This document shows, piece after piece, positions 1-64,000 of a stretch of DNA of 64,000 bases. The first letter of the stretch is position 1, and each line of letters begins with the position of its first letter. The DNA comes from Candidatus Gastranaerophilales bacterium. Lineage in GTDB: Bacteria > Cyanobacteriota > Vampirovibrionia > Gastranaerophilales > Gastranaerophilaceae. Where the stretch lies: assembly GCA_944324945.1 (NCBI GenBank), contig CALUYE010000007.1, forward strand, positions 2,501 through 66,500. Direction: 5' to 3'. The position numbers and the translations under genes are program-made. The notes beneath the pieces are model-generated. The model saw only the letters and a list, made by a program, of their open reading frames with translations, was not told where the DNA came from and made no database searches.

Positions 1-645
1 AAACAAGCCGTATGCTATCGTTTGAGCGTACATATCGGCAAATGTATGGTCTGTTAAATCATGCAATAAAATTTGCTTAAAAGCGTCTCTTTGATTTGCT
101 AAAGAGCCGGAACAATCACATTCAAGAGCGTTTATAATGACATCTCTTATCATAACCGCCTTTTGAGCCATAAGGTTTGCAAGCTGTTTGGGTGATTTAA
201 TGGTCTGCCCTTGATAATCACAGAAATTGCGGATATGATCGATTAGTTTTTGATATTCGTTTTCATATACTTTAATTTTGCCGTTTATAATATCACCAAC
301 TTTAACGGTATCGACATGTTTGCCATTCACAAAGAAACGAAATTCAAGATAATTGGTAAGGATAAGGTTATCAAGACTTGCTTTATATCTATCGAGCTGT
401 TCGGATTTTTCAACAACATCAAGGTTTTTATCAATGTCTTTAGCTTCAATATATCCTATCGGTATATTTTTCTTTTGAACTATATAATCAGGGGCGCCGC
501 ATTTTTGTCTTGTGGGTTCATTGATAACTTGAACACCTTTAACAATTCTTTCGATAAAATTTTGTAAATCACCTCTGAAACTGTGTTCTGTGGTTTTTTC
601 GGTTTTAAACTTTCTTATGATTCCATCAAGATACTTTTCTGTCAT
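1..645 (-). CDS. Type IIG restriction-modification enzyme / N6-adenine DNA methyltransferase, N-terminal part (gene runs off left edge)
   Basis: Not in the ORF track because it is open at the edge. Reverse translation from ATG 645-643 gives MTEKYLDGIIRKFKTEKTTEHSFRGDLQNFIERIVKGVQVINEPTRQKCGAPDYIVQKKNIPIGYIEAKDIDKNL... PD-(D/E)xK-like signature (APDYIV ... GYIEAKD). At the edge, ...HTFADMYAQTIAYGLF, a helix typical of fused Eco57I/MmeI/PglX-type enzymes. Confidence 0.6.
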   Translation of the reverse strand, partial: MTEKYLDGIIRKFKTEKTTEHSFRGDLQNFIERIVKGVQVINEPTRQKCGAPDYIVQKKNIPIGYIEAKDIDKNLDVVEKSEQLDRYKASLDNLILTNYLEFRFFVNGKHVDTVKVGDIINGKIKVYENEYQKLIDHIRNFCDYQGQTIKSPKQLANLMAQKAVMIRDVIINALECDCSGSLANQRDAFKQILLHDLTDHTFADMYAQTIAYGLF

Positions 646-702
646 AAATGGATTATAGCATATTTTGGCACTACGGCTCAATGCCGGTATTGTGTGCAAG
701 TA

Positions 703-1485
703 TTATTCTTTTTGAACAGATTTTTTAAGCCACTCATCGGCACGCGCTCCGTTTAAAATCTTTCCATCTGCCCTTATTCCAAAACCAAACGGAGCTTCAT
801 CTTTATTTGGTTCATCTATATCCATACAAAATATTTTATAATTTATATCAAAACCGTTTTTATCTTTATAATAAGGATCAATGTCCCCGGGGGCTGCGAA
901 TGCTCTTTTTACATTCTGCGCGTTCGGAGCATTGGTTTGCGAATTCCAGCCTGAATGGTTTGAGCCGAATGTTCTTAGAGGATCTGTTTCATAATAGCGT
1001 ATATCATCAGTTGTTACTATAGAATTACCAAGCTTTTTTTGTACATCTTCAATTGCACAGGTCGAATCAAGCTTTTCTTTCATATCGCTAAGCATCGCTT
1101 CGCTTATATCGGCATCTTCCAAATTATACATTCCTGATAAAGAACCGTATGTTGCAAGACTATCTTCTAAACAATTTACACTTTTAGTACTTATAACATC
1201 TGCAAATGTTTCACAAAAATATGTAAAATCCCCCTCGTGGGTTCTATCAACCAAAACTCCGTTTGCTCGCGTACCCAGATCACCGTTTTGATAATATTTA
1301 TCCGATGTTACAAGTTCACGAATTACTGTTCCCAGCGTATTATATCCTTTTTTAAATTTCATGGCTTTTTCATCAGGAGAAGATTGAAATGCCATAGGTA
1401 AAAGTATCATGGTTAAAACACCGATTATAACTAGGACGATTAGAATTTCTGCTAATGTAAAAGCGCGGTTAAATTTTTTTTTCAT
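703..1485 (-). CDS. Prepilin-type N-terminal cleavage/methylation domain protein (type IV pilin/pseudopilin-like), paralog 1
   Basis: N-terminus MKKKFNRA|FTLAEILIVLVIIGVLTMILLP: short basic leader, Glu+5, hydrophobic helix. Shares conserved N- and C-terminal blocks with 30273-31067 and 39166-39924. Confidence 0.85.
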   Translation of the reverse strand: MKKKFNRAFTLAEILIVLVIIGVLTMILLPMAFQSSPDEKAMKFKKGYNTLGTVIRELVTSDKYYQNGDLGTRANGVLVDRTHEGDFTYFCETFADVISTKSVNCLEDSLATYGSLSGMYNLEDADISEAMLSDMKEKLDSTCAIEDVQKKLGNSIVTTDDIRYYETDPLRTFGSNHSGWNSQTNAPNAQNVKRAFAAPGDIDPYYKDKNGFDINYKIFCMDIDEPNKDEAPFGFGIRADGKILNGARADEWLKKSVQKE

Positions 1486-1536
1486 ATTTCCCTTATATTT
1501 TAAATGATTTCAGTATTAATTTAACTTTTAATTATA

Positions 1537-1626
1537 ATTTTTTTATCAAAATTCTTATTAACAGGAGTAATTTTTTATCAATATTGTAATACTAATATGA
1601 ATTTTATGTCAATATTTGTATTAATA
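1537..1626. promoter_or_regulatory. Three phased imperfect direct repeats in the pilin1/XRE1 divergent spacer (candidate operator array)
   Basis: aatttttttatcaaaattcttattaaca / taattttttatcaatattgtaatactaa / gaattttatgtcaatatttgtattaata. The TCAA cores lie at 1546, 1578 and 1609 (32 and 31 bp apart). The middle repeat contains the palindrome CAATATTG. Confidence 0.4.
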
Positions 1627-1678
1627 ATTTATTTAATTTAGTTAAAAACCTTTTTAATATTAGTAAAAAGGGAAAATA

Positions 1679-2005
1679 ATGAAATTAACAACAAAATTTG
1701 GAAAAAGATTAAAAGAACTCAGAAAAAAAGCGGGACTCAGCCAACAACAGCTTGCGGAACTTGTTGGGATGGAATCCTTAAATAATATAAGCAAACTTGA
1801 AACAGGCGAACAGCTTCCCAAAAAAGAAAATCTTGAAAAAATTTGCAAGGCCCTTTGTGTTGAACCCAGAGAACTTTTTGATTTTGGCCATTTTAAAACA
1901 AGAGAAGAAATCATTATCGACCTAAACAACACCTTCAAAACCTCCACCCTAAAAGACCTTCAATTTTTCAAAAGAACAATTGATGCATATTATGAGTCGA
2001 AGTAG
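1679..2005 (+). CDS. XRE-family helix-turn-helix transcriptional regulator (XRE1)
   Basis: FGKRLKELRKKAGLSQQQLAELVG...ISKLETG fits the HTH_3 pattern. SD AAAGGGAAAATAATG. Divergent from pilin paralog 1. Full-length similarity to 31231-31548. Confidence 0.85.
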   Translation: MKLTTKFGKRLKELRKKAGLSQQQLAELVGMESLNNISKLETGEQLPKKENLEKICKALCVEPRELFDFGHFKTREEIIIDLNNTFKTSTLKDLQFFKRTIDAYYESK

Positions 2006-2027
2006 ATTTAAAATATTTTTTTATTTT

Positions 2028-2056
2028 AAAAAGGCAGCTTCAAAGCTGCCTTTTTT
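2028..2056. terminator. Bidirectional rho-independent terminator between XRE1 and the NifX-like gene
   Basis: aaaaaGGCAGCTTcaAAGCTGCCtttttt: 8-bp GC-rich stem flanked by an A-run and a T-run, between convergent genes. Confidence 0.8.
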
Positions 2057-2074
2057 GTTATTTTATTTAAAAAT

Positions 2075-2467
2075 TTATTTATGATGATTGCATTTATGAG
2101 AATGGTGGCAGTGGGTGTGGTCGTGGCCTTCGCCTTGGCATTGGTTTTCGCCTGTTTTTAGGGTTGAATTCAGGTATTCTTTTACGATTTGTTCTATGGG
2201 TAATTCTTCGCAGCCTGAAATTACTTTGACATTGTTCATTTTAAAAGCTTCCATGGGGCGTGCTCCCATGCCGCCTGCAAGAACAACCGATACTCCTTGT
2301 TTTGCAATCCAATCGGCGCTTTTGCAGCTTACGCCTTCTTGCGGTGTTTTTGTTTCTATGTTTAAAATTTCTTTTGTATCAGGGTTAACTTCAACAAAAC
2401 CGAATGTTTCACAGTGTCCGAAATGTGCGCATAATTTGCCTTCAAGCACGGGAAGTGCAATTTTCAT
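2075..2467 (-). CDS. NifB/NifX-family (FeMo-cofactor-binding-like domain) protein with Cys/His-rich tail
   Basis: MKIALPV..GKLCAHFGHCETFGFVEV... and VVLAGGMGARP are typical of the NifX/NifB C-terminal fold. The tail is CQGEGHDHTHCHHSHKCNHHK. Confidence 0.7.
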   Translation of the reverse strand: MKIALPVLEGKLCAHFGHCETFGFVEVNPDTKEILNIETKTPQEGVSCKSADWIAKQGVSVVLAGGMGARPMEAFKMNNVKVISGCEELPIEQIVKEYLNSTLKTGENQCQGEGHDHTHCHHSHKCNHHK

Positions 2468-2525
2468 AATTTCCTCCTTTGAATTTAATATGTTTATATT
2501 ATAACTCTTCGGTTTTTTAAATGCA

Positions 2526-3440
2526 CTACTTGTTGTAGTTAATTTCTTTATCGGGGGTGAATTTTTCTTTTAATTTATCCAAAAAAAGTTTAGCAGCGGG
2601 AGAAAAAACCTGATATTTTTTCCATACGATATCAAGCGCTGATTCAAGTTTTGGTTTTAAAGGTTTAAAACATAAGGTGCTTTCGCTTGATGTATCAACA
2701 AGTTTATCTAAAGTTATGGCATATCCAATCCCCGCTTTAACCATTACTGCAGCGTTATAAACAAGATTGATTGTTGCAACGGTGTTTAAATTTTCAAATT
2801 CGCCCTGAAACCATTCGATAAATTCATTTTTACCGTTTAATTTTCTCATTGCCTGTCTTGAATTAATAAGGGGTAAATTTTTTAAATCTTCAAGTTCAAT
2901 ATAATCCTTTTTGGCAAGTTTGGAATTTTTTCTCATGACAACACCCCAAATATCTTTATCAGGCAGGGCTATGGTATCGTATTTTGATAAATCAACAGGC
3001 TGGATTAAAACGCCGAAATCCAAAAGTCCCTTATCAAGTTTTTCGGTAACATCTTCTGCGTTTCCGCTATAGATATGAAATTTAATATCGGGATAATCTT
3101 CTTGAATTTCTTTTATAATGTGTGCAATATGTTTCATACAATCGGATTCGCCGCCGCCTATGTAAATATCTCCGCTTATTGTATCGCTTATTGATAGTTC
3201 CGATTGTGTTTTTTCGACAAGGTCGACAATTTCCTGTGCTCTTTTTCTTAAAATCATGCCTTCAGGCGTTAGCGTAACTTTATATTTACCGCGAATTAAA
3301 AGTTTTTGTTTAAGTTCTTTTTCTAAATCCTGTAATTGACGCGTTAGTGTCGGCTGGGTAAGATGAAGCGAGTTTGCTGCTCCTGTTATGCTGCCTTCGC
3401 GTGCTACCGCTAAAAAATATTTCAATACCCTTAGTTCCAT
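2526..3440 (-). CDS. LysR-family transcriptional regulator
   Basis: MELRVLKYFLAVAREGSITGAANSLHLTQPTLTRQLQDLEKEL is the canonical LysR N-terminal wHTH. About 300 aa including a substrate-binding domain. Confidence 0.9.
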   Translation of the reverse strand: MELRVLKYFLAVAREGSITGAANSLHLTQPTLTRQLQDLEKELKQKLLIRGKYKVTLTPEGMILRKRAQEIVDLVEKTQSELSISDTISGDIYIGGGESDCMKHIAHIIKEIQEDYPDIKFHIYSGNAEDVTEKLDKGLLDFGVLIQPVDLSKYDTIALPDKDIWGVVMRKNSKLAKKDYIELEDLKNLPLINSRQAMRKLNGKNEFIEWFQGEFENLNTVATINLVYNAAVMVKAGIGYAITLDKLVDTSSESTLCFKPLKPKLESALDIVWKKYQVFSPAAKLFLDKLKEKFTPDKEINYNK

Positions 3441-3563
3441 AAAACAATATTAATTCTTTTAATTATACCTGTCAAGTATTTTTTATTATGTAATATAAGT
3501 ATTTGCTATTTTTAAAAAATAGTAAATAATAAAAAAGAGAAATTATAATTAACAGGATTAAAT

Positions 3564-4133
3564 ATGGATATAAAAGAATTTTTAGATTTTATTGAAACAA
3601 AACAACCCGTTGAAGCAAATTCAAAAGTTTTTGAAATGTTTCATATATTAGCTCAAGAAGCGCTTAAAATAACCATGGAAATAAATAACAAATATCATAC
3701 TCCTGATGAAATTGTTGATTTATTTTCAAAATTAACAGGCAAAAAAGTTCATCCGTCTTTTAAGCTTTTCCCGCCTTTTTACACGGATTGCGGAAAAAAT
3801 ATTACGCTTGGCAAGAATGTTTTTATAAACAGCTGCTGCAAATTCCAAGATCAGGGCGGGATTAAAATCGGGGATGGATGCCTTATAGGGCATAGCGTTG
3901 TGATTGCAACCATAAACCATGATTTTAATCCCCATAATCGGGCTAAAATGTATCCAAAACCCGTAAATATCGGGAATAATGTCTGGATTGGATCTAATTC
4001 AACGATATTACCCGGGGTAAATATAGGAGACGGCGCAATAATTGCAGCAGGAAGCGTTGTTATAAATGACGTTTTAAAAAACACTATCGTAGCGGGTAAT
4101 CCTGCAAAAATTAAAAAAGAAATACGGTTTTAG
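3564..4133 (+). CDS. Sugar O-acetyltransferase (Maa/LacA-like, left-handed beta-helix hexapeptide repeat)
   Basis: Hexapeptide repeats [13 protein letters not shown]..., [31 protein letters not shown], and C-terminal AGNPAKI. Confidence 0.85.
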
Positions 4134-4143
4134 AGGTGTTTTG

Positions 4144-4263
4144 ATGTTTAAAATATTAAAAATTTTATTTGTTTTTATGATTCTATCAATTATAAAAGGT
4201 ATTAATATGGAAAATGCAGCCCTTTTGGAGCCGCTAAGAAACAGGCTTCGAATTTATCTTTAA
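4144..4263 (+). CDS. Unannotated small ORF (39 aa, hydrophobic N-terminus)
   Basis: SD GAGGTG lies 5 nt before the ATG and overlaps the stop of the acetyltransferase gene. Product MFKILKILFVFMILSIIKGINMENAALLEPLRNRLRIYL. Below the track size cut-off. Confidence 0.3.
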   Translation: MFKILKILFVFMILSIIKGINMENAALLEPLRNRLRIYL

Positions 4264-4275
4264 TTAATAAGCATT

Positions 4276-5628
4276 TTATATTTTTTCGCTATTATAAGGA
4301 TTAATCCCGCCCAAGGCTTTATATAAACCGATAGAACAGATTATTGAATTAATTTTATTTGAAGTTTCCTGTTTTTTTGTTGATAAATAAACTTCTTTTG
4401 CGTATAAAACGTCAAGATCATTGGCGGATCCTATTTTTCTTTTGTCTTTTATAAGATTATAAATTTTTTCATCTGTTTTAATTCGATTACTCACTTCTTT
4501 ATAATTTTCAAGGGCGGTTTTATATTCAATAAGGTTTGAGTTTATATCCGTAACACCCGTAATATAAGTTTTTTGATAGTCATTAAGTGCTTGTTCGTAT
4601 TGCATCTTTTTCATTTTTAAAAAAGCAATTTTTCTTCCGCCTGAAAATAAATCCCAGCTTGGTAATATCCCTGCATTAAAAAATTGCGAAGGAGAATTAA
4701 ATAAAGAACTTAAATGGTAAGCATTAAGTCCTATTTGCCCGAATATTACAAAAGAGGGCAAAAATTCTTTTCTTGCAACTCTTATATCAAAACCGAGCCT
4801 TTTTAAATTTGCTTCCTGTTCGATATAATCGGGTCTTTTTAACACAATATCGCTGCTATATTTTAAAGGCAGGTCATCTATAAGTTTTGTGTTTTCAAAA
4901 GAGTTTCTTTTGATTTTATCGTTTTCATCCGCAAGATAAACTTTTAAACTCTCAATTAAAACATCCCGTGTTTTAATATGGGTATTGTATTCTTCTTTTA
5001 AAATCGTTAAAAGCTTTTGTGCTTCAAGTACTTCATTTATTGAACATAATCCTGAATTATATTTTTCCCGTGTTTTGGATAAAATTTCTTCTTGTGTATC
5101 AATAAGTTCTTTTTGAAGTTCAATTAACTTATCGGCTTTAATTAAATTAAAATAATCGGCTGCAAAATTTCCCGATAGTGAAATATATGTTGCTCTTTCC
5201 ATTTGTTTTATAATTTCAAGCTGCTGTTTTTTGCTTTTTGTTTTTAGTCTGTTCTTGCCCCAGATATCAATTTCATACCCTGCGTTTAAAGGAATATTAT
5301 AGTTATATTGCGAATATTTCGGTATCATCATAGAACCGAATTGTTGTCTTGGGGCTTGAAAGTCCCTTGATAATTCTCCCGTTAAAGATAAGAAGGGTAA
5401 TTCTTGCGCAAATTGCATTTTTACCATTTGTTCATTTTCTTTAATTTTTAAAGCCGCGTTTTTTAAATCGTAATTATTTTTATAAAGTTTTTCTAAATTT
5501 TCGCTTAAATATTTATCATTAAAGCTATTCCACCAATCCATGTTTGTATATTTATTTTCATCTTCGCAAAAAGCAAAATTAAAGATATTAAAAAAGATAA
5601 AAAATAAAATTATAAAAATTTTTTTCAT
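4276..5628 (-). CDS. TolC/NodT-like outer-membrane efflux protein (copy 1)
   Basis: Signal peptide and two OEP-type repeats (YEIDIWGKNRLKTKS..., PSWDLFSGGR...). 450 aa. Paralog of 55054-56415. Confidence 0.85.
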   Translation of the reverse strand: MKKIFIILFFIFFNIFNFAFCEDENKYTNMDWWNSFNDKYLSENLEKLYKNNYDLKNAALKIKENEQMVKMQFAQELPFLSLTGELSRDFQAPRQQFGSMMIPKYSQYNYNIPLNAGYEIDIWGKNRLKTKSKKQQLEIIKQMERATYISLSGNFAADYFNLIKADKLIELQKELIDTQEEILSKTREKYNSGLCSINEVLEAQKLLTILKEEYNTHIKTRDVLIESLKVYLADENDKIKRNSFENTKLIDDLPLKYSSDIVLKRPDYIEQEANLKRLGFDIRVARKEFLPSFVIFGQIGLNAYHLSSLFNSPSQFFNAGILPSWDLFSGGRKIAFLKMKKMQYEQALNDYQKTYITGVTDINSNLIEYKTALENYKEVSNRIKTDEKIYNLIKDKRKIGSANDLDVLYAKEVYLSTKKQETSNKINSIICSIGLYKALGGINPYNSEKI

Positions 5629-5643
5629 TTACTATTCCTTGAA

Positions 5644-5677
5644 TTTTCCTTGTGATATAATTACATCACAAGGAAAA
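5644..5677. promoter_or_regulatory. Perfect 13-bp inverted repeat (candidate MarR operator) overlapping a TATAAT box
   Basis: TTTTCCTTGTGAT-ataattac-ATCACAAGGAAAA. TATAAT at 5656-5661 sits at the dyad. Located in the tolC/marR divergent spacer. Confidence 0.6.
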
Positions 5678-5688
5678 GGGAAAATCAA

Positions 5689-6144
5689 ATGCATCGGATG
5701 TATCTGGGGAAAAAAATAAAAACAAATATATATAATACTGGCGTTGTATCAAGAGCGCTGTCATCACAGACGTTTAGCGAAAAAGGTTTCGATATTACCC
5801 CTGAACAGTATTTAATTTTAGAACTTTTGATTGATAACGATGAAATGTATCAAAGGCAAATTGCCGAAATTACCCATAAAGACAGGGCAAATGTTGCAAG
5901 AATTATTAAAATTTTAAAAGATAAAGGTTTAATTGAAAAAATTCCGCAGGCAAGAGGCAGAAAGATTTATAAAATCGTTGTAACCGAAAAAGGAAAAAAA
6001 GTAAAAGATGAAATTTATCCGACCATTATTGAGTTAAGAAAAATTTTATATGCAAATATATCAAAAGAAGATTTAATAACAACATTTAACACAATTCAAA
6101 AAATTTATGAAAACGCAAAAGACAAAGTAAAATTGCAAATTTAA
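5689..6144 (+). CDS. MarR-family transcriptional regulator (copy 1)
   Basis: ITPEQYLILELLIDNDEMYQRQIAEITHKDRANVARIIKILKDKGLIEK is a MarR winged HTH. An alternative ATG exists at 5698. Confidence 0.85.
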   Translation: MHRMYLGKKIKTNIYNTGVVSRALSSQTFSEKGFDITPEQYLILELLIDNDEMYQRQIAEITHKDRANVARIIKILKDKGLIEKIPQARGRKIYKIVVTEKGKKVKDEIYPTIIELRKILYANISKEDLITTFNTIQKIYENAKDKVKLQI

Positions 6145-6155
6145 GGAAAAAGACC

Positions 6156-7106
6156 ATGGAAGAAGATAAAAGACCGATTTATGAGAAAAAACGCGTAATA
6201 GTACCAAGCATAACAGCATTAATACTTTTGATTTTCGGGCTTATAGTTACGATTAATTCAATATTTTATAAATCAACGGATGATGCTTTTGTTGAAGGTC
6301 ATATAATTACAATAGCGCCAAGAGTCTCAGGGCCTGTTATAAAATTATATATTGATGATAACCAGGAAGTGAAAAAAGGTGCCTTGCTTCTTGAAATTGA
6401 CCCTGAAGATTACAAAACAAAATACAATGAAATAAAAGCAAACCTTGAAGAAGCAAAAGCAATGCTTGGAAGCGCTCAAAATGAAATTGTAAAATCATAT
6501 TCGGCACTGGATTTTGCAAAAGGAGATTATGAGAGATATTCTGCTATGTATAATAAAGGAATCTCATCAAAACAAGACTACGATTCAAGCAGAAATAATT
6601 TAACCGCAGCCCAAACAAACAACAATTCCGCAAAATCAAAACACGATAAAATCTCAGCTTCAATTAAAAAACTTGAAGCGCAACTTGAACAGGCAAGATT
6701 AAACCTTTCTTATACAAAAATATATGCCCCGGAAGACGGCAAAATTACAAACCGCTCGGTAGAACAAGGCAACTACGTTCAAACGGCACAGCCTTTGTTT
6801 TCAATAGTTCCTCATAAAGTCTGGATTGTTGCCAATTTTAAAGAAACACAGGTTGCTAATATGGAAAAAGGGCAGAAAGTAAAAATTAAAATAGATGCGT
6901 TTCCAAATAGAAAATTTAACGGCGTAGTAGACAGCATTCAAATGGCATCAGGAGCAAAAGCGAGTCTTTTTCCTCCCGAGAATGCGGTTGGAAGCTATGT
7001 AAAAATTGTTCAAAGAATTCCTGTTAAAATATTATTTACGGATGATATTTCAAACCTTAATATAATCCCGGGCATGTCTGTTGTTCCTGTTGTAAAGGTT
7101 AAATAG
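6156..7106 (+). CDS. HlyD/EmrA-family membrane fusion (periplasmic adaptor) protein (copy 1)
   Basis: N-terminal TM, then TDDAFVEGHIITIAPRVSGPV, a coiled-coil hairpin, LSYTKIYAPEDGKI, and C-terminal VGSYVKIVQRIPVKI. Confidence 0.9.
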   Translation: MEEDKRPIYEKKRVIVPSITALILLIFGLIVTINSIFYKSTDDAFVEGHIITIAPRVSGPVIKLYIDDNQEVKKGALLLEIDPEDYKTKYNEIKANLEEAKAMLGSAQNEIVKSYSALDFAKGDYERYSAMYNKGISSKQDYDSSRNNLTAAQTNNNSAKSKHDKISASIKKLEAQLEQARLNLSYTKIYAPEDGKITNRSVEQGNYVQTAQPLFSIVPHKVWIVANFKETQVANMEKGQKVKIKIDAFPNRKFNGVVDSIQMASGAKASLFPPENAVGSYVKIVQRIPVKILFTDDISNLNIIPGMSVVPVVKVK

Positions 7107-8675
7107 ATGGAACAAGGAAATAAACAAAAGAAAGTTCCTTTGTGGCTTGTTGCTTTTTCAATTCTTTTACCCACCTCGTTTTCAGCCCTTGCAACATCTG
7201 CAACAAACGTTGCAATTCCTCATATATCGGGTTATTTTGCCGCTACAAATGATGAAGCAAAATGGGTTGTAACATCATATATGATAGCAAATGCTTGTCT
7301 TATAATGCTTTCAGGCTGGCTTGAGGGATTAATGGGAAGAAAAACTTTTTTAAAAGTTTCAATTGTAATTTTTACGCTCGGAGCTTTAATTTGCGTTATA
7401 GCACCGTCTTTAAATGCCATGGTTTTAGGAAGACTGATTCAAGGTATCGGGGGAGGCCCTATGACTCCTATGTCTCAGACGATTTTATTGAGCGCTTTTC
7501 CGCCCGAGAAAAAAGGGGTTGCAATGTCTTTGTTTGGGCTTGCTGTTATGGTTTTTGCAATTTTGGGGCCGTCTTTTGGAGGCTTTATTGTTGATAATTT
7601 AAACTGGCAGTATATTTATTCCGTTAATATTCCCATAGGACTTATTTCTTTATTTCTTGTGAGCAGGTTCATTCAAGATACAAAACATGATAAAAAATCG
7701 GAAAAAATAGATTATATAGGGATGAGCGCTTTAATTTTATGGCTTTTATCAATTCAAATCGTGCTTGATAAAGGACAGCAATATAACTGGTTTGATTGCG
7801 CATGGATTAGCTGGTTGAGCGGTTTTTCTCTTGTTGTGCTTGCGTTTTTAATTGTATGGGAAATTGAAAATAAAAATTCTTTTATAAAATTAAGGCTCTT
7901 TAAAGACAGAAATTTTTTAATCGGAACAATTATTTCAACTGCAGTTACCATGGTTGTTTTTACTACTATGTTTTTAGCACCGCAGTTTTTGCAAAACGTA
8001 CTTGGCTACACTGCTCTTTTAAGCGGCTATACCCTTGCGCCAAGGGTAATATCTTGCGTTATTATGCTTATTCTAATTACACCTTTAATGAAAATTTATG
8101 ACAGCAGATTGTTAATTGCTGCAGGCTTTTTCTTTCTTGGGATTGCAACGTTTATGTTTACGAATGTAAATTTAAGTGTTTCGTTCATTTATGTTTCAAT
8201 TCCAAACGTACTTTTAGGTATAGGTGTAATTTTAACTTTTATTCCGATATCAGCGCTTGCACTGGGAACACTCCCCAAAGACCAGCTTGCAAACGGAGCA
8301 AGTTTGCATAATTTTTGTAAAACAGTTGGTGCAGCGGTTGTTGTATCCGTTTCATCAACAATTGTTGCAAGGCATTCTCAAATTCATCAAACTTATCTTG
8401 TTGATAATTTATCTAATTTTAATCTTGTTTTTCAAAATAAAATGACATCCTTCATTCATACGTTTTCGCTCTTTACTTCAAGCTCATTTGCGCAAATTAA
8501 AGCCAATGCTTATGTTTATAAACAGCTTATTGTTCAGGCAAGATTAATGTCTTATGTTGATGTGTTTGCACTGTTTGCACTTTTAGCTTTTATTTTGATT
8601 CCAATCTCTTTTATGCTTAATACAAACGTGAATGAAAAAGATGCACTTGAACATCAAAAACATCATCACGTATAA
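7107..8675 (+). CDS. MFS drug:H+ antiporter, DHA2 (EmrB/QacA, 14-TM) family (copy 1)
   Basis: MIANACLIMLSGWL...GRK and GRLIQGIGGGPMTPMSQ motifs. 522 aa with multiple TM segments. Its ATG abuts the stop of the adaptor gene. Confidence 0.9.
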   Translation: MEQGNKQKKVPLWLVAFSILLPTSFSALATSATNVAIPHISGYFAATNDEAKWVVTSYMIANACLIMLSGWLEGLMGRKTFLKVSIVIFTLGALICVIAPSLNAMVLGRLIQGIGGGPMTPMSQTILLSAFPPEKKGVAMSLFGLAVMVFAILGPSFGGFIVDNLNWQYIYSVNIPIGLISLFLVSRFIQDTKHDKKSEKIDYIGMSALILWLLSIQIVLDKGQQYNWFDCAWISWLSGFSLVVLAFLIVWEIENKNSFIKLRLFKDRNFLIGTIISTAVTMVVFTTMFLAPQFLQNVLGYTALLSGYTLAPRVISCVIMLILITPLMKIYDSRLLIAAGFFFLGIATFMFTNVNLSVSFIYVSIPNVLLGIGVILTFIPISALALGTLPKDQLANGASLHNFCKTVGAAVVVSVSSTIVARHSQIHQTYLVDNLSNFNLVFQNKMTSFIHTFSLFTSSSFAQIKANAYVYKQLIVQARLMSYVDVFALFALLAFILIPISFMLNTNVNEKDALEHQKHHHV

Positions 8676-8748
8676 AAATTAATTGATTAAAATTTGTTTA
8701 TGATAAAATAATTTTTGGATTATTTTGTATTGTTATAAAGGTTATTAT

Positions 8749-10179
8749 ATGAATTCAAAATTTTTTAAAAGAACAAAAATCGTAGCAACGATTGGTCCTG
8801 CGGTAGATTCACCCGAAGGCATACAATCGTTAATTGATGCAGGTGTTAATATTTTCAGATTAAACACATCGCACGGTACTATGGAAGACCATTTAGAAAA
8901 ATTTAAAACAATAAGAAGCGTTTGCGAAAAAAATGACTCTTATTGCGCAATTATGATAGACCTTCAAGGCCCTAAAATCAGGGTTGGAAATCTTGATAGC
9001 GAAATTAATTTAAATAACGGCGATAAGGTAATTTTTGCCCATAACGCCAAACAAAATGAAGGCATAATTCCTGTTGATTATGAAGGAATTGCATCCGATG
9101 TTGAAAAAGGAAGCAGAATTTTACTTGATGACGGTAAAATTCAAGCCGTTGTTGATGAAGTAAAAGATAATAAAGTTTTTGCAACAATTACAAACGGCGG
9201 TATTTTAAAATCAAGAAAAGGTTTGAATATCCCCGGTTCAACAAACAGTCTTGATGCAGTTACAAAAAAAGACATAGAATATATCAAATTTGCTGTTGAA
9301 AATAAAGCCGATTATATTGCTCTTTCTTTTGTAAGACAAAAAGAAGACGTTTTACTTGCAAAAAAATATATAAATGATTTCGGTGCAGATATTCCCGTTA
9401 TTGCAAAAATGGAAAAACCGCAGGCAATTGAAAATATTGAAAGTATAGTATCTGTTGCAGACTGCGTTATGGTTGCAAGAGGAGATTTAGGGATTGAACT
9501 TTCTCCTGTCGAAGTTCCGATTTGCCAGAAAAAAATAATTGAAGAATGTAACAAACAAAAGAAACCCGTAATTGTTGCAACGCAAATGCTTGAATCAATG
9601 ATAGAAGAACCGATTCCAACCAGAGCCGAAAGCTCCGATGTTGCAAATGCAATATTGGATGGAGCGGATGCGGTTATGTTGAGTGCCGAAACCTCGGTAG
9701 GCAAATTTGCAATAAAAGCGGTTGAAACAATGACGCAAATTGCACACACCGTTGAAAACAGTAAGTTTTACAGGTTTGATAACGATTTTAAAATTTCCGA
9801 AGAAATGGCGCTTACAAGACAGGCTGTTGCTTTCGGTGCGGATAAAATGCTTAAATATGTTAATGCTAAAGCACTTTTAACATTTTCTCATTTCGGGTAT
9901 TCAACGCGTCTTGTTTCAAAACTAAAACCTTCAGTACCTATTATCCTTGTATCGGATAATAAACAAACCTGCAGAAAAATGGCACTATACTGGGGTGTTT
10001 TCCCACATTATAAAATGTGGGATGATGTTTTGGATCAAAAGTTATTAATTAATATAGACAACTTTTTAATTAACGAAGTAAACCTTAAAAAAGGAGACTA
10101 CGTTATTATCACAGGCTCTGCCCCGAAATTAATCTCGGGACGTACAAACTTTATAAGAGTTCACAGGATAGGAACCTAA
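8749..10179 (+). CDS. pyk: Pyruvate kinase
   Basis: MNSKFFKRTKIVATIGPA..., NIFRLNTSHG, MVARGDLGIE. I prefer the ATG at 8749 over the track's TTG at 8725. Confidence 0.95.
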   Translation: MNSKFFKRTKIVATIGPAVDSPEGIQSLIDAGVNIFRLNTSHGTMEDHLEKFKTIRSVCEKNDSYCAIMIDLQGPKIRVGNLDSEINLNNGDKVIFAHNAKQNEGIIPVDYEGIASDVEKGSRILLDDGKIQAVVDEVKDNKVFATITNGGILKSRKGLNIPGSTNSLDAVTKKDIEYIKFAVENKADYIALSFVRQKEDVLLAKKYINDFGADIPVIAKMEKPQAIENIESIVSVADCVMVARGDLGIELSPVEVPICQKKIIEECNKQKKPVIVATQMLESMIEEPIPTRAESSDVANAILDGADAVMLSAETSVGKFAIKAVETMTQIAHTVENSKFYRFDNDFKISEEMALTRQAVAFGADKMLKYVNAKALLTFSHFGYSTRLVSKLKPSVPIILVSDNKQTCRKMALYWGVFPHYKMWDDVLDQKLLINIDNFLINEVNLKKGDYVIITGSAPKLISGRTNFIRVHRIGT

Positions 10180-10191
10180 AATTAAGGTTCC
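10170..10191. terminator. Hairpin spanning the two convergent stop codons of pyk and the DUF475 gene
   Basis: AGGAACC-taaaatta-GGTTCCT, followed by ttctgtttt. The genes are separated by only 2 nt. Confidence 0.45.
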
Positions 10192-11219
10192 TTTCTGTTT
10201 TCTCTGATTGAAGTAATATAGGCAATAACAATGAACACAAGTCCGATAAAGCCTGTTATTATTTCGCTTACCTCATGAAGTGCTGAAATAAACATAATCA
10301 TAGCAAGTGCCCCGATTGCCCAGTGTGCGCCATGTTCTAAATATCTGTATTGTTTTAGGGTCTTTTTTTCAACCAGCATAATTGTTAAAGACCTTACAAA
10401 CATAGCGCCTATTGATAAGCCTATTGTAATAATTAAAATGTCTTTGCTTAGCGCGAATGCTCCCAATACACCGTCAAGAGAAAAAGAAGCATCTATTAAT
10501 TCAAGATATAAAAAGTTTATAAAGCAGGAGTTTTTTAAACTAAAGCCCCCACCTTTAGTACAGCCTTCGACTTTATGATTTTCAAGCATGTGGCTAAAGC
10601 CGTCAACAAGAAGATATATTATAACACCCCAGATTCCTGCAGTTATTATTTCATGTTTATCCGCAGCAGGTGCAAAATGCTGCGTTATATATATTAAAAT
10701 TAAAGTTATTGTAATTCCGATGCTTTTAAAATGCCCGAGTGCTGCCATTTTTGATTCAAGAGGTTTTATCCAGTGGACTTCTTTAGCATGGTTAAAAAAG
10801 TAAGAAAAAAACAGCATTATTAAAAACGCACCGCCAAAAGTTATAATAGGAGGATGTGATACATGAAGATAATGTGCATACTGTTCAGGGTTTTTAAGAG
10901 CCATGTTTACAACTTCAAATAAGCCTACTTTTGCAAAAATTGCAACAATTAAAACAGGGAATAAAAATCTCATCCCGAAAACCGCAATCCAAATACCCCA
11001 GGTTAAGAACCTATGCTGCCATTTAGGAGACATTCTTTCAAGTCTTGATGCGTTAATTACGGCATTATCAAAAGATAAGCTGATTTCTAATATACTTAAT
11101 ACCAAAACAACAAAAAGTGCTCCTAATTCGGCACCTTGATGCGAATAGTGCGTCCAAAAATAAGCAGCTAAAAGACCGCAGGCGGTAAAAATATATGAAC
11201 CCGTAAAATATTTAAGCAT
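10182..11219 (-). CDS. DUF475 / TerC-like integral membrane protein
   Basis: EISLSFDNAVINA and DASFSLDGVLGAFA motifs with many TM helices. Start moved to the ATG at 11219 (AGGAG 5 nt upstream) instead of the track's TTG at 11243. Confidence 0.75.
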   Translation of the reverse strand: MLKYFTGSYIFTACGLLAAYFWTHYSHQGAELGALFVVLVLSILEISLSFDNAVINASRLERMSPKWQHRFLTWGIWIAVFGMRFLFPVLIVAIFAKVGLFEVVNMALKNPEQYAHYLHVSHPPIITFGGAFLIMLFFSYFFNHAKEVHWIKPLESKMAALGHFKSIGITITLILIYITQHFAPAADKHEIITAGIWGVIIYLLVDGFSHMLENHKVEGCTKGGGFSLKNSCFINFLYLELIDASFSLDGVLGAFALSKDILIITIGLSIGAMFVRSLTIMLVEKKTLKQYRYLEHGAHWAIGALAMIMFISALHEVSEIITGFIGLVFIVIAYITSIRENRKEP

Positions 11220-11292
11220 AAAAACTCCTGTGTGTATAATCAAATATAGTTTTATCAGAAAATTAAAATTTTATAAATACGCCAAATATACG

Positions 11293-12909
11293 CTATTTTT
11301 TAACCATTGCTTTATTGCTTGCAATAATTTTATAAAGTTCAATTCCGCCCGATAGGGAATAAACATTGTTATAGCCAAACGAAGCTAAAATCCTTAATGC
11401 AACATAGCTTGTATATCCGCTGTTACAAAACAGAACAACTTTTTGATTTTTTGGTACTTCGTTTAATCTTTTTCTTAATTCAAAAACGGGAATATTATGA
11501 GCATTTTCAATGGTTTCTTTTTTATAGACTTCAAAAGACCTTACATCGATTAAATATGATGTTTTTAAATCTTCATAATATGCCGGTTTTATTAACCCTT
11601 TTATAATATTATCCGCGCACATTCCAAGAATATTTACGGCGTCTTTAGCTGAAGAATAAGAAGGAGCATAACATAATTCGCAATCGAGCATTTCTTGAAC
11701 GGTTCCATGGTTTCTTATGATTGCGCTTATTGTGTCTATTCTTTTTTCAACGCCCTCAAAACCTGCTGCCTGAGCGCCAAAAATCTTACCTTCATTGTTA
11801 AAGAGTAATTTATAAAGCGTCGGTTTAGCATTGGGGTAATAAGAAGCATGGGATGGAGAAAATATATAAGTTTTCCAAAATGGAATATTATCTTTAACTA
11901 ACTGTTTTTCGTTTTTCCCGACATTTGCAATGGTTAAATCAAATATTTTAATGACTGATGCAGCTTGAGTGTTTTTATAGGTAGAATTATACCCGCATAT
12001 ATTATCCGCGACAATTCTCCCTTGCCTGTTTGCAGGGCCTGCAAGAGGGATAAGAGTGTTTTTGCCGAAGATAAAATCTTTTGTTTCAACACTGTCGCCT
12101 GCAGCGAATATATCAGGATCGTTTGTTTGCATAAATTCGTTTGTTTTTATCCCGAAATCAACTTCAAGACCTGCTTTTTTGGCAATTTCAACAGAAGGAA
12201 TTATACCTGAAGCCGAAACTATGATATCCGCTTTTATTTGTTTTTTGGATTTTAGAAAAACCGTGTTATTTTCATATTTTTCAATTAAATCGTTTAAAAT
12301 AATTTCTATATTGTTAGCTTGCATTTTATTTTTCGCAAGAAGCGCAATTTCTTCATCAACCTGAGATAAAATTTGATTTTTGGCCTCAATAAGAGTTACT
12401 TTAAGGTTCATTTTTTGAAGATTTTCCGCCATTTCAATTCCGATAAAACCGCCCCCTATAACAAGAGCCGTTTTGCAATTGTTATTTTTTATAAATTCTT
12501 TAATTTTATCCGCATCCGCTAATGTCCTTAGGGAAAAAAGAGGAGAATTTTTGGAATTTTCAAAGTTGATTAAAGCAGGCTGTGCGCCCAAAGCCAAAAC
12601 AAGTTTATCGTAGTTTATTGTTTTTTCGTTTTTTAGTTTTATAAATTTTTTGTCTCTATGTATTTCCGTTACTTCGCAATTAAATTCTACATCAATATTA
12701 AACCAATTTTTAAATTTTTGAGCGCTTGAAACAAACATATTTTCTCTGCTATCTATAACATCTGAAATATAATAGGGCAAACCGCAGCTTGCAATTGAAA
12801 TTTCGTTTGTTTTTTCTAAAATTAAAATTTCAATATCTTCCCTCAATCTTCTCAAACGCGCGGCACAACTTGCTCCTGCGGCTCCTGCTCCTATGATTAC
12901 AACTTTCAT
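11293..12909 (-). CDS. CoA-disulfide reductase-like FAD/NAD(P) oxidoreductase fused to a C-terminal rhodanese domain
   Basis: MKVVIIGAGAAGASCAARL (FAD GxGxxG), redox Cys in SIASCGLPYYI, second dinucleotide site VIGGGFIGIE, and a C-terminal rhodanese loop VVLFCNSGYTS. Confidence 0.85.
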   Translation of the reverse strand: MKVVIIGAGAAGASCAARLRRLREDIEILILEKTNEISIASCGLPYYISDVIDSRENMFVSSAQKFKNWFNIDVEFNCEVTEIHRDKKFIKLKNEKTINYDKLVLALGAQPALINFENSKNSPLFSLRTLADADKIKEFIKNNNCKTALVIGGGFIGIEMAENLQKMNLKVTLIEAKNQILSQVDEEIALLAKNKMQANNIEIILNDLIEKYENNTVFLKSKKQIKADIIVSASGIIPSVEIAKKAGLEVDFGIKTNEFMQTNDPDIFAAGDSVETKDFIFGKNTLIPLAGPANRQGRIVADNICGYNSTYKNTQAASVIKIFDLTIANVGKNEKQLVKDNIPFWKTYIFSPSHASYYPNAKPTLYKLLFNNEGKIFGAQAAGFEGVEKRIDTISAIIRNHGTVQEMLDCELCYAPSYSSAKDAVNILGMCADNIIKGLIKPAYYEDLKTSYLIDVRSFEVYKKETIENAHNIPVFELRKRLNEVPKNQKVVLFCNSGYTSYVALRILASFGYNNVYSLSGGIELYKIIASNKAMVKK

Positions 12910-12922
12910 TATAAACTCCTTT

Positions 12923-13678
12923 TTACATTTTATTGTAATCTTTAAATTCAGATTTGGTCAATAAGCAATACATTCTATAAATATTGTTATCGTATAAAGG
13001 CGCAATTTCAGGATAAATATTTTTAAAATCGGAAATTGAAATTTTATCTATGGATTTATCTGAAGGACTTGTTTTTGTAACTGTCAAAAGAATACCGTCA
13101 TTCAATTTTTCTCTGTATTTTTTAGAATAATAAAGCCAGTCTTTATAAGCTTTTTTTGTTTCAAAAATATCCGTTTCTTCATCTATTAAATTATTTTCAA
13201 TTAAAACTTGAGCGTTTTTTATTGCCATTCCTTTATACAAAGAGGCAAATTTTTCAAGAGCGCTATCGGGCAACGTTCTTTCTAATTCATCATACATACT
13301 GAGAATTAAATACCTTGCGCAAATATATTTTGAATAAGAAATTTCATCGTGTTTTTTATCATACACAAGAGAAAATAAAATATCCGTTTCATCAGGGAAG
13401 ATACTTCCCGTTTCACTAAATAAAGAAGCAAGCATCATTACTCTTGAAAGATTAATTTTACCATCCTTTGTTTTGGAATATTTTTCTGTCATATTCTTTG
13501 CTTCATATTCACTTAAAGGATAGCCCATATTGTTTTTGAAAATATCTTTTGCTTTTTCCTTGTCTGATTTTTTAAATTCATCGCCCGAAAAAGAAAGAGA
13601 GAAATTATTTTTTATTTCGGTTTTTTTATTAATTTTATTTAAAGGTTGAATCCCGTGATTTATATTATTTACTTTCAT
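12923..13678 (-). CDS. Hypothetical protein (251 aa), no recognisable domain
   Basis: Long ORF on the same strand, between folC and the CoADR gene. No motif recognised. Confidence 0.55.
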   Translation of the reverse strand: MKVNNINHGIQPLNKINKKTEIKNNFSLSFSGDEFKKSDKEKAKDIFKNNMGYPLSEYEAKNMTEKYSKTKDGKINLSRVMMLASLFSETGSIFPDETDILFSLVYDKKHDEISYSKYICARYLILSMYDELERTLPDSALEKFASLYKGMAIKNAQVLIENNLIDEETDIFETKKAYKDWLYYSKKYREKLNDGILLTVTKTSPSDKSIDKISISDFKNIYPEIAPLYDNNIYRMYCLLTKSEFKDYNKM

Positions 13679-13711
13679 ATAAATAAAAAAACCCTGAAAA
13701 ATATTTCTTGC

Positions 13712-14926
13712 TTATAATAACCCTTCAATTCCCAACTGCCCTTCTAAATATAAAGAGCCGCAGACAACGCTTAAGGTTTTATTGTTTAAAATTTCAATAA
13801 GCTCATCTTTCGAATTTATTTTTTTTAATTTATTTTTGTATTCATCTTCTATTTCATCATACTTTAAAGAAGAAGGGTAGTTGAATTCAAGAAAATAAAA
13901 ATTTAAAACATTATTTACCCTAAACAATAAATCAAGCATTTTTTTATAATCTTTTGTTTTTAAGCAGCCAAAGATTATATTTTTTTTATCAATATAAAAT
14001 TCGTTTAAATGGTTAACAAGAACTCTTACTCCGCAAGGGTTATGCGCACCGTCCGTTAAAATATTTTTTTCTTTATTAAATTCAAGTCTGTATTTCCAGG
14101 AGACTTTTTTAAGTGCTTCTTTTATTTCATTATTTGTAATTTTTAAATTCAAATTTTTAATTGCACATATTGCAAGCGCTAAATTTTCATATTGATGAAT
14201 ACCTGATAAATTAAATTCGCAAATTTCACCGTTAATTAAGGGTTTATTATCTTTAGCATTTATTTTTTGAGCCTCAATTAATTCAGCGTTTTTAAGCGAA
14301 GCGACTTTTTTTATAACTTCAAAACCCGAGTTATTTTTACTTACTATAACTTTTGAATTTTCTTTAATTATTCCCGCTTTTTCAAGAGCGATTTTGTTAA
14401 TTGTATTACCTAATCTTTCCGTATGGTCAAAATCGATTGATGTTATTATTTCAAGCAAAGGATTTTTAATAACGTTTGTAGCATCGTACTTTCCCCCAAG
14501 CCCTACTTCTAAAATAACATAATCAACTTTCATTATATAAAAATAATAAAAAGCAACAGCCGTTAATAACTCAAATTCCGTTAAATCAATGTTGTTTTTG
14601 TATGCCATATTGTTGATATCGTTTATGAGCCTATTAAAAATATGGTCTTTGATATCAACATTGTTTATCTTGATTCTCTCGCAATATGAAAATAAATGAG
14701 GACTTGTATAGAGTCCTGTTTTTATGGAGGTATTTTTAAAATGTTCAATTAAAATTTCATTAATTATTTTACAGGTTGAACCTTTGCCGTTTGTGCCTGC
14801 CACGTGGATAATTTTATATTTATCCTGAGGATTACCTAAAAGCGCTAAGATTAATTTTATTCTTTTTAAACCTAAATTTATATGAAATTTTTCGCTGCTT
14901 TTTAAAATTTCAACCGCATTTTTCAT
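13712..14926 (-). CDS. folC: Folylpolyglutamate synthase / dihydrofolate synthase (Mur-ligase family)
   Basis: IIHVAGTNGKGST, YTSPHL..ERI, LEVGLGGKYDATN, DFDHTERLG..I..EKAGI, DGAHNP. Its start overlaps the murG stop (ATGA). Confidence 0.9.
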   Translation of the reverse strand: MKNAVEILKSSEKFHINLGLKRIKLILALLGNPQDKYKIIHVAGTNGKGSTCKIINEILIEHFKNTSIKTGLYTSPHLFSYCERIKINNVDIKDHIFNRLINDINNMAYKNNIDLTEFELLTAVAFYYFYIMKVDYVILEVGLGGKYDATNVIKNPLLEIITSIDFDHTERLGNTINKIALEKAGIIKENSKVIVSKNNSGFEVIKKVASLKNAELIEAQKINAKDNKPLINGEICEFNLSGIHQYENLALAICAIKNLNLKITNNEIKEALKKVSWKYRLEFNKEKNILTDGAHNPCGVRVLVNHLNEFYIDKKNIIFGCLKTKDYKKMLDLLFRVNNVLNFYFLEFNYPSSLKYDEIEDEYKNKLKKINSKDELIEILNNKTLSVVCGSLYLEGQLGIEGLL

Positions 14927-16044
14927 TTAGCTGCCTTGATTAATAATTCTAAAATGTCATTTGTTGCGTTTAATTTTGCGTTTTTATACGCATTATAGGA
15001 TAAATTAGATAATAATTCTTTATCGTTAATTAAATTATCAAGTAAATTAAACAAAGTTTCGCTGTTACAGTTTTTATCTTCAAGCATTAGTGCAATTTTA
15101 GAGTCTACAAGGTTTTTAGCGTTTTTGTATTGATGATTTTGGCTTGCATAAGGATAAGGAATTAAAATTGAAGGCAGAGAACTTGCGCATATTTCGGAAA
15201 TGCTTAAAGAACCCGCTCTTGAAATTGCAACATCTGCCGATAATAAAACAAGATACATCTTATCAAAATAAGGCTGCAAAAGTAAATTATCTGGTAATTC
15301 CTTGAATTCATGGAGTACATTATTTACAACATCGTCAAAATTCTTTTTTCCTGTCTGCCAGATTATTTTATAGCCTTCTTTGTTTGCATATTCTTTTAAT
15401 ATTTTAAGACTTGAATCGTTAATTTTTTTAGCACCCAAGGACCCGCCCATAATTAAAATCGTAAAATCGTCCCCTAAAGACATTTCAACTCTTGCCTGTT
15501 TTTTGGATATTGTTTTAAATTCTGCTCTTATAGGGTTTCCCGTTATATAAATATTTTTTGATTTTATAAATTTTTCAGCTCCTTCAAAAGCAAGAGTTAC
15601 GGCTTTTGCAAAAGGAGCAAAAAATTTTGTTACAATCCCCGGTTGTATATCGCAATCATGAAGAACATAGGGGATTCTCAAAAACAACGCGCAAAATAGT
15701 ATCGGCGCACACACATAGCCCCCTGTTGCAAATACAGTGTTTGGTTTATGTTTAATTACATAACCAAGAGCCATTATTGTTGATAAAAACAAATTTAAAA
15801 GCCAGAAGAAAAACTCAAAGCTTATTTTTCTCGGCATTCCTTTAACATTGTAAGATAAGAAATTGTATTCGTTTTTTTTAGAAATTTCATATTCGAGATT
15901 TTTTTTGTTGCCCAGATAAAAAATGTTATTTTTTTCAACTCCCGATTTAATTAAAGCATCAATCATTGAAACAGCGGGATAAATATGCCCTCCTGTTCCT
16001 CCGCCTGCTATAAAATATACCGGTTTTTTATTTTTATTAAACAT
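14923..16044 (-). CDS. murG: UDP-GlcNAc:lipid I N-acetylglucosaminyltransferase
   Basis: FIAGGGTGGHIYPA and GGSLGA motifs, in dcw context. Confidence 0.95.
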   Translation of the reverse strand: MFNKNKKPVYFIAGGGTGGHIYPAVSMIDALIKSGVEKNNIFYLGNKKNLEYEISKKNEYNFLSYNVKGMPRKISFEFFFWLLNLFLSTIMALGYVIKHKPNTVFATGGYVCAPILFCALFLRIPYVLHDCDIQPGIVTKFFAPFAKAVTLAFEGAEKFIKSKNIYITGNPIRAEFKTISKKQARVEMSLGDDFTILIMGGSLGAKKINDSSLKILKEYANKEGYKIIWQTGKKNFDDVVNNVLHEFKELPDNLLLQPYFDKMYLVLLSADVAISRAGSLSISEICASSLPSILIPYPYASQNHQYKNAKNLVDSKIALMLEDKNCNSETLFNLLDNLINDKELLSNLSYNAYKNAKLNATNDILELLIKAAK

Positions 16045-17182
16045 AATGAACTATCCTTTGAATTCTTTTCTTTGAAATGTTAATTAAAACACCAATCATA
16101 CATAAAGAAACAAATAAACTTGAGCCTCCGTAGCTGACAAAAGGCAAAGGAATACCCGTTGCGGGTACAAAAGAACTTGCAACAGACATGTTTGTAAAAG
16201 CTTGAAAACAAATTGAAAAAGTTATCCCGACGGCAAGAATTTTGCCAAACATATCGGGACATTTTTTTGCAATTATAAAACCTCGGTGTAATAAAACTCC
16301 AAATAAGCACAAAAGAAAAAAGCACCCTAAAAATCCGAATTCTTCACCAATTACGGCAAAAATAAAATCCGTGTGCCCTTCGGGAAGCCAGAATAATTTT
16401 TGCTTTGAATTACCGAAACCAACCCCGAAAAATCCTCCCGATGAAAAAGCAACCATGGATTGAATTATGTTATAGCCTGCCCCTAAAGCATCAGAAAAAG
16501 GATTCCACCAGACTTTTATGCGCTGCAATTGATAATCGCGAATTGTTGTTGCAACTCCTAAAGCTCCTGCCCCGAAAAGCAGGGCGATTATTTTAGAAGA
16601 CCCGCCCGCAACATAATACATTCCTATTGATGTTACAAGCAAAAGAATTATCATTGAAAGGTTGGGCTGCTTGTAAATCAACAAAAGCATTATCGCAAAA
16701 AGCAAATAAAAAGGATATTTCCTTGAATCCAGTATTGTGCAGTTTTTTGAAAATAATGTAGCAAAATATAATACCAGCGCAGGTTTTGCGATTTCTGAAG
16801 GCTGAAATTGCAAAGGCCCTATAACAAGCCATCTTTTAGCTTCGTTAACCGTAACGCCCAATGGCGAAAACTGTACAAGCGCAAGCATAATAACAACAAA
16901 AAGCGCTAGGATTCCCGCAAAAGACTTTAATTTTCTGTAATCAAATTTTGAAAAAAACCAAGCGCCCATGGCTCCTGCCATAAGCCAGATGGTCTGCTTT
17001 AAAGTAAAGCTGAACGGATTTTCTCCAAGACTTATTGCTTTTGGAGCGGATGCCGAAAACACAGCCATCAAACCAAACACAACAATAAACACGACAACCA
17101 CAATTAAAATATTATCTGCAGGCGCTTGAGTGAATGTTGAGTTTGTATGAGATAATTGTGTTTTATTTTTTTGATAATACAT
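16037..17182 (-). CDS. ftsW: SEDS-family peptidoglycan glycosyltransferase FtsW
   Basis: Polytopic membrane protein with PSEIAKP, EGHTDFIF and LPFVSYGGSS. Start set to ATG 17182 (MYYQKNK...), overlapping the murD stop. The track's extension to 17263 lies inside murD. Confidence 0.9.
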   Translation of the reverse strand: MYYQKNKTQLSHTNSTFTQAPADNILIVVVVFIVVFGLMAVFSASAPKAISLGENPFSFTLKQTIWLMAGAMGAWFFSKFDYRKLKSFAGILALFVVIMLALVQFSPLGVTVNEAKRWLVIGPLQFQPSEIAKPALVLYFATLFSKNCTILDSRKYPFYLLFAIMLLLIYKQPNLSMIILLLVTSIGMYYVAGGSSKIIALLFGAGALGVATTIRDYQLQRIKVWWNPFSDALGAGYNIIQSMVAFSSGGFFGVGFGNSKQKLFWLPEGHTDFIFAVIGEEFGFLGCFFLLCLFGVLLHRGFIIAKKCPDMFGKILAVGITFSICFQAFTNMSVASSFVPATGIPLPFVSYGGSSLFVSLCMIGVLINISKKRIQRIVHYV

Positions 17183-18515
17183 AATTTCTAAATGCATCCC
17201 CTCTTTTTTCGTAGCTGTCAAACATATCAAAGCTTGCACAGGCAGGAGACAATAAAACCACATCCGGCTTATCCAGGCTTGCTATGTCTATTGCTTCTTC
17301 AAGAGTTCTTGAATTTACCGTATTTAGGTATCCTTTTTTTGTTAATTCGTCTTTGAAACGCTTGGTTGCTTCTCCGATTAACACTACTTTTGAAATATTT
17401 TTCTTAACGGCTTCAACAAAATCGTCAAGAGACGTTTTTTTATCGCGTCCGCCTGCAATAAGCACTACTTTTTTGTTAGGGAAGGAATTAATTGCAACAA
17501 TACTTGCCTCAGGATTTGTTGCTTTTGAATCGTTATAGTATTGCGTTCCTTCAATTGATCTTATAAATTCAAGCCTGTGCTCGATTGCTCTAAATTTTCT
17601 TAAGGCATCTTTAATTGTTTCAATATCAATACCTGTTATTATTGCGCATAATATTGCGCACATTGCATTTTGAATATTGTGTTTTCCTACAATTTGAAGC
17701 TCATTTATGTTTATTATTTCTTCATTGTTAAAAATAATTTTATCATTATCTTGATATATGCAGTTTTCTATATCTTGCCTATAAGATGAGAAATAGTAAA
17801 CTTTTGCTTTTATTTCTTCGCCTAATTTTTTTGTGTATTTGTCATCGTAATTTAAAACGGCAAAAGAATTTTCATCCATGTTTCTAAACATATTTGCTTT
17901 TGCTTCGAAATAATTTTCCATGGATTTATGCCACAAAATATGATCAGGAGTCAAATTACAAAATACGCCGATTTTTGGAGCAAAACTTTTTGAATAATAC
18001 AATTGAAAAGAGCTTGCTTCAATTACATAATAATCAACATGTTTATCCATGTATTCCATGGGGCTTATACCTATATTGCCGCAGTACGGGGCATTATATT
18101 TTTTGGATAGAATATATGAAACAAGCGCTGTTGTTGTGGTTTTTCCGTTGGTTCCCGTAATTGCTATCATTTTTTCTCTGTCAAAAAACGAACAGTATTC
18201 AATGTCTGAAAAATAACTTATATTTCTTTCTTTTAATTTCTTTAAAATTTCAGCTTCAGGAGGGACCGACGGACTTAAGATTGCAAAGTTTACTTTATCT
18301 ATAAATTCTTCACTGTGTGCGCCGAATTCAAGCTTTATTCCTTTTGAAATTAAATCATTTGCAAGTTTTTGATTTTTAGGAGCAAGCTCGTTTTTTTCGC
18401 TTATATATACATCCATGCCTTTGTTGTGTAAATATTTAGCTGCGGCGATTCCCGTTGTTGAAAAGCCTACAATTAATACTTTTTTGCTTTTAATAGTGTA
18501 AATATCAGTATCCAT
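17163..18515 (-). CDS. murD: UDP-N-acetylmuramoylalanine--D-glutamate ligase
   Basis: VLIVGFSTTGIAAAKYL, ITGTNGKTTT, and C-terminal FD.F.SYE.RG..F. Confidence 0.95.
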   Translation of the reverse strand: MDTDIYTIKSKKVLIVGFSTTGIAAAKYLHNKGMDVYISEKNELAPKNQKLANDLISKGIKLEFGAHSEEFIDKVNFAILSPSVPPEAEILKKLKERNISYFSDIEYCSFFDREKMIAITGTNGKTTTTALVSYILSKKYNAPYCGNIGISPMEYMDKHVDYYVIEASSFQLYYSKSFAPKIGVFCNLTPDHILWHKSMENYFEAKANMFRNMDENSFAVLNYDDKYTKKLGEEIKAKVYYFSSYRQDIENCIYQDNDKIIFNNEEIININELQIVGKHNIQNAMCAILCAIITGIDIETIKDALRKFRAIEHRLEFIRSIEGTQYYNDSKATNPEASIVAINSFPNKKVVLIAGGRDKKTSLDDFVEAVKKNISKVVLIGEATKRFKDELTKKGYLNTVNSRTLEEAIDIASLDKPDVVLLSPACASFDMFDSYEKRGDAFRNYVLSKK

Positions 18516-18518
18516 AAT

Positions 18519-19481
18519 TTATGCCTTAAAATAATATATTAAAACCGTTAACAGGCAAGAAACAAAAGTAATTAAAGAAAAAACAATTACAATTTTATTC
18601 TCGCTCCAGCCCGACAATTCAAAATGATGATGTATAGGGCTCATTTTAAAGACTCTTTTACCCGTTAATTTAAAACTTGTAACCTGTATCATAACGGAAA
18701 GCGTCTCACATATAAATACAATTGCAACAGGTATCAGCCACAGCTCAAATTTACCCATAATTGCTATTGTAGCAAGTAAACCTCCTAAAGCCAAAGAACC
18801 CGTGTCTCCCATAAAAATCTTGGCGGGTTTTTTATTAAAATATAAAAATCCTAAACAAGCTGCACTTGCCGCAATTGAGATTATGGCTAAATCAATATTA
18901 TCATTCAAAAAACAAATTATAGCGCAGGCAAGAAATGCAAAAACGGAAGACGATGCTGCAAGCCCGTCAAGACCATCGGTTAAATTAAGCGCATTTGAAG
19001 CTCCTACCATCATAAAAACAACAAAAACAGGATAAAGCATTCCAAGGTCGAAACTGAAATTTAAAAACGTAACCTGTGTCTGGTTTGAAAATATAATATA
19101 AAAAGCAGGAAGCATTGCAACCGCAATTTGCAAAAGCAATTTAGCTCTTGCAGACAGACCAAGGTTATGATGGGCTTTAATTTTTTTAATGTCGTCTTCA
19201 AAACCCGTAAATGTATAAAAAATTAAAGTCATCAGAACAATCATTGCTCTTGTTGTAAAAGTTTGAGCCATAAAAAGGGCAACCATAGAAGCCGTTAATA
19301 TTGATAAAACAATAAAAACGCCGCCCGTTGTAGGGGTTTTTTCTTTATAGGCATGCATTGAGGCAACTTCTTCTCTTATGTACTGTGAATATGCCTTCTT
19401 TTTCATAAAATCAATATAAGGAATTGCGAAAAGTAAACACAATATTAAGGCTATAAGCCCTGCAACACTAATCATTATCAT
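18519..19481 (-). CDS. mraY: Phospho-N-acetylmuramoyl-pentapeptide transferase
   Basis: KTPTTGG, NALNLTDGLDGLA, GDTGSLALGG, PIHHHFE. Confidence 0.95.
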   Translation of the reverse strand: MIMISVAGLIALILCLLFAIPYIDFMKKKAYSQYIREEVASMHAYKEKTPTTGGVFIVLSILTASMVALFMAQTFTTRAMIVLMTLIFYTFTGFEDDIKKIKAHHNLGLSARAKLLLQIAVAMLPAFYIIFSNQTQVTFLNFSFDLGMLYPVFVVFMMVGASNALNLTDGLDGLAASSSVFAFLACAIICFLNDNIDLAIISIAASAACLGFLYFNKKPAKIFMGDTGSLALGGLLATIAIMGKFELWLIPVAIVFICETLSVMIQVTSFKLTGKRVFKMSPIHHHFELSGWSENKIVIVFSLITFVSCLLTVLIYYFKA

Positions 19482-20805
19482 AATTTTTCACCATTTCAAT
19501 TATTTGTTCAAATTTCATTGCCCGCGAAGCTTTAAGAAGAATTGTGGTTTCTTCTTTTATGTTTTCTTTTATGTATTTTGCACACTGCTCGTTGTTATTA
19601 AATTCAACGCTTTCTATGGTTGTGTTTCTTGCAATGTGGCGCGCAAGGGTTCCTACGGTTAAAAGTTTGATACCTTCATATCGGGATAAAAATTCACCGA
19701 TTTGCTTATGATACATAATTTCATCTTTGCCAAGTTCGCCCATATCCCCCAAAACAAGAACGATAGGCTTTTTATAAACGGAAAGAAATGTTTTTAAAAC
19801 CGCATTCATAGACTCGGGATTCGCGTTATAACTGTCATTTATAAAGGTAATCAGGCCTGTTTTTACTTTTTCCCATCTTTTTTCAATGGGTTTATATTCA
19901 AGAAGTCCTTTTTTGATATTTTCTGTATTAATATTCAAATATCTTGCAGCCTCAATAACAAGAAGGGCGTTAGAAATATTGTATTCGCCCGTTTGAGTTA
20001 TTTCGTAATTTTCGCCTTCATATTGAAATTTTGTAGAGTCGATTTTAATATCAATATTTTTAACGCTGTCAAGCGAAACAAAGATTTTTTTGCCTTCATA
20101 ATTTAAATTTTCTTTAATTTGAGAGCAATCAACACCTATAAACAGACCTTCGGGTTTTAAATTTTTTGCTATTTCGCATTTTGCAATTGCAATATTTTTA
20201 AGGGTTCCAAGACGTTCAAGATGTGCGGAACCTATATTTGTAATTATTCCTATATCGGGATTTGAATAATTAGACAACAATTCGATTTCGCCTAAATTTC
20301 TCATACCCATTTCAACAATTAAAATCTCGCAATCAAGAGGCATTGAAAACATTGTTTCACATAAACCGATTTCGTTATTATGATTTAGAAAAGTTTTGTG
20401 GGTTTTATATTCCGTTGAAAAAACACTAAAAAGCATTTCCTTGGTTGTTGTTTTTCCGCAGGAGCCTGTTATTGCAATAACTTTCGGGTTGATTTTATTT
20501 CTTATGTATTTTGCCATATTTAAATAAGCAACTAAAGAATTTTTAACATAAATTACAAAATCAGCTTCTTTATTAACTTTAAAAACATCCTGCGTGAAAT
20601 ATCCGCATGCGCCCAATTCAAGCGCTTTATTTATAAAGTTATGACCGTCAAAATTTTCCCCTCGTAAAGGAAGATAACAATCCCCTTTTTGAAGTTTTCG
20701 CGTATCGGTTAATATATTAAATAAGGTATTTTCGTCGTAACCTTCTTTTTTATATAATATTTCACATTCTAGACAATCTTTTATTTCTTTTAAACTGAAT
20801 TGCAA
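19468..20805 (-). CDS. murF: UDP-MurNAc-tripeptide--D-alanyl-D-alanine ligase
   Basis: ITGSCGKTTTKEM, DSYNANP. TTG start with GGGAGA upstream. Confidence 0.9.
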   Translation of the reverse strand: MQFSLKEIKDCLECEILYKKEGYDENTLFNILTDTRKLQKGDCYLPLRGENFDGHNFINKALELGACGYFTQDVFKVNKEADFVIYVKNSLVAYLNMAKYIRNKINPKVIAITGSCGKTTTKEMLFSVFSTEYKTHKTFLNHNNEIGLCETMFSMPLDCEILIVEMGMRNLGEIELLSNYSNPDIGIITNIGSAHLERLGTLKNIAIAKCEIAKNLKPEGLFIGVDCSQIKENLNYEGKKIFVSLDSVKNIDIKIDSTKFQYEGENYEITQTGEYNISNALLVIEAARYLNINTENIKKGLLEYKPIEKRWEKVKTGLITFINDSYNANPESMNAVLKTFLSVYKKPIVLVLGDMGELGKDEIMYHKQIGEFLSRYEGIKLLTVGTLARHIARNTTIESVEFNNNEQCAKYIKENIKEETTILLKASRAMKFEQIIEMVKNYDND

Positions 20806-20941
20806 AATTTTCTCCCAAAAAAGAATTTTTCTTCTAAAATAATTCTATCTCAAAAACCGAGTTCAACAAGTTAAGTTTATTAAATTTTTAATTTAAGTGC
20901 TATAATTATTTTATAAAAATTTTTAAAAGGATAGAAACAAT

Positions 20942-22681
20942 ATGAAATACGAATGCGCTTTAAGTATTGAAGAACTTGAAAAAAGAACTTCAAAAGATTG
21001 TCTTTTAACAAAAAACATGCTTGATGTGGGTTGTGAAGAATTTGAAAAATTAAAAGACGGAGATAAAAAAGCGCTTAGTTTTCTTGTTAAGGCAGGGAGA
21101 ATAATAGAAAATATAAATCTTCAATTGGATTCACATCATAATCTTCCTTTTAAAAAATATCTCGAAGAAGAAATAAAAAAAGGCTCAAAACAAGCTAAAC
21201 TTACAAAAGTTTTATTTGATGCCCAAAAGGGGATTTTTGCGCTTGATTGCGAATCAAACCTTGTTATACTTGCAAAAGGTCTTAAACAAAATCCCGGCTG
21301 CGGCTTTTATCCTGATGATTTAGAAAAAGAAGAATTTCATCAAATATTAATCAACATGATTGAAGAAAATAAAATTGATGAAGTTAAAAAAATATTAAAC
21401 CAAAGAAGCGTCATAGAGCGCGATGGGAAATATTTAAAAGCAATTGATTATATTGATAAATTCAGCGATGAATTTAAAAATGCTGCGGAATTACTTTTAA
21501 AGGCAAGCTGTTTATCAACAAATATCGACTTTAACGAATATTTAAGACTTCAATCGCAGGCTTTTTTGAAAGCGGATCCTATGCTTGATGCTTATGCGGA
21601 TAAAAAATGGGCAACGCTTCAAGATACACCCTTAGAATTTACAATAACAAGAGAAAATTATTCCGATGAAATGACACAGACTGTTTTAGAAAACGAAAAA
21701 TTGAGTGCTTTATTGGAAAAATATAACATTGAAGTAATCTCAAAAGATTATCTCGGGGCAAGAACGGGAATCGTAAATAAAGAAGGAACAAACTACATTT
21801 TAAAAGTTAAAGATTTTCTCCCTTTAATGGCGCAAAATATGCCATATTGCGATAAATATACCCAAACAATAACAAACGATTCAGACGTTTCTCAAACAAT
21901 GGTGGATGTTGATTTAGTTGATGTAAGGGGAGATGTCGGAGCATTCAGAGCAGGTATTACATTAGCCGAAAATCTCCCGAATAATGATAAACTGTCTCTT
22001 ACCATAGGCGGAGGCAGAAGAAATGTTTACCACAGGCAAATTCGTTTTGCAACAAGCGAAGATGCCAAACAAAAAATACAGGAAAGACTTGATAACATCT
22101 TAGAAAAAGAATTTCACAAATACTATGACGACAAAATGGATCACCCTTTTACAATAGGTCATGAAAACGGTCATTCCTTAGGCCCTAATGAAGGATGCGA
22201 AGTATTGGGCAAATATAAATCAATAATTGAAGAAAATAAAGCCGATATGGTTTCTCTTTCAATGATTGATTTATTAACGGAAAAAGGTTTATATACAAAA
22301 GAAGAAAGAGATAAAATAATAGTAACTTTTGCAGCAGACAGCATGTTAAAAACAAAACCAGAACTTTCTCAAGCGCACAGAGTCAGAACCGTGATGCAAA
22401 ATTATTATTTTATTCAAAAAGGCGCGATAAAGATTTCAAAAGACGGATTTTTATCCGTTGATATTGATAAAATGCCAAAAGTTGCATATTCAATGCTTAA
22501 AGAAATCATAGAAGTTCAGCTTTCCAAAGACTTCAACAGAGGCGAAAAATATGTAAATGATTATTTTGTTTGGAATGATGAAATGAATATTATAGGCGAA
22601 AAACTGAAAAAAATCTCAAAACGCCTAAACGGCACAACCAAGCAGCCTCTTGCAGATAAATTATTTGAAGAAGATATATAA
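20942..22681 (+). CDS. Zinc metallopeptidase, DPP III-like (M49-related, pentapeptide HExxH variant)
   Basis: HPFTIGHENGHSLGP (HExxH), followed about 25 aa later by IIEENKADMVSL (EExKAD-type second zinc motif). 579 aa. Confidence 0.5.
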   Translation: MKYECALSIEELEKRTSKDCLLTKNMLDVGCEEFEKLKDGDKKALSFLVKAGRIIENINLQLDSHHNLPFKKYLEEEIKKGSKQAKLTKVLFDAQKGIFALDCESNLVILAKGLKQNPGCGFYPDDLEKEEFHQILINMIEENKIDEVKKILNQRSVIERDGKYLKAIDYIDKFSDEFKNAAELLLKASCLSTNIDFNEYLRLQSQAFLKADPMLDAYADKKWATLQDTPLEFTITRENYSDEMTQTVLENEKLSALLEKYNIEVISKDYLGARTGIVNKEGTNYILKVKDFLPLMAQNMPYCDKYTQTITNDSDVSQTMVDVDLVDVRGDVGAFRAGITLAENLPNNDKLSLTIGGGRRNVYHRQIRFATSEDAKQKIQERLDNILEKEFHKYYDDKMDHPFTIGHENGHSLGPNEGCEVLGKYKSIIEENKADMVSLSMIDLLTEKGLYTKEERDKIIVTFAADSMLKTKPELSQAHRVRTVMQNYYFIQKGAIKISKDGFLSVDIDKMPKVAYSMLKEIIEVQLSKDFNRGEKYVNDYFVWNDEMNIIGEKLKKISKRLNGTTKQPLADKLFEEDI

Positions 22682-22689
22682 TACTTTTT

Positions 22690-23664
22690 ATGAAAATTAA
22701 AAAAATCTTTTTACTGTTATTATGCAATCTGGTAATATTTGGCGCTGCTTTATTCTGTTGCGATTATTATACGTATAAAATGTATGTAAATATATACAAC
22801 AAAGTCCAACAACTAAAACTTGAAAAATTCAAATACGAACTAATCACAAAAAATCAATCCTTAAAACGCGAAAGGAAAATATTTAAAACAAAATTAAGAA
22901 AACCTGACGGATTGCAATATAAAAATAAAAGCAAACATTCAATTGTTCTGTTTGGCTGCTCTTATGCGTATGGCGTCGGTTTAGCACAAAATCAAACCCT
23001 TAGCTATAAATTATCGCAAATTCTAAAAACACCCGTATATAACAGGGGTCTTGCCTGGGGTAATTTGCAGGAAATGTGGTATCAAGTGGCAGGTGAAGGA
23101 AGCAAAGATTTTTATACCCAAGTTCCAAAATCCGACACTTATATATACTTAATGATGTATGATCATTATAACAGAATGTATAGTTTTTTTACTGTCTATA
23201 CCTATAGACAATATTTAAACTATATCGACTATAACGGCAATTTAAAAACACAACTCCAAAGCTCATTATCTGATAATATTTTAAGTATCTCTTATACGTA
23301 CAGGCACATTAAAAATTTAATAACATATAAATATTTACAAAATCCGAAAAATAAAGATGAAATTATAAACAGAGCAGTAAAATATATTGTTAGTTCAAAG
23401 AAAGAACTTGAAAACCAAAACGGAAAAGATATTAAATTTATTGTAATTTTTTATGACAACATAGATATAAAATACGAAAAAGAATTAATTGAACAATTGC
23501 ATAAAAATAGCATCTATACAATAAGAACAAAAGATTTAACAAAAGAAAATCTTAAAAACATAAAATACACAATTTCAAATAAAGATAAACACCCCAACGA
23601 AAACGCATGGAATTTATTAACGCCTTTAATTGCGCGCGAAATTCAAAAGATATGGGAGCAATAA
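22690..23664 (+). CDS. Membrane-anchored hypothetical protein, possibly SGNH/GDSL-like
   Basis: N-terminal TM. VLFGCSYAYGVGL (block I-like), VYNRGLAWG (block II-like), and DKHPN near the C-terminus (block V-like, imperfect). Confidence 0.4.
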   Translation: MKIKKIFLLLLCNLVIFGAALFCCDYYTYKMYVNIYNKVQQLKLEKFKYELITKNQSLKRERKIFKTKLRKPDGLQYKNKSKHSIVLFGCSYAYGVGLAQNQTLSYKLSQILKTPVYNRGLAWGNLQEMWYQVAGEGSKDFYTQVPKSDTYIYLMMYDHYNRMYSFFTVYTYRQYLNYIDYNGNLKTQLQSSLSDNILSISYTYRHIKNLITYKYLQNPKNKDEIINRAVKYIVSSKKELENQNGKDIKFIVIFYDNIDIKYEKELIEQLHKNSIYTIRTKDLTKENLKNIKYTISNKDKHPNENAWNLLTPLIAREIQKIWEQ

Positions 23665-23668
23665 AAAC

Positions 23669-23688
23669 GCTCTGAAAATTTTCAGAGC
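23669..23688. terminator. Perfect 20-nt palindrome between convergent genes (probable bidirectional terminator)
   Basis: GCTCTGAAAATTTTCAGAGC, 4 nt after the stop at 23664. Confidence 0.5.
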
Positions 23689-23723
23689 TTCGATGTTATT
23701 GAAAGGAAAAGTATAGAAACTTT

Positions 23724-24236
23724 CTATGCAAATAATGATAACGTGTCATTATCTGCTTTTTGTGTTGTGCTTTCTTCAGCCGATGCGAACGGATTAAATC
23801 CGTTTGATGAATTGGAGTTTTTGTCTTGAATGTTTAGAGTTTGAATAACGTTTGCTTGAGTTTCTATCTTTTGTACAGGAGTTAGGGAATCTTTGGATTC
23901 AACACTTTGTGTTAATCCTACATTTCTTTGTACGGTTGAGGCAGAGTACAAATTTGCCGCAGCCTGAGCATTTAATTGTGCAACATCAACGCTTTGTTGG
24001 TAAAGTCCTGCTTGAGTCAGTGCAATTTGTCTTTGAAGATCAACATTTGTTCTTGAAGAATAAAGATCAACACCCAATGTTGCACGATTGAATTTTGAAT
24101 AATCAATACCTTGAACATTAACACTAGGTTGTACTTGCGCGCTTTGTTTGTTTAAAATTCTGTTTGCAACATTTAAAACATTCGCACTATCAACACCATT
24201 TGCAGAATATAAAACACTGTTCAAATTAAGACTCAT
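23724..24236 (-). CDS. Hypothetical Q/N/S/V-rich protein (170 aa) behind a sigma28-type promoter; candidate flagellar-regulon product
   Basis: Start set to ATG 24236 (GGAGAAAAGG 6 nt upstream); the track uses an upstream GTG. MSLNLNSVLYSANG... contains no Cys, Trp or His. Promoter at 24282-24310. Confidence 0.7.
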   Translation of the reverse strand: MSLNLNSVLYSANGVDSANVLNVANRILNKQSAQVQPSVNVQGIDYSKFNRATLGVDLYSSRTNVDLQRQIALTQAGLYQQSVDVAQLNAQAAANLYSASTVQRNVGLTQSVESKDSLTPVQKIETQANVIQTLNIQDKNSNSSNGFNPFASAEESTTQKADNDTLSLFA

Positions 24237-24281
24237 TATCGACCTTTTCTCCACTTATTGTCTGTTGTTCCTTATGTTTTA

Positions 24282-24310
24282 TTAATCGGCAACATGAATT
24301 TCAAACTTTA
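24282..24310 (-). promoter_or_regulatory. Near-consensus sigma28 (FliA/SigD) promoter
   Basis: Minus strand reads TAAAGTTT-gaaattcatgtt-GCCGATTA, versus the consensus TAAAGTTT-N11-GCCGATAA. It lies about 45 nt upstream of ATG 24236. Confidence 0.7.
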
Positions 24311-24350
24311 GTATAATGAGTCATTTTGTTACAATAGTTAACAAAATTTA

Positions 24351-25004
24351 TTAAAACCCTAGCTCTTCATTAACAAGAATAACGTTTATTCTTCCTTTTG
24401 GGCGGGAGAGTCTGGTGATTAGGATTTGTGAACAGATGCTTGTTTCTGATTTACAATCAAAGCAGGAGCCTTTTAAAATACATGGGGTGTTCATTTGATT
24501 TATTGAATCAATGCGTTTAGCATTTATCGGTGCAGCGTAATTTCTTGCGCGCTTTATGGCGCAGTCTAAATCGGATTCGATTTTATTTACGGAACAAACC
24601 ATAATTACTTTTTTGGGGCCAAAGCAGAGCGCTGCAACTCTGTTACCTAAACCATCTATATTTACTATTTGCCCGTCTTTTGATATTGCATTTGCGCTCA
24701 TTAAAAAAGTATCGCAGGATAAGCTTTTTATGGTTAATTCTTGTTTTTCCCGTGTTGATTTTGCTTTATCTCTATCGATTATTTTATAACCTTTATCGTA
24801 TAAAATATTTTTAATTCCGATTTCATCAAGTGTTGTAGAGCCTCCAAAAGAAACAACATCTTCTTTTGATATAAGTTCAAGGATTTTTTCGTTTGCACTT
24901 TTTATATCTTCGCAATAAAATGCATCAAAATTTCTTTTTATTAATGCATCAATAACATCTTTGGCTAAAACTTCATTTCTTTTGAATATAAATTCGTTTT
25001 TCAT
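24351..25004 (-). CDS. LUD-domain (LutC/YkgG-like, DUF162) protein
   Basis: VSFGGSTTLDEIG, GLGNRVAAL, and C-terminal Cys cluster CILKGSCFDCKSETSIC. Confidence 0.75.
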   Translation of the reverse strand: MKNEFIFKRNEVLAKDVIDALIKRNFDAFYCEDIKSANEKILELISKEDVVSFGGSTTLDEIGIKNILYDKGYKIIDRDKAKSTREKQELTIKSLSCDTFLMSANAISKDGQIVNIDGLGNRVAALCFGPKKVIMVCSVNKIESDLDCAIKRARNYAAPINAKRIDSINQMNTPCILKGSCFDCKSETSICSQILITRLSRPKGRINVILVNEELGF

Positions 25005-25013
25005 ACTTTCCTC

Positions 25014-25790
25014 TTATTTTACAAGACTTGTACCAATAAAATTATCGTCTAAATCAATTTGAATGATTTTATACGCTCCGTTTTTAGAATAGCTTTCGGT
25101 TATTATATGATAAATTCCGCCTGTTTTGATTTCGGAATCCTCGCCATAGTGTCCTGATACAATAATTTTTACGTTAGAGTGCTTTTTTAATACGTCAATA
25201 TAATTTTCCGTTTTGGCGCTTTGAAGCCAGGCGGATTTTGTCGGCAGAATAGGAAAATGCTGCAAAATTATAACATTTTTATCTTTATATTTTGTAAGGA
25301 TTTCATCGAGCCATACAAGTTCTTTTTTTGTGTAGTATCCGTTTGTTGATTGGAAAAATTCTTTAGATCCGTCCATTGCAACAAAAACATAGCCGTTTTT
25401 TTTAAAAACATAGTTTGGTTTTTTGCTGTGTCTGAAAAATAACGCTCTTCTTACTCTTTTTAAATAATATTCTTTATTAATCCCTGTTGAAGCTAAAACA
25501 TCGGATGAGCCCAAAAGAACGTAAACTTTTTTGTTTACTTTTTTTATAAGGTATAAAAATGTATTCAAGTTATCTATATTTGTTCTTGAAATATTATTTC
25601 CGCCAAAAACAACAAAATCAATATCGTTATAAGAATTAATTTCTTTTATTGTGTCTTGAAGCTTATAGGCATTATTGGTATTTAAATTTATGTCGGTAAT
25701 GTGTATAAATTTAACTTCTTTAGCATATAAAGGCAAGCCAAATAAACTAAAAACAATAAACAAAACAACAATCTTGAGTGCTTTTTTCAT
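25014..25790 (-). CDS. Secreted metallophosphoesterase-fold protein with degenerate metal-binding motifs
   Basis: Signal peptide. Calcineurin-like motif order is kept but residues are substituted: HITDIN (DxH to DxN), FGGNNISR (GDxxDR to GNxxSR), LLGSSD (GNHD to GSSD), SGHYG (GHxH to GHxG). Confidence 0.5.
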   Translation of the reverse strand: MKKALKIVVLFIVFSLFGLPLYAKEVKFIHITDINLNTNNAYKLQDTIKEINSYNDIDFVVFGGNNISRTNIDNLNTFLYLIKKVNKKVYVLLGSSDVLASTGINKEYYLKRVRRALFFRHSKKPNYVFKKNGYVFVAMDGSKEFFQSTNGYYTKKELVWLDEILTKYKDKNVIILQHFPILPTKSAWLQSAKTENYIDVLKKHSNVKIIVSGHYGEDSEIKTGGIYHIITESYSKNGAYKIIQIDLDDNFIGTSLVK

Positions 25791-25928
25791 AGTTTAAGAA
25801 TAATATAAAAATAAAATATCTTCACACTTAATTTACAAAATGTTAAAAAACATGACTATTGCGTAGTATTTTAATATTGTTCTTGTTAGAATGAACCTAC
25901 CCACAAAAAAAGAAAGGGTTTATTAAGG

Positions 25929-27458
25929 ATGAGTAAAATATTAAAACTTCTGGCATTAACAATGTTTTTATTTGTTCAAAAAGCAAGCGCTATGAATGTT
26001 GATGCTTTTATGGACAAGCACATAGCTCCCGTTTCGGATGCTATTGCAAGGGTTATTTTTTATCAGTTGAATTTTTTCGGGATTAAAATCCCCTTAATTA
26101 TCTGTTGGATTTTATTTGCAGGAATATTTTTTACCTTTTATTTTAAAGGAATCGCCATCTGGGGTTTCAAACATGCGCTTGACGTCGTTTCGGGTCATCC
26201 TCAGGCACACGGGAAACATAAAAAAGGAGATAACTGCGGTGAAGTTTCCTCCTGGCAGGCATTAGCCACGGCACTTTCAGGAACAATCGGCATAGGTTCC
26301 ATTGCGGGTGTTGCAATTTCGATTTCAATCGGAGGCCCGGGGGCTGCTTTTTGGATATTTGCCGGTGCAATTTTAGGTATGTCAATTAAATTTATCGAAG
26401 CAACTTTAGCTGTTAAATATAGAAGATTTAACCCTGATGGTTCTGTATCAGGCGGCCCTATGCACTATATAGCTCATGGGCTTACAAGAAACAAAATGCG
26501 CTGGCTTGGTCAACCCTTATCCGTTCTTTATGCGATTTTATGTATCGGAGGCGGAATAACGGGCGGAAATATGATACAAAGTAATCAAACCGCACACCAG
26601 CTTGTATTTATAACAGGCGGCGAATCAAGCTTTATGCATGGATTTACCTGGGTATTCGGTCTGATTATTGCAATTCTTATCGGCCTTGTTACCATGGGGG
26701 GTATTAAAAGTATTGCAAAAGTTACAACGATATTAACTCCGACAATGTGCATTTTGTATATAATTTCAGGTCTTATTGTAATATTTGCAAATTTTACAAA
26801 TATACCATCCGCTCTTTTATTAATTTTAAAAGAAGCATTTCACCCAACGGCAGTTGCGGGCGGTGTTATAGGAACAATTATCATCGGTCTTAGAAGATCC
26901 GTTCAATCAAACGAAGCAGGAACAGGGGCAGCAGCCATTGTTTATGCGACAGCTCAAACAAAAGAACCTGTTTCGCAAGGTTTTGTTGCGCTTTTAGAAA
27001 CATTCTTAACAGGTGTTTTGTGTTTATTTACTTCGTTTGCAATAATATTCTCGGGAGTTTTGGAAAATACGCAAATCGGTAAAATTTCAGGCATTGAATT
27101 GGCATCAAGCGCTTTTCAATCCGTAATCCCGTTCTTCCCCATCATATTGTCGCTGATTGCTATGATGTTTGCCCTATCAACAATAATTTCCTGGGCATAC
27201 TATGGACAAAAAGCCTGGACATTCTTGTTTGGTGAAGGCAAAAAAAGAGTAATTGCATTTAATTTAATGTATTGCGTATTTATTGTAATAGGTTCCGTTA
27301 TGAATGTAAAATCGGTTATTGAAATAACGGATGCTATGATGGTTGCAATGTGTTTACCGAATATTATTGTTCTTTATATCTTGTGTCCTGAAATAAAAAA
27401 GGATTTAATTGATTACTGTGCAAGATTAAAAGTTACAAAGCTTTTTCAATCAAAATAG
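25929..27458 (+). CDS. Alanine/glycine:cation symporter (AGCS family)
   Basis: GGPGAAFWIFAGA, NEAGTGAAAI and about 11 TM helices, typical of sodium:alanine symporters. Confidence 0.9.
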   Translation: MSKILKLLALTMFLFVQKASAMNVDAFMDKHIAPVSDAIARVIFYQLNFFGIKIPLIICWILFAGIFFTFYFKGIAIWGFKHALDVVSGHPQAHGKHKKGDNCGEVSSWQALATALSGTIGIGSIAGVAISISIGGPGAAFWIFAGAILGMSIKFIEATLAVKYRRFNPDGSVSGGPMHYIAHGLTRNKMRWLGQPLSVLYAILCIGGGITGGNMIQSNQTAHQLVFITGGESSFMHGFTWVFGLIIAILIGLVTMGGIKSIAKVTTILTPTMCILYIISGLIVIFANFTNIPSALLLILKEAFHPTAVAGGVIGTIIIGLRRSVQSNEAGTGAAAIVYATAQTKEPVSQGFVALLETFLTGVLCLFTSFAIIFSGVLENTQIGKISGIELASSAFQSVIPFFPIILSLIAMMFALSTIISWAYYGQKAWTFLFGEGKKRVIAFNLMYCVFIVIGSVMNVKSVIEITDAMMVAMCLPNIIVLYILCPEIKKDLIDYCARLKVTKLFQSK

Positions 27459-27470
27459 ATAAAATTAATT

Positions 27471-27492
27471 AAAGCTCCCAAAAGGGAGCTTT
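27471..27492. terminator. Hairpin between the convergent AGCS gene and tyrS
   Basis: AAAGCTCCC-aaaa-GGGAGCTTT. Confidence 0.5.
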
Positions 27493-27509
27493 AATTAATA
27501 ATAAAAAAA

Positions 27510-28721
27510 TTATATTATTGCTTTATGATAAACTTTTTTGCCTTTTTTAATTACAATACCTGAATTTAGTTCTTCTTTTTTAATTTTATAATTAAAATCG
27601 GTTATTTTTTTATCGTCAATTGTAACGCCGCCCTGTTGAATTAATCTTTTTGCTTCACCTTTACTTGAAGCTAAATTGCATTGAACTAAAACATCGGCAA
27701 GAGAAATTTCATCTTCGTTTAAATTAATCTTTGTTTGGGGCATATTTGAATCATTAACGCCGTTAACAAAAATAGCTTTTGCTGTATTTTGAGCAACGAG
27801 TGCTTCATCTTCCCCATGGACAAGTTTTGTTAGTTCAAAAGCAAGAATTTCTTTTGCTTTATTAAGCTCTGCCCCTTGCCAATTATCCATTTTTTCAATT
27901 TCATCCAAAGGTAAAAACGTAAGCATTCTGATGCATTTTAAAACATCATCATCTTCGACATTTCTCCAATATTGATAAAAATCATAAACGGACGTTTTGT
28001 TTTTATCAAGCCAAACAGCACCTTGAGCGGTTTTGCCCATTTTTTTGCCTTGAGAATTTAAAAGCAGAGTAATTGTCATAGAATATGCATCGCGCCCTGT
28101 TTTTTTTCTTATTAATTCAGAACCTGCAAGCATATTTGACCATTGATCATCGCCGCCAAATTGCATGTTGCAATCGTAGTGTTGATTTAAATAGTAAAAG
28201 TCATAAGCCTGCATAATCATATAATTGAATTCAAGGAAGCTTAAGCCTTTTTCCATTCTCTGTTTATAGCATTCCGCTCTCAGCATATTGTTAACGGAAA
28301 AACAAGCACCCACTTCTCTTAAAAGTTCGATATAATTTAATTTTAATAGCCAGTCGGCGTTGTTTACCATGATTGCTTTATCTTCGCCAAATTCAATAAA
28401 ACGTGCCATCTGTTTTTTGAAACATTCACAATTATGTTCAATTGTTTCTTTATCCATCATAGAGCGCATATCGCTTCTTCCTGAAGGATCGCCTATGTGT
28501 CCCGTGCCGCCGCCTATTAAAACAACGGGTTTATTTCCTGCCATTTGTAATCTCTTCATTAAGCAAAGCGCCATAAAATGACCCACATGTAAAGAATCGG
28601 CAGTCGGATCAAAACCTATATAGAATTTAGCATTGCCGTTATTTATAAGATTTTTGACTTCTTCTTCGTCCGTAATTTGAGCAATTAAGCCCCTTTTTTG
28701 TAATTCTTCATAAATTTTCAT
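27510..28721 (-). CDS. tyrS: Tyrosine--tRNA ligase
   Basis: Class I HIGH (SLHVGHF) and KMSKS (KMGKT) motifs, plus a C-terminal S4 domain. Confidence 0.95.
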   Translation of the reverse strand: MKIYEELQKRGLIAQITDEEEVKNLINNGNAKFYIGFDPTADSLHVGHFMALCLMKRLQMAGNKPVVLIGGGTGHIGDPSGRSDMRSMMDKETIEHNCECFKKQMARFIEFGEDKAIMVNNADWLLKLNYIELLREVGACFSVNNMLRAECYKQRMEKGLSFLEFNYMIMQAYDFYYLNQHYDCNMQFGGDDQWSNMLAGSELIRKKTGRDAYSMTITLLLNSQGKKMGKTAQGAVWLDKNKTSVYDFYQYWRNVEDDDVLKCIRMLTFLPLDEIEKMDNWQGAELNKAKEILAFELTKLVHGEDEALVAQNTAKAIFVNGVNDSNMPQTKINLNEDEISLADVLVQCNLASSKGEAKRLIQQGGVTIDDKKITDFNYKIKKEELNSGIVIKKGKKVYHKAII

Positions 28722-29732
28722 CTAAGATATATCCCATCTTCCGCATGTTCCGCCCCAGCGGGCAATGATGTTGCCTTTAATATCGGAGATTTTTTTGATT
28801 TCGTCTCTGTTTTGCTGTTCTTTTCCTTCAAGAATGGTTATAACTTCGCAGTTATTTGAGCAGCCGTTGCACTGGCATGTTATTGAATGGAATTCTAAAT
28901 CTTTAATTGTCCAGCCTTTGAATTTTGTTTTTTCGCCGGTAAATTGATGATGTTCCATAGCAAGCATAGCAGCCCCTATTGCGCCCATGGTTTGATGGTG
29001 ATCGGGAACAATGATTTCATGGCCCAATTCTTCTTCAAAAGCTTTAACCATGCCTTTATTTGTTGCAACACCGCCCTGAAAAGATATTTTGGGCAATAAG
29101 TCTTTGCCTAATGCTAAATTTGCAATATAGTTTCTAACCAGCGCCTGACACAACCCGTACAATAAATCTTCAACCGCATAACCCAGTTGTTGTTTGTGGA
29201 TTAAATCGGATTCCGCAAAAACCCCGCATCTTCCTGCAATTGTTGCGGGAGATTTTGATTTTAGCGCAATATCTCCAAAATCTTTAATATCGACATTTAA
29301 TCTTTGCGCTTGATGATCCAAAAAGCTTCCCGTTCCTGCGGCACAAACCGTATTCATTGCAAAATCCGTTACAATTCCGTCTCTTAGAATAATTATTTTT
29401 GAATCCTGCCCGCCGATTTCAAGAATTGTTTGAACGTCGGGTATGGCTGCACTTGCTGCAACCGCATGGGCTGTTATTTCATTTTTAATTACATCGGCGC
29501 CAATCAATGCACCCGCTAAATTTCTGCCTGAACCTGTTGTTCCTGCGGCACAAATTTCATATTCTCTTCCTTGCGCTTGCGCAAGCAGATTATCCATACA
29601 TTTTTGAACCGCAACAACGGGTTGTCCTGCAGTGCGTGTCATGTAGCTATCTACATATTTTCCGTTTTCATCAACCAGAGCTATTTTTGTAGTAACGGAG
29701 CCTACATCAATTCCTAAGTAAACTTTCATCAT
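28722..29732 (-). CDS. BadF/BadG/BcrA/BcrD-type ATPase (acyl-CoA dehydratase activase-like) with C-terminal Cys-rich extension
   Basis: YLGIDVGSVTTK, GTTGSGR, EIGGQDSK, CAAGTGSF, then CQCNGCSNNCEV...GGTCGRW. Confidence 0.8.
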   Translation of the reverse strand: MMKVYLGIDVGSVTTKIALVDENGKYVDSYMTRTAGQPVVAVQKCMDNLLAQAQGREYEICAAGTTGSGRNLAGALIGADVIKNEITAHAVAASAAIPDVQTILEIGGQDSKIIILRDGIVTDFAMNTVCAAGTGSFLDHQAQRLNVDIKDFGDIALKSKSPATIAGRCGVFAESDLIHKQQLGYAVEDLLYGLCQALVRNYIANLALGKDLLPKISFQGGVATNKGMVKAFEEELGHEIIVPDHHQTMGAIGAAMLAMEHHQFTGEKTKFKGWTIKDLEFHSITCQCNGCSNNCEVITILEGKEQQNRDEIKKISDIKGNIIARWGGTCGRWDIS

Positions 29733-29780
29733 AATACCTTAATTGTATTACAAAAAAATAAAATATGCTAAAATACTTTT

Positions 29781-30272
29781 ATGCAAAAAGAAGAAATTTT
29801 AAAAGAAATTAAAGATATTTTAATTAAAAATAATCTTTCCTTATCAAGTGCCGAAAGCTGCACGGGAGGACTTATAAGTTCATATTTAACGGATATTTCG
29901 GGAGCAAGTAATTTTATTTTTCAAAATTTTGTAACCTATTCAAACGAAGCAAAAACAAGATTTTTAGATGTAAAAGAAGATACTTTAAAAAACCATGGTG
30001 CAGTATCTTATAACACAGCCTACGAGATGGCTAAAGGTCTTTTAAATTATGCCGATTGCGCAATTGTAACAACGGGAATCTTAGGCCCTACTGGCGGAAG
30101 CAAAGATAAACCAATCGGGCTTGTTTATATCGGGCTTGGATATAAAGATAAAATTGAAGTTATAAAATACATCTCAAAAGAGGCAAAAACAAACGACAGA
30201 TATAAAATAAAAAAAGATATTGTTGAATATGCTCTTATTGAATTTTTGAAATTTATCAAAAAATACGTTTAA
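29781..30272 (+). CDS. pncC: CinA C-terminal domain / nicotinamide-nucleotide amidohydrolase
   Basis: LSSAESCTGGLISSYLTDISGAS and TGILGPTGG. Confidence 0.85.
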   Translation: MQKEEILKEIKDILIKNNLSLSSAESCTGGLISSYLTDISGASNFIFQNFVTYSNEAKTRFLDVKEDTLKNHGAVSYNTAYEMAKGLLNYADCAIVTTGILGPTGGSKDKPIGLVYIGLGYKDKIEVIKYISKEAKTNDRYKIKKDIVEYALIEFLKFIKKYV

Positions 30273-31067
30273 TTACTCTTTTTGAATGGATTTATTCAAC
30301 CATTCTTTAGCTTTGTAGCCTATAAGCATCTTCCCATCCGCACGAATACCAAAAGCAAAAGGGTCTTCACCTTTATCGATACCGTCTATATCCATACAAA
30401 ATAATTTGTAATTTATATCAAAACCGTTTAAACCCCGATTAGTCATATCCGTATCGGGTGATGCAAACCATCTTCCATCTGTTATTGGTTCACAGTCTTT
30501 GTCATTTTCTATATTATCAAGACAGAATCTGGTATCATTGTTTAAATGCCTTGCACTTTTAATGGAAATACCGAAAGTGGTAGCGGGTGCGCTTTGATAA
30601 AACACTATCCCGTCAGCCGTTACAATTTCCGCTCCCACTGCTTTGGCTCTTGATTTACAAATATCATCATAATTCCATAAATTTTCATCTTTTGCCCAGT
30701 CGCTTTTATCGGGATTTAACCATATACTTGCCTGCGCTTCAGAGCTTCCTTTAGATAGAGAACAATCAACACTTTTGGTGCTTATTGTATCTGCAAACGT
30801 TTCACAAAAATACGTAATATCCCCATCATGCTCCCCGTCAATCGTATTTCCGTTTGCTCTTGTACCCAAGTCCCCATTTTGATAATATCTATCTGATGAG
30901 ACAAGCTCACGAATTACCGTATTTAGAGTATTATATCCTTTTTTAAATTTCATAACCTGTTCATCGGGAGAACTCTGAAACGCTACAGGTAAAAGTATCA
31001 TGGTAAGAACGCCTATTATAACTAAAACGATTAATATCTCGGCTAATGTAAAAGCGTATTTTTTCAT
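30273..31067 (-). CDS. Prepilin-type N-terminal cleavage/methylation domain protein, paralog 2
   Basis: MKKYA|FTLAEILIVLVIIGVLTMILLP, with AAGGAG SD. Residues 6-68 and the last 50 aa are near-identical to paralogs 1 and 3; the centre is unrelated. Confidence 0.85.
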   Translation of the reverse strand: MKKYAFTLAEILIVLVIIGVLTMILLPVAFQSSPDEQVMKFKKGYNTLNTVIRELVSSDRYYQNGDLGTRANGNTIDGEHDGDITYFCETFADTISTKSVDCSLSKGSSEAQASIWLNPDKSDWAKDENLWNYDDICKSRAKAVGAEIVTADGIVFYQSAPATTFGISIKSARHLNNDTRFCLDNIENDKDCEPITDGRWFASPDTDMTNRGLNGFDINYKLFCMDIDGIDKGEDPFAFGIRADGKMLIGYKAKEWLNKSIQKE

Positions 31068-31230
31068 ATAAGCTCCTTAAAAATTTACAATCTAAATTTG
31101 TATTTTTTTATTATTTTACCTAATTTACTTCATATTTTACTATGCATTTTTAGAATAATCAAGAAAATACCAATTTTGCATTGTACTTTTAGTTTCGAGA
31201 ATATATTAAAATCAAAACGGGGTTTAAATT

Positions 31231-31548
31231 GTGAAAGATATTAAATTATTACTCGGAAAAAGAATTAAGGAACTGAGAAAAGCGCAAAAGCTTTCTCAGG
31301 AAGCACTTGCCGAAATTATTGATATTGATCAGAGAAATTTAAGCAATATAGAATGCGGAATATCTTTCCCCGCTAAAACCCTTGTTCAAATTGCCGATGC
31401 GCTGAAAGTTTCAATAAGTGATTTGTTTGATTTTGAACATTGTAATTACGATATTGAAAATATGAAAAAATTTATTAAAAACGAACTTGATAATTTGACT
31501 AATGATGACATAAAAACAATTTTCCGCCTTGTAAAATCAATGAGATAA
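31231..31548 (+). CDS. XRE-family HTH transcriptional regulator (XRE2)
   Basis: GTG start. LGKRIKELRKAQKLSQEALAEII...LSNIECG. Collinear with XRE1, including the C-terminal helical extension (DLFDFEH...). Confidence 0.85.
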   Translation: MKDIKLLLGKRIKELRKAQKLSQEALAEIIDIDQRNLSNIECGISFPAKTLVQIADALKVSISDLFDFEHCNYDIENMKKFIKNELDNLTNDDIKTIFRLVKSMR

Positions 31549-31632
31549 TTAAAAATACTCTTAATTAAGTATATAAATACAATCATATATAAAATATAAT
31601 ATTAAAAGCGCATTATAGTGCGGATATTAATC

Positions 31633-32820
31633 ATGATTAAAACGGTTTTAACAGATAAATCACAAAATTCAAAAGAATTATTGTCATCTTATTTAAAAAA
31701 TGCGGCAGGCATTGATTTTATTGCGTGTTTTGATAATCTTTGCGATATAGAAAATTTTGATAACATTGATTTAATTATTTTTAATATTTCTTTATCCGAT
31801 GAAGAAGAAACCTTAAAGCAGATTAATGAAATTAAACAAAAAAACGAAAATATTAAATTTATAGCGCTCAGCGATGATATGGATTCCATGCTTGCTAAAA
31901 ACACTTTAAATAATGGTGTATCCGATTTTTTGTTTAAACCTGTTATAGGAAGTATTTTAGAAGCTTCGATTAAAAAAATTAATTTTCCAAAAAAAATAAA
32001 AGAAGAACAAACAATTAAAAAAGCAAAGACAATAAGCGTTTTTTCTCTTAAAGGAGGAGTGGGTAAAACATCTGTTGCGGTTAATTTAGCTTATGAAATT
32101 GAAAAAAAGACAAATAAAAATGTTTGTCTTTTGGATTTTAATTCAAGTTCTTCTGATTGCGCTTTATTTTTGGGTTTAAATTCAAATAATAATATCGATG
32201 ATTTATTAAATGAATTTCAATATTCAAATAAAGAAAAAGCCCTTTCCTTGTTTGAAAAATTTCAAAATACTAATCTATATGTTTTAAGTACAGCATCCGA
32301 TAGCCTTGATTTTAAAATTACTCCCTTAAAAATAAATTTAATTATAAATTCTCTAAAAAATATTTTTGATTATATAATCATAGACACATACTGTGCTTAT
32401 GATGAAAACAATCTTGCCGTTTTAAATTCAAGCGATTTAATTTTATATATTTCAATTTTAAGCCAAAACGTTATAAAAAGTACTCAATCAATGATGGAAA
32501 TGTTTTCAAAAATAGGCTATAATCAGGAAAAAATTAAATTAATACTAAACAGATACGCGCAAGATTCTCAAATTTCAATTGAAGAATTCGAAAAAGAAGT
32601 CAATAAAGAAGTATTTATAACCCTGCCAAACAATTATTTAACAATGTCGGATGCGATAAACAGGCAAAATCCGCTCGATATTACTAATCCGCAGTCAAAT
32701 ATTGCAAAAGCTTTTAAAAAATTAGCTCTAAGTCTTGATGAAATTGATATAAACGCATTAAATTCAACAAAACAATACAACCATGGAATTTACAACATAA
32801 TCCGAAAGATGGGAGAATGA
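31633..32820 (+). CDS. TadZ/CpaE-like protein: atypical (pseudo-)receiver domain fused to a ParA/MinD-type ATPase
   Basis: The N-domain has receiver topology, but the phospho-acceptor position reads DLIIFNISL (Asn) while the ...FLFKP Lys is kept. Deviant Walker A VFSLKGGVGKTSVAVNLA and Walker B YIIIDT. ATG 31633 preferred over GTG 31618. Confidence 0.7.
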   Translation: MIKTVLTDKSQNSKELLSSYLKNAAGIDFIACFDNLCDIENFDNIDLIIFNISLSDEEETLKQINEIKQKNENIKFIALSDDMDSMLAKNTLNNGVSDFLFKPVIGSILEASIKKINFPKKIKEEQTIKKAKTISVFSLKGGVGKTSVAVNLAYEIEKKTNKNVCLLDFNSSSSDCALFLGLNSNNNIDDLLNEFQYSNKEKALSLFEKFQNTNLYVLSTASDSLDFKITPLKINLIINSLKNIFDYIIIDTYCAYDENNLAVLNSSDLILYISILSQNVIKSTQSMMEMFSKIGYNQEKIKLILNRYAQDSQISIEEFEKEVNKEVFITLPNNYLTMSDAINRQNPLDITNPQSNIAKAFKKLALSLDEIDINALNSTKQYNHGIYNIIRKMGE

Positions 32821-34031
32821 AATTGTCGCTTAAAGATAGATTAAATGAAGAAAATCCCAAAATAAAGGATATAAAACAAGAATCAAAGGAACCCGTGTAT
32901 TATAAAACAAGTGAAGAAGCTCTAAAAATTGATTCACTTGGAATTATAGATACGCTTTTGGCGGATGATGAAATAAATAATATCTTTGTTAACGGTGCAA
33001 AAAATATCCGCATTGAAAAAAAAGGCAAAATAAAACAAATAAATTCAAATTTTAAAAATGAAACAGAGCTTGAAAAAATCGTAAATAAATATCTTAAATA
33101 TAAAGGTTGCGATATTGAAAATGAAAAATATTTTAAATTAAATTACAAAAAAGGAGTTAATTTATCATTAACACTTCCTCCTTTGAGTGATAAAATTACC
33201 CTTAATTTTAAATGTTTTAACAATAAATTTGCAAATTTAAAAACCCTTGAAGAAAACAGGTGTTTATCTAAAGAAGCAGCACTTTTTTTAGAAGCAATAA
33301 GCAATCTTGATATAAATATTTTAATTTTGGGATTTAAAAAATCTCTAAAAACAACTCTTTTAGCTTCTCTTATAAAAGTTTTGAGCGAAAATACCCAAAC
33401 CTGCGTAATTGATTATTTAAATGAAATTGAAATAAATAAATCAAACTGCGCTTATTTTGATTTTTCAATTCTAAAAGATATAAAAAAACAAAAAGAAATA
33501 ACTAACTCTCTTATCTCCTCTTCTTTTGATAAATTATTCATAAACGGTTTGATTAATGACAACATAGAAGATATATTAAAAATTGCCTCCAATAATAAAG
33601 GTATTGTTATAAATTACGATATTGAAAATTTGAATAATTCAAACACTGAAATCATAAATAAAATCTATAAAGCTTTTGATATAATAATTACCTGCGATAA
33701 ATTTAAAGACAGGGCAGGTAAAATAACAAAAATTTTACAAACTTCTAAGCAAGATTCAGCCCCGCAGGAAATTTTTTATTTAAACGAAACGCAAAAACTT
33801 GATTCAACGGGACTTATTCCTGAAGTTTATAACAAAATGAAAGAAAATAATATTTCATTTAATCAAAACATATTTGATAAAGATTATAAACACACTTATT
33901 CGAACGATATTAACGAAATGTTAAACAGCGAAAAAACAATAAACCCCGAAATTTTAAAGAAATTCAAAAAAGATTTTTTGAATAACGAAACAAAAGAGCC
34001 ATCACAAAATAATGAAAACCGAGATTTATAA
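32817..34031 (+). CDS. CpaF/TadA-like secretion-ATPase homolog with degenerate catalytic motifs (probable pseudo-ATPase)
   Basis: Collinear by eye with CpaF: INNIFVNGAKNIRIEKKG, LTLPPLS. The Walker A position reads ILGFKKSLKTTLL (consensus GGTGSGKTT). The Asp-box position reads VIDYLNEI, Walker B FDKLFINGLI (no Glu), and His-box NNKGIVINYD (no His). ATG overlaps the upstream stop (ATGA) and has a GGGAGA SD. Confidence 0.6.
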   Translation: MKLSLKDRLNEENPKIKDIKQESKEPVYYKTSEEALKIDSLGIIDTLLADDEINNIFVNGAKNIRIEKKGKIKQINSNFKNETELEKIVNKYLKYKGCDIENEKYFKLNYKKGVNLSLTLPPLSDKITLNFKCFNNKFANLKTLEENRCLSKEAALFLEAISNLDINILILGFKKSLKTTLLASLIKVLSENTQTCVIDYLNEIEINKSNCAYFDFSILKDIKKQKEITNSLISSSFDKLFINGLINDNIEDILKIASNNKGIVINYDIENLNNSNTEIINKIYKAFDIIITCDKFKDRAGKITKILQTSKQDSAPQEIFYLNETQKLDSTGLIPEVYNKMKENNISFNQNIFDKDYKHTYSNDINEMLNSEKTINPEILKKFKKDFLNNETKEPSQNNENRDL

Positions 34032-35088
34032 AAAATTAATGAAAAAATGTATTGCCATATCCAAACGCTCCAAAGGGAATAATATGCCTAACCCTTATGT
34101 TGGAGCAATTGTTTATGATGAAGATAAAAATTTAATTATCTCTACAGGGTTTCATGAAAAATACGGAAAATCCCATGCCGAAGTAAATGCAATTAATAAT
34201 GCCAAAGGAAACACCAAAAATAAAACCTTAATCGTAAATTTAGAACCATGTTCTCATTTCGGTAAAACTCCCCCCTGTGCCGATTTAATTATTAAATCGG
34301 GTTTTAAAAGAGTGATTATCGGGATGATTGATGTTAACCCCGTTGTTCAAAATAACGGAATAAAAAAATTAAAAGAAGCAAAAATTGATGTTATAACAGG
34401 GGTTTTAGAAGCTGAGTGCAGGGAATTAAATAAAGTTTTTATTAAAAATATTTTATACAAAAAACCTTATATAATGCTAAAAAGCGCAACAACTCTCGAT
34501 GCAAAAATTGCAAACAATGAATTTAAATCAAAATGGATAACAAATGAAAAATCAAGAAACTACGTTCAAATTCTAAGAAGCGAATATCAGTCAATTATGT
34601 CGGCATCAGGAACAATTTTAAAAGACAACCCTAATTTAAACGTTAGAATTAAAAACAAAAAAAATCCGATAAGAATAATTTTTGATCCCAACAATAAAAT
34701 CCCTCTTGATTATAACGTTTTTAAAAATGATAAAACAAGAATAATTTTAATCAACAATTCAAATGTTAAACCCCCGTCCTATATTGAAAAAATAAACTTC
34801 AGCGGGGATTTTGGGGAATTATTTAAAAATTTATACAATAAAGGAATTTATTCAATTATGGTTGAAGCAGGTTCAAAATTTAATTCCCTGCTTTTAAAAA
34901 ATAAAGAAGTTGATGAAATCAATCAATTTATCTCGCCTAAAATATTCGGCTCGGGAATTGATTTTGTTTGTGATATCGATTGTCCCGATATAAATAAATG
35001 TATAAAACTTGAAAATATAAAATTAAAACGCTTTTGTGATGATATTTTAATTAAAGGGAGAGTAAAATATGAAAATTCTTGTAATTAA
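34012..35088 (+). CDS. ribD: Bifunctional riboflavin biosynthesis deaminase/reductase
   Basis: PNPYVGAIV, HAEVNAI, PCSHFGKTPPC, and a C-terminal RibD_C reductase domain. Confidence 0.9.
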   Translation: MKTEIYKKLMKKCIAISKRSKGNNMPNPYVGAIVYDEDKNLIISTGFHEKYGKSHAEVNAINNAKGNTKNKTLIVNLEPCSHFGKTPPCADLIIKSGFKRVIIGMIDVNPVVQNNGIKKLKEAKIDVITGVLEAECRELNKVFIKNILYKKPYIMLKSATTLDAKIANNEFKSKWITNEKSRNYVQILRSEYQSIMSASGTILKDNPNLNVRIKNKKNPIRIIFDPNNKIPLDYNVFKNDKTRIILINNSNVKPPSYIEKINFSGDFGELFKNLYNKGIYSIMVEAGSKFNSLLLKNKEVDEINQFISPKIFGSGIDFVCDIDCPDINKCIKLENIKLKRFCDDILIKGRVKYENSCN

Positions 35089-35515
35089 CGGCCCTAATCT
35101 TAACATGCTCGGAACAAGAGAGCCTGAAATCTACGGATGCGAAACGCTTGATGATATTAATAAAGAATTAAGCGATTTTTCAAAAACACTTTCTAAAGAT
35201 ATAGAAATTGATTTTTATCAATCAAACACGGAAGGCGAAATTATTGATAAAATTCAAAATTCAAAAAAATATAAAGGTTTAATAATAAACCCCGCAGCTT
35301 ATACCCACACAAGCATTGCAATAGCAGACGCCATTAAAGGAGCAGGCATAACGGCTGTTGAAGTGCATTTATCAAATATCCATGCAAGAGAAGAATACAG
35401 AAAAAAATCCTTCATATCTCCTGTTTCCATGGGGGTTGTGGCAGGTTTCGGCAAAAACAGCTACAAGCTTGCGCTTTTAGGATTGTATAAACATTTTTGC
35501 AAAAACAATGAATAA
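35069..35515 (+). CDS. aroQ: Type II 3-dehydroquinate dehydratase
   Basis: ILVINGPNLNMLGTREPEIYG, INPAAYTHTSIA, VEVHLSNIHARE. Confidence 0.95.
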   Translation: MKILVINGPNLNMLGTREPEIYGCETLDDINKELSDFSKTLSKDIEIDFYQSNTEGEIIDKIQNSKKYKGLIINPAAYTHTSIAIADAIKGAGITAVEVHLSNIHAREEYRKKSFISPVSMGVVAGFGKNSYKLALLGLYKHFCKNNE

Positions 35516-36380
35516 AGAGTTTGAATTTTTAAACATAATAAATAAAACCCTTGATGATAATTCTTATCTTGGAAATGACTGTGCTTATTTAGATGAATAT
35601 AAGCTTGCAATCTCATGCGATATTTTAATTGAAGATGTTCATTTTAAAAGACGCTATATGAGAGCGTCAGAAATTGCAAAAAAAGCAATTTTATCAAATA
35701 TATCAGACATTTTAGCCTCAGGTGCAAAATTAAAATATTTAACAATAGCGCTGAGCGGGCAATTGGATAATGATTTTATCAAAGAATTTTATAAAAGCGC
35801 AAACGAATTATCAAAAATATATGATTTTAAAATTGTATCTGGTGATTTAACAAAATCAGATAAAATTGTTGTTGCAATAAATGTTTTCGGGGATTATAAA
35901 AACAGAAACATCTCAAAAAGAAATAACGCAAAAGAAGGCTATATTACAGCAGTAATAGGGGAATTCGGCTCAAGCACGCAGGGGCTTTTTGATTTAGAAA
36001 AAGGATTGACGGATAATTATTTTATTAATTATCATAAAACCCCTAAATTATACCCTGAATTTTCATCGTTAATTTCAAAAAATGCAAAATATCCGTACGC
36101 CATGATGGATTCATCAGACGGACTTGTTGATTGTTTAAGTCAAATTTCTTCTAAAAGCGGGGTAAAAATAGAAGTAAAATACGACAAAATTCCCAAAAAA
36201 ACGCAAAACAAAGACTTTGTTTTATACGGAGGCGAAGATTATTCGCTTGTTGTGTGTTTAGATGAAAGGGATTTTATAAAATTCCCGTTCCTTATAAAAA
36301 TAGGCGAATGTAATAAAGGATACGGGGTCTATATTGATAATAAAAAAACGGATTATAAAGGCTATGAACACTTTGAATAA
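35508..36380 (+). CDS. thiL: Thiamine-monophosphate kinase
   Basis: GNDCAYL, DILIEDVHF, SNISDILASGA, MMDSSDGL (AIR-synthase-related fold). Confidence 0.85.
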   Translation: MNKEFEFLNIINKTLDDNSYLGNDCAYLDEYKLAISCDILIEDVHFKRRYMRASEIAKKAILSNISDILASGAKLKYLTIALSGQLDNDFIKEFYKSANELSKIYDFKIVSGDLTKSDKIVVAINVFGDYKNRNISKRNNAKEGYITAVIGEFGSSTQGLFDLEKGLTDNYFINYHKTPKLYPEFSSLISKNAKYPYAMMDSSDGLVDCLSQISSKSGVKIEVKYDKIPKKTQNKDFVLYGGEDYSLVVCLDERDFIKFPFLIKIGECNKGYGVYIDNKKTDYKGYEHFE

Positions 36381-37020
36381 AGTTAAAATCAGTGCAATTA
36401 TTACATCGGGCGGGAAATCGCTTCGTTTCGGTTCAAATAAATTACTTGCAAAACTCGGTGGTTTATCGGTTATTGAAACAACGATTCTAAAATTTATCAA
36501 TCATGTTGATGAAATAATTATCCCATCAAGCGATGAAATTCAGGAATTTATAAAAAAATCAAAAGTATATTCAACTAAAATTAAATTTGCACCCCCCGGT
36601 TCAACCCGTCAAAAAAGCGTATATAACGCTATTTTAAATTGTTCTAATCCCGAAATTGTTCTAATCCATGACGGCGCCCGTCCGTTTATAGATGAAGAAA
36701 TAATCAAAAAGACAATTGAGATGACATATCGCTATAGCGCAATTGTGGTAGGTAAGATGGCAGTTGATACAATTAAAGAAGTGGTGTTTAATTCTAATGG
36801 GGGAAAAATTGTTAAAACCTTAAATCGAAAAACAATTTTTCAAGCGCAAACTCCCCAGGCTTTTGATTATGAATTAATTAAAAAAATACACCAAAAATAT
36901 AAAGATAATCCTGATTTTACAGACGACAGCTCCATGGTGGAAAACGAGGGAATTGATGTTTATATTTTGGAAAACAACAAAAAAAATATAAAAATTACCA
37001 CTAAAGACGATTTATACTAA
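36364..37020 (+). CDS. ispD: 2-C-methyl-D-erythritol 4-phosphate cytidylyltransferase
   Basis: AIITSGGKSLRFG, VLIHDGARPF, AQTPQAF. ATG 36364 preferred; the track start at 36334 lies inside thiL. Confidence 0.9.
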   Translation: MNTLNKVKISAIITSGGKSLRFGSNKLLAKLGGLSVIETTILKFINHVDEIIIPSSDEIQEFIKKSKVYSTKIKFAPPGSTRQKSVYNAILNCSNPEIVLIHDGARPFIDEEIIKKTIEMTYRYSAIVVGKMAVDTIKEVVFNSNGGKIVKTLNRKTIFQAQTPQAFDYELIKKIHQKYKDNPDFTDDSSMVENEGIDVYILENNKKNIKITTKDDLY

Positions 37021-37116
37021 TACTATCGTCCATTTAAAAATAATCTCAAATACATTAAATTTATAAAGGATGTAAGTAAAATCATGCCTTAAATTAACTG
37101 TATTTGCGAGGTTATT

Positions 37117-37425
37117 ATGCTGATAGATAAAAAATTTGCTTCTGATAAACAATGCTACTTTAACGAATTTAAAAATGTATCAAAAGAACTTCTTCCCTGG
37201 CTTGAAAATTTAGCGTGGGAATGTCGTTGTAAAATTGAGAAAAAAGAATGGAAAAGTAAATATAACAACTATGTAATTTATGATTACGAACCGTTTTGTT
37301 CGGACGGTTTTGAAATTAATCTGACTCTTTCGTCGCGCCAGAGTGAATATTTGAATTTTGTCAGATATTTATACGAAAATAAACTTCAAACAATAGGATA
37401 CCTTAAAGCTTGTCTGAATTTATGA
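37117..37425 (+). CDS. Hypothetical protein (102 aa)
   Basis: ORF only. Trp/Cys-containing small protein. Its end overlaps the radA stop by 6 nt (convergent). Confidence 0.4.
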   Translation: MLIDKKFASDKQCYFNEFKNVSKELLPWLENLAWECRCKIEKKEWKSKYNNYVIYDYEPFCSDGFEINLTLSSRQSEYLNFVRYLYENKLQTIGYLKACLNL

Positions 37426-38820
37426 TTTATCCTGCTTTAAGCCTTGGATAATCGCATCCGTTACTTTTTTTACCTGTTTAAGTTCAAGCCCTATGGAATT
37501 AATTTTTTTATAAATTTCACTGTTGACACAAGGAATTATAGCCTTCTTAAAGCCGAGCTTGCAGGCTTCTTTAAGTCTGCGCTCAATATTTGCAACAGGT
37601 CTTACTTCGCCCAAAAGTCCGATTTCGCCTATTATTATCGTTTTATTTGATATCGGAATATCGCGGATGGAGCTTATTATAGCTAAACATAACGCTAAAT
37701 CATACCCTGGTTCTATAATATCCAACCCCCCGACAACATTCACATAAACATCCTGCTTTGATAAATTCAAACCGACTTTTTTTTCTAAAACCGCAACAAT
37801 TTGAAGCAATCTGTTATAATCAAGCCCCAATACAACGCGTCTTGGGTTAGGATAAGGGGTTGAACCTACAAGAGCTTGAATTTCATGTAAAAATATTCTG
37901 CTTCCTTCAACAACAGCCGTTACGGCACAGCCCGATGCGTCCTCATATTGATCCAAAAGCATGGATGAAGGAGAATTTACTTCAACTAATCCGTTATCCT
38001 CCATTTTAAAAACGCCTACTTCGGAGATTGCCCCGAATCTGTTTTTAATACATCTTAAAAGCCTGTATTGTCTGTATTTATCCCCTTCGAAGTTTATAAC
38101 ACAGTCAACCATGTGTTCTAAAACTTTAGGGCCTGCAATATTTCCTTCTTTTGTAACATGACCTATTATTATCGTTGTTATGTTTTTTTGTTTTGCAATT
38201 CTCATTAAAACATTTGTACATTCTCTGATTTGCGATACACTTCCGCAGGATGAGGCAATATTTGCGCAAAAAACGCTTTGAATACTGTCTACAATTAAAA
38301 AATCAGGCTTTATTATATCAATCTGATTTATAATTTCATCAATACATGTTTGATTTGTTAAATATAAATTTTCAGGCTCAACCCCGAGTCTTTTTGCCCT
38401 TAATTTAACCTGTGTCGGGCTTTCTTCCGCACAAATATATAATACTTTTAAATTTTCATTGTTAAATTTAATATCGCAGATGCATTTTGTTGTTTGTAAA
38501 ACTAAAGTAGATTTGCCAATCCCAGGATCTCCCGCTAAAAGAGTCAAGGAGCCTTCTACAAACCCTCCGCCTAAGACTCTGTCCAGTTCATCTATACCGC
38601 TTTTGAATCTTGTTCTTTCATCAAGTTTTATTTCTTTTATTTTTTCAATTTTACTATCGGAAATTATATTCGAAGGTTTTGACGAATCAGGTTTAGTTTG
38701 CTGCGCTACCACTTCTTCGACAAGAGTGCCGAATTGATTACATTCAGGGCATCTTCCAAGATATGAAACGGTTTCATACCCGCATGATTGACAGACCCAT
38801 TTTGTTTTTGTTTTAGCCAT
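37420..38820 (-). CDS. radA: DNA repair protein RadA/Sms
   Basis: Zinc ribbon CQSCGYETVSYLGRCPEC, Walker A LLAGDPGIGKST, KNRFG motif, and a Lon-like C-terminal domain. Confidence 0.95.
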   Translation of the reverse strand: MAKTKTKWVCQSCGYETVSYLGRCPECNQFGTLVEEVVAQQTKPDSSKPSNIISDSKIEKIKEIKLDERTRFKSGIDELDRVLGGGFVEGSLTLLAGDPGIGKSTLVLQTTKCICDIKFNNENLKVLYICAEESPTQVKLRAKRLGVEPENLYLTNQTCIDEIINQIDIIKPDFLIVDSIQSVFCANIASSCGSVSQIRECTNVLMRIAKQKNITTIIIGHVTKEGNIAGPKVLEHMVDCVINFEGDKYRQYRLLRCIKNRFGAISEVGVFKMEDNGLVEVNSPSSMLLDQYEDASGCAVTAVVEGSRIFLHEIQALVGSTPYPNPRRVVLGLDYNRLLQIVAVLEKKVGLNLSKQDVYVNVVGGLDIIEPGYDLALCLAIISSIRDIPISNKTIIIGEIGLLGEVRPVANIERRLKEACKLGFKKAIIPCVNSEIYKKINSIGLELKQVKKVTDAIIQGLKQDKS

Positions 38821-38856
38821 AGGTTTATTTTAACATAATTTTAAACCAATAAAAAA

Positions 38857-39075
38857 TTAAATTTCAATAATATTACCAAGAGGAATTTCAAGCGAATTTA
38901 CAAGTTCAACAAGCTTTTTGACAGTCAGATTCTGTTCCCCTCTTTCAATTTTTCCGATGTAATTGGTATGAACGTTTGCAAGTTCCGCAAAGCGTTCCTG
39001 AGACAGGTGTTTTTTGGTGCGCTCAACTCTAAACTTAAGTCCTATGCGTTTTAAGACTGTCTTGTAATCTTCCAT
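38857..39075 (-). CDS. XRE-family HTH transcriptional regulator (XRE3, 72 aa)
   Basis: LKFRVERTKKHLSQERFAELANVHTNYIGKIERGEQN. Divergent from pilin paralog 3. No SD upstream of its ATG (possibly a short leader or leaderless). Confidence 0.85.
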   Translation of the reverse strand: MEDYKTVLKRIGLKFRVERTKKHLSQERFAELANVHTNYIGKIERGEQNLTVKKLVELVNSLEIPLGNIIEI

Positions 39076-39087
39076 AAGGAGATTTTA

Positions 39088-39126
39088 CACTATTGACATA
39101 GTGGTTTCTATACTATTATAATAGTG
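39088..39126. promoter_or_regulatory. Twin 16-bp palindromic operators overlapping the -35 and -10 of the pilin-3 promoter
   Basis: CACTATtgacATAGTG (39088-39103) and TACTATtataATAGTG (39111-39126), with centres 23 bp apart. Confidence 0.65.
39094..39122 (+). promoter_or_regulatory. Consensus sigma70 promoter for pilin paralog 3
   Basis: TTGACA (39094-39099), a 17-nt spacer, then TATAAT (39117-39122). It lies 44 nt upstream of ATG 39166. Confidence 0.75.
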
Positions 39127-39165
39127 GATAAAGATAATATTATTTTTATTGAGATAGGAATTTAT

Positions 39166-39924
39166 ATGAGAAAGTTTGGTTTTACTTTAGCGGAAATTTT
39201 AATCGTTTTAGTTATAATAGGCGTTTTAACCATGATACTTTTACCGATTGCATTTCAGAGTTCTCCTGATGAACAGGTTATGAAATTTAAAAAAGGATAT
39301 AATACATTAGGTACTGTCATTCGTGAACTTGTAACATCAGATAAATATTATCAAAACGGAGACTTAGGGCTTAAAAAAGACGGTACGCTTATTTTAAATA
39401 ATGATAATACAAGAAGCTATTTTTGCGAAACTTTTTCGGATGTTGTAAGCACAAAAAATGTAAATTGTATGGAAGATAATTTAGTAAGAGGAACGGTTTT
39501 ATTAAACAGACAAGAAGTGGGCACAGGGTACACCCCTAAAACTCCAAGCGAAGAAGATATTAAAAATTCAAAGGAACTTTTTGATACAAACTGCAAAAAT
39601 GCCCAAAAAGACATGCCTGAAGAAATCGTATTAAATGACGATACGATTTTTTATAACGCGGGTACTGCTGCTTTTGGCTCCCATGAAACCTATAGTGAAG
39701 ACGGGACGCCGATTCACCTTCGTTTTTTCTCGCCGCCCGATCAGTTTCCCGCTAATTATTGTGATGAAAACGGTTTTGATATAGCCTATAAGACTTTTTG
39801 CATGGATATAGACGGCTTTAATAAAGGCGAAGACCCTTTCGGTTTTGGAATAAGAGCAGATGGAAAAATCTTAACGGGTGCGCGTGCGGATGAATGGATA
39901 AATAAATCTATTCAAAAAGATTAA
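39166..39924 (+). CDS. Prepilin-type N-terminal cleavage/methylation domain protein, paralog 3
   Basis: MRKFG|FTLAEILIVLVIIGVLTMILLP. ATG 39166 preferred because the track's upstream start lies in the promoter. Conserved N- and C-blocks as in paralogs 1 and 2. Confidence 0.85.
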   Translation: MRKFGFTLAEILIVLVIIGVLTMILLPIAFQSSPDEQVMKFKKGYNTLGTVIRELVTSDKYYQNGDLGLKKDGTLILNNDNTRSYFCETFSDVVSTKNVNCMEDNLVRGTVLLNRQEVGTGYTPKTPSEEDIKNSKELFDTNCKNAQKDMPEEIVLNDDTIFYNAGTAAFGSHETYSEDGTPIHLRFFSPPDQFPANYCDENGFDIAYKTFCMDIDGFNKGEDPFGFGIRADGKILTGARADEWINKSIQKD

Positions 39925-40583
39925 AGCAATTTATCAACGTATTCAATTATTTTTTGATGAATTTCCTGTGGCGATTTTGTGCCGTCAAGTTCGATAAAAT
40001 TATATTCTTTTATTAATTTTTTATATTCCAAAAGGCATCTTTTTTGATATATCTCAAAGCTGTTATAAATATCCGTTGACAGACCTATGTCTCTGCCTGC
40101 TTCAAAATAATCAAGACCGCCGTTTTTTGCAATTAATCTTTTAATTAAAATATCAACGGGAACATTTAAATAAAAAACTAAATCAGGCTCGGGGGCAAAT
40201 TCATAAAGATTTTTTACCCATTCAATGTTATGTCCTCTGACGGAATCTCTAACGTATGCCGTATAAATGTATCTATCCATTAAAACGACAAATCCAGCTT
40301 TAAGCGCGGGTATAATTTCGTTTTCGAGTCTGTCTGTGTAGTCTGCGGCATATAAAAGAGAATATGTTGTTGTGTTTAACATATTTTTTTCTTTTGCTTC
40401 ATTGATTACGCCCGAAATTAATCTTGAAGTTTTCCACTGGGAGACTGTGCAGCCGTAGCATTTATTTTTAATATATTGCGATAATAAATTAACCTGGCTC
40501 GATCTTCCCGAACCATCCGTTCCTTCAATTACTATCAATAACCCGTCGTAACCGTGGGGTGTTTTATTATTCTTTGTTTTCAT
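39921..40583 (-). CDS. Thymidylate-kinase-like protein B (P-loop Lys replaced by Arg)
   Basis: LLIVIEGTDGSGRSSQ (consensus GxxGxGK[ST]) and a DRY motif (LMDRYIYTAY). About 45% identical by eye to the upstream paralog. Confidence 0.7.
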   Translation of the reverse strand: MKTKNNKTPHGYDGLLIVIEGTDGSGRSSQVNLLSQYIKNKCYGCTVSQWKTSRLISGVINEAKEKNMLNTTTYSLLYAADYTDRLENEIIPALKAGFVVLMDRYIYTAYVRDSVRGHNIEWVKNLYEFAPEPDLVFYLNVPVDILIKRLIAKNGGLDYFEAGRDIGLSTDIYNSFEIYQKRCLLEYKKLIKEYNFIELDGTKSPQEIHQKIIEYVDKLL

Positions 40584-41253
40584 TTAAAACTTTTCTTTCT
40601 TTTAAAAGCGCACTTACTTTTTCTCTTAAAAATTTTTGTTTATTGCGGATACTGTCAAGTGCATCGATTTTTATTAAGCCGAATTCATCAATCATTTGTT
40701 TATATTGTTCTACAATTCTGTTTTGAAAAATGACATAACTTTTATAAGGGTTATTTGATAACTTCATATCCATGCCCGCTTCATAAAAACTTGGTTGTCT
40801 GTTTGAGCAGATTCGCTCTAAGCTGTCTTTGGGGCTTACGTCAAAATAAAAAGTTATATCGGGTTTAATTGCAAAAGAATACATATTCCTAACCCATTTC
40901 GGATCAACATTACGCGCAACATCACGTGCAAATGCGGTATAAACATATCTATCCGCCAAAACAACAAAGCCTGCTTTAAGAGCGGGTTTTATTGTGCGTT
41001 CCAATCTGTCTGCAAAATCAACGGCATGCAAAAGAGAAAAAGTTCTTCCCGATAAAAGATTTTTCTTTTTTGCTTTTTTTGTCGTATTTGAAATTAAATC
41101 AGACGAATTCCACTGGGTTAAAATTGTATCAACATTTATTGAATTAAGCCATGAGTGCAACAATTCAATCTGGGTTGATTTACCTGAACCGTCAATTCCT
41201 TCAACACAAATTAATACACCTTTATAGTCATGGTTTTTTGAAAATCTTATCAT
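40567..41253 (-). CDS. Thymidylate-kinase-like protein A
   Basis: LICVEGIDGSGKSTQ P-loop and LADRYVYTAF. Overlaps the downstream paralog by 17 nt. Confidence 0.75.
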   Translation of the reverse strand: MIRFSKNHDYKGVLICVEGIDGSGKSTQIELLHSWLNSINVDTILTQWNSSDLISNTTKKAKKKNLLSGRTFSLLHAVDFADRLERTIKPALKAGFVVLADRYVYTAFARDVARNVDPKWVRNMYSFAIKPDITFYFDVSPKDSLERICSNRQPSFYEAGMDMKLSNNPYKSYVIFQNRIVEQYKQMIDEFGLIKIDALDSIRNKQKFLREKVSALLKERKVLNENKE

Positions 41254-41341
41254 TTTCTGCCTTGTATTTTTGTTTGTACAATAATATTATTAATAATAGA
41301 TTAGATTTGAAAAAATGTAAATCTGATTATTTTATTTAATT

Positions 41342-42220
41342 ATGGAGAACAAAATGATTTTCGGCTTAATAAAAAAATCTTACGAAACCGTTATGGAAAA
41401 CCCTTCAATAACTTTATATTTCGTACTTTATTTAATCGTGTTAAATTTTCTTATTGCTTGGGTTATTACATCAAATAATATTAATGCTTCAATTACATTA
41501 ATTGTAGCATCCATGCTGCTTTCAATGGCTTTTAGCTCGGGCTGGTTTCAGGTATTTTGTGAATCCATTGATAAAGATAAAATTAAAGAAAAGAACTATT
41601 TTTCAATCTTTCTTGAAGGAATGGGAAAAAATATAATTCCTGTTGCAATAGCATCAATTATATTCACTTTTTTAATAACAGGGGTGATTATACTAAGCAG
41701 TGTTATTTTAAATCTATTATATAAAGATTTCGACTCTGTCTTAAGAGAGATTATAATTATAGCTTCCGGGGCACCTGCGGGCGATTTTATGAAAAGTTTA
41801 TCCGAAAATCAAAAATACATGCTCTACATCTGGCAGATGGTCATTAATTTATTAAGTGCAATTTGTACTTTTATTTTTATGTATTATTTCCCTTCAATTG
41901 TAAAAAGTAATTGCAAAAATATGTTTTTAAAACCGTTTTATGAATTATGGAAAAGTGTTTGCTTTTTGTTTAAGAACTTTTTTGCGTCTTTATTGATATT
42001 TTTTATTATATACATGGTTCATATTATCTTTAATGTTTTAAAAATTTATTTGATACATAACTCGATTTTATCAATATTGCTTTTGTTTATGTGGATATAT
42101 TTTATATCAATTTCAATTATGCTAATATTTAACTACTATGAGCAAAAAAATATATGTAATAACGGGCCCGACTGCATCGAACAAAACACAAACAGCAATT
42201 CAAGCAGCGAAGAAAATTAA
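41342..42220 (+). CDS. Hypothetical polytopic membrane protein (292 aa)
   Basis: About 6 hydrophobic segments. The C-terminal 27 codons overlap miaA. Confidence 0.55.
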   Translation: MENKMIFGLIKKSYETVMENPSITLYFVLYLIVLNFLIAWVITSNNINASITLIVASMLLSMAFSSGWFQVFCESIDKDKIKEKNYFSIFLEGMGKNIIPVAIASIIFTFLITGVIILSSVILNLLYKDFDSVLREIIIIASGAPAGDFMKSLSENQKYMLYIWQMVINLLSAICTFIFMYYFPSIVKSNCKNMFLKPFYELWKSVCFLFKNFFASLLIFFIIYMVHIIFNVLKIYLIHNSILSILLLFMWIYFISISIMLIFNYYEQKNICNNGPDCIEQNTNSNSSSEEN

Positions 42221-43007
42221 TTGTGATATAATTTGCGCCGATTCAAGAATTGTTTATAAAGATTTGGATATAGTAAGCGCAAAACCGACATTAATTGAAC
42301 AGGATGGAATAACTCATCATTTAATTGATATAATAACTCCCGAGATTGAATTTTCGGCAGGCGATTTTGTAAAACATGCTAAAAAAATTATAGATGAAGA
42401 ATTTAAAAAAGGTAAAGATATAATAATTTCAGGCGGCACCTGGTTTTATATAAAAAGCCTGCTTGATAAAGACAGTCTGCCTGATTGCAAGATAAACAAA
42501 GAGTTAAGAGAAGAATTAAATAAGCTTGATAAAATTGAATTATGGGAAAAATTAAACAAGCTCGATTCCGTGCGTGCTCAAAAAATTCACCCCAACAACA
42601 AAGATAAAGTTATACGCTCAATTGAACTTTGCCTTGAATTAAATATGCCCGTAAGCGAATATCAAAGAAAAGAAAATAAAAAATACAAGTCTTTCTGGTA
42701 TATGATGGATTTTTCAAGAGAAGAACTGTATAAAAGAATTGATTTAAGAGTTGATAAAATGATAGAATCGGGTTTAATTGAAGAATGGGAAAGAAATTCA
42801 AAAAAATACCCGAATTCAGCAATTTTAAAAAACACAATAGGTTATAAAGAATTTTTTGATTATAAAGACGGCATTTATAAAACAAAAAATGAAGCCATTG
42901 ATAAAATCAAGCAACACACAAGAAATTTTGCAAAAAGACAATTGACATATTTTAGACAAAATAAAAATATAAAACTGATTAAATCCGCGGATGATATAAA
43001 TGATTAA
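42138..43007 (+). CDS. miaA: tRNA dimethylallyltransferase
   Basis: IYVITGPTASNKT P-loop, HHLID, GGTWFY. Confidence 0.9.
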   Translation: MSKKIYVITGPTASNKTQTAIQAAKKINCDIICADSRIVYKDLDIVSAKPTLIEQDGITHHLIDIITPEIEFSAGDFVKHAKKIIDEEFKKGKDIIISGGTWFYIKSLLDKDSLPDCKINKELREELNKLDKIELWEKLNKLDSVRAQKIHPNNKDKVIRSIELCLELNMPVSEYQRKENKKYKSFWYMMDFSREELYKRIDLRVDKMIESGLIEEWERNSKKYPNSAILKNTIGYKEFFDYKDGIYKTKNEAIDKIKQHTRNFAKRQLTYFRQNKNIKLIKSADDIND

Positions 43008-43551
43008 AAAAATTACTGCATTTTTATTGATATTTCTAAATTTTTATCTAACGGCACATTCTCTTGAAGCAGGCGTTAAATATAGCGATATGAGAGCAAA
43101 GATTGAAGCATTCAAAGATGTTCAAAAAAAGATAGATAAAGATTTATTTAAGGAATATAAAAAAGATAAAAATAAAGATGAAAACATTTCACTCATTGAA
43201 AAAAACATTCTAAATACCAAAGGAAGACAATTATATCCTTTTTATTATAAAAAAACTCTTATTGCGTATGCGATTATGTATGATGAAAAAAAATTTTGGG
43301 TATTTTATTATAATATCTTGGGAAACCTTATAAAAGTAGATATTCAGGAAAATTCAAATAAATTCCCGACAAGAACTCTAAGCTATACAAGATTCGGTAA
43401 TTTAGCAGGTGTTGTTTTTTCTGTAAGCGAAGATGAACAATTTATTTACAACAAAAACGCAAAATTAATAGCTCACTGGATTGGGAATGATTTATATAAT
43501 AAGGATAATTTAAATTTTAAATTTTTAAAAATAAAAAGAGGACTAAAATAG
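43000..43551 (+). CDS. Hypothetical secreted protein (183 aa)
   Basis: N-terminal signal-like segment ITAFLLIFLNFYLTAHS. Start overlaps the miaA end. Confidence 0.5.
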   Translation: MIKKITAFLLIFLNFYLTAHSLEAGVKYSDMRAKIEAFKDVQKKIDKDLFKEYKKDKNKDENISLIEKNILNTKGRQLYPFYYKKTLIAYAIMYDEKKFWVFYYNILGNLIKVDIQENSNKFPTRTLSYTRFGNLAGVVFSVSEDEQFIYNKNAKLIAHWIGNDLYNKDNLNFKFLKIKRGLK

Positions 43552-43585
43552 GTTTTTAAACAAGTGATACTTAAATATATAAAAG

Positions 43586-43849
43586 CTAATCAGACGCTTT
43601 AAAAATTTCATCAGAGAGTTCTTTATCCAAAATTTCGCCAAATTCCTTAAAACTCAAACCTAAAGCCTTAACTATTCTTGCTATTGTGTATAATTTCGGA
43701 CTTCTTAAACCGGATTCAATATTATTCAATGTAGAATCCGCGATGCAATTTTCATCACAGAAAATAACATATTTTTTAGGGTTATTCTGTCTTAAATTCT
43801 TAATAACCCTTCCTATAATTTCCGAAAATTTACGTTCATTATCTTGCAT
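43586..43849 (-). CDS. Small XRE-like HTH protein (XRE4, 87 aa)
   Basis: From ATG 43849: MQDNERKFSEIIGRVIKNLRQ...STLNNIESGLRSPKLYTIARIVKALG. The track's longer N-terminus looks non-coding. Confidence 0.55.
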   Translation of the reverse strand: MQDNERKFSEIIGRVIKNLRQNNPKKYVIFCDENCIADSTLNNIESGLRSPKLYTIARIVKALGLSFKEFGEILDKELSDEIFKASD

Positions 43850-43880
43850 TATAACAATATTAATGCTAAAGTTAATCCTG

Positions 43881-43902
43881 TTACTCCCCAATTGGGGAGT
43901 AA
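43881..43902. promoter_or_regulatory. Perfect 22-nt palindrome (operator or T-less terminator)
   Basis: TTACTCCCCAATTGGGGAGTAA, between the stop of the DAACS gene (43976) and the start of XRE4 (43849). No flanking U-run on either strand. Confidence 0.4.
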
Positions 43903-43975
43903 AATAAAGTAAAATATGCAGAAGGAAAAAATATTTATAAAAAGGCTTAATTAAATACATTTACGGTATAAAAAA

Positions 43976-45217
43976 TTAAAGCGTTTTAACGAATTTTTGC
44001 ATTTTTTCGTAATCAAAATCGTTTTCCCATCTTGCAACAACAGCAGTTGCAACGCAGTTGCCGATTAAATTTACGGTTGTTCTTCCCATATCTAAAATTT
44101 GATCAATGCCTAATAACACGGCAACCCCGACAATAGGAAGTCCGAAACTTGTTAAAGTACCCGTTAAAATAACTAAAGAAACCCTTGGAACCCCTGCTAT
44201 ACCTTTTGAAGTTAACATTAGGGTAAGCATAATCATTAATTGCTGTTCGATTGATAAATTAATCCCTGCAATTTGCGCACAAAACAGTGTTGCAAGCGTT
44301 AAATATAAAGTTGAACCGTCAAGGTTAAAAGTATATCCCATAGGCATTACAAAACTTACAATGCTTTTGGGTACGCCGAATTTTTCCATTTGACTCATTG
44401 CTTTAGGCAATGCCGCTTCGGACGATGCTGTTGTAAAAGCTAAAAGTGCAGGGTCTTTAATTGTTTTAATTATATTCCTGAATGAAACGTTAATAATTTT
44501 ACAAGCGAGCACAAGAACAATAACAACAAATAAAATTAAAGCAAAATAAGTAATTCCGATTAATTTTGCATAATTTAAAAGAATTCCGATTCCGTTTTGT
44601 CCGATAGTTGCGCTTATTGCTCCAAATACTCCCAAAGGAGCAAATTTCATAACGTATTCCGTAAATTTAAACATTACATCGCACGTACTTTGAAGAATAT
44701 CTAATACGGGTCTTGCTTTTTGACCGACAGCACAGACGGCAAGAGAAAAGAATACCGCAAAAACAACAATCTGCAATAAATCCCCTTTAGCTAATGCATC
44801 AAATATGCTTGTCGGGACTATGTTTACAATCATATCAACAAAAGAATGCGCTTTTATTGTCTGCATATTTTCAACCGCGGAAATTGAAATTGTATTTATA
44901 TCAATACTAAAACCCGATCCCGGTTTTAGAATATTTGCCGTTACAAGTCCTAAAATAAGAGCGATTGTAGTCGCAGCTTCAAAATAGATTAGTGCTTTTA
45001 AGCCGATTTTACCAAGACTTTTAACATCACCGTGTCCTGCTATACCTACGGTTAAAGTAGCAAAAATCAAAGGGGCGATTATCATTTTTACCATTTTTAA
45101 AAATATTTCGCCCAAAGGCTGCATTTTAACGGCATATTGCGGCAAAAGCCAGCCGAATAATATGCCTGAAATCAATGCTATAAAAATATAAAGCGTAAGC
45201 TTTTTGGAACTTTTCAA
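43976..45217 (-). CDS. Dicarboxylate/amino acid:cation symporter (DAACS/GltP-DctA family)
   Basis: MVKMIIAPLIFATL, TASSEAALP, GYTFNLDGSTLY, NLIGNCVAT. Confidence 0.9.
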   Translation of the reverse strand: MKSSKKLTLYIFIALISGILFGWLLPQYAVKMQPLGEIFLKMVKMIIAPLIFATLTVGIAGHGDVKSLGKIGLKALIYFEAATTIALILGLVTANILKPGSGFSIDINTISISAVENMQTIKAHSFVDMIVNIVPTSIFDALAKGDLLQIVVFAVFFSLAVCAVGQKARPVLDILQSTCDVMFKFTEYVMKFAPLGVFGAISATIGQNGIGILLNYAKLIGITYFALILFVVIVLVLACKIINVSFRNIIKTIKDPALLAFTTASSEAALPKAMSQMEKFGVPKSIVSFVMPMGYTFNLDGSTLYLTLATLFCAQIAGINLSIEQQLMIMLTLMLTSKGIAGVPRVSLVILTGTLTSFGLPIVGVAVLLGIDQILDMGRTTVNLIGNCVATAVVARWENDFDYEKMQKFVKTL

Positions 45218-45309
45218 AGTATTCTCCTAATCGGCTTTAACAATTATATTATAAAAGCATTAAAAATCCAATGAAATGAAGCATCTTTATATATTTTTAA
45301 TTTCAGGGT

Positions 45310-46761
45310 CTAAATTTTTCCAAGGATATTCAATTTATAATCAAGAGGAATTTCTTCATAACATATAACGGGTATATCCATAAATAATTGAGATACAAGA
45401 ATAAATACAATTTGCCTGTATTGCTGGCATACGACAAGCACTGCGTTTTGATTGATTATGTTTTGCCTTGTTTCTTTTAAGATTTTTTTAAACTTTGAAA
45501 ATTTTGAAATGTCTATTTTGACATTTGCTTCTTCTTTATTTGTTTGTTTTTCAAGTAAATCAAGAGTATCATCATCTATTTCGTAAGCAAAAATTTCTTT
45601 ATCTTTATTTGAAACACTCTTTGCAATTTGCCTTGATAAAGCCATTCTTAATTTATCTAAAAGATCGGATTTTACGGGGTCATCCGAAAAATCGTTTAAT
45701 TTTTCAAAAATATAGACAATATCTCTAACACTCACTTTTTCTCTGATTAGTTGCACAAGGATATATTTAAGTTCTGAAACGCTTAAATAATCCCCGATGA
45801 TTGAATCCGTTAAAAATGAATTTTTTTCGTTTACAAATTCGATATATCTGTTTAAATCAGTATAATCAAAAATTTCATCAACATGAACAATGCTGTAATA
45901 GTTTAAATAATTTGCAATATATTGCGAAGCATCAATTCCTTCAAGCCAAAAATCCCTGCAATCGTTTTTATTAATCCAGATTAATTTTCTTTTTGTTAAG
46001 GGGTCTTTTGTTTTGTGAGAATTTTTCGGCGCTTTTGAAATGTTTAATTCGTCTTCAAAAAACGCAAGATGCTCAGGATACGCCTTTGCATTTATTACAC
46101 TTACCCCGTGGATATTAATTGAAAACTCAAATTCATCAAAAGAAGTGTTTTCAATAAATTGAACTTTCGGGATAATGTAGCCCAGTTCTTTTGTTAAATC
46201 CTGTCTTACTTTAAGAGTTTGAGCAACCAGGTTATTTTCGCCCGTCGGATCACAAAGACAATAGTTTTCGCTTGATAAACTTATTGATAACTTTTCTTCT
46301 CCTAAAAATTTAGACATTTTATAAGGAGATAAAACCTCGTTTAAGTCTTTTTTTAAAGAATTTAATTCGTCAATATCTTTTTTAATTTCTTCGTTTAAGA
46401 TGTCTCTTTCTTGTTCTTTAGAACTTTCAAGAAATTTTTTTATTTTTTCTATTTTGTCTTTTTTATCTTTTATTTTTTTCTGTAAATTTATACAAATCTC
46501 ATAAGGCTCTTCTTTTGTATAAAGCATGCGCTCAACGGAATTTCTGAAATTAATTATATCTTCGTTTGAATCATCCTGCATATTTTCCACTTCTTTTGTA
46601 AAAATGCAGTTATATACTATTTTTGAATTTTGCTCCGCTTCATAAATGGAATATAATTCCCAGCCTGTGCTTGACATGGCGTTAAGCGTATTTTCAAGAA
46701 GAACGGTGTCGTCTGTGGGTATTGATTTTATTGAAAATTCCTGTCTGAATTCTTTATTCAT
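45310..46761 (-). CDS. Soluble FlhA-cytoplasmic-domain (FHIPEP C-terminal) paralog with novel N-terminal domain and coiled coil
   Basis: Residues ~165-483 are collinear with FlhA_C: VRQDLTKELGYIIPKVQFIENTS..EFSINIHGV, LIWINKND, IANYLNYYSIVHVDEIF, LVQLIREKVSVRDIVYIFEKLND, LRMALSRQI. No TM segments. N-terminus contains GWELYSIYE (DUF4177-like). Residues ~90-150 are K/E-rich coiled coil. Confidence 0.7.
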   Translation of the reverse strand: MNKEFRQEFSIKSIPTDDTVLLENTLNAMSSTGWELYSIYEAEQNSKIVYNCIFTKEVENMQDDSNEDIINFRNSVERMLYTKEEPYEICINLQKKIKDKKDKIEKIKKFLESSKEQERDILNEEIKKDIDELNSLKKDLNEVLSPYKMSKFLGEEKLSISLSSENYCLCDPTGENNLVAQTLKVRQDLTKELGYIIPKVQFIENTSFDEFEFSINIHGVSVINAKAYPEHLAFFEDELNISKAPKNSHKTKDPLTKRKLIWINKNDCRDFWLEGIDASQYIANYLNYYSIVHVDEIFDYTDLNRYIEFVNEKNSFLTDSIIGDYLSVSELKYILVQLIREKVSVRDIVYIFEKLNDFSDDPVKSDLLDKLRMALSRQIAKSVSNKDKEIFAYEIDDDTLDLLEKQTNKEEANVKIDISKFSKFKKILKETRQNIINQNAVLVVCQQYRQIVFILVSQLFMDIPVICYEEIPLDYKLNILGKI

Positions 46762-46793
46762 AATTTTATTTTAACACAACAAAAAAATTTTCA

Positions 46794-46824
46794 TAAAAAA
46801 AGCTCTTGTTTGCTTACAAGAGCT
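46794..46824 (-). terminator. Intrinsic-terminator-like hairpin in the 5' leader of the FlhA_C-like gene
   Basis: Minus strand reads AGCTCTTGT-aagcaa-ACAAGAGCT followed by TTTTTTT. It lies 33 nt upstream of ATG 46761 and downstream of a candidate promoter TTGAAA (46870-46865)-N18-TATAAA (46846-46841). Confidence 0.5.
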
Positions 46825-46926
46825 AGTAGCAAATACGGCATTTATAATTTTTAAGACGTAATTTTTTCAAAAAAGTTTCAAAATATATTGCTTAATTTTT
46901 AAATAAAATTTATAATTAGAAAGGAT

Positions 46927-47574
46927 ATGAATATTATAAGAGTAAAAAAGCTAAAAGCTTTCACGCTGGCTGAAATTTTAATAGTTGTTATGATAATTGG
47001 CGTTATATCGATTCTGGCGCTCAGGAGTTTGAACACTAAAAATTTTGAAGAAAAGCAATTTCAGGCAAGTGCATATAAAATCGTTGAAGAATTCCAACAG
47101 GCAAGCGTTAAAGTTCGTGAAATTGAAACCGAAAGCTGTCCTGCAAGCCAATTTGCAGTTGATATAATGGGTGATAAAGAATACGCAATCTATAAAGACG
47201 GCTCTCTTGCAAATACGCAGCAAGTAATGGATATGTATTCGAATTATCTTAAAATGGAAAATATGGGGCTTAATTTTTGTGATATTACAACCGCATTCTC
47301 GGCTGATTATTGCGCAGGCGCTGCAGCCGGTCAAATAATAGGTGCAAAAGTTGCAGGCGATATGTATGTAGGTTTGGAAGTAATTGCAGACACAAGCTCC
47401 GGCGAGCTTGGGGATTGTCCATCATATTACAGAGTTAATCCAAATACTTTAGTCAACGGAAACGGAAAATGCTGGGGCAGATTGTATTTTGATGCAAACG
47501 GCAAAAAAGGACCCAATGTATTTGGCCAGGATGCATTTGTGTTTGGTTTAGATGAATCAGGGGTTATTTATTAA
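46927..47574 (+). CDS. Prepilin-type N-terminal cleavage/methylation domain protein (4th, divergent type)
   Basis: KLKA|FTLAEILIVVMIIGVISILAL. C-terminal YFDANGKKGPNVFGQDAFVFGLDESG motif, common in pilin-like proteins. Not a member of the 3-paralog family. Confidence 0.8.
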   Translation: MNIIRVKKLKAFTLAEILIVVMIIGVISILALRSLNTKNFEEKQFQASAYKIVEEFQQASVKVREIETESCPASQFAVDIMGDKEYAIYKDGSLANTQQVMDMYSNYLKMENMGLNFCDITTAFSADYCAGAAAGQIIGAKVAGDMYVGLEVIADTSSGELGDCPSYYRVNPNTLVNGNGKCWGRLYFDANGKKGPNVFGQDAFVFGLDESGVIY

Positions 47575-48500
47575 TCAAAACCGAAACTTTTAATTATATT
47601 TTTATCTTTAAGCCAGTTTTTTTGAACTTTTACAAAAAGCTCAAGATAAACTTTCTTATCAACAATATTTTCAAGCTCTAATCTTGATTGGGTTCCTATT
47701 TTTTTTAACATCGAGCCTGATTTGCCAATCAGGATTCCTTTTTGGCTTTCGTTATTTACAATGATTTTTGCTTTTATCTTATCGGTTTTATCCGTTTCTT
47801 TGTATTCTTCAATCAAAACGGCAACGCTGTGGGGAACTTCATCTTTTGTATTAAGTATAATTTTTTCTCTTATTATTTCACAGGCAATATCTCTCATATT
47901 GGAATCTGTTATTGTATCGCTATCGTAATATTTATCGCCGTTTGGAAGGTAAGTTTTAATTTTTTCAATTAAATCGTTAATATTTCTTCCTGTTTTTGCG
48001 CTTATTTTGATTGAATCGATATTTTTTTCAATCATTTTTTTATATGTATAAAAATTTAAATCTCTTTTTTCTATACTTTTAATTAAATCAACTTTATTTG
48101 CAACCAATAAGACAGGTGCTTTTGCATTTTTTAAATAATTTTCCCATATCCATTTATCTCCCTTGGTAGAGGGTATAGTTACATCGATTAAAAATAAAAT
48201 TAAATCAACATCCGATATTGCTTCTTCGCTTTGGCTTGAAAGATATTTACCGAGTTCGTTTAAGGGTTTGTGAATACCCGGGGTATCTATTAAAATAATT
48301 TGAGAATTAGAATCCGTGTAAATTCCTTTTAAATTTTTTCTTGTTGTCTGTTTTAGAGGGGTTGCAATTGAAATTTTTTGTCCCAGAATTTGATTTAAAA
48401 GAGTGGATTTACCTGCATTAGGCCGAGCAACAAGACAAACAACACCTGATTTAAAAGATGCATTTGAATTATCAATATTTATTGTATTATTTTGTTTCAT
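47571..48500 (-). CDS. era: GTPase Era
   Basis: G1 ARPNAGKST, G3 DTPG, G4 NKVD, and a C-terminal KH domain (GKSGSMLKKIG). Confidence 0.95.
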   Translation of the reverse strand: MKQNNTINIDNSNASFKSGVVCLVARPNAGKSTLLNQILGQKISIATPLKQTTRKNLKGIYTDSNSQIILIDTPGIHKPLNELGKYLSSQSEEAISDVDLILFLIDVTIPSTKGDKWIWENYLKNAKAPVLLVANKVDLIKSIEKRDLNFYTYKKMIEKNIDSIKISAKTGRNINDLIEKIKTYLPNGDKYYDSDTITDSNMRDIACEIIREKIILNTKDEVPHSVAVLIEEYKETDKTDKIKAKIIVNNESQKGILIGKSGSMLKKIGTQSRLELENIVDKKVYLELFVKVQKNWLKDKNIIKSFGFD

Positions 48501-48572
48501 TTTTCTTTAATTTTTTACAAAAAACGCTTATTTATATTATAATGTTAATAATTATAGAACCAAAATAAAATA

Positions 48573-50240
48573 ATGAAAAGGATAGTAATAGTGAAACGAA
48601 TTTTCAATAAAATTTTTATTTCGGCTTTAGTTTTATTTTCTGTTGTAAATTCCGTTATATCGGCTGAATCCGAGTATAAAAATTCCCTAATGAAAGTTGA
48701 ACTTTTAAAACAAAATGAAAATTCTTATAATATAAATTTATATACGCAAAAAAAATTTTTAGAACCTGTTAAGGTAATTAAAAAAAGCGATTTAAACTAT
48801 TATATCCTTTTACCTGAAACAAAAAATACGGCATCTGAAACACTAATCCCAAAAACGGATATAAGAAGTGTATCTATTAACTTATATCCTTATATGGGGC
48901 AGGAAGTTAATAATGGCTATACAAAAATCAACATAAATACAACAAAACCGATAAATTTTAATATAAACGTAAAGCAACTGAGCCAAAACAATATAAAAAA
49001 GAATACTTTAGCTAAAAATACACAAAAAACACCAAACGAAAATAAAAAACAGGCTAATTTAAATACGCCTCAAAAAAAAAATCAGAATTTTTCAAAATCT
49101 TCAAAAAGTATAAAACCTTCTGTTAAAAAACAAGAAAAAATTGAAAAACAGGAAACAAAAAAAGAACAACCAAAAAAACAAGTTCAAAACAAAAAAATAA
49201 ACAAAACCGATGATACTAAAAATGAACCCTCTTTAAAAACAGCACCCGTATTAATCCCCGAACCTTTTGAAGATGAAAATAATCAATTACAAGTACAAGA
49301 AGAAAATATCGAAAATATTGAAGCAGAAATTATTGATAATACAAAAAACGATAAAATTATAAACAAACAAAAGCCTGATAGTTTTATTGATTCATTTAAA
49401 AAAACACTTTATCAAAAATATCCTTCAATATATAACTTAAAGCAAAAAATCAAAAATAAATTTGCGCTTTTAAATATCAGCCTTAAAAATTTTATATTAA
49501 TGATTAGCGCATCATTTTTAACATTTATATTTATACTTTTTATATTAACAAGAAAACAAAATACAACCATAAAATTAAAAAATAAAAAAGATTTATTTGA
49601 AAAATACCAGGAACCGAATATTTCAAAACAAACAACCCCAAAAAAGCAAAACAGGGGCGAATATTTTGTTTTTGATAAAAATATCAAACAAACAAGATTA
49701 AATACAAGCTCCCCAAAAAAGAAAAATTACGAACTATCCTGCTATGATCCCGATTTAAGATTGAATTATAAAAAAGATAAAAATGTAAAATATGACCTAT
49801 CGCAGGACGAGAGCGATTATGATATCATCCAAAAAATTTTAAAAGACGATAGTTTTCTAGATTATGAAGCAGAAAAAACCCCTGTTGTTTCAAGCACTCA
49901 AAAACCGAAGCAAATACAAAAACCAAAAATTGAAAAAACAAAAAAACAAGCTCCAATTAAAAAAGAAGCACGGCTTGATATCCTATCAAGTGTTGAAATA
50001 GCGCCTCAAAGAGGCTTTATATGTGTTTCATACAATAATGACATCAATCTTTTAGGTTATATTTTTGATGATGTTTTTCCTTTGTATAATTTCAAACGTC
50101 CGAAACTTGATAATTACGATATTAAATTCAGATTAACGGATAAAGACGATAAGGGTGCCAGTTTTATCGTTAAAATTGATAATGTTAAAATGGTCATAAG
50201 AGCAACCAAAAACAGTATGAATTTAGAAGTTTTAATATAA
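48573..50240 (+). CDS. Lys-rich bitopic hypothetical protein (555 aa)
   Basis: Signal peptide, an N-terminal beta-rich domain (AMIN-like impression), a long K/Q/N low-complexity linker, one central TM (FILMISASFLTFIFILFIL), and a C-terminal globular domain. Confidence 0.6.
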   Translation: MKRIVIVKRIFNKIFISALVLFSVVNSVISAESEYKNSLMKVELLKQNENSYNINLYTQKKFLEPVKVIKKSDLNYYILLPETKNTASETLIPKTDIRSVSINLYPYMGQEVNNGYTKININTTKPINFNINVKQLSQNNIKKNTLAKNTQKTPNENKKQANLNTPQKKNQNFSKSSKSIKPSVKKQEKIEKQETKKEQPKKQVQNKKINKTDDTKNEPSLKTAPVLIPEPFEDENNQLQVQEENIENIEAEIIDNTKNDKIINKQKPDSFIDSFKKTLYQKYPSIYNLKQKIKNKFALLNISLKNFILMISASFLTFIFILFILTRKQNTTIKLKNKKDLFEKYQEPNISKQTTPKKQNRGEYFVFDKNIKQTRLNTSSPKKKNYELSCYDPDLRLNYKKDKNVKYDLSQDESDYDIIQKILKDDSFLDYEAEKTPVVSSTQKPKQIQKPKIEKTKKQAPIKKEARLDILSSVEIAPQRGFICVSYNNDINLLGYIFDDVFPLYNFKRPKLDNYDIKFRLTDKDDKGASFIVKIDNVKMVIRATKNSMNLEVLI

Positions 50241-50242
50241 AT

Positions 50243-50392
50243 ATGGAAAACAAAGATAAAAAAAGTTTAAAAAAGAAAAAACAAAAACCGAAAATTAAAG
50301 CCCTTAACCCTAAAAACTGGGGTATAGATTATAATAAAAACGAATATAAAGAAATCGTTTTATCTAATTCAAACCATCCTGAATTAATGTAG
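50243..50392 (+). CDS. Possible small Lys-rich ORF (49 aa)
   Basis: ATG 2 nt after the stop of the 555-aa gene. Product MENKDKKSLKKKKQKPKIKALNPKNWGIDYNKNEYKEIVLSNSNHPELM. No clear SD. Overlaps the convergent gene end by 9 nt. Confidence 0.2.
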   Translation: MENKDKKSLKKKKQKPKIKALNPKNWGIDYNKNEYKEIVLSNSNHPELM

Positions 50393-50959
50393 GTTCTGGT
50401 TTTGTGATTCCATTTGTTGCTGCATTGAATCAGCGGATTTCATTTCCTGTAATCTTTGTTGTCCGTTCATAACAACTTGATACAATCTGTTTAAATCCTG
50501 TTCAAGATTGTTTAAAAGCTGCTGTGCGTATTCTTGCGATTCTTCTTTCATTTTGATTGATTCGTTTTTAGCACTCAATCTAAGCTCTTGAGCTTCGTTA
50601 AACGCAGCCATTTTAATTTGCTGGCATTCTTCAAAGACTGTTTGTCTGAATTTTTCGGCATGCTCTTCCATGGCTTTATTTAAGCTTGATTCGTTAAGAA
50701 GCTTGTATCTTTCGTTTTCGGCATCTTGAATTATGCGCTCAGCACGGTGTTTTGCTTCTTGAATTATTTCGTCCTTTTTCTTTAAAATAATTCTTGCATC
50801 ATTAATCTCATCCGAAATTGCATTTGGAAAAGCATTGACGATTTTATACAATTCTTTTGTATTTACAATCATACGACCCGGAAATATCGGAATACCGTCA
50901 TCGCATAATGTGCTTAAATCGTTTATTAAATCAAACATTTTATCTATTGATTCTGCCAT
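50384..50959 (-). CDS. Hypothetical coiled-coil protein (191 aa)
   Basis: Long E/K/Q/A heptad-like region (IIQEAKHRAERIIQDAENERYKLLNES...). Sits directly downstream of coaD. Confidence 0.6.
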   Translation of the reverse strand: MAESIDKMFDLINDLSTLCDDGIPIFPGRMIVNTKELYKIVNAFPNAISDEINDARIILKKKDEIIQEAKHRAERIIQDAENERYKLLNESSLNKAMEEHAEKFRQTVFEECQQIKMAAFNEAQELRLSAKNESIKMKEESQEYAQQLLNNLEQDLNRLYQVVMNGQQRLQEMKSADSMQQQMESQNQNLH

Positions 50960-50963
50960 ATAT

Positions 50964-51476
50964 TTATAACCTTTCCTGTGTTTTATTCATTTTATTTAAA
51001 TATTCTACCACATTTTCGGGTACAAATTTAGATATGTCCGTATTATGGTTTGACAATTCTCTTACTATACTTGATGAGATAAAATTGTGCTCCGGTCTTG
51101 TGGATAAAAATACGGTATCAATTTCATGCGCTATTACCTGGTTTGTCTGACAAAGCTGCACTTCATATTCAAAATCGGTAATGGTTCTAAGACCTCTTAT
51201 TAAAAATTTTGCTCCGATTTTTCTTGCATAATCAACGGTCAAACCGTCAAAAAAATCAACCTTTACGTTTTTAAAATTATTTACGGCTTCTTTTATTAAA
51301 GAAACTCTTGTTTGAACGTCTAAAAAAGGTTTTTTGGTTGGATGATTTAAAACGGCAATAACAACTTCGTCGAACATTCTGCTTGCGCGCTCAAGCACAT
51401 CAAGATGTCCGTTTGTAATTGGATCGAAACTGCCCGGATAAAGTGCAATTTTTTTATCGTATGTTGCATTTGTCAT
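50964..51476 (-). CDS. coaD: Phosphopantetheine adenylyltransferase
   Basis: ALYPGSFDPITNGHLDVLERA and ISSSIVRE. Confidence 0.95.
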   Translation of the reverse strand: MTNATYDKKIALYPGSFDPITNGHLDVLERASRMFDEVVIAVLNHPTKKPFLDVQTRVSLIKEAVNNFKNVKVDFFDGLTVDYARKIGAKFLIRGLRTITDFEYEVQLCQTNQVIAHEIDTVFLSTRPEHNFISSSIVRELSNHNTDISKFVPENVVEYLNKMNKTQERL

Positions 51477-51562
51477 ATTTTAATTATAGTATCAAAAAAT
51501 TTATATAATCAAATTCATAACAGCTTTTTTAAAAAATGTATAAATTTCTTTACAATACACGT

Positions 51563-52150
51563 TTATTCAGGTTCCTCTTCTATTCCGAAAATTTGATTTT
51601 CGATTATATTAATTAACCTGTCCTGCCAGCCTGCGTCTTTTTTAATAAAGATATCGGCACCTCCGTTTAGACATTTTATTTTATCTTCGGTTTTATTGGA
51701 TGCCGTAATTACTATAATTTTTGTGTTTAAGTTGTTTTTTGTAATAATTTTTTTCGTTTCATGAAGCAAAGTATAACCTTCTTGTTCGGTTGAAACAAAT
51801 AAGTCCATGATTATATAGTCATATTTATTGTTTGCAAAAGAATTCATTGCTCCAAAAACATCTTTTGAAACATGAACATTGTATCCTATATTTTTTAATA
51901 AAATTTTTAACTGATAAGTTACGATTCCTATATCGTCAACAACTAAAATATTATTTGTTTCTCTATCCATCGCCTGAAAGCCTTCTTCTTCCGAAATTGT
52001 TTCAGGATTTACCAGAGATTTTAATTTAAAAATGCATTCAAAAAAAGCTTCTTCACTGTATTTTTCGGGAATTTTTAAACCCGCAATATTAAAAAGTTCG
52101 TTTGCAATTTCTTTATTTATTTCAACTGTTTGTTTTATTTCTTCTTCCAT
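51563..52150 (-). CDS. CheY-like single-domain response regulator with ~65-aa N-terminal extension
   Basis: ILVVDDIG, acceptor YIIMDLFV, ITAS and IFIKKD: all receiver signature residues are present. Start overlaps the fliN stop. Confidence 0.8.
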   Translation of the reverse strand: MEEEIKQTVEINKEIANELFNIAGLKIPEKYSEEAFFECIFKLKSLVNPETISEEEGFQAMDRETNNILVVDDIGIVTYQLKILLKNIGYNVHVSKDVFGAMNSFANNKYDYIIMDLFVSTEQEGYTLLHETKKIITKNNLNTKIIVITASNKTEDKIKCLNGGADIFIKKDAGWQDRLINIIENQIFGIEEEPE

Positions 52151-52151
52151 A

Positions 52152-52484
52152 CTAGCCTAACATTTCATTATAATTTTCATTATTTTGCACATCAGTTATT
52201 CTTAACCCGAAGTTATCTTCAACTATAACAACTTCGCCTCTTGCGACCTCTTGCCCGTTTGCCAAAAGCTTAACCGGTTCCGTTGTTTTATTTTCAAGTT
52301 CAATAACGGAACCTTTTGTTAAATCTAAAATTTCAGTTAAAGACATTTTTGTTTCACCCAAGATTGCAGACAACTCAAGTTCAACATCTAAAATAAGATT
52401 GTAGGTTTTAGATGTTTGGCTTTTTTTTGGTCTTTCGCAATTTTCAAGACTTGATATATCAAGATTTTTGGGCTCTTGCGGCAA
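52152..52484 (-). CDS. fliN: Flagellar motor switch protein FliN
   Basis: SpoA domain: LDVELELSAILGETKMSLTEILDLTKGSVIELE...LLANGQEVARGEVVIVEDNFGLRI. Confidence 0.9.
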   Translation of the reverse strand: MPQEPKNLDISSLENCERPKKSQTSKTYNLILDVELELSAILGETKMSLTEILDLTKGSVIELENKTTEPVKLLANGQEVARGEVVIVEDNFGLRITDVQNNENYNEMLG

Positions 52485-52487
52485 AAT

Positions 52488-53441
52488 TTACTCCTTTATT
52501 TTGTATTGATCAACAATTTTTATACATACTTTATTGTTAATTACCCCCGGAATTACAAAAAATTTCTTCTTTTTGTTAACACAGGCAATTAATTCTTCAT
52601 TTAACTTTTGATCTAATTTTATAACATCGTTTATTTTTAAATCAAGCACATCATTTATTTGAAGCTTTGTCTTACCGAGTATGACCTGCATTTCAAGATA
52701 TGCACCTTTAATTTTTTCTAATGTTTCATTCCTTCCGACTTCGTTTGATGCAACGCTTGCATGCTGATATATATATTGAGGCGTTAATTTTGGTAAAACC
52801 GTTTCTAAAACAGGATACGGGAAACAAAGATTCATTAAGCCGAAATTCTTTTGTCCCAATCTTACTTCAAAAGAAATAAGCGAGACGATTTCGCCGTTTG
52901 TTGTAATGGGGACGGAATGATATCCGTTAGCCAAGGCGACAAATTCCGATTTAACGGGCAATATGGCGCTCCATGATTCTTCAAGTATTTTTATTATTTT
53001 TTCGGTGAATTTTGTTGTTAAAAGTTCTTCAATTTGTGTTAATTCTTTCCCATGTTCATTTACAATGCCTGCACCTCCAAGCATCCTGTCTAATACAACA
53101 GCCAAAACATCAGGACTCATGCCCATAGAAACTTCACCCGTTAAGGGGTTTAATTTAAATACCATGTTTTGAATATTGCTTGGCATTGAACAGATATATT
53201 CTTCATAAGTCAATTGATCAACGGAAATTACATCAATTCTTACTTCCATTCTTAAATATGCCGTTAAAATCTGCGCAAGATGGCGGACAAAATCACGGTG
53301 AATATCCTGTAGGGCTTTTAAATGTTCTTTTGAGAATTTATCGGGGCGCCTGAAATTATAAAGCTTACAGCCTCTTACAAGCTCGTTGGTGATAATATTT
53401 TCCTCGATATTTTCTTCGCTAAAATTTTGATTTTCCATCAT
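52488..53441 (-). CDS. fliM: Flagellar motor switch protein FliM
   Basis: LYNFRRPDKFSKEHLKALQDIHRDF..., LDRMLGG, and a C-terminal SpoA-like domain. Confidence 0.9.
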   Translation of the reverse strand: MMENQNFSEENIEENIITNELVRGCKLYNFRRPDKFSKEHLKALQDIHRDFVRHLAQILTAYLRMEVRIDVISVDQLTYEEYICSMPSNIQNMVFKLNPLTGEVSMGMSPDVLAVVLDRMLGGAGIVNEHGKELTQIEELLTTKFTEKIIKILEESWSAILPVKSEFVALANGYHSVPITTNGEIVSLISFEVRLGQKNFGLMNLCFPYPVLETVLPKLTPQYIYQHASVASNEVGRNETLEKIKGAYLEMQVILGKTKLQINDVLDLKINDVIKLDQKLNEELIACVNKKKKFFVIPGVINNKVCIKIVDQYKIKE

Positions 53442-53523
53442 TAATAAAAAGTATACTTTCCTATCCCATAATACTATTTTAGCATTCTTTTGTCCATCAT
53501 ATCAAAAGATGAAGAAAACAGCC

Positions 53524-53694
53524 TTAAAGAATATACCCGTTTACATTTAGCGTTAATTCGTTATTTTTTATATCAACAATAGACCATCTTAGAGGTTCTA
53601 TTTTAAATTCTTTAATTTTATTTTCAATAAAATTAACACAAGGAGGCAGTTTATCGCATTTTATTACAATTGTTTTTGATATAATTTCATTCAT
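53524..53694 (-). CDS. Unannotated small ORF (56 aa)
   Basis: ATG 1 nt after the nupC stop. Product MNEIISKTIVIKCDKLPPCVNFIENKIKEFKIEPLRWSIVDIKNNELTLNVNGYIL. Fills most of the nupC-fliM gap on the same strand. Confidence 0.3.
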   Translation of the reverse strand: MNEIISKTIVIKCDKLPPCVNFIENKIKEFKIEPLRWSIVDIKNNELTLNVNGYIL

Positions 53695-53695
53695 T

Positions 53696-54979
53696 TTACA
53701 ATAAAATCCCTGCCATAGCGGCTGATATATAACTTGCTAAGGTTCCTGCGATAAGCGCTTTTATACCAAGTTTAGCTAAATCTTTTCTTCTTGTGGGAGC
53801 AAGTTCGCCTATCCCGCCTATTTGAATTGCAATAGAGCCGAAATTTGCAAAGCCGCAAAGTGCAAAACTTGCAATTATCATTGCTTTTTGAGACAAAATA
53901 TCTTTCATTGCAATTAAATCCGTATATGCGATAAATTCATTTAACACAAGCTTTTCACCCATTAAAGCACCCACATTCATAACATCATGCAGGGGAGTTC
54001 CTATTATCAAAGCAAAAAACGAAAATAATAAACCCAAAAGAGATTTAATGCTTAAATGAGATAAATCGATAAAACTTAAATGAATATGGCAAACATTATA
54101 TAAAAATAAACCGATTTTAGCTAAAATATAGTCTCCTAAGGCAATTAAAGATAAAAGTGCAATTAACATCGCAATAACATTTAGCGAAACTCTCATGCCA
54201 TCCGACGCCGCCTGAGCGATTGAATCAATTAAATTAACGTTTGTGCGCTCAATATTAACCTTAACGCTTTTTTTTGTCTGTGATTGTTCGGTCTCAGGAT
54301 AAATTATCTTAGAAACCACAAGCGCTCCGGGTGCTGCCATAATTGAAGCGGCAAGAAGAAATTCCGCCCTAACACCCATGGCAATATAAAGCGCCATAAC
54401 TCCTCCTGCAATACAAGCCATAGAACCTGTCATGGAAGCTAAAAGCTCTGATTTTGTAGCACCTTTTAAATAAGGTCTTATCATAATTTGTGCTTCAACC
54501 TGTCCGACAAATGCGCTTGCAACGTTTGAAAGAGCTTCAGCACCTGATACATCCATTAATTTATACATAATACGCGCAAAAAATGCCACTACTTTTTGCA
54601 TTATTCCGTAATAGTATAAGATATTAACTATTGCAAGAATAAATATTATCGTTGCAATTAATTTAACCGAGAATAAAAATCCCGCTCCTTCAAAAAATAT
54701 TAAATCAAGTTTATCGGCTGAACTTGATAAAAATCCGAAAACAAAATCCGCTCCGACATTTGAAAAAGTTAATATTTTTCTTATGCATCCGGCTAAAATA
54801 TCAATAATTGTCTTTCCTAAAGGGATTTTTAAAACAAAAACCGCAAGTAAAAATTGAAGCGCTAAACCGACACTTATTGTTTTATAGTTAATTTTTTTGC
54901 GGTTATTGGACATTAAATAGCAAATGCCTAAAATAATTACTATTCCGATAATCCCGCTTAATCTTTCCAATATTTCCAA
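53696..54979 (-). CDS. nupC: Concentrative nucleoside transporter (NupC/CNT family)
   Basis: GIIGIVIILGICYLMSNNRKKI at the N-terminus, NEFIAY, and CGFANFGS. Confidence 0.9.
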   Translation of the reverse strand: MEILERLSGIIGIVIILGICYLMSNNRKKINYKTISVGLALQFLLAVFVLKIPLGKTIIDILAGCIRKILTFSNVGADFVFGFLSSSADKLDLIFFEGAGFLFSVKLIATIIFILAIVNILYYYGIMQKVVAFFARIMYKLMDVSGAEALSNVASAFVGQVEAQIMIRPYLKGATKSELLASMTGSMACIAGGVMALYIAMGVRAEFLLAASIMAAPGALVVSKIIYPETEQSQTKKSVKVNIERTNVNLIDSIAQAASDGMRVSLNVIAMLIALLSLIALGDYILAKIGLFLYNVCHIHLSFIDLSHLSIKSLLGLLFSFFALIIGTPLHDVMNVGALMGEKLVLNEFIAYTDLIAMKDILSQKAMIIASFALCGFANFGSIAIQIGGIGELAPTRRKDLAKLGIKALIAGTLASYISAAMAGILL

Positions 54980-55053
54980 AAAAATAACCCTTTTTTATTT
55001 AATTATAATCAAAATAAATACATTGTACAATTTTAATTAACTTTTTTTAATTT

Positions 55054-56415
55054 TTATAAATTTTCGCTAAAATCCACGCCGCCTGTTGATTTATATAACC
55101 CGATTGATGAAATTATATAATTGACTTTATCGTTTATTAATTTTTCAAGTGCGATATTTTGGGCTATTTCATACGTTATATAATCCGCCTTACTTGAAAG
55201 GCCGTATTTTGCATTGTTTGATTTTAATTTTAATTTTTCGCTCTGTATATCATAAACATCTGATGATAAATCATAGTTTCTTTCTTCGTTTTTAAAAATT
55301 GCAAGCGAATCATTTACTTCTTTTAGGGAAGCCAGGATAGTTTTTTCATATTCTTCTTTTGCTCTTGATAGTTCAATTTGTTTTAATTTCATAAAATTAA
55401 ATCTTCTTGCGCCGTCAAATATATTCCACCTCGGTGCAACAAAAACTTCCGCAATTCCCGTATGGGAACCGAAAATTCCTTTTAGGTTGTTATAACCGTT
55501 AAAGCCGAATGTGCCCGTTATTGTAAAGGATGGAAGGAGTTCTCTTTTGGCAATGCGAGCATCATAATTTGCCCTTATGATGTTTTCGCTTTTTAAAACT
55601 ACATCAGGGCGGTTTAAGATTATTTGCGATTCAAGAGTTTCAGGTGCGCTAAAAGGCATTGTGATTGAATCAAAATCACTTCTTTTTACTTCTTTAAATA
55701 ACTTATCTCCCAAAAGATAGCTTAATTGGTTTTCAAGAGTTTCTTTTTTTGTTTCGTAGTTGTTGATTTTTGCTTTAATTTTAACAACATTTTCTTTAAT
55801 TGCCAAAACATCGTCTTTTGTTGCAAGTCCTGTTTTTTCTTTATTTTCAATTAATCTTAAAAGTTCTTCGTTAAGAGAGAGTAATTTTTTTTCAATACTA
55901 AGAGTTTTATCTATCTTGATCAAATTAAAATAATCTGCCCCGATAGCGCTTGATAGAAGAATATAAGTAGATTTTTCATCCTGTTTTATCATTTTAAGGC
56001 TTTGAGTTCTGCTTTTTGTTTTAAGCCTGTTTTTACCCCAGATATCTATTTCATAGCTTACATATAAAGGCAATAAAAACCTTGATTGATTATAGCTGTT
56101 TATTACAAGTGAGCCGAAATGTTCATCCGATGATGAAAAAGTTTGTCCGATTAAAGGTTCAAAATCAATTTGCGGTAATTCTTCGCCAAGTGCAAGTTTG
56201 ACAATTTTTTCGCTTTCTTTTACTTTATAAGCCGCTATTTTTAAATCAAGATTGTTTTCAAATGCGGTTTTTAAATTATCAATTAAAATTTCATCCTGAA
56301 ATTTTGACCAAAAATTAAGATTCAGGTACTCCGTTTTATCCTCCTGCTCGTTTTTGGCAAAGCAAAAGGATGCAAATTGCAATATTAAAAATAATATGTA
56401 TAATATTTTTTTCAT
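55054..56415 (-). CDS. TolC/NodT-like outer-membrane efflux protein (copy 2)
   Basis: Paralog of 4276-5628, including SYEIDIWGKNRLKTKS and LPSFTITG. Confidence 0.85.
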   Translation of the reverse strand: MKKILYILFLILQFASFCFAKNEQEDKTEYLNLNFWSKFQDEILIDNLKTAFENNLDLKIAAYKVKESEKIVKLALGEELPQIDFEPLIGQTFSSSDEHFGSLVINSYNQSRFLLPLYVSYEIDIWGKNRLKTKSRTQSLKMIKQDEKSTYILLSSAIGADYFNLIKIDKTLSIEKKLLSLNEELLRLIENKEKTGLATKDDVLAIKENVVKIKAKINNYETKKETLENQLSYLLGDKLFKEVKRSDFDSITMPFSAPETLESQIILNRPDVVLKSENIIRANYDARIAKRELLPSFTITGTFGFNGYNNLKGIFGSHTGIAEVFVAPRWNIFDGARRFNFMKLKQIELSRAKEEYEKTILASLKEVNDSLAIFKNEERNYDLSSDVYDIQSEKLKLKSNNAKYGLSSKADYITYEIAQNIALEKLINDKVNYIISSIGLYKSTGGVDFSENL

Positions 56416-56448
56416 TGTTGTTAAAAATAAGTATGACTAAAATTTTTT

Positions 56449-56470
56449 TTATGTTATTATGATAACATAA
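56449..56470. promoter_or_regulatory. Perfect 9-4-9 inverted repeat (candidate MarR operator, copy 2)
   Basis: TTATGTTAT-tatg-ATAACATAA in the tolC2/marR2 divergent spacer. Unrelated to the copy-1 palindrome. Confidence 0.55.
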
Positions 56471-56495
56471 TAGCATAAAAAATAAAAAATCAAGT

Positions 56496-56951
56496 ATGTT
56501 GAATCAACTGAATCGAAATTCAATATCAAACGAAATTGTTACATGCGCTACTTTAATTAAAGTATTAACACTAAGAGCTTTTAAGGAGCATAATTTTGAA
56601 ATTACTCCCGAACAGTTTATAATTTTAGATGTTATTATAAATAACGAAGAACTCTACCAAAGAAAACTGGGAAAAATCTTAGGAAAAGATAGAGCAAATA
56701 TAACAAGACTATTAGACATTCTTTTTAAAAAAGGGTTAATCGAAAAAGAAAGTTCATCCAACGGAAGAAAAATAAACAAAATTAAAATTACAAAAAAAGG
56801 AGAAGATTTACGAAATAAAATTTTCCCTGTAATATCTAAAGTAAGGCAAAGCTATTTAAATGGTATAGAATATAAAGATATAGAAAATTGTTTAAAAATT
56901 TTAAATAAAATAAAAGAAAATATTTCAGAAAATACAAAACTTCAAACCTAA
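56496..56951 (+). CDS. MarR-family transcriptional regulator (copy 2)
   Basis: ITPEQFIILDVIINNEELYQRKLGKILGKDRANITRLLDILFKKGLIEK. Confidence 0.85.
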   Translation: MLNQLNRNSISNEIVTCATLIKVLTLRAFKEHNFEITPEQFIILDVIINNEELYQRKLGKILGKDRANITRLLDILFKKGLIEKESSSNGRKINKIKITKKGEDLRNKIFPVISKVRQSYLNGIEYKDIENCLKILNKIKENISENTKLQT

Positions 56952-56966
56952 AACCGGGAGAATAAA

Positions 56967-58040
56967 ATGAATAAAGATTCAAAATACTATAAAGAAGCAA
57001 GACAAAAAGTTCTGGCAAAAAGAAAACCTTATCAGAAAAAAAGAGTAATAATACCCGTTATTACAGCGGCAGTGTTTTTATGTTTGGGAATTTTCGGTAT
57101 TGTTTATTCTGCGTTTTATCAATCAACGGATGACGCTTTTGTTGAAGCACATCTTGTTTATTTTTCTCCGAGAGTCTCAGGGCAAATAACTGAACTTTAT
57201 GTTGATGATAATACTGAAGTTAAAAAAGGCGAAATCATTGCTCAAATAGACCCTAAAGATTTTGAAACTGAGCTTAAAAACGCTCAGGCAAGGCTTCAAA
57301 AAGCACAGGCCGATTTGAAGGTTTCAACAAGCGATATTGAGAAAATGGATGCCATAACATCAGTAAACAAAAACGATATTCAAAGCGCGAAATCAAAGCT
57401 TGAATATGCAACAAACGACTATATAAGATATAAAAATGCTTATCAGGACGGTTCGGTTACAAAGCAGGATTTAGATAACGCGATTAAAAATTTATCCGTT
57501 GCAAAAGCGCTTTATAAATCCGCTCAAGATGATCTTAAAGCTTCAACAAGCGCTCTTTTAGGGGCAAAATCCAAGAAGATATCTCAAAGCGCAGAAATTG
57601 AAAGATTACTGGCTGAAGTTGAGCAGGCAAAATTAAACCTTTCATATACAACTTTAATTGCCCCGATTGACGGAACAATTACAAATAAAAATGTTGAAAT
57701 AGGAACTTATGTCAATGCCGCACACTCTATTTTAACAATCGTACCCAATGAAAGATACATAATTGCAAACTTTAAAGAAACACAGGTTGCAAACATGAAA
57801 GAAGGACAAAAAGTAACAATTAAAATCGATACCTTTGGTTCAAAAAGATTCAAAGGTCATGTGGATTCAATCCAAAAAGCATCAGGCGCAAAAGCAAGCC
57901 TTTTCCCGCCCGAAAATGCCGTCGGGTCTTATGTTAAGGTTGTTCAAAGAATACCTGTTAAAATAAAATTTGATGAAGATATTTCAAAATATAATATAGT
58001 ACCCGGCATGAGCGTGGTACCTAAAGTAAAAGTAAGATAA
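56967..58040 (+). CDS. HlyD/EmrA-family membrane fusion protein (copy 2)
   Basis: TDDAFVEAHLVYFSPRVSGQI. The C-terminal ~95 aa are about 75% identical by eye to copy 1 (IANFKETQVANM...SGAKASLFPPENAVGSYVK.VQRIPVKI). Confidence 0.9.
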   Translation: MNKDSKYYKEARQKVLAKRKPYQKKRVIIPVITAAVFLCLGIFGIVYSAFYQSTDDAFVEAHLVYFSPRVSGQITELYVDDNTEVKKGEIIAQIDPKDFETELKNAQARLQKAQADLKVSTSDIEKMDAITSVNKNDIQSAKSKLEYATNDYIRYKNAYQDGSVTKQDLDNAIKNLSVAKALYKSAQDDLKASTSALLGAKSKKISQSAEIERLLAEVEQAKLNLSYTTLIAPIDGTITNKNVEIGTYVNAAHSILTIVPNERYIIANFKETQVANMKEGQKVTIKIDTFGSKRFKGHVDSIQKASGAKASLFPPENAVGSYVKVVQRIPVKIKFDEDISKYNIVPGMSVVPKVKVR

Positions 58041-58063
58041 AATGAGGTTTTTGCCTCATTTTT
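58041..58063 (+). terminator. Intra-operon hairpin with T-run between emrA2-like and emrB2-like genes
   Basis: AATGAGG-tttttg-CCTCATT, then ttt. Copy 1 has no spacer at the equivalent junction. Confidence 0.4.
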
Positions 58064-58081
58064 AATTATTAGTCGAAGAAA

Positions 58082-59617
58082 ATGAGAACAAAATCACTAT
58101 ATGAAAAATTAAATATTCCCTTATGGTTAATTACCATATCGGTAATGCTTCCGACCGTTTTTTCCATGCTTGCAACATCCTCGGTTAACGTTGCAATACC
58201 TTATATCGCAGGGCAATTCGGCTCAACAAGGGACGAATCAAACTGGGTTGTAACAAGTTACATGATTGCCCATGCCATCATGCTTCCGATAACAGGCTGG
58301 CTTGAAGTAAGGTTTACAAGAAGAAAACTCTTAAAAGCAATATCGATTATTTTTGCGCTCGGTTCAATAATTTGTTTTATGGCGCCTTCTTTGAATGTTT
58401 TAATAATCGGAAGAATAATTCAAGGCATAGGCGGCGGGCCTTTTATGCCTTTAAGTCAGGCTATTTTAATGCAGGTATTCCCAAAGCATCTTCAAGCAAC
58501 CGCAATGGGTATCTTTGGGCTTGGTATGATGGTTTCAGCTATTGTCGGGCCTTTGTTGGGCGGGGTTTTGGTTGAACATTTATCGTGGCAGTGGATTTTT
58601 ATTATAAATATACCCGTAATTGTAGCTTCCGTTGTTATGATTCACTGTAATGTTATGAACAACACTTCGACTATGAAGATTGCGGGTTTTGATGCAATCG
58701 GCTTTAGTGCTTTAATTTTATGGCTGTTACCCATGCAAACCGTTTTAGATAAAGGTTCGCAATACGGCTGGTTTGATTGCCGCTGGATATGCTGGTTAAG
58801 CGGTTTTGCCGTTTGTTCCATGGTATTTTTTATTGTTTGGGAACTTGAATATAAAAATGCAATAACGGATTTTCGTATATTTAAAAATTGGAACTTTTTC
58901 ATTGGAACAATACTGGGGTCAGGCGTAAATACCATTGCTTATATGACATTATCGGCACTTCCGGGGTTTGTACAAAGTTTAATGGGCTATAACGCCCAGC
59001 TTGCAGGTTTGAGTCTTTCAAGCAGGGCGGTTTCGTGTATTATTTTTATGGTTATTGTGTCAAAATTGTGCGAATTTGTTGATAACAGAATAATAGCGGG
59101 CATTGGCTATGTTCTTCTTGCTATTAGTACATTTTCATTTACACAGCTTAATTTAGAGGTTTCTTTTACATATTTTATATTGCCTAATATAATTTTAGGC
59201 GCAGGTATTATGTTTGCTTTTATTCCGATTACAAAACTTGCGCTTTCTACCGTTCAAAAAGAAAAACTTGCACTTGCAACAGGACTTCATTCTCTTGCAA
59301 AATGTGTAATTACCGCTTTTACAATTTCAATTACAAACGCCTTAGTAACAGCATTTTCGCAGGTTCATCAAAATTATTTAATAGCAAATCTTCACACAAA
59401 TAATATGCCTTTTGTAATTAAATTAAGTGCAGCCGTTGCTAAATTTTCAAAATATTTACCCGATTTAACCGCATTAACTAAAGCAAACGGAACAATATAC
59501 AGACAAATGCTATCGCAGGCAAAATTAATGAGCTATGTTGATGTTTTTGCGATTTTTGCTCTTTTGTGTTTTATTTTTATCCCGCTTTGCTTTATGTTTA
59601 AAGTTTCTAAAGATTAA
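58082..59617 (+). CDS. MFS drug:H+ antiporter, DHA2 (EmrB/QacA) family (copy 2)
   Basis: MIAHAIMLPITGWL, GRIIQGIGGGPFMPLSQ, 14-TM pattern. Confidence 0.9.
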   Translation: MRTKSLYEKLNIPLWLITISVMLPTVFSMLATSSVNVAIPYIAGQFGSTRDESNWVVTSYMIAHAIMLPITGWLEVRFTRRKLLKAISIIFALGSIICFMAPSLNVLIIGRIIQGIGGGPFMPLSQAILMQVFPKHLQATAMGIFGLGMMVSAIVGPLLGGVLVEHLSWQWIFIINIPVIVASVVMIHCNVMNNTSTMKIAGFDAIGFSALILWLLPMQTVLDKGSQYGWFDCRWICWLSGFAVCSMVFFIVWELEYKNAITDFRIFKNWNFFIGTILGSGVNTIAYMTLSALPGFVQSLMGYNAQLAGLSLSSRAVSCIIFMVIVSKLCEFVDNRIIAGIGYVLLAISTFSFTQLNLEVSFTYFILPNIILGAGIMFAFIPITKLALSTVQKEKLALATGLHSLAKCVITAFTISITNALVTAFSQVHQNYLIANLHTNNMPFVIKLSAAVAKFSKYLPDLTALTKANGTIYRQMLSQAKLMSYVDVFAIFALLCFIFIPLCFMFKVSKD

Positions 59618-60275
59618 CTTTAGAGCTTTGATTTTCCAATTTTTCAAGCTTTTCTTTTAATTCTTTTACTTCATATTTCAAGCGGTTAAGTTCGCATGAA
59701 ACAGGGTCAGGGATTCTATTGTGCTGCAATTGCCCTTCGATATATTTCTTTTGTTTTACTATTCGCCCCGGAACCCCTACAACGGTGCAATGTTCATCTA
59801 CATCGGATATCACAACCGAGCCTGCTCCGATTGTTGAATAGTTCCCTATTGTAATATTTCCTAAAACCTTAGCGCCCGCACCTACCGTTACGAAATTTCC
59901 CAAAGTCGGGTGGCGTTTTCCTTGTTCTTTACCGGTACCTCCTAATGTAACACCCTGATAAATCAATACGTCATCTCCGATTATTGTTGTTTCTCCAATT
60001 ACAACACCCATACCATGGTCTATAAAAAATCTTCTTCCGATTTTTGCCCCGGGGTGAATTTCAATTCCCGTTAAAAATCTTGCAACTTGCGAAATTAATC
60101 TCGGTATAAAGGGAACCTTCCAGTATAGAAGTTTGTGGGCTATTCTATGCGCTAAAAGAACATGGAAACCCTGATAAAGAAAAATTACTTCAAAAATGTT
60201 TCTTGCAGCAACATCTTTTTCTTTAATCGTATTTATATCTTCAATTATCGTATTAATCCATTTTTTGATAACCAT
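59607..60275 (-). CDS. cysE: Serine O-acetyltransferase with C-terminal coiled-coil tail
   Basis: LAHRIAH, IEIHPGAKIGRRFFIDHGMGVVIGETT, GVTLGGTG, GAGAKVLG. The tail is ELNRLKYEVKELKEKLEKLENQ. Confidence 0.9.
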   Translation of the reverse strand: MVIKKWINTIIEDINTIKEKDVAARNIFEVIFLYQGFHVLLAHRIAHKLLYWKVPFIPRLISQVARFLTGIEIHPGAKIGRRFFIDHGMGVVIGETTIIGDDVLIYQGVTLGGTGKEQGKRHPTLGNFVTVGAGAKVLGNITIGNYSTIGAGSVVISDVDEHCTVVGVPGRIVKQKKYIEGQLQHNRIPDPVSCELNRLKYEVKELKEKLEKLENQSSKVNL

Positions 60276-60403
60276 AATAATCCTCTTTTTTTAAATAATA
60301 TCATTTAAATATTTTAAGAAAAGTTAACTTTTTGAGCAATTTTTTTAAAGAAAATGTTTTTATTAATGTATCAAGAGATTTACTATTTTATAGAGGAAAA
60401 AGT

Positions 60404-60952
60404 ATGACATTAATTAACAGTACAACACATTTAACCGAAATTACGGGTTTAGGCGCAAATACGCAATATTCAAAAGCGGATAAAACAGAAGACATTAAAG
60501 ACGATGCACTTATTTTTGCAAAAGATTCAATAAAAGAATATGAAGGCGAAGGCGTAACGCTTGATAAATATGATCCTCCGACAAAAAACAAAAAAATTGA
60601 TTATGCGGAAGTTACAAGTGAAGAATTTAAATTTGATTTTGATAATTATGATTTAGACGGCAAAAAAGGATTGTCCGATAAAGAAGTTGCAAGCTATATA
60701 ATGGCACTTGACGGTATTACATTTAAGTTTGATGCAACATATCTTGGATGGGATTTTGTGGAAGGTGCCGATATTGAAGAAGATGATCTTAAAAAGGGCG
60801 AATTTAGCGAAGATAATATAGACGGCAAAATTGATGAAAATATTCAAAAAGCCCTTGATAGTATGGATAACGACGAGTTAAAAGAAATTGCACAAAATAT
60901 TTACGATGAAAATTTTTATAAAGAACCATGGTATAAAAAAATATTCGGTTAA
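60404..60952 (+). CDS. Acidic hypothetical protein (182 aa)
   Basis: ATG 60404 with an AGAGGAAAAAG SD, preferred over the track's TTG at 60332. D/E-rich, with DxDG-type loops NYDLDGKKG and DNIDGKID. Confidence 0.5.
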   Translation: MTLINSTTHLTEITGLGANTQYSKADKTEDIKDDALIFAKDSIKEYEGEGVTLDKYDPPTKNKKIDYAEVTSEEFKFDFDNYDLDGKKGLSDKEVASYIMALDGITFKFDATYLGWDFVEGADIEEDDLKKGEFSEDNIDGKIDENIQKALDSMDNDELKEIAQNIYDENFYKEPWYKKIFG

Positions 60953-60968
60953 TTAAATTTTATTATCG

Positions 60969-60997
60969 TTGCAAAAAAAATTCTTTTTGACTATTAT
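60969..60997 (+). promoter_or_regulatory. Candidate sigma70 promoter of rpsT
   Basis: TTGCAA-N17-TATTAT. Confidence 0.45.
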
Positions 60998-61056
60998 ATA
61001 AGTACTCACTCAAACCCTCTTGAAGATAAGTAATTATTTTTAAGAAAGGATTAAAA

Positions 61057-61326
61057 ATGGCAAATATTAAATCTGCAAAAAAAAGAATTTTAGTTGCAAA
61101 AAGAAACACTCAAAGAAATGTAGCATTTAAAACTTCCATTAAAACAGCGGTTAAAAAAGTTTTAGCCTGCGCAACTTCGGAAGATAAAACCCAATTAAAT
61201 GCTTTATTATCAAATGTTTACAAATTATGCGACAAAGCAGTTTCAAAAGGTATTTTACATAAAAATACCGCAGCCAGAAAAAAATCAAGATTAACAAAAG
61301 CTGTTAATAAATTAACAACAAAATAA
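61057..61326 (+). CDS. rpsT: 30S ribosomal protein S20
   Basis: MANIKSAKKRILVAKRNTQRN... Confidence 0.95.
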   Translation: MANIKSAKKRILVAKRNTQRNVAFKTSIKTAVKKVLACATSEDKTQLNALLSNVYKLCDKAVSKGILHKNTAARKKSRLTKAVNKLTTK

Positions 61327-61346
61327 CTTTAATCTTAATTTTTATT

Positions 61347-61377
61347 AAAACTCCAAAGCAACCCTTTGGAGTTTTTT
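61347..61377 (+). terminator. rpsT rho-independent terminator
   Basis: CTCCAAAG-caacc-CTTTGGAG followed by TTTTTT. Confidence 0.8.
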
Positions 61378-61382
61378 AGTAT

Positions 61383-61412
61383 AAAAAAAGGGGTTAAACA
61401 TTTGTTTAACCC
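61383..61412 (-). terminator. Flagellin rho-independent terminator
   Basis: Minus strand reads GGGTTAAAcaaatgTTTAACCC followed by CTTTTTTTAT, about 40 nt after the flagellin stop. Confidence 0.7.
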
Positions 61413-61450
61413 ACTTGTATTGCCATCACCAGTTAGATTTTACTTGTATA

Positions 61451-62314
61451 CTATATTAAGCTTGAAGCAATTGCAGGTGCCTGATTAGCTTGAGCTAACA
61501 AGGAAACCGAAATTTGCTGTAATATTTGATTTTGAGTATAGCTTGAAGCTTCAGCGGCTATATCGGCATCGGTAATAACCGATTTAGAGCTTGATAGGTT
61601 TTCATATTGAGTTGTAAGTGTATCTAAAGCTGAAGATAGACGGTTTTCGGCAGAACCTATCGTTGATTTTCTTGCAGTGATTGAGTTAATTGCGTTGTCT
61701 AAATTTTGAATTGCAGCCGATAATTCAGCAGACTTCATGGTTGAAACATCAAAATTTGCAGCAGCCATGGTTGTTAGAGCGCTGAATTTAACCGATTCAA
61801 AAATTGATTTATCAACAGAAATAACGTTATCTCCGCGCGCATCTGCACCGACTTGGAATTGAGCACCTTCGGAAAGAGGATCATCTGCTTCATCAGCAGT
61901 AAATAAGTGCAGACCTGAATATTTAGAAGATGTTGAAATTCTGTCGATTTCTTCCATACGTTCCGCAATTTCAGCTTGCATTGCATCTTTTTCATCCGTT
62001 GAATAAGTGCTGTTTTTTGCTTGAAGTGTCAAGTCACGGATTCTTGATAAGTTGTCTTGAACAACATCTAAATTACCTTCAACGGTTGATAACATGTTGT
62101 TTGCGTTTTGAATGTTGTTTTGAGCGATTTTGTTACCGTCTAATTGAACATCCATCTTTGCAGCAATAACTGTTCCTGCTGCATCGTCTCCTGCACGGTT
62201 AATTTTCAAACCGCTTGACATACGCTCCATTGTTGTAGACAAATTGCTTGTAGCACTGTTTAAGATGTTTTGAATCTTAATCGAATCAACGTTTGTGTTA
62301 ATTGTAACTGACAT
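61451..62314 (-). CDS. fliC: Flagellin (short form, D0/D1 only)
   Basis: MSVTINTNVDSI...ERMSSGLKINRAGDDAAG at the N-terminus and ...TQNQILQQISVSLLAQANQAPAIASSLI at the C-terminus. 287 aa. Confidence 0.95.
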   Translation of the reverse strand: MSVTINTNVDSIKIQNILNSATSNLSTTMERMSSGLKINRAGDDAAGTVIAAKMDVQLDGNKIAQNNIQNANNMLSTVEGNLDVVQDNLSRIRDLTLQAKNSTYSTDEKDAMQAEIAERMEEIDRISTSSKYSGLHLFTADEADDPLSEGAQFQVGADARGDNVISVDKSIFESVKFSALTTMAAANFDVSTMKSAELSAAIQNLDNAINSITARKSTIGSAENRLSSALDTLTTQYENLSSSKSVITDADIAAEASSYTQNQILQQISVSLLAQANQAPAIASSLI

Positions 62315-62391
62315 TTTAAATACTCCTTTATTTACTTGCGGATTGCTAAATAAAGGTACACCAATGTACTTTATTGTCTTCCTTGCAATCC
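62315..62391 (-). promoter_or_regulatory. Structured flagellin 5' leader with two GGA motifs
   Basis: The mRNA outer stem GGAUUGC/GCAAUCC (62391-62385 / 62346-62340) encloses AAGGAAGAC and an inner hairpin AAUAAAGUAC-auuggu-GUACCUUUAUU. The SD is AAAGGAG. Confidence 0.5.
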
Positions 62392-62622
62392 ATATCCTTA
62401 TTACACTATTACTTTACGGTTTTTTTTAAGGAGATTTAATTATGGGAAGGTTTAAAGTTTCTAATACGAAAGTTGTATAAATCAAAAATATGCTATCACG
62501 CAATTTTTAGATAAAACCATTGATTTTAGTATGTTTATCCGAAAATATCGTAAAATTTTAAAAAAATACTGGCAAAATATTTTCTTTTCTGCTTTTATAT
62601 AATATGGTGAGATTTAAAACAA

Positions 62623-63267
62623 ATGCCTATAAAAAACATACAATTTAATAGTTTTAAACCGTATAGCCATTATTTAAAAAACGAGGAAAATAATTTCAAA
62701 AAAAATATGCCTAACCCAAAGGCCCTTGTTGGTGCCGCAGCAGGTGTATTGTGCGGAATGAAAATAGCTCCTGTGTTGATTAAAAAAGGCAAAATAAAGG
62801 AAGGTACTCTGAAAGAAGTCATTGAAATGCTTTCAATGGCGGGGCTTGCCAATGTTTTTTCCGTACTTTTTGCTTCATTTAAAAACGAAAAAAAGGAAAA
62901 TTCCAAAAAATGGCGCGAAGCGGGATTTCAGTTTATGAACACTTCAATACCCATGCTTATGGTAAGTGCCGTACATGAGGTTTGTAAAAGATGCAATTCT
63001 TTAAACAATAAGCCCGTAAAAATAATAGGCTCTATTCTTGGCATGCTTGGCGGTGCAATGATAGCAACAAAATTATCAAATTTAAGTGCCGATAATGATG
63101 CACAGATGAGAAAATACACCCTAAAGGATTCCATTGCAAATTTTGACGATATAGCAGCAACAATAATAATAGGCTTTCCTCAATATCAAAAACTTAATAA
63201 ATATGCAAAAACTCTTCTGCCTTATATCTATACCTATTGCGGAACAAGGGCAGGAAGTAAGGAATAA
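62623..63267 (+). CDS. Hypothetical membrane protein (214 aa)
   Basis: Gly-zipper-like hydrophobic segments VGAAAGVLCGMKIAPV and IIGSILGMLGGAMIA. Confidence 0.5.
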   Translation: MPIKNIQFNSFKPYSHYLKNEENNFKKNMPNPKALVGAAAGVLCGMKIAPVLIKKGKIKEGTLKEVIEMLSMAGLANVFSVLFASFKNEKKENSKKWREAGFQFMNTSIPMLMVSAVHEVCKRCNSLNNKPVKIIGSILGMLGGAMIATKLSNLSADNDAQMRKYTLKDSIANFDDIAATIIIGFPQYQKLNKYAKTLLPYIYTYCGTRAGSKE

Positions 63268-63315
63268 TTATAAAAACGCAAAAAAATTCCTTTTTGGTTT
63301 TTAAAATTAATAATT

Positions 63316-64000
63316 ATGAAAATTAATAGCGCAACAAACTATAAAATATCATACGGTTACAACAAAAGATTAAACACCAAACTCAAAAAAAGACTTGAAA
63401 AAGAGCCTGATAACAAAATATATCAGGCTGTTGCAAAAATAAACGATACATGTAATTTCACGGAAGACAGAATCAGAGAGCTTGAAAAAAAGGATAAATC
63501 AGGAATTGCGTTAAACGAAAATTTAATTGAATTCTATCTTGAATTTTTTATGGATGCAAAAATAGCACTTGCACTGATTGTTGAGCGCTTATTTCCTGAT
63601 TTAAAATATTTTGAAAATGAAATCGATAAATATGAAAAAGAATCATTTGAAGATGTTGATATAAAAAATGCATCAGCTAACCCTCTGGAAGAACTTCGTC
63701 CCGCATATTTTTGGAGAATGGCGCTTGTTGATGAAGCAAATATTGCTCTTGAAGCGAGACAAACACCAAAAAATACAATTTATTCAATACCTCAAACAAA
63801 TGAAACATATAAATTAAAAACAAAAAGTGATTCAAAAACGGATGAAGGTTTAATTGTAAAATATAAATCAAATTCAGATTCACCAAAAAGCCTTGATGAT
63901 GTTATCGGGCTTGATAACTGTATTTTGGATATTAAAGATTTAATAATATATCCTCTAAATCACCCTAAAGAAGCCCAAAAAAGAAAAGAAGACTATGGAA
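63316..64000 (+). CDS. AAA+ ATPase with unique ~190-aa N-terminal region (3' end beyond right edge)
   Basis: Open at the edge, so not in the track. MKINSATNYK... The last residues, SLDDVIGLDNCILDIKDLIIYPLNHPKEAQKRKEDYG, match the segment that precedes Walker A in classical AAA proteins. Confidence 0.55.
   Translation, partial: MKINSATNYKISYGYNKRLNTKLKKRLEKEPDNKIYQAVAKINDTCNFTEDRIRELEKKDKSGIALNENLIEFYLEFFMDAKIALALIVERLFPDLKYFENEIDKYEKESFEDVDIKNASANPLEELRPAYFWRMALVDEANIALEARQTPKNTIYSIPQTNETYKLKTKSDSKTDEGLIVKYKSNSDSPKSLDDVIGLDNCILDIKDLIIYPLNHPKEAQKRKEDYG

Follow-up and report, generated by a model that had tools for sequence, protein, structure and literature searches.

Variable pilins that are exchanged between strains are well known in cultured pathogens, and the strain-variable pilins include the PilA groups I-V of Pseudomonas aeruginosa and the FimA serogroups of Dichelobacter nodosus. 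In the competence pilus PilA of Vibrio cholerae, a conserved leader and alpha1 helix are followed by a highly variable head that retains a few conserved cysteines and key residues, and between strains the neighboring genes are kept while the pilin itself is swapped for a divergent allele (bioRxiv 10.1101/354878). Links have been drawn between the variability of such PilA-type pilins, each encoded by a single major gene in or next to a pilus operon (pilABCD), and kin recognition or the evasion of immunity and phages. In the PilE/pilS system of Neisseria, a constant N-terminus is combined with variable internal segments, and multiple homologous copies are present in the genome, among them silent, promoterless partial cassettes. 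The PilA1-PilA11 repertoire of Synechocystis comprises many prepilin-type genes per genome, which belong to many families, often stand in small operons, are in some cases located outside assembly loci and are differentially regulated (bioRxiv 10.1101/2020.12.15.422378, 10.64898/2026.02.12.705559); the Cyanobacteria harboring such repertoires are the sister lineage of the Melainabacteria. The prepilin N-terminal motif is also present in the pseudopilins of type II secretion systems (T2SS; GspG/H) and of competence systems (ComGC/D/E). Finally, flagellin, an unrelated protein with a different secretion and assembly system, has conserved termini that build the filament core and a hypervariable, surface-exposed center with extreme allelic diversity and lateral exchange (PMC7018530).

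The stretch of DNA analyzed here (64,000 nucleotides, hereafter the window) encodes three members of a prepilin-like family with conserved ends and a variable head. The three open reading frames (ORFs), first proposed in an initial annotation, were confirmed at the positions below, which also give their two hypervariable loops (V1 and V2) and a fourth prepilin-like ORF.

703 to 1485, minus strand: W1, family copy of 260 aa, leader MKKKFNRA followed by FTLAE.
About 1069 to 1170 and about 859 to 963: loops V1 and V2, respectively, of W1.
30273 to 31067, minus strand: W2, family copy of 264 aa, leader MKKYA followed by FTLAE.
30669 to 30761 and 30429 to 30569: loops V1 and V2, respectively, of W2.
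39166 to 39924, plus strand: W3, family copy of 252 aa, leader MRKFG followed by FTLAE.
39469 to 39582 and 39679 to 39768: loops V1 and V2, respectively, of W3.
46927 to 47574, plus strand: fourth prepilin-like ORF of 215 aa, KA followed by FTLAE.

The start codon of W3 is most likely the ATG at 39166; a longer version starting at a GTG at 39124 is disfavored because a promoter matching the consensus at 12 of 12 positions ends at 39122. Aligned over their whole length, the W1, W2 and W3 proteins are paralogs with 58-60% identity. Their N-terminal ~70 residues are near-identical, their C-terminal ~50 residues show 73-78% identity and a YFCETF..STK.V.C block is common to all three, so that the shared segments described initially were recovered by protein alignment, with family profile E-values for the window copies (1e-103 to 1e-113) that place the similarity far beyond chance. 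The description of a three-member family, on the other hand, had to be abandoned. The first search returned 452 matches, and 268 clusters at 50% identity scored E≤1e-30 in a library of 1.84 billion representatives, which sets a minimum for the size of the family; the source annotations name none of these clusters. Further family loci (L087, L089) were located on contigs whose sample series also contains strains near-identical to the window organism. The host bacteria are low-GC, gut-associated and uncultured, and probably belong to Candidatus Gastranaerophilales (Melainabacteria/Vampirovibrionia), as judged indirectly from shared sample series and from a scan of genome contigs that yielded a single weak N-terminal match, in a Gastranaerophilales metagenome-assembled genome; a tblastx comparison of that locus with the window returned nothing. 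Two sequences considered as alternative alleles, P0160 (in the P0002 cluster, 77% identical to W2) for the W2 locus and P0021 for the W1 locus, proved to lie elsewhere, each beside an HTH gene of its own, and therefore represent additional paralogous loci.

All three window copies start with a short, positively charged prepilin-type leader of 5-8 residues that ends in a small residue (Ala or Gly at position -1) and is followed by Phe1, Glu5, Gly14 and Pro22 of the mature protein. The TIGR02532 model scores W1, W2 and W3 at 21.5-23.6 bits, above its cut-off of 16.3, and Pfam N_methyl scores W1 (24.6) and W3 (22.2) above, and W2 (20.9) just under, its cut-off of 21.2. The pilin-like nature attributed to these proteins is thus borne out by a prepilin-type class III signal and an alpha1 helix, in which F, T, L, E, P and other residues are invariant among 43 members; across the family, P27 (Pro22 of the mature protein) is invariant and G19 (Gly14) nearly so. 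Sequence matches in the PDB are confined to the alpha1 region of pilins and GspG. As observed initially, three of the four prepilin-like ORFs of the window have Ala at -1, W3 being the exception with Gly, but this is no anomaly: Ala is the majority state of the family (92 of 120 sequences, versus 24 with Gly), and PilD-type peptidases have been described as cleaving after either residue (PMC3244431). The fourth ORF was rejected as a family member, given that it resembles the family only at its N-terminus (19.5 bits against the family HMM, profile positions 3-26 only) and has no adjoining HTH gene.

The head that follows, of ~200 residues, has neither a sequence relative nor a detectable structural relative. 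In an alignment of 122 family sequences, it consists of a conserved scaffold and two hypervariable, indel-rich and polar loops, V1 (approximately residues 103-133 of W2; 22-47 aa across the family) and V2 (approximately residues 167-213; 12-49 aa), separated by a conserved mid-block, D..CK....G.EIVT.DGI.YYQ..P...FG, at residues 134-166. Mean pairwise identity is 68% in the N-terminal segment, 11% in V1, 42% in the mid-block, 11% in V2 and 66% in the C-terminal segment. The ~100 central residues had originally been regarded as unalignable, which is an adequate description of V1 and V2 but does not apply to the mid-block between them. The head contains four invariant cysteines (C88, C102, C137 and C224 in W2), to which W2 adds two within V2, and a strongly kept acidic motif, FCMDIDG..KGEDPFG.GIR.DGK, lies near the C-terminus. 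Confident AlphaFold2 models of W2 (pLDDT 88.5 for the full length and 87.8 for the head only; pTM 0.83 and 0.87, respectively) predict an alpha1 helix of ~50 residues and, towards the C-terminus, a beta-sheet with 4-5 strands; pLDDT dips at V1 and V2. Foldseek searches of the PDB with the full-length and head-only models gave nothing better than E 0.4 (TM ~0.1), a BFVD search with the head-only model gave no significant match, a PDB profile search with the head alone gave no match, and Pfam and NCBIfam models matched nothing in the family beyond the N-terminal motif.

The suggestion that strains be compared for shuffling of the central segment led to positive results at two independent orthologous loci. 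At the first, the W1 locus and L085 are syntenic and their flanks are 97-100% identical, and nucleotide identity inside the gene falls to 48-53% at positions 865-984 and 1105-1161 (48-77% over the core), with a synonymous divergence (pS) of 0.66 in the core versus at most 0.075 in the first 40 codons. At the second, L089 and L090 carry two family genes, of which one is 100% identical between the strains and the other, adjoining it, only 34-79% identical, with indels (271 versus 255 aa). Near-identical flanks (97-100%) enclosing a gene interior of about 35-55% identity with high synonymous divergence indicate allele replacement by recombination, a process new for this family. Mosaic pairs display a similar contrast between scaffold and loop, with 94% identity in the scaffold and 12% in V2 for P0050/P0075, and 96% and 32%, respectively, for P0034/P0042. 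The search for a donor of the replaced core at the W1 locus found no near-identical sequence; in V2, the L085 allele is somewhat nearer to P0021 than to W1.

Segment-wise substitution rates were obtained for the paralogs of the window. Their N-termini show dN of 0.04-0.08 and dS of 0.66-1.0, as in purifying selection, dS in the C-terminus reaches 1.3-2.9, and nucleotide identity is 73-86% over the conserved segments and 81-86% in the N-terminal one. The segment-wise comparison proposed at the outset hence yields termini under purifying selection and, judging from dS even in the N-terminus, paralogs that are ancient. Since synonymous sites are near saturation, there is no cassette gene conversion among the paralogs, and recent duplication or conversion was rejected as the cause of the near-identical termini. 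Within a lineage, moreover, each copy is 98-99% identical across many samples, and three 90% clusters, with 8-16 sequences apiece counting the window copy, have 12-18 variable sites spread over the length of the protein and not enriched in V1 or V2. Fast, programmed variation is therefore not in evidence, nor do these sites demonstrate that the loops are under ongoing positive selection. Diversity-generating retroelements (DGR) and other forms of hypermutation were rejected on the same scatter of polymorphisms, and no Pfam match to a reverse transcriptase was found among the scanned ORFs beside the three copies. In many samples one allele has been inactivated by a +1 frameshift (GGG to GGGG). 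Contigs of two independent sample series share it, which fits inheritance of the change.

Family genes stand alone among housekeeping genes, with no pilus operon, and each of the three window copies adjoins a divergently oriented XRE-type HTH gene.

1679 to 2005, plus strand: HTH gene paired with W1, XRE-type, 108 aa, divergent (Pfam HTH_3 1.9e-14, HTH_31 5.2e-15).
1486 to 1678, no strand assigned: W1/HTH intergenic region, with a promoter-like TTGACA-18-TACAAT at 1612 to 1583 on the minus strand (11 of 12 positions).
31231 to 31548, plus strand: HTH gene paired with W2, XRE-type, 105 aa, divergent (Pfam HTH_3 1.5e-12).
38857 to 39075, minus strand: HTH gene paired with W3, XRE-type, 72 aa, divergent (Pfam HTH_3 3.8e-11).
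39076 to 39165, no strand assigned: W3/HTH intergenic region, with a perfect consensus promoter, TTGACA-18-TATAAT, at 39093-39122.

The W1 pairing recurs in L085, L086, L091 and L092, L002 has the arrangement of W2, and a 71-aa HTH adjoins a W3-like gene in L088 in a manner analogous to W3. Divergent HTH genes also stand beside family genes in L002, L003 (two genes), L087, L088, L089 (two genes), L006, L010, L017 and L018, and an adjoining HTH was found in L024 with an in-house HTH profile. Every window copy and most of its relatives therefore have a divergent XRE-type neighbor of their own, which is a new arrangement. Promoter-like sites of sigma70 type are present at all copies, and those upstream of W1 and W3 are strong. 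Inverted repeats at 1580-1591 and 1605-1616 overlap the hexamers of the W1 site, and a 14-bp palindrome, ACTATTATAATAGT, overlaps the -10 hexamer of the W3/HTH region; both are putative operators. The intergenic region of W1 is 97-100% identical between strains with different W1 alleles. No common operator motif is conserved across the paralogous intergenic regions, each of which has a different palindrome. A promoter and a divergent XRE gene for every copy suggest that transcription may be controlled copy by copy.

Taken together, these patterns point to a repertoire of type IV filament subunits, encoded singly and regulated one by one, in Gastranaerophilales-like gut bacteria, which we consider the most probable reading. 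Each prepilin would be cut after Ala or Gly of its 5-8-residue basic leader by a PilD-type prepilin peptidase, exposing Phe1, and would then be assembled into filaments; surface exposure and incorporation into pili are likewise presumed, and the most probable role is that of alternative surface-exposed filament subunits or adhesive pilins. Diversity stems neither from in-genome cassette conversion nor from hypermutation but from old, discrete allele types, which, judging from identity and synonymous divergence, are swapped between strains by homologous recombination anchored in the conserved 5' coding segment and in either the conserved 3' segment or the downstream flank. Host antibodies, phages or kin recognition may impose balancing or diversifying selection on the exposed loops. 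In a bolder form, to which we attach a low probability, each genome would hold many stand-alone subunits with a new head fold, each governed by an XRE repressor acting on a locus-specific palindromic operator ("one regulator, one pilin"), with one or a few displayed at a time and strains trading head alleles; antigenic, phage-receptor or kin-recognition variation would then operate at two levels, the choice of the expressed copy and allele exchange.

The alternative that survives best, although we consider it doubtful, is that these proteins are minor or tip pilins, or T2SS-like pseudopilins, that prime or cap a filament made of another major subunit, in which case the variable loops would be adhesin or ligand-binding surfaces and not part of the shaft. 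Minor pilins of the sister phylum do form large repertoires that serve diverse roles (Synechocystis: bioRxiv 10.1101/2020.12.15.422378, 10.64898/2026.02.12.705559). The best-scoring named NCBIfam models are likewise GspG/H and ComGC/D/E, but they reach only 18-27 bits versus cut-offs of 49-89 and match residues 1 to 25-45 only. GspG (21-23 bits, e.g. 22.8, versus 88.85) and ComGC (23-25 bits versus 75) match just the first 25-40 residues, so that equivalence with either was rejected, and neither a gsp nor a comG operon was found as genomic context. With 250-265 aa, the proteins of this family exceed typical major type IVa pilins, and their size and elaborate head are nearer to minor pilins than to ~150-aa major ones. 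The usual setting of minor pilins, however, is an operon that encodes a set of 4-5 distinct families, whereas here many paralogs of one family occur singly, under a promoter and a regulator of their own, and Glu5 is conserved as in polymerizing subunits.

It is less likely, and in our view improbable, that the prepilin N-terminus only serves to anchor in the membrane, or to export, surface or periplasmic proteins that build no filament (binding proteins or adhesins, for instance), in parallel with archaeal class III signal-peptide substrate-binding proteins or the large N_methyl-bearing families of Planctomycetes and Verrucomicrobia. The lack of structural similarity between the head and any solved pilin is in line with this possibility, the acidic C-terminal motif could be a functional or metal-binding site and not a packing surface, and the genes are unlinked to assembly machinery. 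Among the scanned ORFs, which cover part of the 64 kb, neighbors are mur/ftsW genes, genes of metabolism and similar ones (RadA by eye only); no PilB, PilC, PilD, PilM-Q, PilT, GspE or GspF was found, the only related genes being a CpaE-like ATPase (REC+MinD) and a TadA-like ATPase scoring below threshold, at 31618-34031. An Rfam scan of the window gave no matches. Linkage to assembly genes is not obligatory for pilins (PMC3244431), and a Gastranaerophilus genome has been described with pilA, pilB, pilC, pilT and pilD (PMC5877343). Against a mere anchor stand the alpha1 signature of polymerizing subunits, invariant or nearly so at Phe1, Glu5, Gly14 and Pro22, and a model that keeps the long helix ahead of a beta-sheet.

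Programmed antigenic variation within the cell, by Neisseria-like conversion among the three copies or by targeted hypermutation, is superficially suggested by conserved ends around a variable core and by the inactivating frameshift, but it is largely refuted and very improbable, as all copies are complete (start codon, leader, promoter-like sites), dS of 0.66-2.9 means that there has been no recent conversion, each copy is stable with scattered polymorphisms, the frameshift is shared between sample series and a classical contingency locus would need a longer tract than G3/G4.

A repertoire of individually regulated filament subunits would be of interest since Gastranaerophilales-type Melainabacteria are common but uncultured in human and animal guts and their cell surface is almost unknown. 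The family provides a sequence-defined set of probable surface filament subunits, the discrete allele types of which could serve as strain markers, and the combination of XRE gene, palindrome-bearing promoter and pilin gene forms a regulatory module amenable to testing. If the proteins are displayed, host IgA, phages or kin recognition would be the selective forces suggested by the diversity of their loops, in bacteria that cannot yet be cultured.

Compared with the described systems, the resemblance to flagellin, in the division between conserved termini and variable center, is one of analogy only, and that to pseudopilins lies in the N-terminal motif. With PilE/pilS, the family shares the constant N-terminus, variable internal segments and multiple genomic copies, but no silent partial cassettes were found here, synonymous sites are saturated, so that conversion is not ongoing, and variation occurs between strains and not within a lineage. 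As in Synechocystis, many prepilin-type genes would coexist in a genome away from assembly loci, although here a single family has expanded; a divergent XRE partner was not found described in the literature for cyanobacterial pilin-like repertoires. With strain-variable pilins such as the PilA of V. cholerae, the family shares the conserved leader and alpha1, the variable head with a few fixed cysteines and the exchange of alleles between conserved neighbors. The family departs from PilA types in that several paralogous loci stand alone, each with an XRE regulator, in that no similarity of the head to those of solved pilins was detected, and in that the C-terminal ~50 residues belong to the best-conserved parts, variability being placed in two internal loops; exchange of variable pilins between strains is thereby extended to a new family.

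The three-member pilin-like family recorded in the initial annotation is real, and the best-supported reading takes its members as a set of type IV filament subunits, each encoded by a stand-alone gene under its own regulation. All three ORFs, designated here W1, W2 and W3, are present in the window, where a six-frame motif scan identified exactly four prepilin-like N-termini; the fourth belongs to an ORF that has only its N-terminus in common with W1-W3.

Features of the three family loci and of the fourth prepilin-like ORF in the window, with one palindrome from contig L003
703-1485 (-): W1, 260 aa
1580-1616: inverted repeat in the W1/HTH intergenic region
1679-2005: XRE-family HTH gene, divergent from W1 (Pfam HTH_3)
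30273-31067 (-): W2, 264 aa
31231-31548: XRE-family HTH gene, divergent from W2 (Pfam HTH_3)
38857-39075: XRE-family HTH gene, divergent from W3 (Pfam HTH_3)
39112-39125: 14-bp perfect palindrome ACTATTATAATAGT, overlapping the W3 -10 hexamer
39166-39924 (+): W3, 252 aa
46927-47574 (+): fourth prepilin-like ORF
L003, 2849-2987: HTH/pilin intergenic region with 22-bp perfect palindrome CATAGTTTTAGCTAAAACTATG

A longer W3 product starting at GTG 39124 is possible; ATG 39166 is the likely start, because position 39122 is the end of a perfect sigma70-type promoter (TTGACA-18-TATAAT). W1-W3 share 58-60% identity over their whole length and carry the common blocks described for them: residues ~6-75 are nearly identical, YFCETF..STK.V.C occurs in all three, and identity over the C-terminal ~50 residues is 73-78%. 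Searching a database gave 452 full-length relatives without names, almost all of them from metagenome assemblies, and an exhaustive profile search of 1.84 billion representatives returned 268 clusters (50% identity) at E<=1e-30 and 566 at E<=1e-10; none of the sources checked gives a name to family members. The central region had been considered unalignable. Alignment of 122 sequences corrects this picture: two hypervariable head loops, V1 and V2, flank a conserved block.

Family architecture (122-sequence alignment; residues in W2 numbering, identities are mean pairwise values)
Residues 1-102: N-terminal segment, 68% identity, conserved
Residues ~103-133: V1, 11% identity, length 22-47 aa
Residues 134-166: mid-block, 42% identity, D..CK...G.EIVT.DGI.YYQ..P...FG
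Residues ~167-213: V2, 11% identity, length 12-49 aa, often with extra Cys
Residues 214-264: C-terminal segment, 66% identity, conserved, motif YK.FCMDIDG..KGEDPFG.GIR.DGK

The family has four invariant cysteines. W2 residues 220-246 hold an invariant acidic and glycine-rich motif (Y220, C224, D226, D228, E234, F237, R242, D244, G245, K246), which could bind a metal or make contacts between subunits. For W1-W3 pairs, Nei-Gojobori estimates were dN 0.04-0.08 and dS 0.66-1.0 in the N-terminal 64 codons, and dN 0.12-0.21 and dS 1.3-2.9 in the C-terminal 51 codons. The common termini are therefore maintained by purifying selection on old paralogs, and the dS range of 0.66-2.9 rules out recent duplication or gene conversion as their keeper. 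For V1 and V2, dN and dS are roughly the same and both saturated, which is uninformative given the poor alignment there.

Matches of W1-W3 to Pfam and NCBIfam are restricted to the prepilin N-terminal cleavage/methylation motif; the NCBIfam equivalogs for named pilins and pseudopilins (GspG/H, ComGC/D/E, PilA) all score far below cut-off and over the first 25-45 residues only. Among 43 diverse relatives, Phe1, Glu5 and Pro22 (mature numbering) are invariant and Gly14 nearly so, a pattern that, judged by sequence, matches the alpha1 signature that is canonical for type IV filament subunits able to polymerise. Ala at position -1, the residue before the cleavage site, does occur in 3 of the 4 prepilin-like ORFs of the window, as had been remarked, and is not anomalous, since it is the family norm (Ala in 92/120 and Gly in 24/120 members) and prepilin peptidases are described as cutting after Gly or Ala (PMC3244431). 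Cleavage of the family proteins would be expected. AlphaFold2 models of the full-length protein (pLDDT 88.5, pTM 0.83) and of the head only (pLDDT 87.8, pTM 0.87) both predict an alpha1 helix of ~50 residues, further helices and, at the C-terminus, a beta-sheet with 4-5 strands; confidence drops exactly at V1 and V2. Foldseek returned no meaningful neighbour for either model in the PDB (best E 0.4, TM about 0.1) or for the head-only model in BFVD, and profile searches of PDB sequences matched alpha1 only. Membership in the pilin superfamily hence rests on the N-terminal module, and the head constitutes a separate family. Two other readings draw on the same observations, namely a head unlike any solved pilin and no assembly genes nearby among the ORFs scanned: the proteins may act as minor or tip pilins or as pseudopilins, or they could be non-filament surface proteins using the class III signal. 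The alpha1 signature is that of subunits that polymerise, and stand-alone filament subunits remain the best-supported assignment.

W1-W3 lie outside any pilus operon, among housekeeping genes (mur/ftsW cluster, ribD, aroQ, ispD and, identified by eye, radA and tmk-like genes); W2 and W3 both abut convergent genes and are thus monocistronic. The gene convergent with W3 is followed by a second in tandem, the two overlapping ORFs (39921-41253, (-); 220 and 228 aa) having a thymidylate-kinase-type P-loop look by eye, with a Pfam Thymidylate_kin match on the homologous neighbour in L088. Just downstream of W1, positions 1-645 (-) encode the N-terminal portion of a type ISP restriction-modification enzyme of ~1000 aa, as identified by alignment to the L085 gene 5841-8864 (MmeI_Mtase, Eco57I and Type_ISP_C domains).

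The HTH partners of W1-W3 have Pfam HTH_3 E-values of 1e-11 to 1e-14. A divergent HTH gene is likewise found beside family genes on unrelated contigs (L002, L003 with two genes, L087, L088, L089 with two genes, L006, L010, L017, L018, and L024 by an in-house HTH profile), and small divergent ORFs without a Pfam match occupy this position in L012 and L016. Among themselves, the partner proteins share only 14-39% identity. No common motif was found across the HTH/pilin intergenic regions, where a strong promoter is in each case surrounded by a different inverted repeat or palindrome; ACTATTATAATAGT and CATAGTTTTAGCTAAAACTATG are candidate locus-specific operators, and this anatomy suggests copy-specific control by the adjoining regulator. 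A distant full-length subgroup (28-42% identity; L009, L021, L023/L038, L029, L030) is without the HTH gene and shows a conserved context of pilin-like gene, MTAP-like gene and YggT-like gene (neighbours judged by eye), which may be the ancestral single-copy locus. Divergent XRE-type HTH genes also lie 47-116 nt upstream of other prepilin-like genes on human-gut and other metagenome contigs (L047, L048, L052, L059, L060, L066, L068, L077, L078, L083), whose products share only the N-terminus with the W1-W3 family; the XRE-prepilin pair may therefore extend beyond this family.

Counterparts of the window copies at 98-99% identity occur in many samples (family clusters P0028 for W1, P0001 for W2 and P0073 for W3). 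Polymorphisms inside their 90% clusters are few and scattered, with no concentration in V1 or V2, which argues against fast in-lineage variation; programmed variation, cassette-type or hypermutational, is rejected on this ground and on the age of the paralogs. The shuffling of the central segment for which the initial annotation proposed comparing strains was found at two loci. Contigs L085 and L086, which represent other strains, carry the W1 locus with the same neighbours (HTH gene, Nitro_FeMo-Co protein, LysR and the downstream type ISP restriction enzyme) and a different allele, P0174. The window sequence is matched at 97-100% identity in the flanks, the promoter region and the first ~40 codons, and nucleotide identity falls to 48-53% at window positions 865-984 and 1105-1161. 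Synonymous divergence is at most pS 0.075 in the first 40 codons and reaches 0.66 (pN 0.28) in core codons 105-215, in a patchy manner (pS 0.73 in codons 61-80, 0.08 in codons 81-100). Such high synonymous divergence confined to the core is a misfit with recent point-mutational selection and indicates that old, divergent DNA was brought in by recombination; no near-identical donor sequence was found. The second, independent case is L089 versus L090. Outside the divergent gene, every 90-nt stretch keeps an identity of 78% or more and, with few exceptions, >=93%. The family gene P0021 is 100% identical; in the one beside it, identity drops to 34-79%, with indels, between ~codon 50 and the stop (271 vs 255 aa). 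Mosaics are also seen at the protein level, with scaffold and V2 identities of 94% and 12% (P0050/P0075), 96% and 32% (P0034/P0042), and 98% and 60% (P0049/P0079).

In L091 and L092, the W1-locus allele of P0174 type (1501-2284) has a +1 frameshift (GGG to GGGG) at ~codon 168, the start of V2, splitting it into 170-aa and 95-aa ORFs. About 19-23 contigs, belonging to two independent sample series, carry the frameshift, so the inactivated copy is probably inherited, suggesting that individual copies are dispensable. L089 also encodes, at 7376-9313, a short N_methyl-bearing ORF of 106 aa and, after it, a protein of 530 aa with a local patch (8196-8465) of 78-91% identity to L090 (elsewhere >=93%), which may be another variable surface protein.

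The window has a GC content of about 31%, and nearly identical contigs come from the gut-metagenome series BRZ and ONAT22. A Candidatus Gastranaerophilales MAG carrying a pilin-like gene of weak relatedness was recovered from one of these series; no direct similarity was found between that locus and the window. A Gastranaerophilus genome is reported to carry pilA, pilB, pilC, pilT and pilD (PMC5877343). Placing the window in this lineage is plausible, on indirect evidence. Directly downstream of the W2 HTH gene, two genes (31618-34031, (+)), conserved as a pair in L002, encode a CpaE-like protein (receiver domain and MinD/ParA ATPase) and a 404-aa protein with sub-threshold TadA/VirB11 similarity (TIGR03819 51.6 bits vs 373; Pfam T2SSE 16.6 bits), and could represent a degenerate or divergent Tad-like module. 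A 483-aa ORF (45310-46761, (-)) corresponds to the C-terminal cytoplasmic half of FlhA only, the membrane domain being absent (FHIPEP profile positions 321-655; TIGR01398 142 bits vs cut-off 772). This may be what truncation has left of a flagellar export gene, a possibility in line with the incomplete flagellar gene sets reported in Gastranaerophilales (PMC5877343).

The N-terminal module, the segment architecture, the pairing with a regulator and the replacement of alleles are directly shown by these data; cleavage, polymerisation, surface exposure and the selective agent are inferences. As filament subunits, the family proteins would combine a conserved assembly scaffold with two exposed hypervariable loops; their allele types are old and are swapped among strains, probably via homologous recombination with the conserved gene ends as anchors. 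The closest functional parallel is provided by strain-variable major pilins at a fixed locus, such as V. cholerae PilA, a mediator of kin recognition whose N-terminus and neighbours are conserved and whose heads vary (bioRxiv 10.1101/354878). Flagellin likewise has a variable middle between conserved ends (PMC7018530), and cyanobacterial pilin-like repertoires are the phylogenetic neighbour. Unlike these systems, W1-W3 belong to a single expanded family at several loci, with a dedicated XRE partner per gene, a conserved C-terminus combined with internal variable loops, and a head without detectable relatives.

Follow-up and report, generated by a model that had tools for sequence, protein, structure and literature searches.

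The secretion and pilus ATPases of the PilT/VirB11 superfamily are treated as motors. In the Tad (type IVc) pilus system, the bifunctional motor ATPase is CpaF/TadA, known from the Caulobacter structures 8rjf, 8rkd and 9e24, and a three-helix bundle is counted as part of its minimum architecture. The arginine fingers of CpaF are R217 and R223 (cis) and R347 (trans) (PMC12019362), and the catalytic glutamate of its Walker B motif is E357; the E357A mutant is non-functional in vivo (PMC11300603). According to the summary of prior work given in 10.64898/2026.07.08.737194, TadZ is required for the polar positioning of TadA, and a TadZA fusion of Bdellovibrio is described in the same paper. The literature search yielded nothing on pseudo-ATPases of type IV pili and nothing relevant on Tad/Flp systems of Melainabacteria or on degenerate CpaF/CpaE, and no published description of the gene pair presented here was found.

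The Gastranaerophilales are non-photosynthetic Melainabacteria. The gene pair lies in a 64-kb window (the whole stretch of DNA that was analysed, 64,000 nucleotides) of a Candidatus Gastranaerophilales bacterium. Both open reading frames named in the initial annotation were verified, and they share a start/stop overlap (Table 1). The start of protein 1 was placed at the ATG and not at GTG 31618, because the homologues begin with MIKTV. The promoter and terminator scans of the region 29.7–37.5 kb were uninformative in this AT-rich DNA, with 52 promoter-like sites against 44 expected.

Table 1. Features of the gene pair and its surroundings, with positions counted from the first nucleotide of the window.
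Feature	Position	Strand	Basis
cinA, conserved upstream neighbour	29781..30272	+	Pfam CinA
Lineage-specific insertion between cinA and pair	30273..31548	.	N_methyl and HTH_3 matches
Type IV pilin-like gene in insertion	30273-31067	minus	N_methyl
HTH regulator in insertion	31231-31548	plus	HTH_3
Protein 1, TadZ/CpaE-type, 395 aa	31633..32820	+	Pfam, AlphaFold, Foldseek, identity to TadZ of complete Tad locus
Receiver beta-3 strand DLIIFNISL, residues 46-54; acceptor position (residue 51) Asn	31768..31794	+	homologue alignment
Deviant Walker A SLKGGVGKTS with signature lysine K140 and K145	32044..32073	+	family conservation
Switch I region CLLDFNSS	32125..32148	+	profile alignment to Aquifex MinD 4v03, its D40A mutant 4v02, Chlorobium 3ea0
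Conserved C-terminal tail YNHGIYNIIRKMGE of protein 1	32776..32817	+	family conservation, model
Start/stop overlap ATGA coupling the genes	32817..32820	+	direct sequence reading
Protein 2, CpaF/TadA-derived pseudo-ATPase (probable), 404 aa	32817..34031	+	family profile, Foldseek, key-residue tables
N-terminal-domain segment YKKGVNLSLTLPPLS; cis arginine fingers R217 and R223 both Asn	33144..33188	+	clade alignment
Degenerate Walker A GFKKSLKTT, residues 172-180	33330..33356	+	clade alignment
Asp-box remnant VIDYLNEIE; E308 to D, E312 kept	33405..33431	+	clade alignment
Walker B remnant FDKLFINGLI, residues 237-246; G356-E357 to Asn-Gly	33525..33554	+	clade alignment
His-box remnant NNKGIVINYD, residues 259-268; H374 to N, H382 to D	33591..33620	+	clade alignment
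C-terminal extension of protein 2, motifs NIFDKDYKHTY and NPEILKKFKKDF	33867..33977	+	clade conservation
ribD, aroQ, thiL, ispD, overlapping downstream genes	34012..37020	+	Pfam, synteny

Protein 1 consists of a receiver domain (residues ~1–115), a linker, a ParA/MinD ATPase domain (~132–370) and a short C-terminal amphipathic helix. The Pfam families AAA_31, CbiA and ParA all scored over threshold, and Response_reg reached 28.7 bits, slightly below its cut-off of 30.2 bits. The Foldseek search with the AlphaFold model (pLDDT 84.6) gave the Chlorobium ParA-family ATPase 3ea0 as the best match for the ATPase domain, while E. rectale TadZ (3fkq) was the sole match among the 50 listed that covered the full two-domain arrangement of receiver and ParA (401 alignment columns). 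On sequence similarity, the nearest characterised-type relative of protein 1 is the TadZ of complete Gastranaerophilaceae Tad loci, with 32% identity to that of locus L043 (E 2e-54), against 24% to the Melainabacterial MinD of locus L045 (E 1e-07). The assignment of protein 1 as the cell's own MinD or FlhG was rejected on this similarity, the missing catalytic Asp and a separate minCDE in a related lineage: its TIGR01968 score of 70 bits is far under the 212.9-bit cut-off, no minC or minE adjoins the pair, and minCDE stands separately in the related locus L045.

The residues of the ATP-dependent ParA/MinD dimer, that is the signature Lys, the P-loop Lys and the Walker B Asp, are retained in protein 1. 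Within KGGVGKT (residues 140–146), K140 shows at least 90% conservation and K145 no variation at all; D168 of switch I is likewise invariant. Where MinD has its second, catalytic Asp (D40 in the Aquifex structures), protein 1 has Asn and most relatives have Ser, and Chlorobium 3ea0 carries the same D-x-S in switch I. The initial annotation treated the Asn at the acceptor position of the receiver as a defining TadZ-like feature, which is at odds with the alignment of 120 homologues: Asp stands there in 112 and Glu in one, Asn is confined to the 99% cluster that contains the window's protein and to two others, and the TadZ proteins of L043 and L044, both complete Tad loci, also carry Asp. Judging by this alignment, the Asn is a species-level substitution in the window's species. 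The beta-4 Ser (S80) and the beta-5 Lys-Pro (K102–P103) are conserved in the family, and the receiver in most species has the Asp, Ser and Lys-Pro of a phospho-acceptor. The model shows the C-terminal tail as a short helix (residues 386–394, low pLDDT) that follows a disordered linker; this putative amphipathic helix could bind the membrane or a partner. Its hydrophobic moment is 0.62; the moments of the terminal peptides fit amphipathic helices and are not decisive. A MinD control sequence scored below the candidates.

In protein 2, an N-terminal peptide and a disordered stretch lead into the N-terminal domain; the ATPase domain behind it is RecA-like, and the C-terminal extension is specific to the lineage. 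Its PF00437 score of 16.6 bits is under the 24.9-bit cut-off, which P0016, a member of the same clade, passes at 34 bits, as do some others, and TIGR03819 (TadA family) matches protein 2 at 8e-14. The profile of the protein 2 family matched Caulobacter CpaF (8rkd, 9e24) over the N-terminal and ATPase domains with E 3e-63, and the top Foldseek matches of the AlphaFold model (pLDDT 80) were CpaF 8rjf, 8rkd and 9e24 (E 9e-22). The identity to the canonical Gastranaerophilaceae CpaF P0341 is 25% (E 2e-27). The three-helix bundle is missing: the profile match begins at CpaF residue 138, the N-terminal domain has just ~40 residues ahead of it, and P0341 carries ~80 extra N-terminal residues relative to protein 2. 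The N-terminus MSLKDRLN and the C-terminal extension with ...KHTY are common to protein 2 and the CpaF of complete Gastranaerophilaceae Tad loci, the counterpart of the extension in the canonical protein being ...EYFNKERKHTY...NIFSQRLQK. The motif NPEILKKFKKDF forms a basic amphipathic helix, which the model places at residues 377–387 with low pLDDT, behind a disordered linker. Members of the clade carry the database label 'Flp pilus assembly complex ATPase component TadA'. PF27713 (UCP018868) is a precomputed Pfam match on many family members, and the literature search found no information on it.

The residues of 69 clade members were compared in CpaF numbering, with the roles of residues taken from PMC11300603 and PMC12019362. 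Protein 2 of the window shows the substitutions G286L, G356N, E357G, H374N and H382D, and further R217N, R223N, R347S, R359I and R431G, and keeps K287, T288 and E312. Across the clade, the Walker A G286 is Leu in 63/69 members and K287 and T288 are present in all 69; the E308 position of the Asp box is D and E312 is E in 69/69, D309 being variable. The G356 position is Asn in 68/69, and the E357 position is Asp in 46 and otherwise Thr, Ser, Asn or Gly. Asn replaces R217 in 52 and R223 in 59 of the 69 members, and the positions of R347, H374 and H382 are variable. The compared set of platform contacts comprised R205, R206 and D208 of loop 8 and E331 and G334 of the pore loop: R205, R206 and G334 are lost, E331 is deleted in 67/69, and the pore loop that contacts the platform bears a deletion of 4–5 residues.

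The residues for hydrolysis and gamma-phosphate sensing known from the CpaF structures (R217, R223, R347, E357, R359 and H382) are all lost in protein 2, and those holding nucleotide and Mg2+ (K287, T288 and E312, with R431 in most members) are kept in the clade. From this residue pattern, protein 2 is probably not an active motor ATPase. Nucleotide binding by the GxxxxLKTT loop is uncertain, and the protein of the window's own subclade may bind no nucleotide, because this subclade additionally lacks R431 and an acidic residue in place of E357. The motifs DLIIFNISL, KGGVGKT, GFKKSLKTT, FINGLI and NNKGIVINYD quoted in the initial annotation are all present in the translations. Its reading of protein 1 as TadZ architecture agrees with Pfam, AlphaFold and the two-domain match to 3fkq, and that of protein 2 as collinear with CpaF with the family profile and the best Foldseek match. 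Protein 2 does match secretion-ATPase profiles, with PF00437 sub-threshold, and the by-eye losses of the Walker A Gly, the Walker B Glu and the His-box His were both upheld and extended by the alignment.

Complete Tad loci (RcpC-secretin-TadZ-CpaF-TadB-TadC) with a fully canonical CpaF are present in related Gastranaerophilaceae MAGs; in L044, comEC lies close to the Tad locus. Orphan pairs of intermediate degeneration were found as well, including one that shares the cinA...ribD synteny, and the intermediate homologues P0201, P0213 and P0216 are on contigs too short to display context. At the same syntenic site, L041 has a less degenerate orphan copy, which the protein 2 clade replaces and does not accompany. 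The neighbour-joining tree, possibly subject to long-branch attraction, grouped the protein 2 clade with 100% bootstrap, and this clade together with the intermediate and canonical Melainabacterial CpaF with 89%. The protein 2 clade branches from the lineage of complete Tad loci by way of orphan pairs that are degenerate to an intermediate degree. In this series, the canonical CpaF of full Tad loci comes first, orphan pairs that keep Walker A and Walker B stand in the middle, and the protein 2 clade is at the end. The Tad ancestry proposed in the initial annotation is consistent with these loci, with the nearest TadZ and with the shared CpaF termini.

The survey of the pair's distribution drew on 51 close homologues, on the loci of 31 GTDB species and, at 50% identity, on ~50 representative clusters, and every match bearing a taxon name was from Gastranaerophilales or Melainabacteria. 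The ORFs are intact in 31/31 species (401–494 aa), and family-specific motifs are invariant in the clade. The dN/dS computed from multiple alignments was 0.08–0.17 for the CpaF-like gene, 0.09–0.22 for the TadZ-like gene and 0.03–0.23 for the neighbours; against a 96.7%-identical strain, it was 0.13 and 0.08 for the CpaF-like and TadZ-like genes, respectively. The initial annotation had offered a decaying Tad locus as one reading, in which the pair would be a non-functional remnant heading for loss. The lost catalytic motifs, the local absence of the rest of the machine, the loss of the receiver Asp in the window's species and the fact that the window's subclade is the most degenerate, with the shortest protein, are in keeping with decay; however, it is highly improbable in view of the intact and syntenic ORFs in all 31 species, the invariant motifs, the confident AlphaFold models and a dN/dS across species and within the window's own lineage that is the same as that of the essential biosynthetic neighbours. 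The pair looks repurposed rather than decaying, because the machine and the catalytic residues were lost, yet strong selection acts on it in a housekeeping operon. Its evolutionary rate, about twice that of the neighbours, would fit a role that is shifting or less constrained. The identity of the pair, its ancestry and its maintenance by selection are very likely in our assessment.

The order cinA-pair-ribD-aroQ-thiL-ispD was found in ~30 of the 31 Gastranaerophilales species genomes, whose loci were examined solely for the window's own neighbour genes; the exceptions are truncated contigs and a few missing ispD matches. radA was also noted among the pair's neighbours along with cinA; these two genes, together with the comEC close to the Tad locus of L044, raised the idea of a link to competence. 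The arrangement is old and conserved, and a recent fusion to a housekeeping operon is not supported. The genes ribD (34012), aroQ (35069), thiL (35508) and ispD (36334) each overlap the gene before, which confirms the coupling read earlier; they are conserved operon partners, outside the module's function.

Likewise, in agreement with the initial annotation, which reported no TadB/C platform, secretin or prepilin peptidase following the pair, no T2SSF, secretin or prepilin peptidase was detected among the scanned ORFs of at least 110 aa in the window; three further ORFs had already been identified by other means, and four scanned ORFs gave no family match. No T2SSF, secretin or Flp gene was present near the pair in the window and in 11 loci with gene calls or Pfam tables, and neither TadV nor TadB/TadC was found close to it. 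These results bear on the explanation that the pair still serves a Tad machine encoded elsewhere in the genome, in which case a second CpaF would be the catalytic one and the CpaF-like protein its non-catalytic subunit, partner or brake. Related Gastranaerophilaceae MAGs do have complete Tad loci, Bdellovibrio has split tad loci and extra tadA paralogues (10.64898/2026.07.08.737194), and the inspection of the genome covered 64 kb. We nevertheless regard this explanation as unlikely, since the elements engaging TadB/TadC (R205, R206, E331 and G334 of the pore loop, and the three-helix bundle) are gone, machine genes are lacking near the pair as described above, a TXSScan survey of a Gastranaerophilus genome gave type IVa pilus genes only (PMC5877343), and the less degenerate orphan copy was replaced at the same site (L041).

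The pilin and HTH cassette inserted upstream of the pair in the window is absent from 31/31 other species loci, in all of which cinA directly adjoins the pair with no pilin adjacent. Apart from the window, the cassette was seen in the close strain L046 alone, with rearranged flanks. In the window, the whole 8-kb block is bracketed by an inverted repeat that consists of pilin and HTH genes. In one species locus, a pilin-like match lies ~6 kb upstream of the pair. Co-option of the pair for the type IV pilin or for type IVa pilus biology might be suggested by the three pilin-like genes of the window (the adjacent one and those at 39124–39924 and 703–1485) and by the PilA, PilB, PilC, PilT and PilD encoded by Gastranaerophilales (PMC5877343), and a secretion-ATPase-like scaffold could in principle dock on a type IVa machine. 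Against this, the adjacency is lineage-specific and the bracket rearranges between strains, unrelated to the pair, which makes such co-option rather improbable. Of the initial proposal of a regulatory or positioning pseudo-ATPase pair co-opted for the pilin, the part concerning the pair remains the best reading and the tie to the pilin is not supported; the survey of related genomes that it called for showed the same division, with the pair conserved in the 31 species loci and the pilin adjacency limited to one lineage.

Several observations point to a functional link between the two proteins. Among 15 gene pairs, proteins 1 and 2 gave the top distance correlation (raw 0.78, partial 0.58), and natural TadZ-CpaF fusions of roughly 700 aa are present in the representative library. 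Together with the ATGA coupling, the Bdellovibrio TadZA and the TadZ-TadA precedent, they lead us to predict an interaction.

The explanation that we favour, with a probability of roughly 65% as a whole, is that an orphaned tadZ-tadA module is kept as a repurposed non-motor pair. The pair is very likely a copy of the tadZ-tadA (cpaE-cpaF) module from the Tad pilus system native to the lineage; this copy is old, was inherited vertically and has been orphaned, and gut Gastranaerophilales retain it as a unit within a housekeeping operon. Protein 2, unable to act as a motor, would be an inert, possibly nucleotide-binding, oligomeric scaffold or regulator. By analogy with TadZ and TadA in real Tad systems, the TadZ-like partner would recruit or position it, perhaps at the membrane via the conserved C-terminal amphipathic tails. 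Phosphorylation of the receiver would switch the assembly in most species, and the fixed Asn would lock it in the unphosphorylated state in the window's species. Candidate targets of the module are polar organelles (flagellum, type IVa pilus) or another envelope process. This specific positioning or scaffold mechanism is put forward tentatively. It is likewise conceivable, though less likely than not, that the pair is a new positioning system of the ParA/MinD type, in which a phospho-regulated TadZ descendant organises a dead CpaF-derived ring as a pilus-independent landmark or hub at the cytoplasmic membrane, with a housekeeping role in cell organisation throughout gut Gastranaerophilales.

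If this last reading is true, protein 2 would give the PilT/VirB11 secretion-ATPase superfamily its first pseudo-enzyme with a function other than that of a motor. The clade would be a clean natural example of the change from motor to pseudo-enzyme, because hydrolysis residues and platform contacts are lost yet purifying selection acts on it in an order of gut bacteria, and the order of the losses is readable from the graded series. The pair is also tractable for asking what TadZ-type ATPases recognise in TadA, and Tad pili in Melainabacteria should not be inferred from such genes. As long as the hosts remain uncultured, the practical impact is limited.

Compared with CpaF/TadA, protein 2 has homologous N-terminal and RecA-like ATPase domains, and its gene lies directly after, and coupled to, a tadZ-like gene. 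It differs in the Walker A Gly replaced by Leu, in the loss of the three arginine fingers, the Walker B Gly-Glu, R359 and both His-box histidines, in the missing three-helix bundle and shortened pore loop, and in its position within a biosynthetic operon. Protein 1 resembles TadZ/CpaE (3fkq, 3ea0) in its receiver-like N-domain and ParA/MinD domain with the deviant Walker A KGGxGKT, and the pair has the same gene order, tadZ then tadA; as in 3ea0, Ser/Asn replaces the catalytic second Asp of MinD. However, protein 1 is encoded outside a tad locus, without rcpCA and tadBC neighbours, and has a conserved C-terminal amphipathic tail, and unlike the 'atypical' TadZ receiver, its homologues in most species look phosphorylatable (Asp, Ser, Lys-Pro), with Asn in the window's species. 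With MinD and FlhG/FleN, it shares the ATPase fold, the deviant Walker A, a C-terminal amphipathic helix after a flexible linker and a partner protein, whereas it lacks the catalytic Asp and a MinC/MinE or FlhF partner, and the similarity is much weaker. Finally, TadZA of Bdellovibrio bacteriovorus and the ~700-aa fusions show that TadZ/TadA is one functional unit, which can be parted from the remaining tad genes and linked to polarity factors. These fusions keep the canonical motifs (GGTGSGKTT, T-x-HANS) and serve real pili, whereas the pair consists of separate proteins and its TadA part appears dead.

The window is chromosomal DNA with a G + C content of approximately 31%, and its genes, which include a dcw cluster as well as flagellar, type IV pilin-like and housekeeping genes, are those expected of a gut Melainabacterium. 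The TadZ/CpaE-like and CpaF/TadA-like ORFs, as well as the coupled ribD-aroQ-thiL-ispD genes described in the initial annotation, were recovered with their overlaps, and all of the motif strings cited there were found in the sequence. Where a taxon is named, the closest database relatives of both proteins belong to Candidatus Gastranaerophilales, Melainabacteria or 'Cyanobacteria bacterium SIG27'.

Features of the window containing the TadZ-like and CpaF-like gene pair
Feature	Position	Strand	Remarks
Third pilin-like gene	703-1485	-	N-terminal methylation motif
Efflux cassette	4276-8675	-, +	Outer-membrane efflux protein (-), then MarR, HlyD-type adaptor, MFS transporter (+); paralogous to 55054-59617
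Extra type IV pilin-like gene	30273-31067	-	Between cinA and the pair
Extra HTH gene	31231-31548	+	Between cinA and the pair
TadZ-like ORF	31633-32820	+	Real ORF
CpaF-like ORF	32817-34031	+	Real ORF, ATGA overlap with the TadZ-like ORF
ribD, aroQ, thiL, ispD			Downstream of the pair, overlapping
Small ORF	37117-37425	+	102 aa
Paralogous HTH gene	38857-39075	-	Far end of the 8-kb block
Paralogous type IV pilin-like gene	39124-39924	+	Far end of the 8-kb block
Thymidylate-kinase-like genes	39921-41253	-	Tandem, overlapping, 220 and 228 aa
FlhA-like ORF	45310-46761	-	483 aa
FliM, FliN, receiver protein	51563-53441	-	Consecutive; receiver protein of 195 aa
Efflux cassette	55054-59617	-, +	Same arrangement as 4276-8675
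Flagellin	61451-62314	-	Beyond the FliM/FliN row

The presence of FliM, FliN and flagellin means that the organism has flagellar genes besides pilins. The receiver protein in the FliM/FliN row has an N-terminal extension of about 67 residues. The FlhA-like ORF matches just positions 321-655 of the 657-position FHIPEP (FlhA) profile and would correspond to the cytoplasmic half of FlhA without the membrane domain; a product of identical length is also called in L046, a 96.7%-identical strain. The small ORF has no Pfam match, lies invariably between ispD and radA and encodes a highly conserved protein (73-87% identity over 23 loci).

The TadZ-like protein matched the AAA_31, CbiA and ParA profiles of Pfam, with the receiver domain slightly below the threshold. 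Its AlphaFold model (pLDDT 84.6) consists of a (beta-alpha)5 receiver (residues 1-115), a ParA/MinD domain (residues 133-370) and a C-terminal part in which a disordered linker leads to a terminal helix. The top match of the ATPase domain in both structure and sequence was the Chlorobium ParA-family protein 3ea0, and among the matches listed, the sole two-domain match with the receiver + ParA architecture was E. rectale TadZ (3fkq). The Pfam matches, the model and the match to 3fkq confirm the TadZ architecture proposed earlier. The deviant Walker A motif, including the signature lysine, and the Walker B Asp are conserved. We infer that ATP is bound and that its hydrolysis is slow or absent, since the position aligned to the catalytic Asp of MinD, i.e., the residue mutated in the 4v02 D40A structure, is Ser or Asn in this family, the same as in 3ea0. 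The Asn reported at the receiver acceptor position is present in the window but is not a family feature, as Asp occupies this position in 112 of 120 homologues and also in TadZ proteins encoded by complete Tad loci of the same bacterial family. Because this family Asp is accompanied by a conserved beta-4 Ser and beta-5 Lys-Pro, the receiver looks phosphorylatable at the family level, and the Asn of the window is a species-level change.

The CpaF-like protein alone gave a sub-threshold match to PF00437 in Pfam. A family profile of 22 sequences matched Caulobacter CpaF over the N-terminal and ATPase domains (E 3e-63), and CpaF was the first-ranked Foldseek match of the AlphaFold model (pLDDT 80). 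CpaF residues 138-483 were reconstructed from the profile alignment, the numbering was checked against published residues and the residue roles were taken from the CpaF structure papers (PMC11300603, PMC12019362). The comparison covered 69 members of the clade formed by this protein and its relatives with degenerate motifs, here called the dead clade. K287, T288 and E312, which bind nucleotide and Mg2+, are retained in all 69 members, and the adenine contact R431 is Arg in 55 and Gly in the window. The Walker A glycine (G286) is Leu in 63 of the 69, the cis arginine fingers R217 and R223 are Asn in 52 and 59, respectively, and the trans finger R347 is variable. In Walker B, G356 is Asn in 68 members, and the catalytic E357 is Asp in 46 and Gly in the window; R359, H374 and H382, responsible for gamma-phosphate sensing, vary across the clade. 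The loop 8 platform contacts R205 and R206 are lost, as is G334 of the pore-loop contact, whose E331 is deleted in 67 members, and the three-helix bundle belonging to the minimum CpaF architecture is absent. The profile alignment, named in the initial annotation as the test that could refute the absence of the Walker B Glu and His-box His, restores neither, and the family profile, the structural match and the residue comparison all support a CpaF homologue with degenerate motifs. Judged from these alignments, the protein has a CpaF fold with the residues that hold nucleotide and Mg2+ but none of the elements for hydrolysis, sensing or platform coupling.

A decaying Tad locus had been considered as one explanation of such degeneracy, and it is contradicted by intact ORFs, conserved gene order and low dN/dS. 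A family-specific scan of GTDB species genomes yielded 31 loci, all of which, where the taxon is named, are from Gastranaerophilales, Melainabacteria or Vampirovibrio (a few carry only the label 'uncultured bacterium'). The CpaF-like ORFs are intact in all of them (401-494 aa), the order cinA-pair-ribD occurs in about 30, and aroQ-thiL-ispD are also present in most where the contig continues, often with orf102 and radA; one locus is without a cinA match and a few are without an ispD match. In species pairs of 71-84% identity, the CpaF-like gene had a dN/dS of 0.08-0.17 and its TadZ-like partner one of 0.09-0.22, indistinguishable from cinA, ribD, aroQ and thiL. Between the window and L046, the values were 0.13 for the CpaF-like gene and 0.08 for the TadZ-like gene, with zero stop codons. 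The evolutionary rate of the pair is about twice that of the neighbouring genes. By these comparative measures, the pair is not decaying. The correlation of TadZ-like and CpaF-like distances was the highest among 15 gene pairs (raw 0.78, partial 0.58), which is suggestive of co-evolution; as pairwise distances depend on one another, it is not decisive.

Co-option of the pair for the adjacent pilin cassette, the other reading proposed earlier, was not supported either. In the other species loci, cinA directly abuts the TadZ-like gene (n = 31, one without a cinA match), and a pilin-like match was found about 6 kb upstream in one of the 31. The two pilin and two HTH genes of the window form an inverted bracket around an 8-kb block containing the pair; the bracket pilins show 51% amino acid identity and a 213-nt inverted repeat at 85%. 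In L046, the two flanks of this block have changed places, which represents an inversion with breakpoints within the pilin genes; the pilins of this strain are one chimeric gene, whose 396-nt centre is novel, and a 3' fragment. The adjacency therefore appears to reflect pilin-gene recombination around the block, with no functional link to the pair, and the pilin differences between L046 and the window may represent pilin variation by recombination. The 5' region of the third pilin-like gene (1198-1466) is 74% identical to the L046 pilin 5' region; therefore, the genome carries a pilin family with a conserved 5' end.

A search seeded with less degenerate relatives returned thousands of CpaF proteins. 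The best-scoring ones are about 490 aa long, and almost all carry the canonical GGTG[AS]GKTT, PDRI[IV][IV]GE and T[LV]H[AS]N[ST] motifs; the few with a source name are all called CpaF, two being from Gastranaerophilales or Gastranaerophilaceae, and the three checked have the N-terminus MSL[KR]DRLN in common. Two are located in complete Tad loci (L043 and L044) with the order RcpC-secretin-TadZ(receiver + ParA)-CpaF-T2SSF-T2SSF-small ORF-TPR protein. The intermediates between canonical CpaF and the dead clade are orphan TadZ + CpaF-like pairs at three loci (L045, L039 and L041), and neither T2SSF nor secretin was seen near them. At L045 (11479-15032 of that locus), the pair adjoins ribF and a minC-minD-minE operon and is convergent to them; this adjacency is possibly coincidental. 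The L039 pair has a different genomic context, while L041 shares the cinA...ribD-aroQ-thiL-ispD synteny of the dead clade. Its CpaF-like protein retains the glycine of Walker A, the Gly-Glu of Walker B and both cis arginine fingers (R217, R223), but R347, R359 and the two histidines are gone. A neighbour-joining tree was built from 52 taxa and 366 columns with 100 bootstraps; long-branch effects in it are possible. The support was 100% for the dead clade, 70% for the dead clade with most intermediates and 89% for the dead clade, these intermediates and canonical Melainabacterial CpaF. The parsimonious history would comprise three steps: a tadZ-tadA copy would have parted from the pilus genes and lodged between cinA and ribD, the gamma-phosphate sensors would have been lost first, and the P-loop glycine, cis arginine fingers, three-helix bundle and platform loop would then have been lost in the gut clade.

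Tad machines are localised by TadZ/CpaE, which is required for the polar positioning of TadA. At the sequence level, the two genes are coupled and co-inherited, and possibly co-evolving, and the TadZ-type protein is predicted to be able to dimerise in an ATP-dependent manner and, in most species, to be phosphorylated. The TadZ-like protein would recruit or position an inert CpaF-like oligomer, which would serve as a scaffold or regulator, not a motor. The conserved terminal peptides (MSLKDRLN and ILKKFKK in the CpaF-like protein, YNHGIFNLLRRMGE in the TadZ-like protein) are candidate docking or membrane-binding elements and, by their similarity, go back to the lineage's canonical Tad proteins. 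TadZ-TadA fusions are known (10.64898/2026.07.08.737194), and at least 13 ParA(KGGVGKS/T)-CpaF fusions of about 700 aa each were present in the representative library. This library also holds apparently canonical tandem CpaF modules, two or three per polypeptide (P0172, P0173 and P0183, of 1605, 1156 and 949 aa, and others).

The literature search found no description of a CpaF clade that is orphaned and catalytically dead, or of its TadZ pairing; judging by precomputed PF27713 ('UCP018868') matches, some of the wider family seems to be catalogued as uncharacterised. By descent, the pair groups with TadZ/CpaE and CpaF/TadA. Unlike CpaF, the CpaF-like protein is devoid of most of the defining catalytic and architectural features, and for this reason it should not be classed as a TadA ATPase, a name that some clade members nonetheless carry at NCBI.

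Follow-up and report, generated by a model that had tools for sequence, protein, structure and literature searches.

A free-standing, soluble paralog of the FlhA cytoplasmic domain in Gastranaerophilales

Introduction

In all type III secretion systems, flagellar as well as injectisome, the substrate-selection ring is, to our knowledge, formed by the cytoplasmic domain of FlhA (FlhA_C). In the literature searched, FlhA_C has been studied only in the context of its membrane protein or as a fragment made in the laboratory, and no description of a soluble FlhA_C paralog was found. The stretch of DNA analyzed here (the window, 64,000 nucleotides from a Candidatus Gastranaerophilales bacterium) carries an open reading frame whose product resembles FlhA but is devoid of its membrane part. 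Is this gene the remnant of a disrupted flhA or a gene in its own right, and in the latter case, what could its product do? An earlier note, made from the sequence alone, read it as a stand-alone paralog with a new N-terminal module and proposed a profile search, a structure prediction, a search for the canonical flhA, and a phylogeny of the C-domain. The gene and its parts are as follows.

45310..46761, (-) strand: coding sequence of the soluble FlhA_C paralog, ATG start, 483 aa plus stop codon
46585..46761, (-) strand: beta-alpha-beta-beta N-domain, residues 1-59, motif LLNxMSxxGWELYS...YNCIF, weakly DUF4177-like
46516..46584, (-) strand: acidic linker of variable length, residues 60-82, with a low-confidence helix in the model towards its C-terminal end
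46327..46515, (-) strand: K/E-rich helical hairpin, residues 83-145, helices 86-113 and 116-144 in the AF2 model
45313..46326, (-) strand: C-terminal part of the FlhA linker (SPxxMxxxLG) and subdomains D1-D4, residues 146-483, placed by Foldseek, alignments, and site maps
46801..46824, (-) strand: element of the 5' leader resembling a terminator (hairpin and T-run), ~40 nt before the start codon, from a consensus scan

An FlhA cytoplasmic domain without a membrane domain

The encoded protein is an FlhA cytoplasmic domain by both profile and fold, and it lacks the membrane domain. The Pfam FHIPEP profile (PF00771) is matched at E=4.3e-45 with 154.8 bits, passing the gathering cut-off of 29.1. 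Coverage is partial and C-terminal: residues 128-474 align to profile positions 321-655 of 657, which is only the region past the last membrane helix. Scores fall below the equivalog cut-offs of both TIGR01398 FlhA (142.5 bits over model positions 320-678; cut-off 772.1) and TIGR01399 SctV (88.5 bits; cut-off 692). The best solved relative is Bacillus subtilis FlhA_C (3mix; E=5e-24), which HMMER aligns end to end, and structures 7amy and 6ch1 also align. Structure prediction returned the FlhA_C fold, with a target-normalised TM of 0.83 to Salmonella FlhA_C (6ch2_A; Foldseek E=1e-19, 335 columns). Both Foldseek and HMMER find in the protein the linker and all four subdomains, D1-D4, of the cytoplasmic domain. 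The FlhA-type signature blocks ELGYIIPKV, WI, VSVRDIVYIFEKLND, and LRMALSRQI, which the earlier note had pointed out, lie within these alignments.

The same note had stated that the FHIPEP membrane domain is missing, and profile coverage, a motif screen, and hydropathy agree that the eight-helix domain is absent. The membrane domain is marked by motifs such as FPSLLL, MPGKQM, and FYGAMDGASKF; none of those screened for was found in family representatives, and tblastn of canonical FlhAs against the window matched the C-domain only. The sole hydrophobic peak of the protein (Kyte-Doolittle 1.79, near residue ~450) falls in the modelled, folded C-terminal subdomain (strand 441-444, helix 446-459).

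A conserved N-terminal module

The N-terminal module is real and consists of a beta-alpha-beta-beta domain followed by K/E-rich helices that AlphaFold models as a hairpin. In the AF2 model, the N-domain has strands at 5-15, 35-44, and 47-59 and a helix at 19-31 (pLDDT ~89). L26, N27, W34, E41, and F54 are invariant in the family alignment, and the domain has a dN/dS of 0.027. Its suggested likeness to DUF4177 (PF13783) holds only in part. Of 16 divergent members, 15 give sub-threshold matches in the region of GWELYS (E<=1; best E=8e-4), and the domain sizes are similar. However, the gathering score is never reached (14.5 bits against 25 for the N-terminal 150 aa of the window protein), and no solved structure matches significantly. 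A PDB fold search with a dedicated model of residues 1-152 gave nothing better than E=0.03; the top non-significant matches were dodecin, ACT-like, and KCTD C-terminal domains (E 0.03-0.2).

The linker that follows is disordered in the full-length AlphaFold model, with a pLDDT below 50 at residues 61-82, and its alignment columns are D/E-rich with many indels. The hairpin contains 15 K and 11 E among 63 residues, has invariant K96, I97, and N123, and shows a dN/dS of 0.022. Its last ~18 residues already match the FlhA-linker part of the FHIPEP profile, residue 128 corresponding to position 321. The terminator-like element in the 5' leader has a 9-bp stem with 4 G-C pairs and a T-rich tail.

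Family distribution and selection

The soluble family was defined here as proteins of ~480-500 aa without a membrane helix that carry the N-domain motif LLNxMSxxGWELYS...YNCIF, the hairpin motif IQxKIKEKRxKI...LNxEISK, and [YF][IV]FEK[IL]ND in D3. The window protein has every one of these motifs. Searches gave 310 homolog clusters; among the 120 listed, almost all are full-length at ~483 aa. Full-length homologs range from 476 to 507 aa, and the 18 full-length representatives extend down to 32% identity. Family members score at least 244 bits, whereas canonical FlhAs score at most 140. By full-length alignment and motif scan, at least 396 GTDB species genomes carry the full-length family; among the best 80 of these, nearly all are gut MAGs that are either named or clearly of Gastranaerophilales type. 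The soluble paralog is under strong purifying selection, with a whole-gene dN/dS of 0.039 and values of 0.02-0.04 for each module.

These data bear on whether the window gene is a piece of an flhA that was split or disrupted, or else a pseudogene in decay. Such an origin would account for a FHIPEP match confined to the C-terminal half, but the ~483-aa architecture, conserved N-module included, recurs in hundreds of genomes, and a dN/dS of 0.04 does not fit decay. Moreover, an intact canonical FlhA with a C-domain only 24-26% identical is encoded on low-GC gut Melainabacteria contigs. A FHIPEP membrane fragment was found neither in the window nor within 10 kb at 80 genome loci. With no such fragment nearby, a separate canonical FlhA, and a low dN/dS, a split or disrupted flhA was ruled out, and the fragment reading as a whole has next to no chance of being correct. 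The earlier note had likewise held that the gene is not the 3' half of a broken flhA.

Canonical FlhA in the lineage and the origin of the paralog

The search for the canonical flhA located it on two low-GC gut Melainabacteria contigs (L090 and L091), where its products measure 700 and 706 aa and contain the membrane motifs of FHIPEP. The gene sits between fliH and fliI inside a fliE-fliF-fliH-flhA-fliI operon. The flhA slot of the flagellar core operon (fliF-fliG-fliH-flhA-fliI in the lineage) is taken by a separate protein, which is 64% identical to Vampirovibrionales FlhA and whose C-domain shares only 24-26% identity with the window protein. A separate canonical FlhA in the lineage makes the window gene a paralog. 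Together with the full-length family and the purifying selection, it bears out the central proposal of the earlier note, a free-standing soluble FlhA_C paralog.

Among 1.84 billion representatives, the best canonical match to the paralog is a Vampirovibrionia FlhA. A neighbor-joining tree of the C-domain recovers the soluble family as monophyletic (bootstrap 100/100) and places it beside Vampirovibrionia FlhA_C, the two grouping apart from other phyla (100/100).

The paralog and a canonical flhA would share one genome, judging from synteny and the literature. On a Gastranaerophilales MAG contig (L027), the soluble gene lies ~8-10 kb from SLT-fliE-fliF, with which the operon of the canonical flhA begins. 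Two 'flhA' are among the flagellar genes common to the four Melainabacteria genomes of Di Rienzi et al. (2013; PMC3787301), and in ACD20 one of them lies between fliH and fliI; the supplements of that paper contain no flhA text. Soo et al. (2014) list a single FlhA per genome, including reduced genomes. The founding Melainabacteria paper probably counted the soluble paralog as the second flhA. Annotation pipelines label the family 'FlhA' or 'FHIPEP family type III secretion protein', so flagellar gene counts in gut Melainabacteria may be inflated. This is relevant to Gastranaerophilales, in which flagellar completeness serves to infer motility and host interaction.

Genomic neighborhood

Three genes of the window provide context for the paralog.

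52488..53441, (-) strand: FliM (flagellar switch), PF02154 E=1.7e-42 plus FliMN_C, beside a response-regulator gene
61451..62314, (-) strand: flagellin, Flagellin_N E=2.8e-29, Flagellin_C E=3.7e-20
46927..47574, (+) strand: divergent pilin-like gene, N_methyl motif E=0.0027, under the Pfam cut-off

The earlier note had placed the gene away from other flagellar genes. This is incorrect, as FliM lies 5.7 kb and flagellin 14.7 kb from it. Their presence in the same window links the paralog to flagellar genes, and FliM indicates that the source organism keeps flagellar motor genes. Synteny with FliM within 8-9 kb is limited to 7 closely related loci. The Pfam scan of window ORFs covered ~20.9 kb onward, and tblastn with flagellar-operon loci detected no homolog in the window before ~20.9 kb. 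At the loci examined, the soluble gene is solitary, has variable housekeeping neighbors, and was never found inside a flagellar operon. Sigma-28/FliA promoters are not enriched upstream of the gene (6 of 84 loci versus a 4.4% background) when scored with the E. coli/B. subtilis consensus, which may not be that of the lineage.

The divergent pairing with a pilin-like gene, also pointed out earlier, exists in the window, albeit with a sub-threshold N_methyl match, but it is not conserved. Only 3 of 84 loci have a pilin-like ORF that begins no more than 1.5 kb from the soluble gene, and the pairing therefore carries no functional weight. A role as a type IV pilus accessory could be read from this neighbor and from the further N_methyl genes elsewhere in the window. 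However, homologs of the pilin-like gene occur at only four other loci, in differing positions, and the surroundings of more distant family members are unrelated. A pilus role is highly improbable and was dismissed because the linkage is not conserved.

Ring-contact, hinge, and dimple residues

Functional sites of Salmonella FlhA were mapped over 14 soluble-family members, with ring-contact roles following Terahara et al. (2018; PMC5916509). Dimple and hinge roles follow Inoue et al. (2021; PMC8166844) and the available text of PMC9431611. The position of W354 is occupied by M149 in the window protein and by Met or Leu in 12 of the 14 members. R391 is invariant (R186 in the window protein). 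F400 is replaced by Tyr in 13 members, L401 by Ile or Val, E508 by Asp in 13, and L512, a Leu in canonical FlhA, by Tyr in all 14. The electrostatic linker contact of Salmonella (E351/D356-K392/K393) is not kept and is also weak in the lineage's canonical FlhA. By residue correspondence, the soluble paralog keeps the ring-driving contacts of FlhA, namely the W354-equivalent anchor, its pocket, and R391.

The sites associated with chaperone docking and domain motion follow a different pattern. In the GYXLI hinge, G368 is Ser in 13 of 14 members and Y369 is mostly Glu, giving the family consensus LSEEL. Of the dimple residues, D456 is kept in 12 members and F459 is Thr or Ser in 12; T490 is variable (Arg/Asn). 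The adjoining H491 varies in the soluble family yet is invariant in all other groups. W465 is kept. Site mapping thus shows that the paralog no longer has the hinge glycine or the greater part of the chaperone-binding dimple. With the dimple remodelled and the hinge glycine replaced, the protein probably does without FliS/FliT/FlgN docking and open/closed switching. Of the roles suggested in the earlier note (decoy, sorter, or assembly factor), that of a simple decoy for chaperone complexes of this type thereby becomes less likely.

A second non-canonical FlhA_C family

A membrane-anchored FlhA_C family, FDYK (e.g., P0161 and P0171), was also found here, among other places on a Gastranaerophilales-like contig. 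Like the soluble paralog, FDYK proteins are non-canonical derivatives that are related to the FlhA of this lineage and have had their N-terminus replaced. Both families share the Tyr-400/Tyr-512 pocket signature, which canonical FlhA lacks, and both are encoded by solitary genes outside flagellar operons. Unlike the soluble paralog, FDYK keeps the last two membrane helices, matches the FHIPEP profile from ~261, and mostly retains the GYXLI glycine and H491. Its N-domain differs from that of the paralog and has no Pfam match. Identity to canonical Vampirovibrionia FlhA_C is 35-50% for FDYK versus ~26% for the soluble family. No FDYK gene was seen near the soluble gene.

Proposed role of the soluble paralog

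Our leading model, which is plausible but tentative, casts the paralog as a cytoplasmic protein that can form rings, assists flagellar type III export, and has a changed ligand specificity. For its oligomerisation, partners, and part in flagellar export, we infer the following course. An flhA of Vampirovibrionia/Melainabacteria would have been duplicated to yield a soluble paralog, in which the beta-alpha-beta-beta domain, acidic tether, and helical hairpin replaced the eight-helix membrane domain; the copy would then have diverged strongly. The paralog would still oligomerise in the manner of FlhA, with the M149 anchor inserting into a pocket of the neighboring subunit (Y195, I196, D302, and Y306) beside the invariant R186. 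The outcome could be a ring of its own or co-assembly with other FlhA_C-bearing proteins. In either case, the N-terminal hairpin and domain may take the place of the membrane tether and serve in assembly or docking. The paralog would more likely bind a different set of partners and act as a cytoplasmic platform on which components of flagellar type III export are held, sorted, or regulated. The position of the gene outside flagellar operons, the lack of sigma-28 enrichment upstream, and the loss of the electrostatic linker contact speak against this model.

Alternatively, the soluble copy could be a negative regulator or decoy that uses the retained linker-pocket contacts to enter or cap the nonameric FlhA_C ring of the actual export gate, or that titrates FliJ, FliH, or FliI. 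Flagellar export would then be throttled when motility is unwanted. In Salmonella, over-produced soluble FlhA_C fragments disturb motility. The conserved ring-contact residues, which resemble those of the lineage's own FlhA, are compatible with such a function, and in Salmonella FlhA the linker region and R391 are also required for FliJ binding (PMC5916509). On the other hand, the 24-26% C-domain identity and Tyr at position 512 instead of the canonical Leu leave it uncertain whether the paralog would co-assemble smoothly with canonical FlhA. Nor is it obvious why a pure inhibitor should need a conserved three-part N-module (dN/dS ~0.02-0.03), and regulatory linkage to flagellar genes is not seen. 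We consider this function unlikely.

The distribution of the family raises another alternative. A full flagellar set is present in only ~25% of 62 surveyed Gastranaerophilales genomes, and the remaining genomes keep flhB, fliI, and flgG. Given its occurrence in at least 396 species genomes, the paralog may also occur in genomes that build no flagellum. This would argue for a function linked to the reduced export core or for one independent of the flagellum. The paralog could accordingly belong to an exapted machine, a secretion or scaffold complex without a motility role formed with the reduced export-and-rod core or with FDYK. The loss of the chaperone dimple needed for filament-type export fits this idea, as does the existence of FDYK, also on a Gastranaerophilales-like contig, with the pocket signature in common. 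However, the organism of the window has FliM and flagellin, and FDYK genes are not neighbors of the soluble one. The single FlhA that Soo et al. give per reduced genome suggests that the paralog may be missing there. An exapted machine is rather unlikely.

The shared Tyr-400/Tyr-512 signature would also fit a joint complex of the two families. The paralog might build a second ring-shaped cytoplasmic complex, perhaps stacked or mixed with FDYK and with its own ligand specificity, acting as a pre-gate type III sorting station or a non-motility machine. We regard this as quite unlikely; if true, the FlhA docking ring would have been made modular in a lineage mostly without a filament but with an export core.

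The paralog is a candidate for an additional level at which type III export is regulated or its substrates are sorted. It also offers a natural experiment in which the FlhA_C surfaces for assembly can be set against those for cargo choice.

Comparison with known systems

Among all canonical FlhAs, that of Vampirovibrionia/Gastranaerophilales is the closest sequence relative of the paralog. The two have in common the C-terminal part of the linker, the four-subdomain cytoplasmic domain, R391, W465, D456, and the hydrophobic anchor with its pocket. Unlike canonical FlhA, the paralog has no membrane domain, carries the new N-module, is encoded outside the fliH-flhA-fliI operon, and has lost the GYXLI glycine, F459, T490, and H491, at a C-domain identity of 24-26%.

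The recombinant FlhA_C of Salmonella (residues 328-692; PDB 3A5I, 6CH1-3, 6AI0) starts at about the same point as the FlhA-like part of the paralog. This laboratory fragment forms cooperative nonameric rings via its linker (PMC5916509). However, it is an artificial piece of a membrane protein, whereas the paralog is a natural gene with an extra conserved N-module of ~145 residues and a remodelled chaperone site. The cytoplasmic domains of SctV, InvA, MxiA, YscV, and CdsV have the same fold as the paralog (Foldseek E ~1e-19 to 1e-16). In sequence, these SctV-type proteins stand further off (88 bits with TIGR01399, against 142 bits for FlhA), and all are injectisome membrane proteins, whereas the paralog is soluble. 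Chlamydial FlhA is a full-length membrane protein. According to the available text of PMC2830194, Chlamydia pneumoniae has orphan FlhA, FliI, and FliF, export-gate homologs kept without a complete flagellar system, and these provide a precedent for the paralog, albeit in an unrelated lineage.

Identity and fold of the window protein

The protein of interest is encoded by a single open reading frame:

45310-46761, minus strand, soluble FlhA_C paralog, 483 aa

Residues 128-474 match the Pfam FHIPEP profile (E=4.3e-45) only over positions 321-655 of 657, the portion after FlhA's last membrane helix. The NCBIfam FlhA equivalog scores 142 bits (model positions 320-678; cut-off 772 bits), and the NCBIfam SctV models score lower. 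The closest solved structures are the FlhA cytoplasmic domains of B. subtilis (3mix; E=5e-24, aligned end to end), Vibrio (7amy), and Salmonella (6ch1). An AlphaFold model built with 44 family sequences as input (mean pLDDT 79.7) contains the following parts:

residues 5-59, beta-alpha-beta-beta domain (pLDDT ~89)
residues 61-82, acidic disordered stretch
residues 86-113 and 116-144, two long helices
from residue ~158, FlhA_C-like body

Foldseek places the body on Salmonella FlhA_C with a target-normalised TM-score of 0.83 over 335 columns, and injectisome SctV domains rank after it. No membrane helix is predicted in the protein, and a screen of representatives of the soluble family (this protein and its full-length homologs) for FHIPEP membrane motifs found none. 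The protein's one hydrophobic peak, around residue 450, falls within what the model shows as part of the folded C-terminal subdomain. Thus, profile matches, solved relatives, model fold, and the lack of membrane motifs or helix bear out the earlier note's description of an FlhA_C protein with partial, C-terminal FHIPEP coverage, no membrane domain, and a new N-terminal module.

Within that module, the only Pfam family to recur is DUF4177, matched in 15 of 16 divergent members with a best E of 8e-4 and never reaching the curated threshold. A separate model of residues 1-152 has the same secondary structure as the full-length model. In the PDB it has no significant fold match. The top entries (E 0.03-0.2), among them dodecin and the ACT-like and KCTD C-terminal domains, are small units of beta-alpha-beta-beta topology; the N-domain is therefore described by topology only. 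N-domain, linker, and hairpin all show family-wide conservation. Since it occupies the position of canonical FlhA's membrane tether, the module may plausibly serve in assembly or docking.

Distribution and selection

A word-indexed search gave 310 clusters of homologs, and the 120 that were listed are nearly all 481-489 aa long and 52-98% identical, come from Candidatus Gastranaerophilales or 'Cyanobacteria bacterium SIG30', and are named 'FHIPEP family type III secretion protein' or 'FlhA'. Exhaustive phmmer against 1.84 billion representatives recovered about 18 full-length members (476-507 aa), the most divergent of them 32% identical; each scores 244 bits or more over an alignment that runs from residue ~3 through the C-terminus. 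After a clear gap, the first canonical FlhA follows at 140 bits. When GTDB, at one genome for each species, was scanned for a peptide specific to the family ([YF][IV]FEK[IL]ND), the paralog was confirmed in at least 396 species genomes. The best 80 of these are nearly all Gastranaerophilales-type gut MAGs, by name or clearly so (including Galligastranaerophilus, Limenecus, and Avigastranaerophilus), with a few labelled otherwise, e.g., 'uncultured Gammaproteobacteria' or 'Muribaculaceae'. Median Nei-Gojobori dN/dS over 12 closely related pairs is 0.027 for the N-domain, 0.019 for the linker, 0.022 for the hairpin, and 0.042 for FlhA_C. The identity of the window protein as a lineage-specific, soluble FlhA_C paralog under selection is secure.

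Canonical flhA and origin of the paralog

The best canonical match, P0149 (708 aa), is encoded after fliF and fliH on a contig of 55% GC, and its relatives are named Vampirovibrio, Vampirovibrionales, or Melainabacteria. The low-GC gut branch was reached through a Gastranaerophilales MAG contig (L027) carrying the soluble gene and, ~10 kb away, an edge fliF fragment, whose related FliF proteins led to contigs L090 and L091 (GC 32-33%). Both have the order flgB-flgC-SLT-fliE-fliF-?-fliH-FHIPEP(700/706 aa)-fliI. These FlhAs share 64% identity with P0149 and carry the membrane motifs of FHIPEP; compared with the soluble protein, their C-domains reach just 24-26% identity. A canonical flhA, which the earlier note proposed to locate in the genome, is thus present on the gut Melainabacteria contigs L090 and L091; that one genome holds both genes we infer only from L027 synteny and the literature. 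Two 'flhA' are among the 13 flagellar genes common to four Melainabacteria genomes, one of them between fliH and fliI in ACD20 (Di Rienzi et al., 2013; PMC3787301), which fits a canonical gene plus the paralog.

FliF is called as two adjacent ORFs at L090:4731-6379 (315+248 aa) and L091:10001-11671 (343+177 aa), and the 120 FliF homologs listed (P0416-P0535) are nearly all partial and on short contigs. Either FliF is truly split or shortened in gut Melainabacteria, or assemblies systematically break there.

The possibility that the gene is half of a split flhA, which the earlier note named as a finding that would refute its reading, was rejected: no FHIPEP membrane domain occurs in the window or within 10 kb of the soluble gene in 80 genome loci, and the separate FlhA of L090 and L091 has a divergent C-domain.

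Many 500-700-aa phmmer matches belong to a second, membrane-anchored non-canonical family outside the window, termed FDYK (P0161, P0162, P0168-P0174, P0188-P0191, P0205, P0209, P0227, etc.; loci L006:10001-11788 and L008:10001-12079). Its diverse members (500-780 aa) have a conserved, soluble N-domain of ~190 aa ('FDYKxFAxxMxxQA...LxPxD', no Pfam match), then 2-4 hydrophobic helices, then a linker and FlhA_C. Since the FHIPEP match begins at profile position ~261, only the final two of its membrane helices remain in FDYK proteins. In the C-domain they share 35-50% identity with Vampirovibrionia FlhA_C. Each gene stands alone; at least one lies on a Gastranaerophilales-like contig, the neighbors there being 56-81% identical to those of Gastranaerophilales MAGs. 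P0157, P0192, and P0224 form a variant group whose N-terminus differs.

In a rough, distance-based neighbor-joining tree of C-domains, with eight canonical FlhAs of other phyla as outgroup, the soluble family is monophyletic (100/100 bootstraps) and groups with Vampirovibrionia canonical FlhA_C and FDYK against other phyla (100/100); this method and small outgroup do not fix the branching order inside the group. On average, soluble-family C-domains share 26% identity with the canonical FlhA_C of Vampirovibrionia, against 21.5% with that of other phyla. The simplest reading of these comparisons is that the lineage's own flhA was duplicated and that the copy lost its membrane domain, gained a new N-terminus, and diverged fast.

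Gene context

The earlier note saw no flagellar genes nearby, which the first and third of these genes contradict:

52488-53441, minus strand, FliM, a stand-alone gene away from other flagellar operons
51563-52150, minus strand, response regulator with receiver domain (195 aa), adjoining FliM
61451-62314, minus strand, flagellin

Seven related MAGs retain the pair of FliM and response regulator in synteny, and only among close relatives of the window does the pair lie within 8-9 kb of the soluble gene. The genome's flagellar genes appear to be dispersed. The paralog's neighbors are housekeeping genes that vary between loci; a pilin-like ORF starts within 1.5 kb at 3 of 84 loci. Sites upstream of the soluble gene show no enrichment of the E. 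coli/B. subtilis sigma-28 consensus, which may not be the lineage's own. The 165-bp divergent intergenic region contains one candidate element:

46801-46824, minus strand, terminator-like hairpin (9-bp stem, T-run), ~40 nt upstream of the paralog start codon

Its possible functions are attenuation within the leader and termination of transcripts reading through from upstream. Other genes in the window are:

31618-32820, plus strand, receiver domain plus ParA/MinD-type ATPase protein or prepilin-motif gene
30273-31067, minus strand, same set
39124-39924, plus strand, same set
46927-47574, plus strand, same set, pilin-like neighbor of the paralog
39921-40583 and 40567-41253, minus strand, adjacent, overlapping thymidylate-kinase-family genes (220 and 228 aa)

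The first four comprise one receiver-domain and ParA/MinD-type ATPase protein, of CpaE/TadZ-like architecture, and three or more genes carrying prepilin N-methylation motifs. Scattered as they are over the window, they hint at a pilus system of the type IV or Tad-like kind. The thymidylate-kinase-family pair is a tandem duplication or paralog pair.

Functional residues and possible role

Salmonella numbering was transferred through a joint alignment, and conservation was counted over 14 soluble-family members. Residue roles follow Terahara 2018 (PMC5916509) and Inoue 2021 (PMC8166844), and for GYXLI and R391 further papers, including PMC9431611. R391 and W465 are invariant, and D456 is kept in 12/14. 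The hydrophobic linker anchor at the W354 position is Met or Leu in 12/14 (M149 in the window protein), within a motif, SPxxMxxxLG, resembling NPNRMYERLG of the lineage's canonical FlhA. Its receiving pocket has Tyr for F400 (13/14), Ile/Val for L401, Asp for E508 (13/14), and Tyr for L512 (14/14); the Tyr-400/Tyr-512 signature is common to FDYK. With anchor, pocket, and R391 kept, the ring-forming surfaces of FlhA_C are predicted to be preserved. Conversely, the GYXLI glycine is replaced by Ser (13/14) and the aromatic F459 by Thr/Ser (12/14), the K392/K393 charges are lost, and T490 is variable, as is H491, which is invariant in all other groups. Judged from the loss of F459, T490, H491, and the GYXLI glycine, the docking surface for FliS/FliT/FlgN-type chaperone complexes and the hinge for open/closed switching are rewritten.

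The most likely mechanism, at somewhat less than even chances for the package as a whole, is that the soluble paralog is a cytoplasmic accessory of type III export that can form rings and whose ligand specificity has changed; the doubt falls mostly on function. Of the main rivals, an inhibitor of export that poisons or titrates the real gate seems improbable. A complex independent of flagella or tied to the reduced core, perhaps including the FDYK protein, is unlikely, if a little less so: in its favor, the paralog's spread over at least 396 species genomes contrasts with complete flagella, as reported, in only ~25% of 62 surveyed Gastranaerophilales genomes (2026 preprint), but one FlhA is listed per reduced genome (Soo 2014, supplementary table).

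Database labels for the paralog are generic, and the literature searched holds no description of a natural soluble FlhA_C protein. To type III secretion specialists it offers a natural case in which those features of FlhA_C that form rings are set apart from those that select cargo, and it is a warning for flagellar gene counts in Melainabacteria. According to the Soo 2014 table and the 2026 preprint, most Gastranaerophilales retain just an export-and-rod core (FlhA, FlhB, FliP, FliR, FliI, FliJ, FlgB/C/F/G, and FliE) and lack genes for hook, filament, switch, and stator. Such a core resembles a reduced flagellar type III system and may act as a secretion device.
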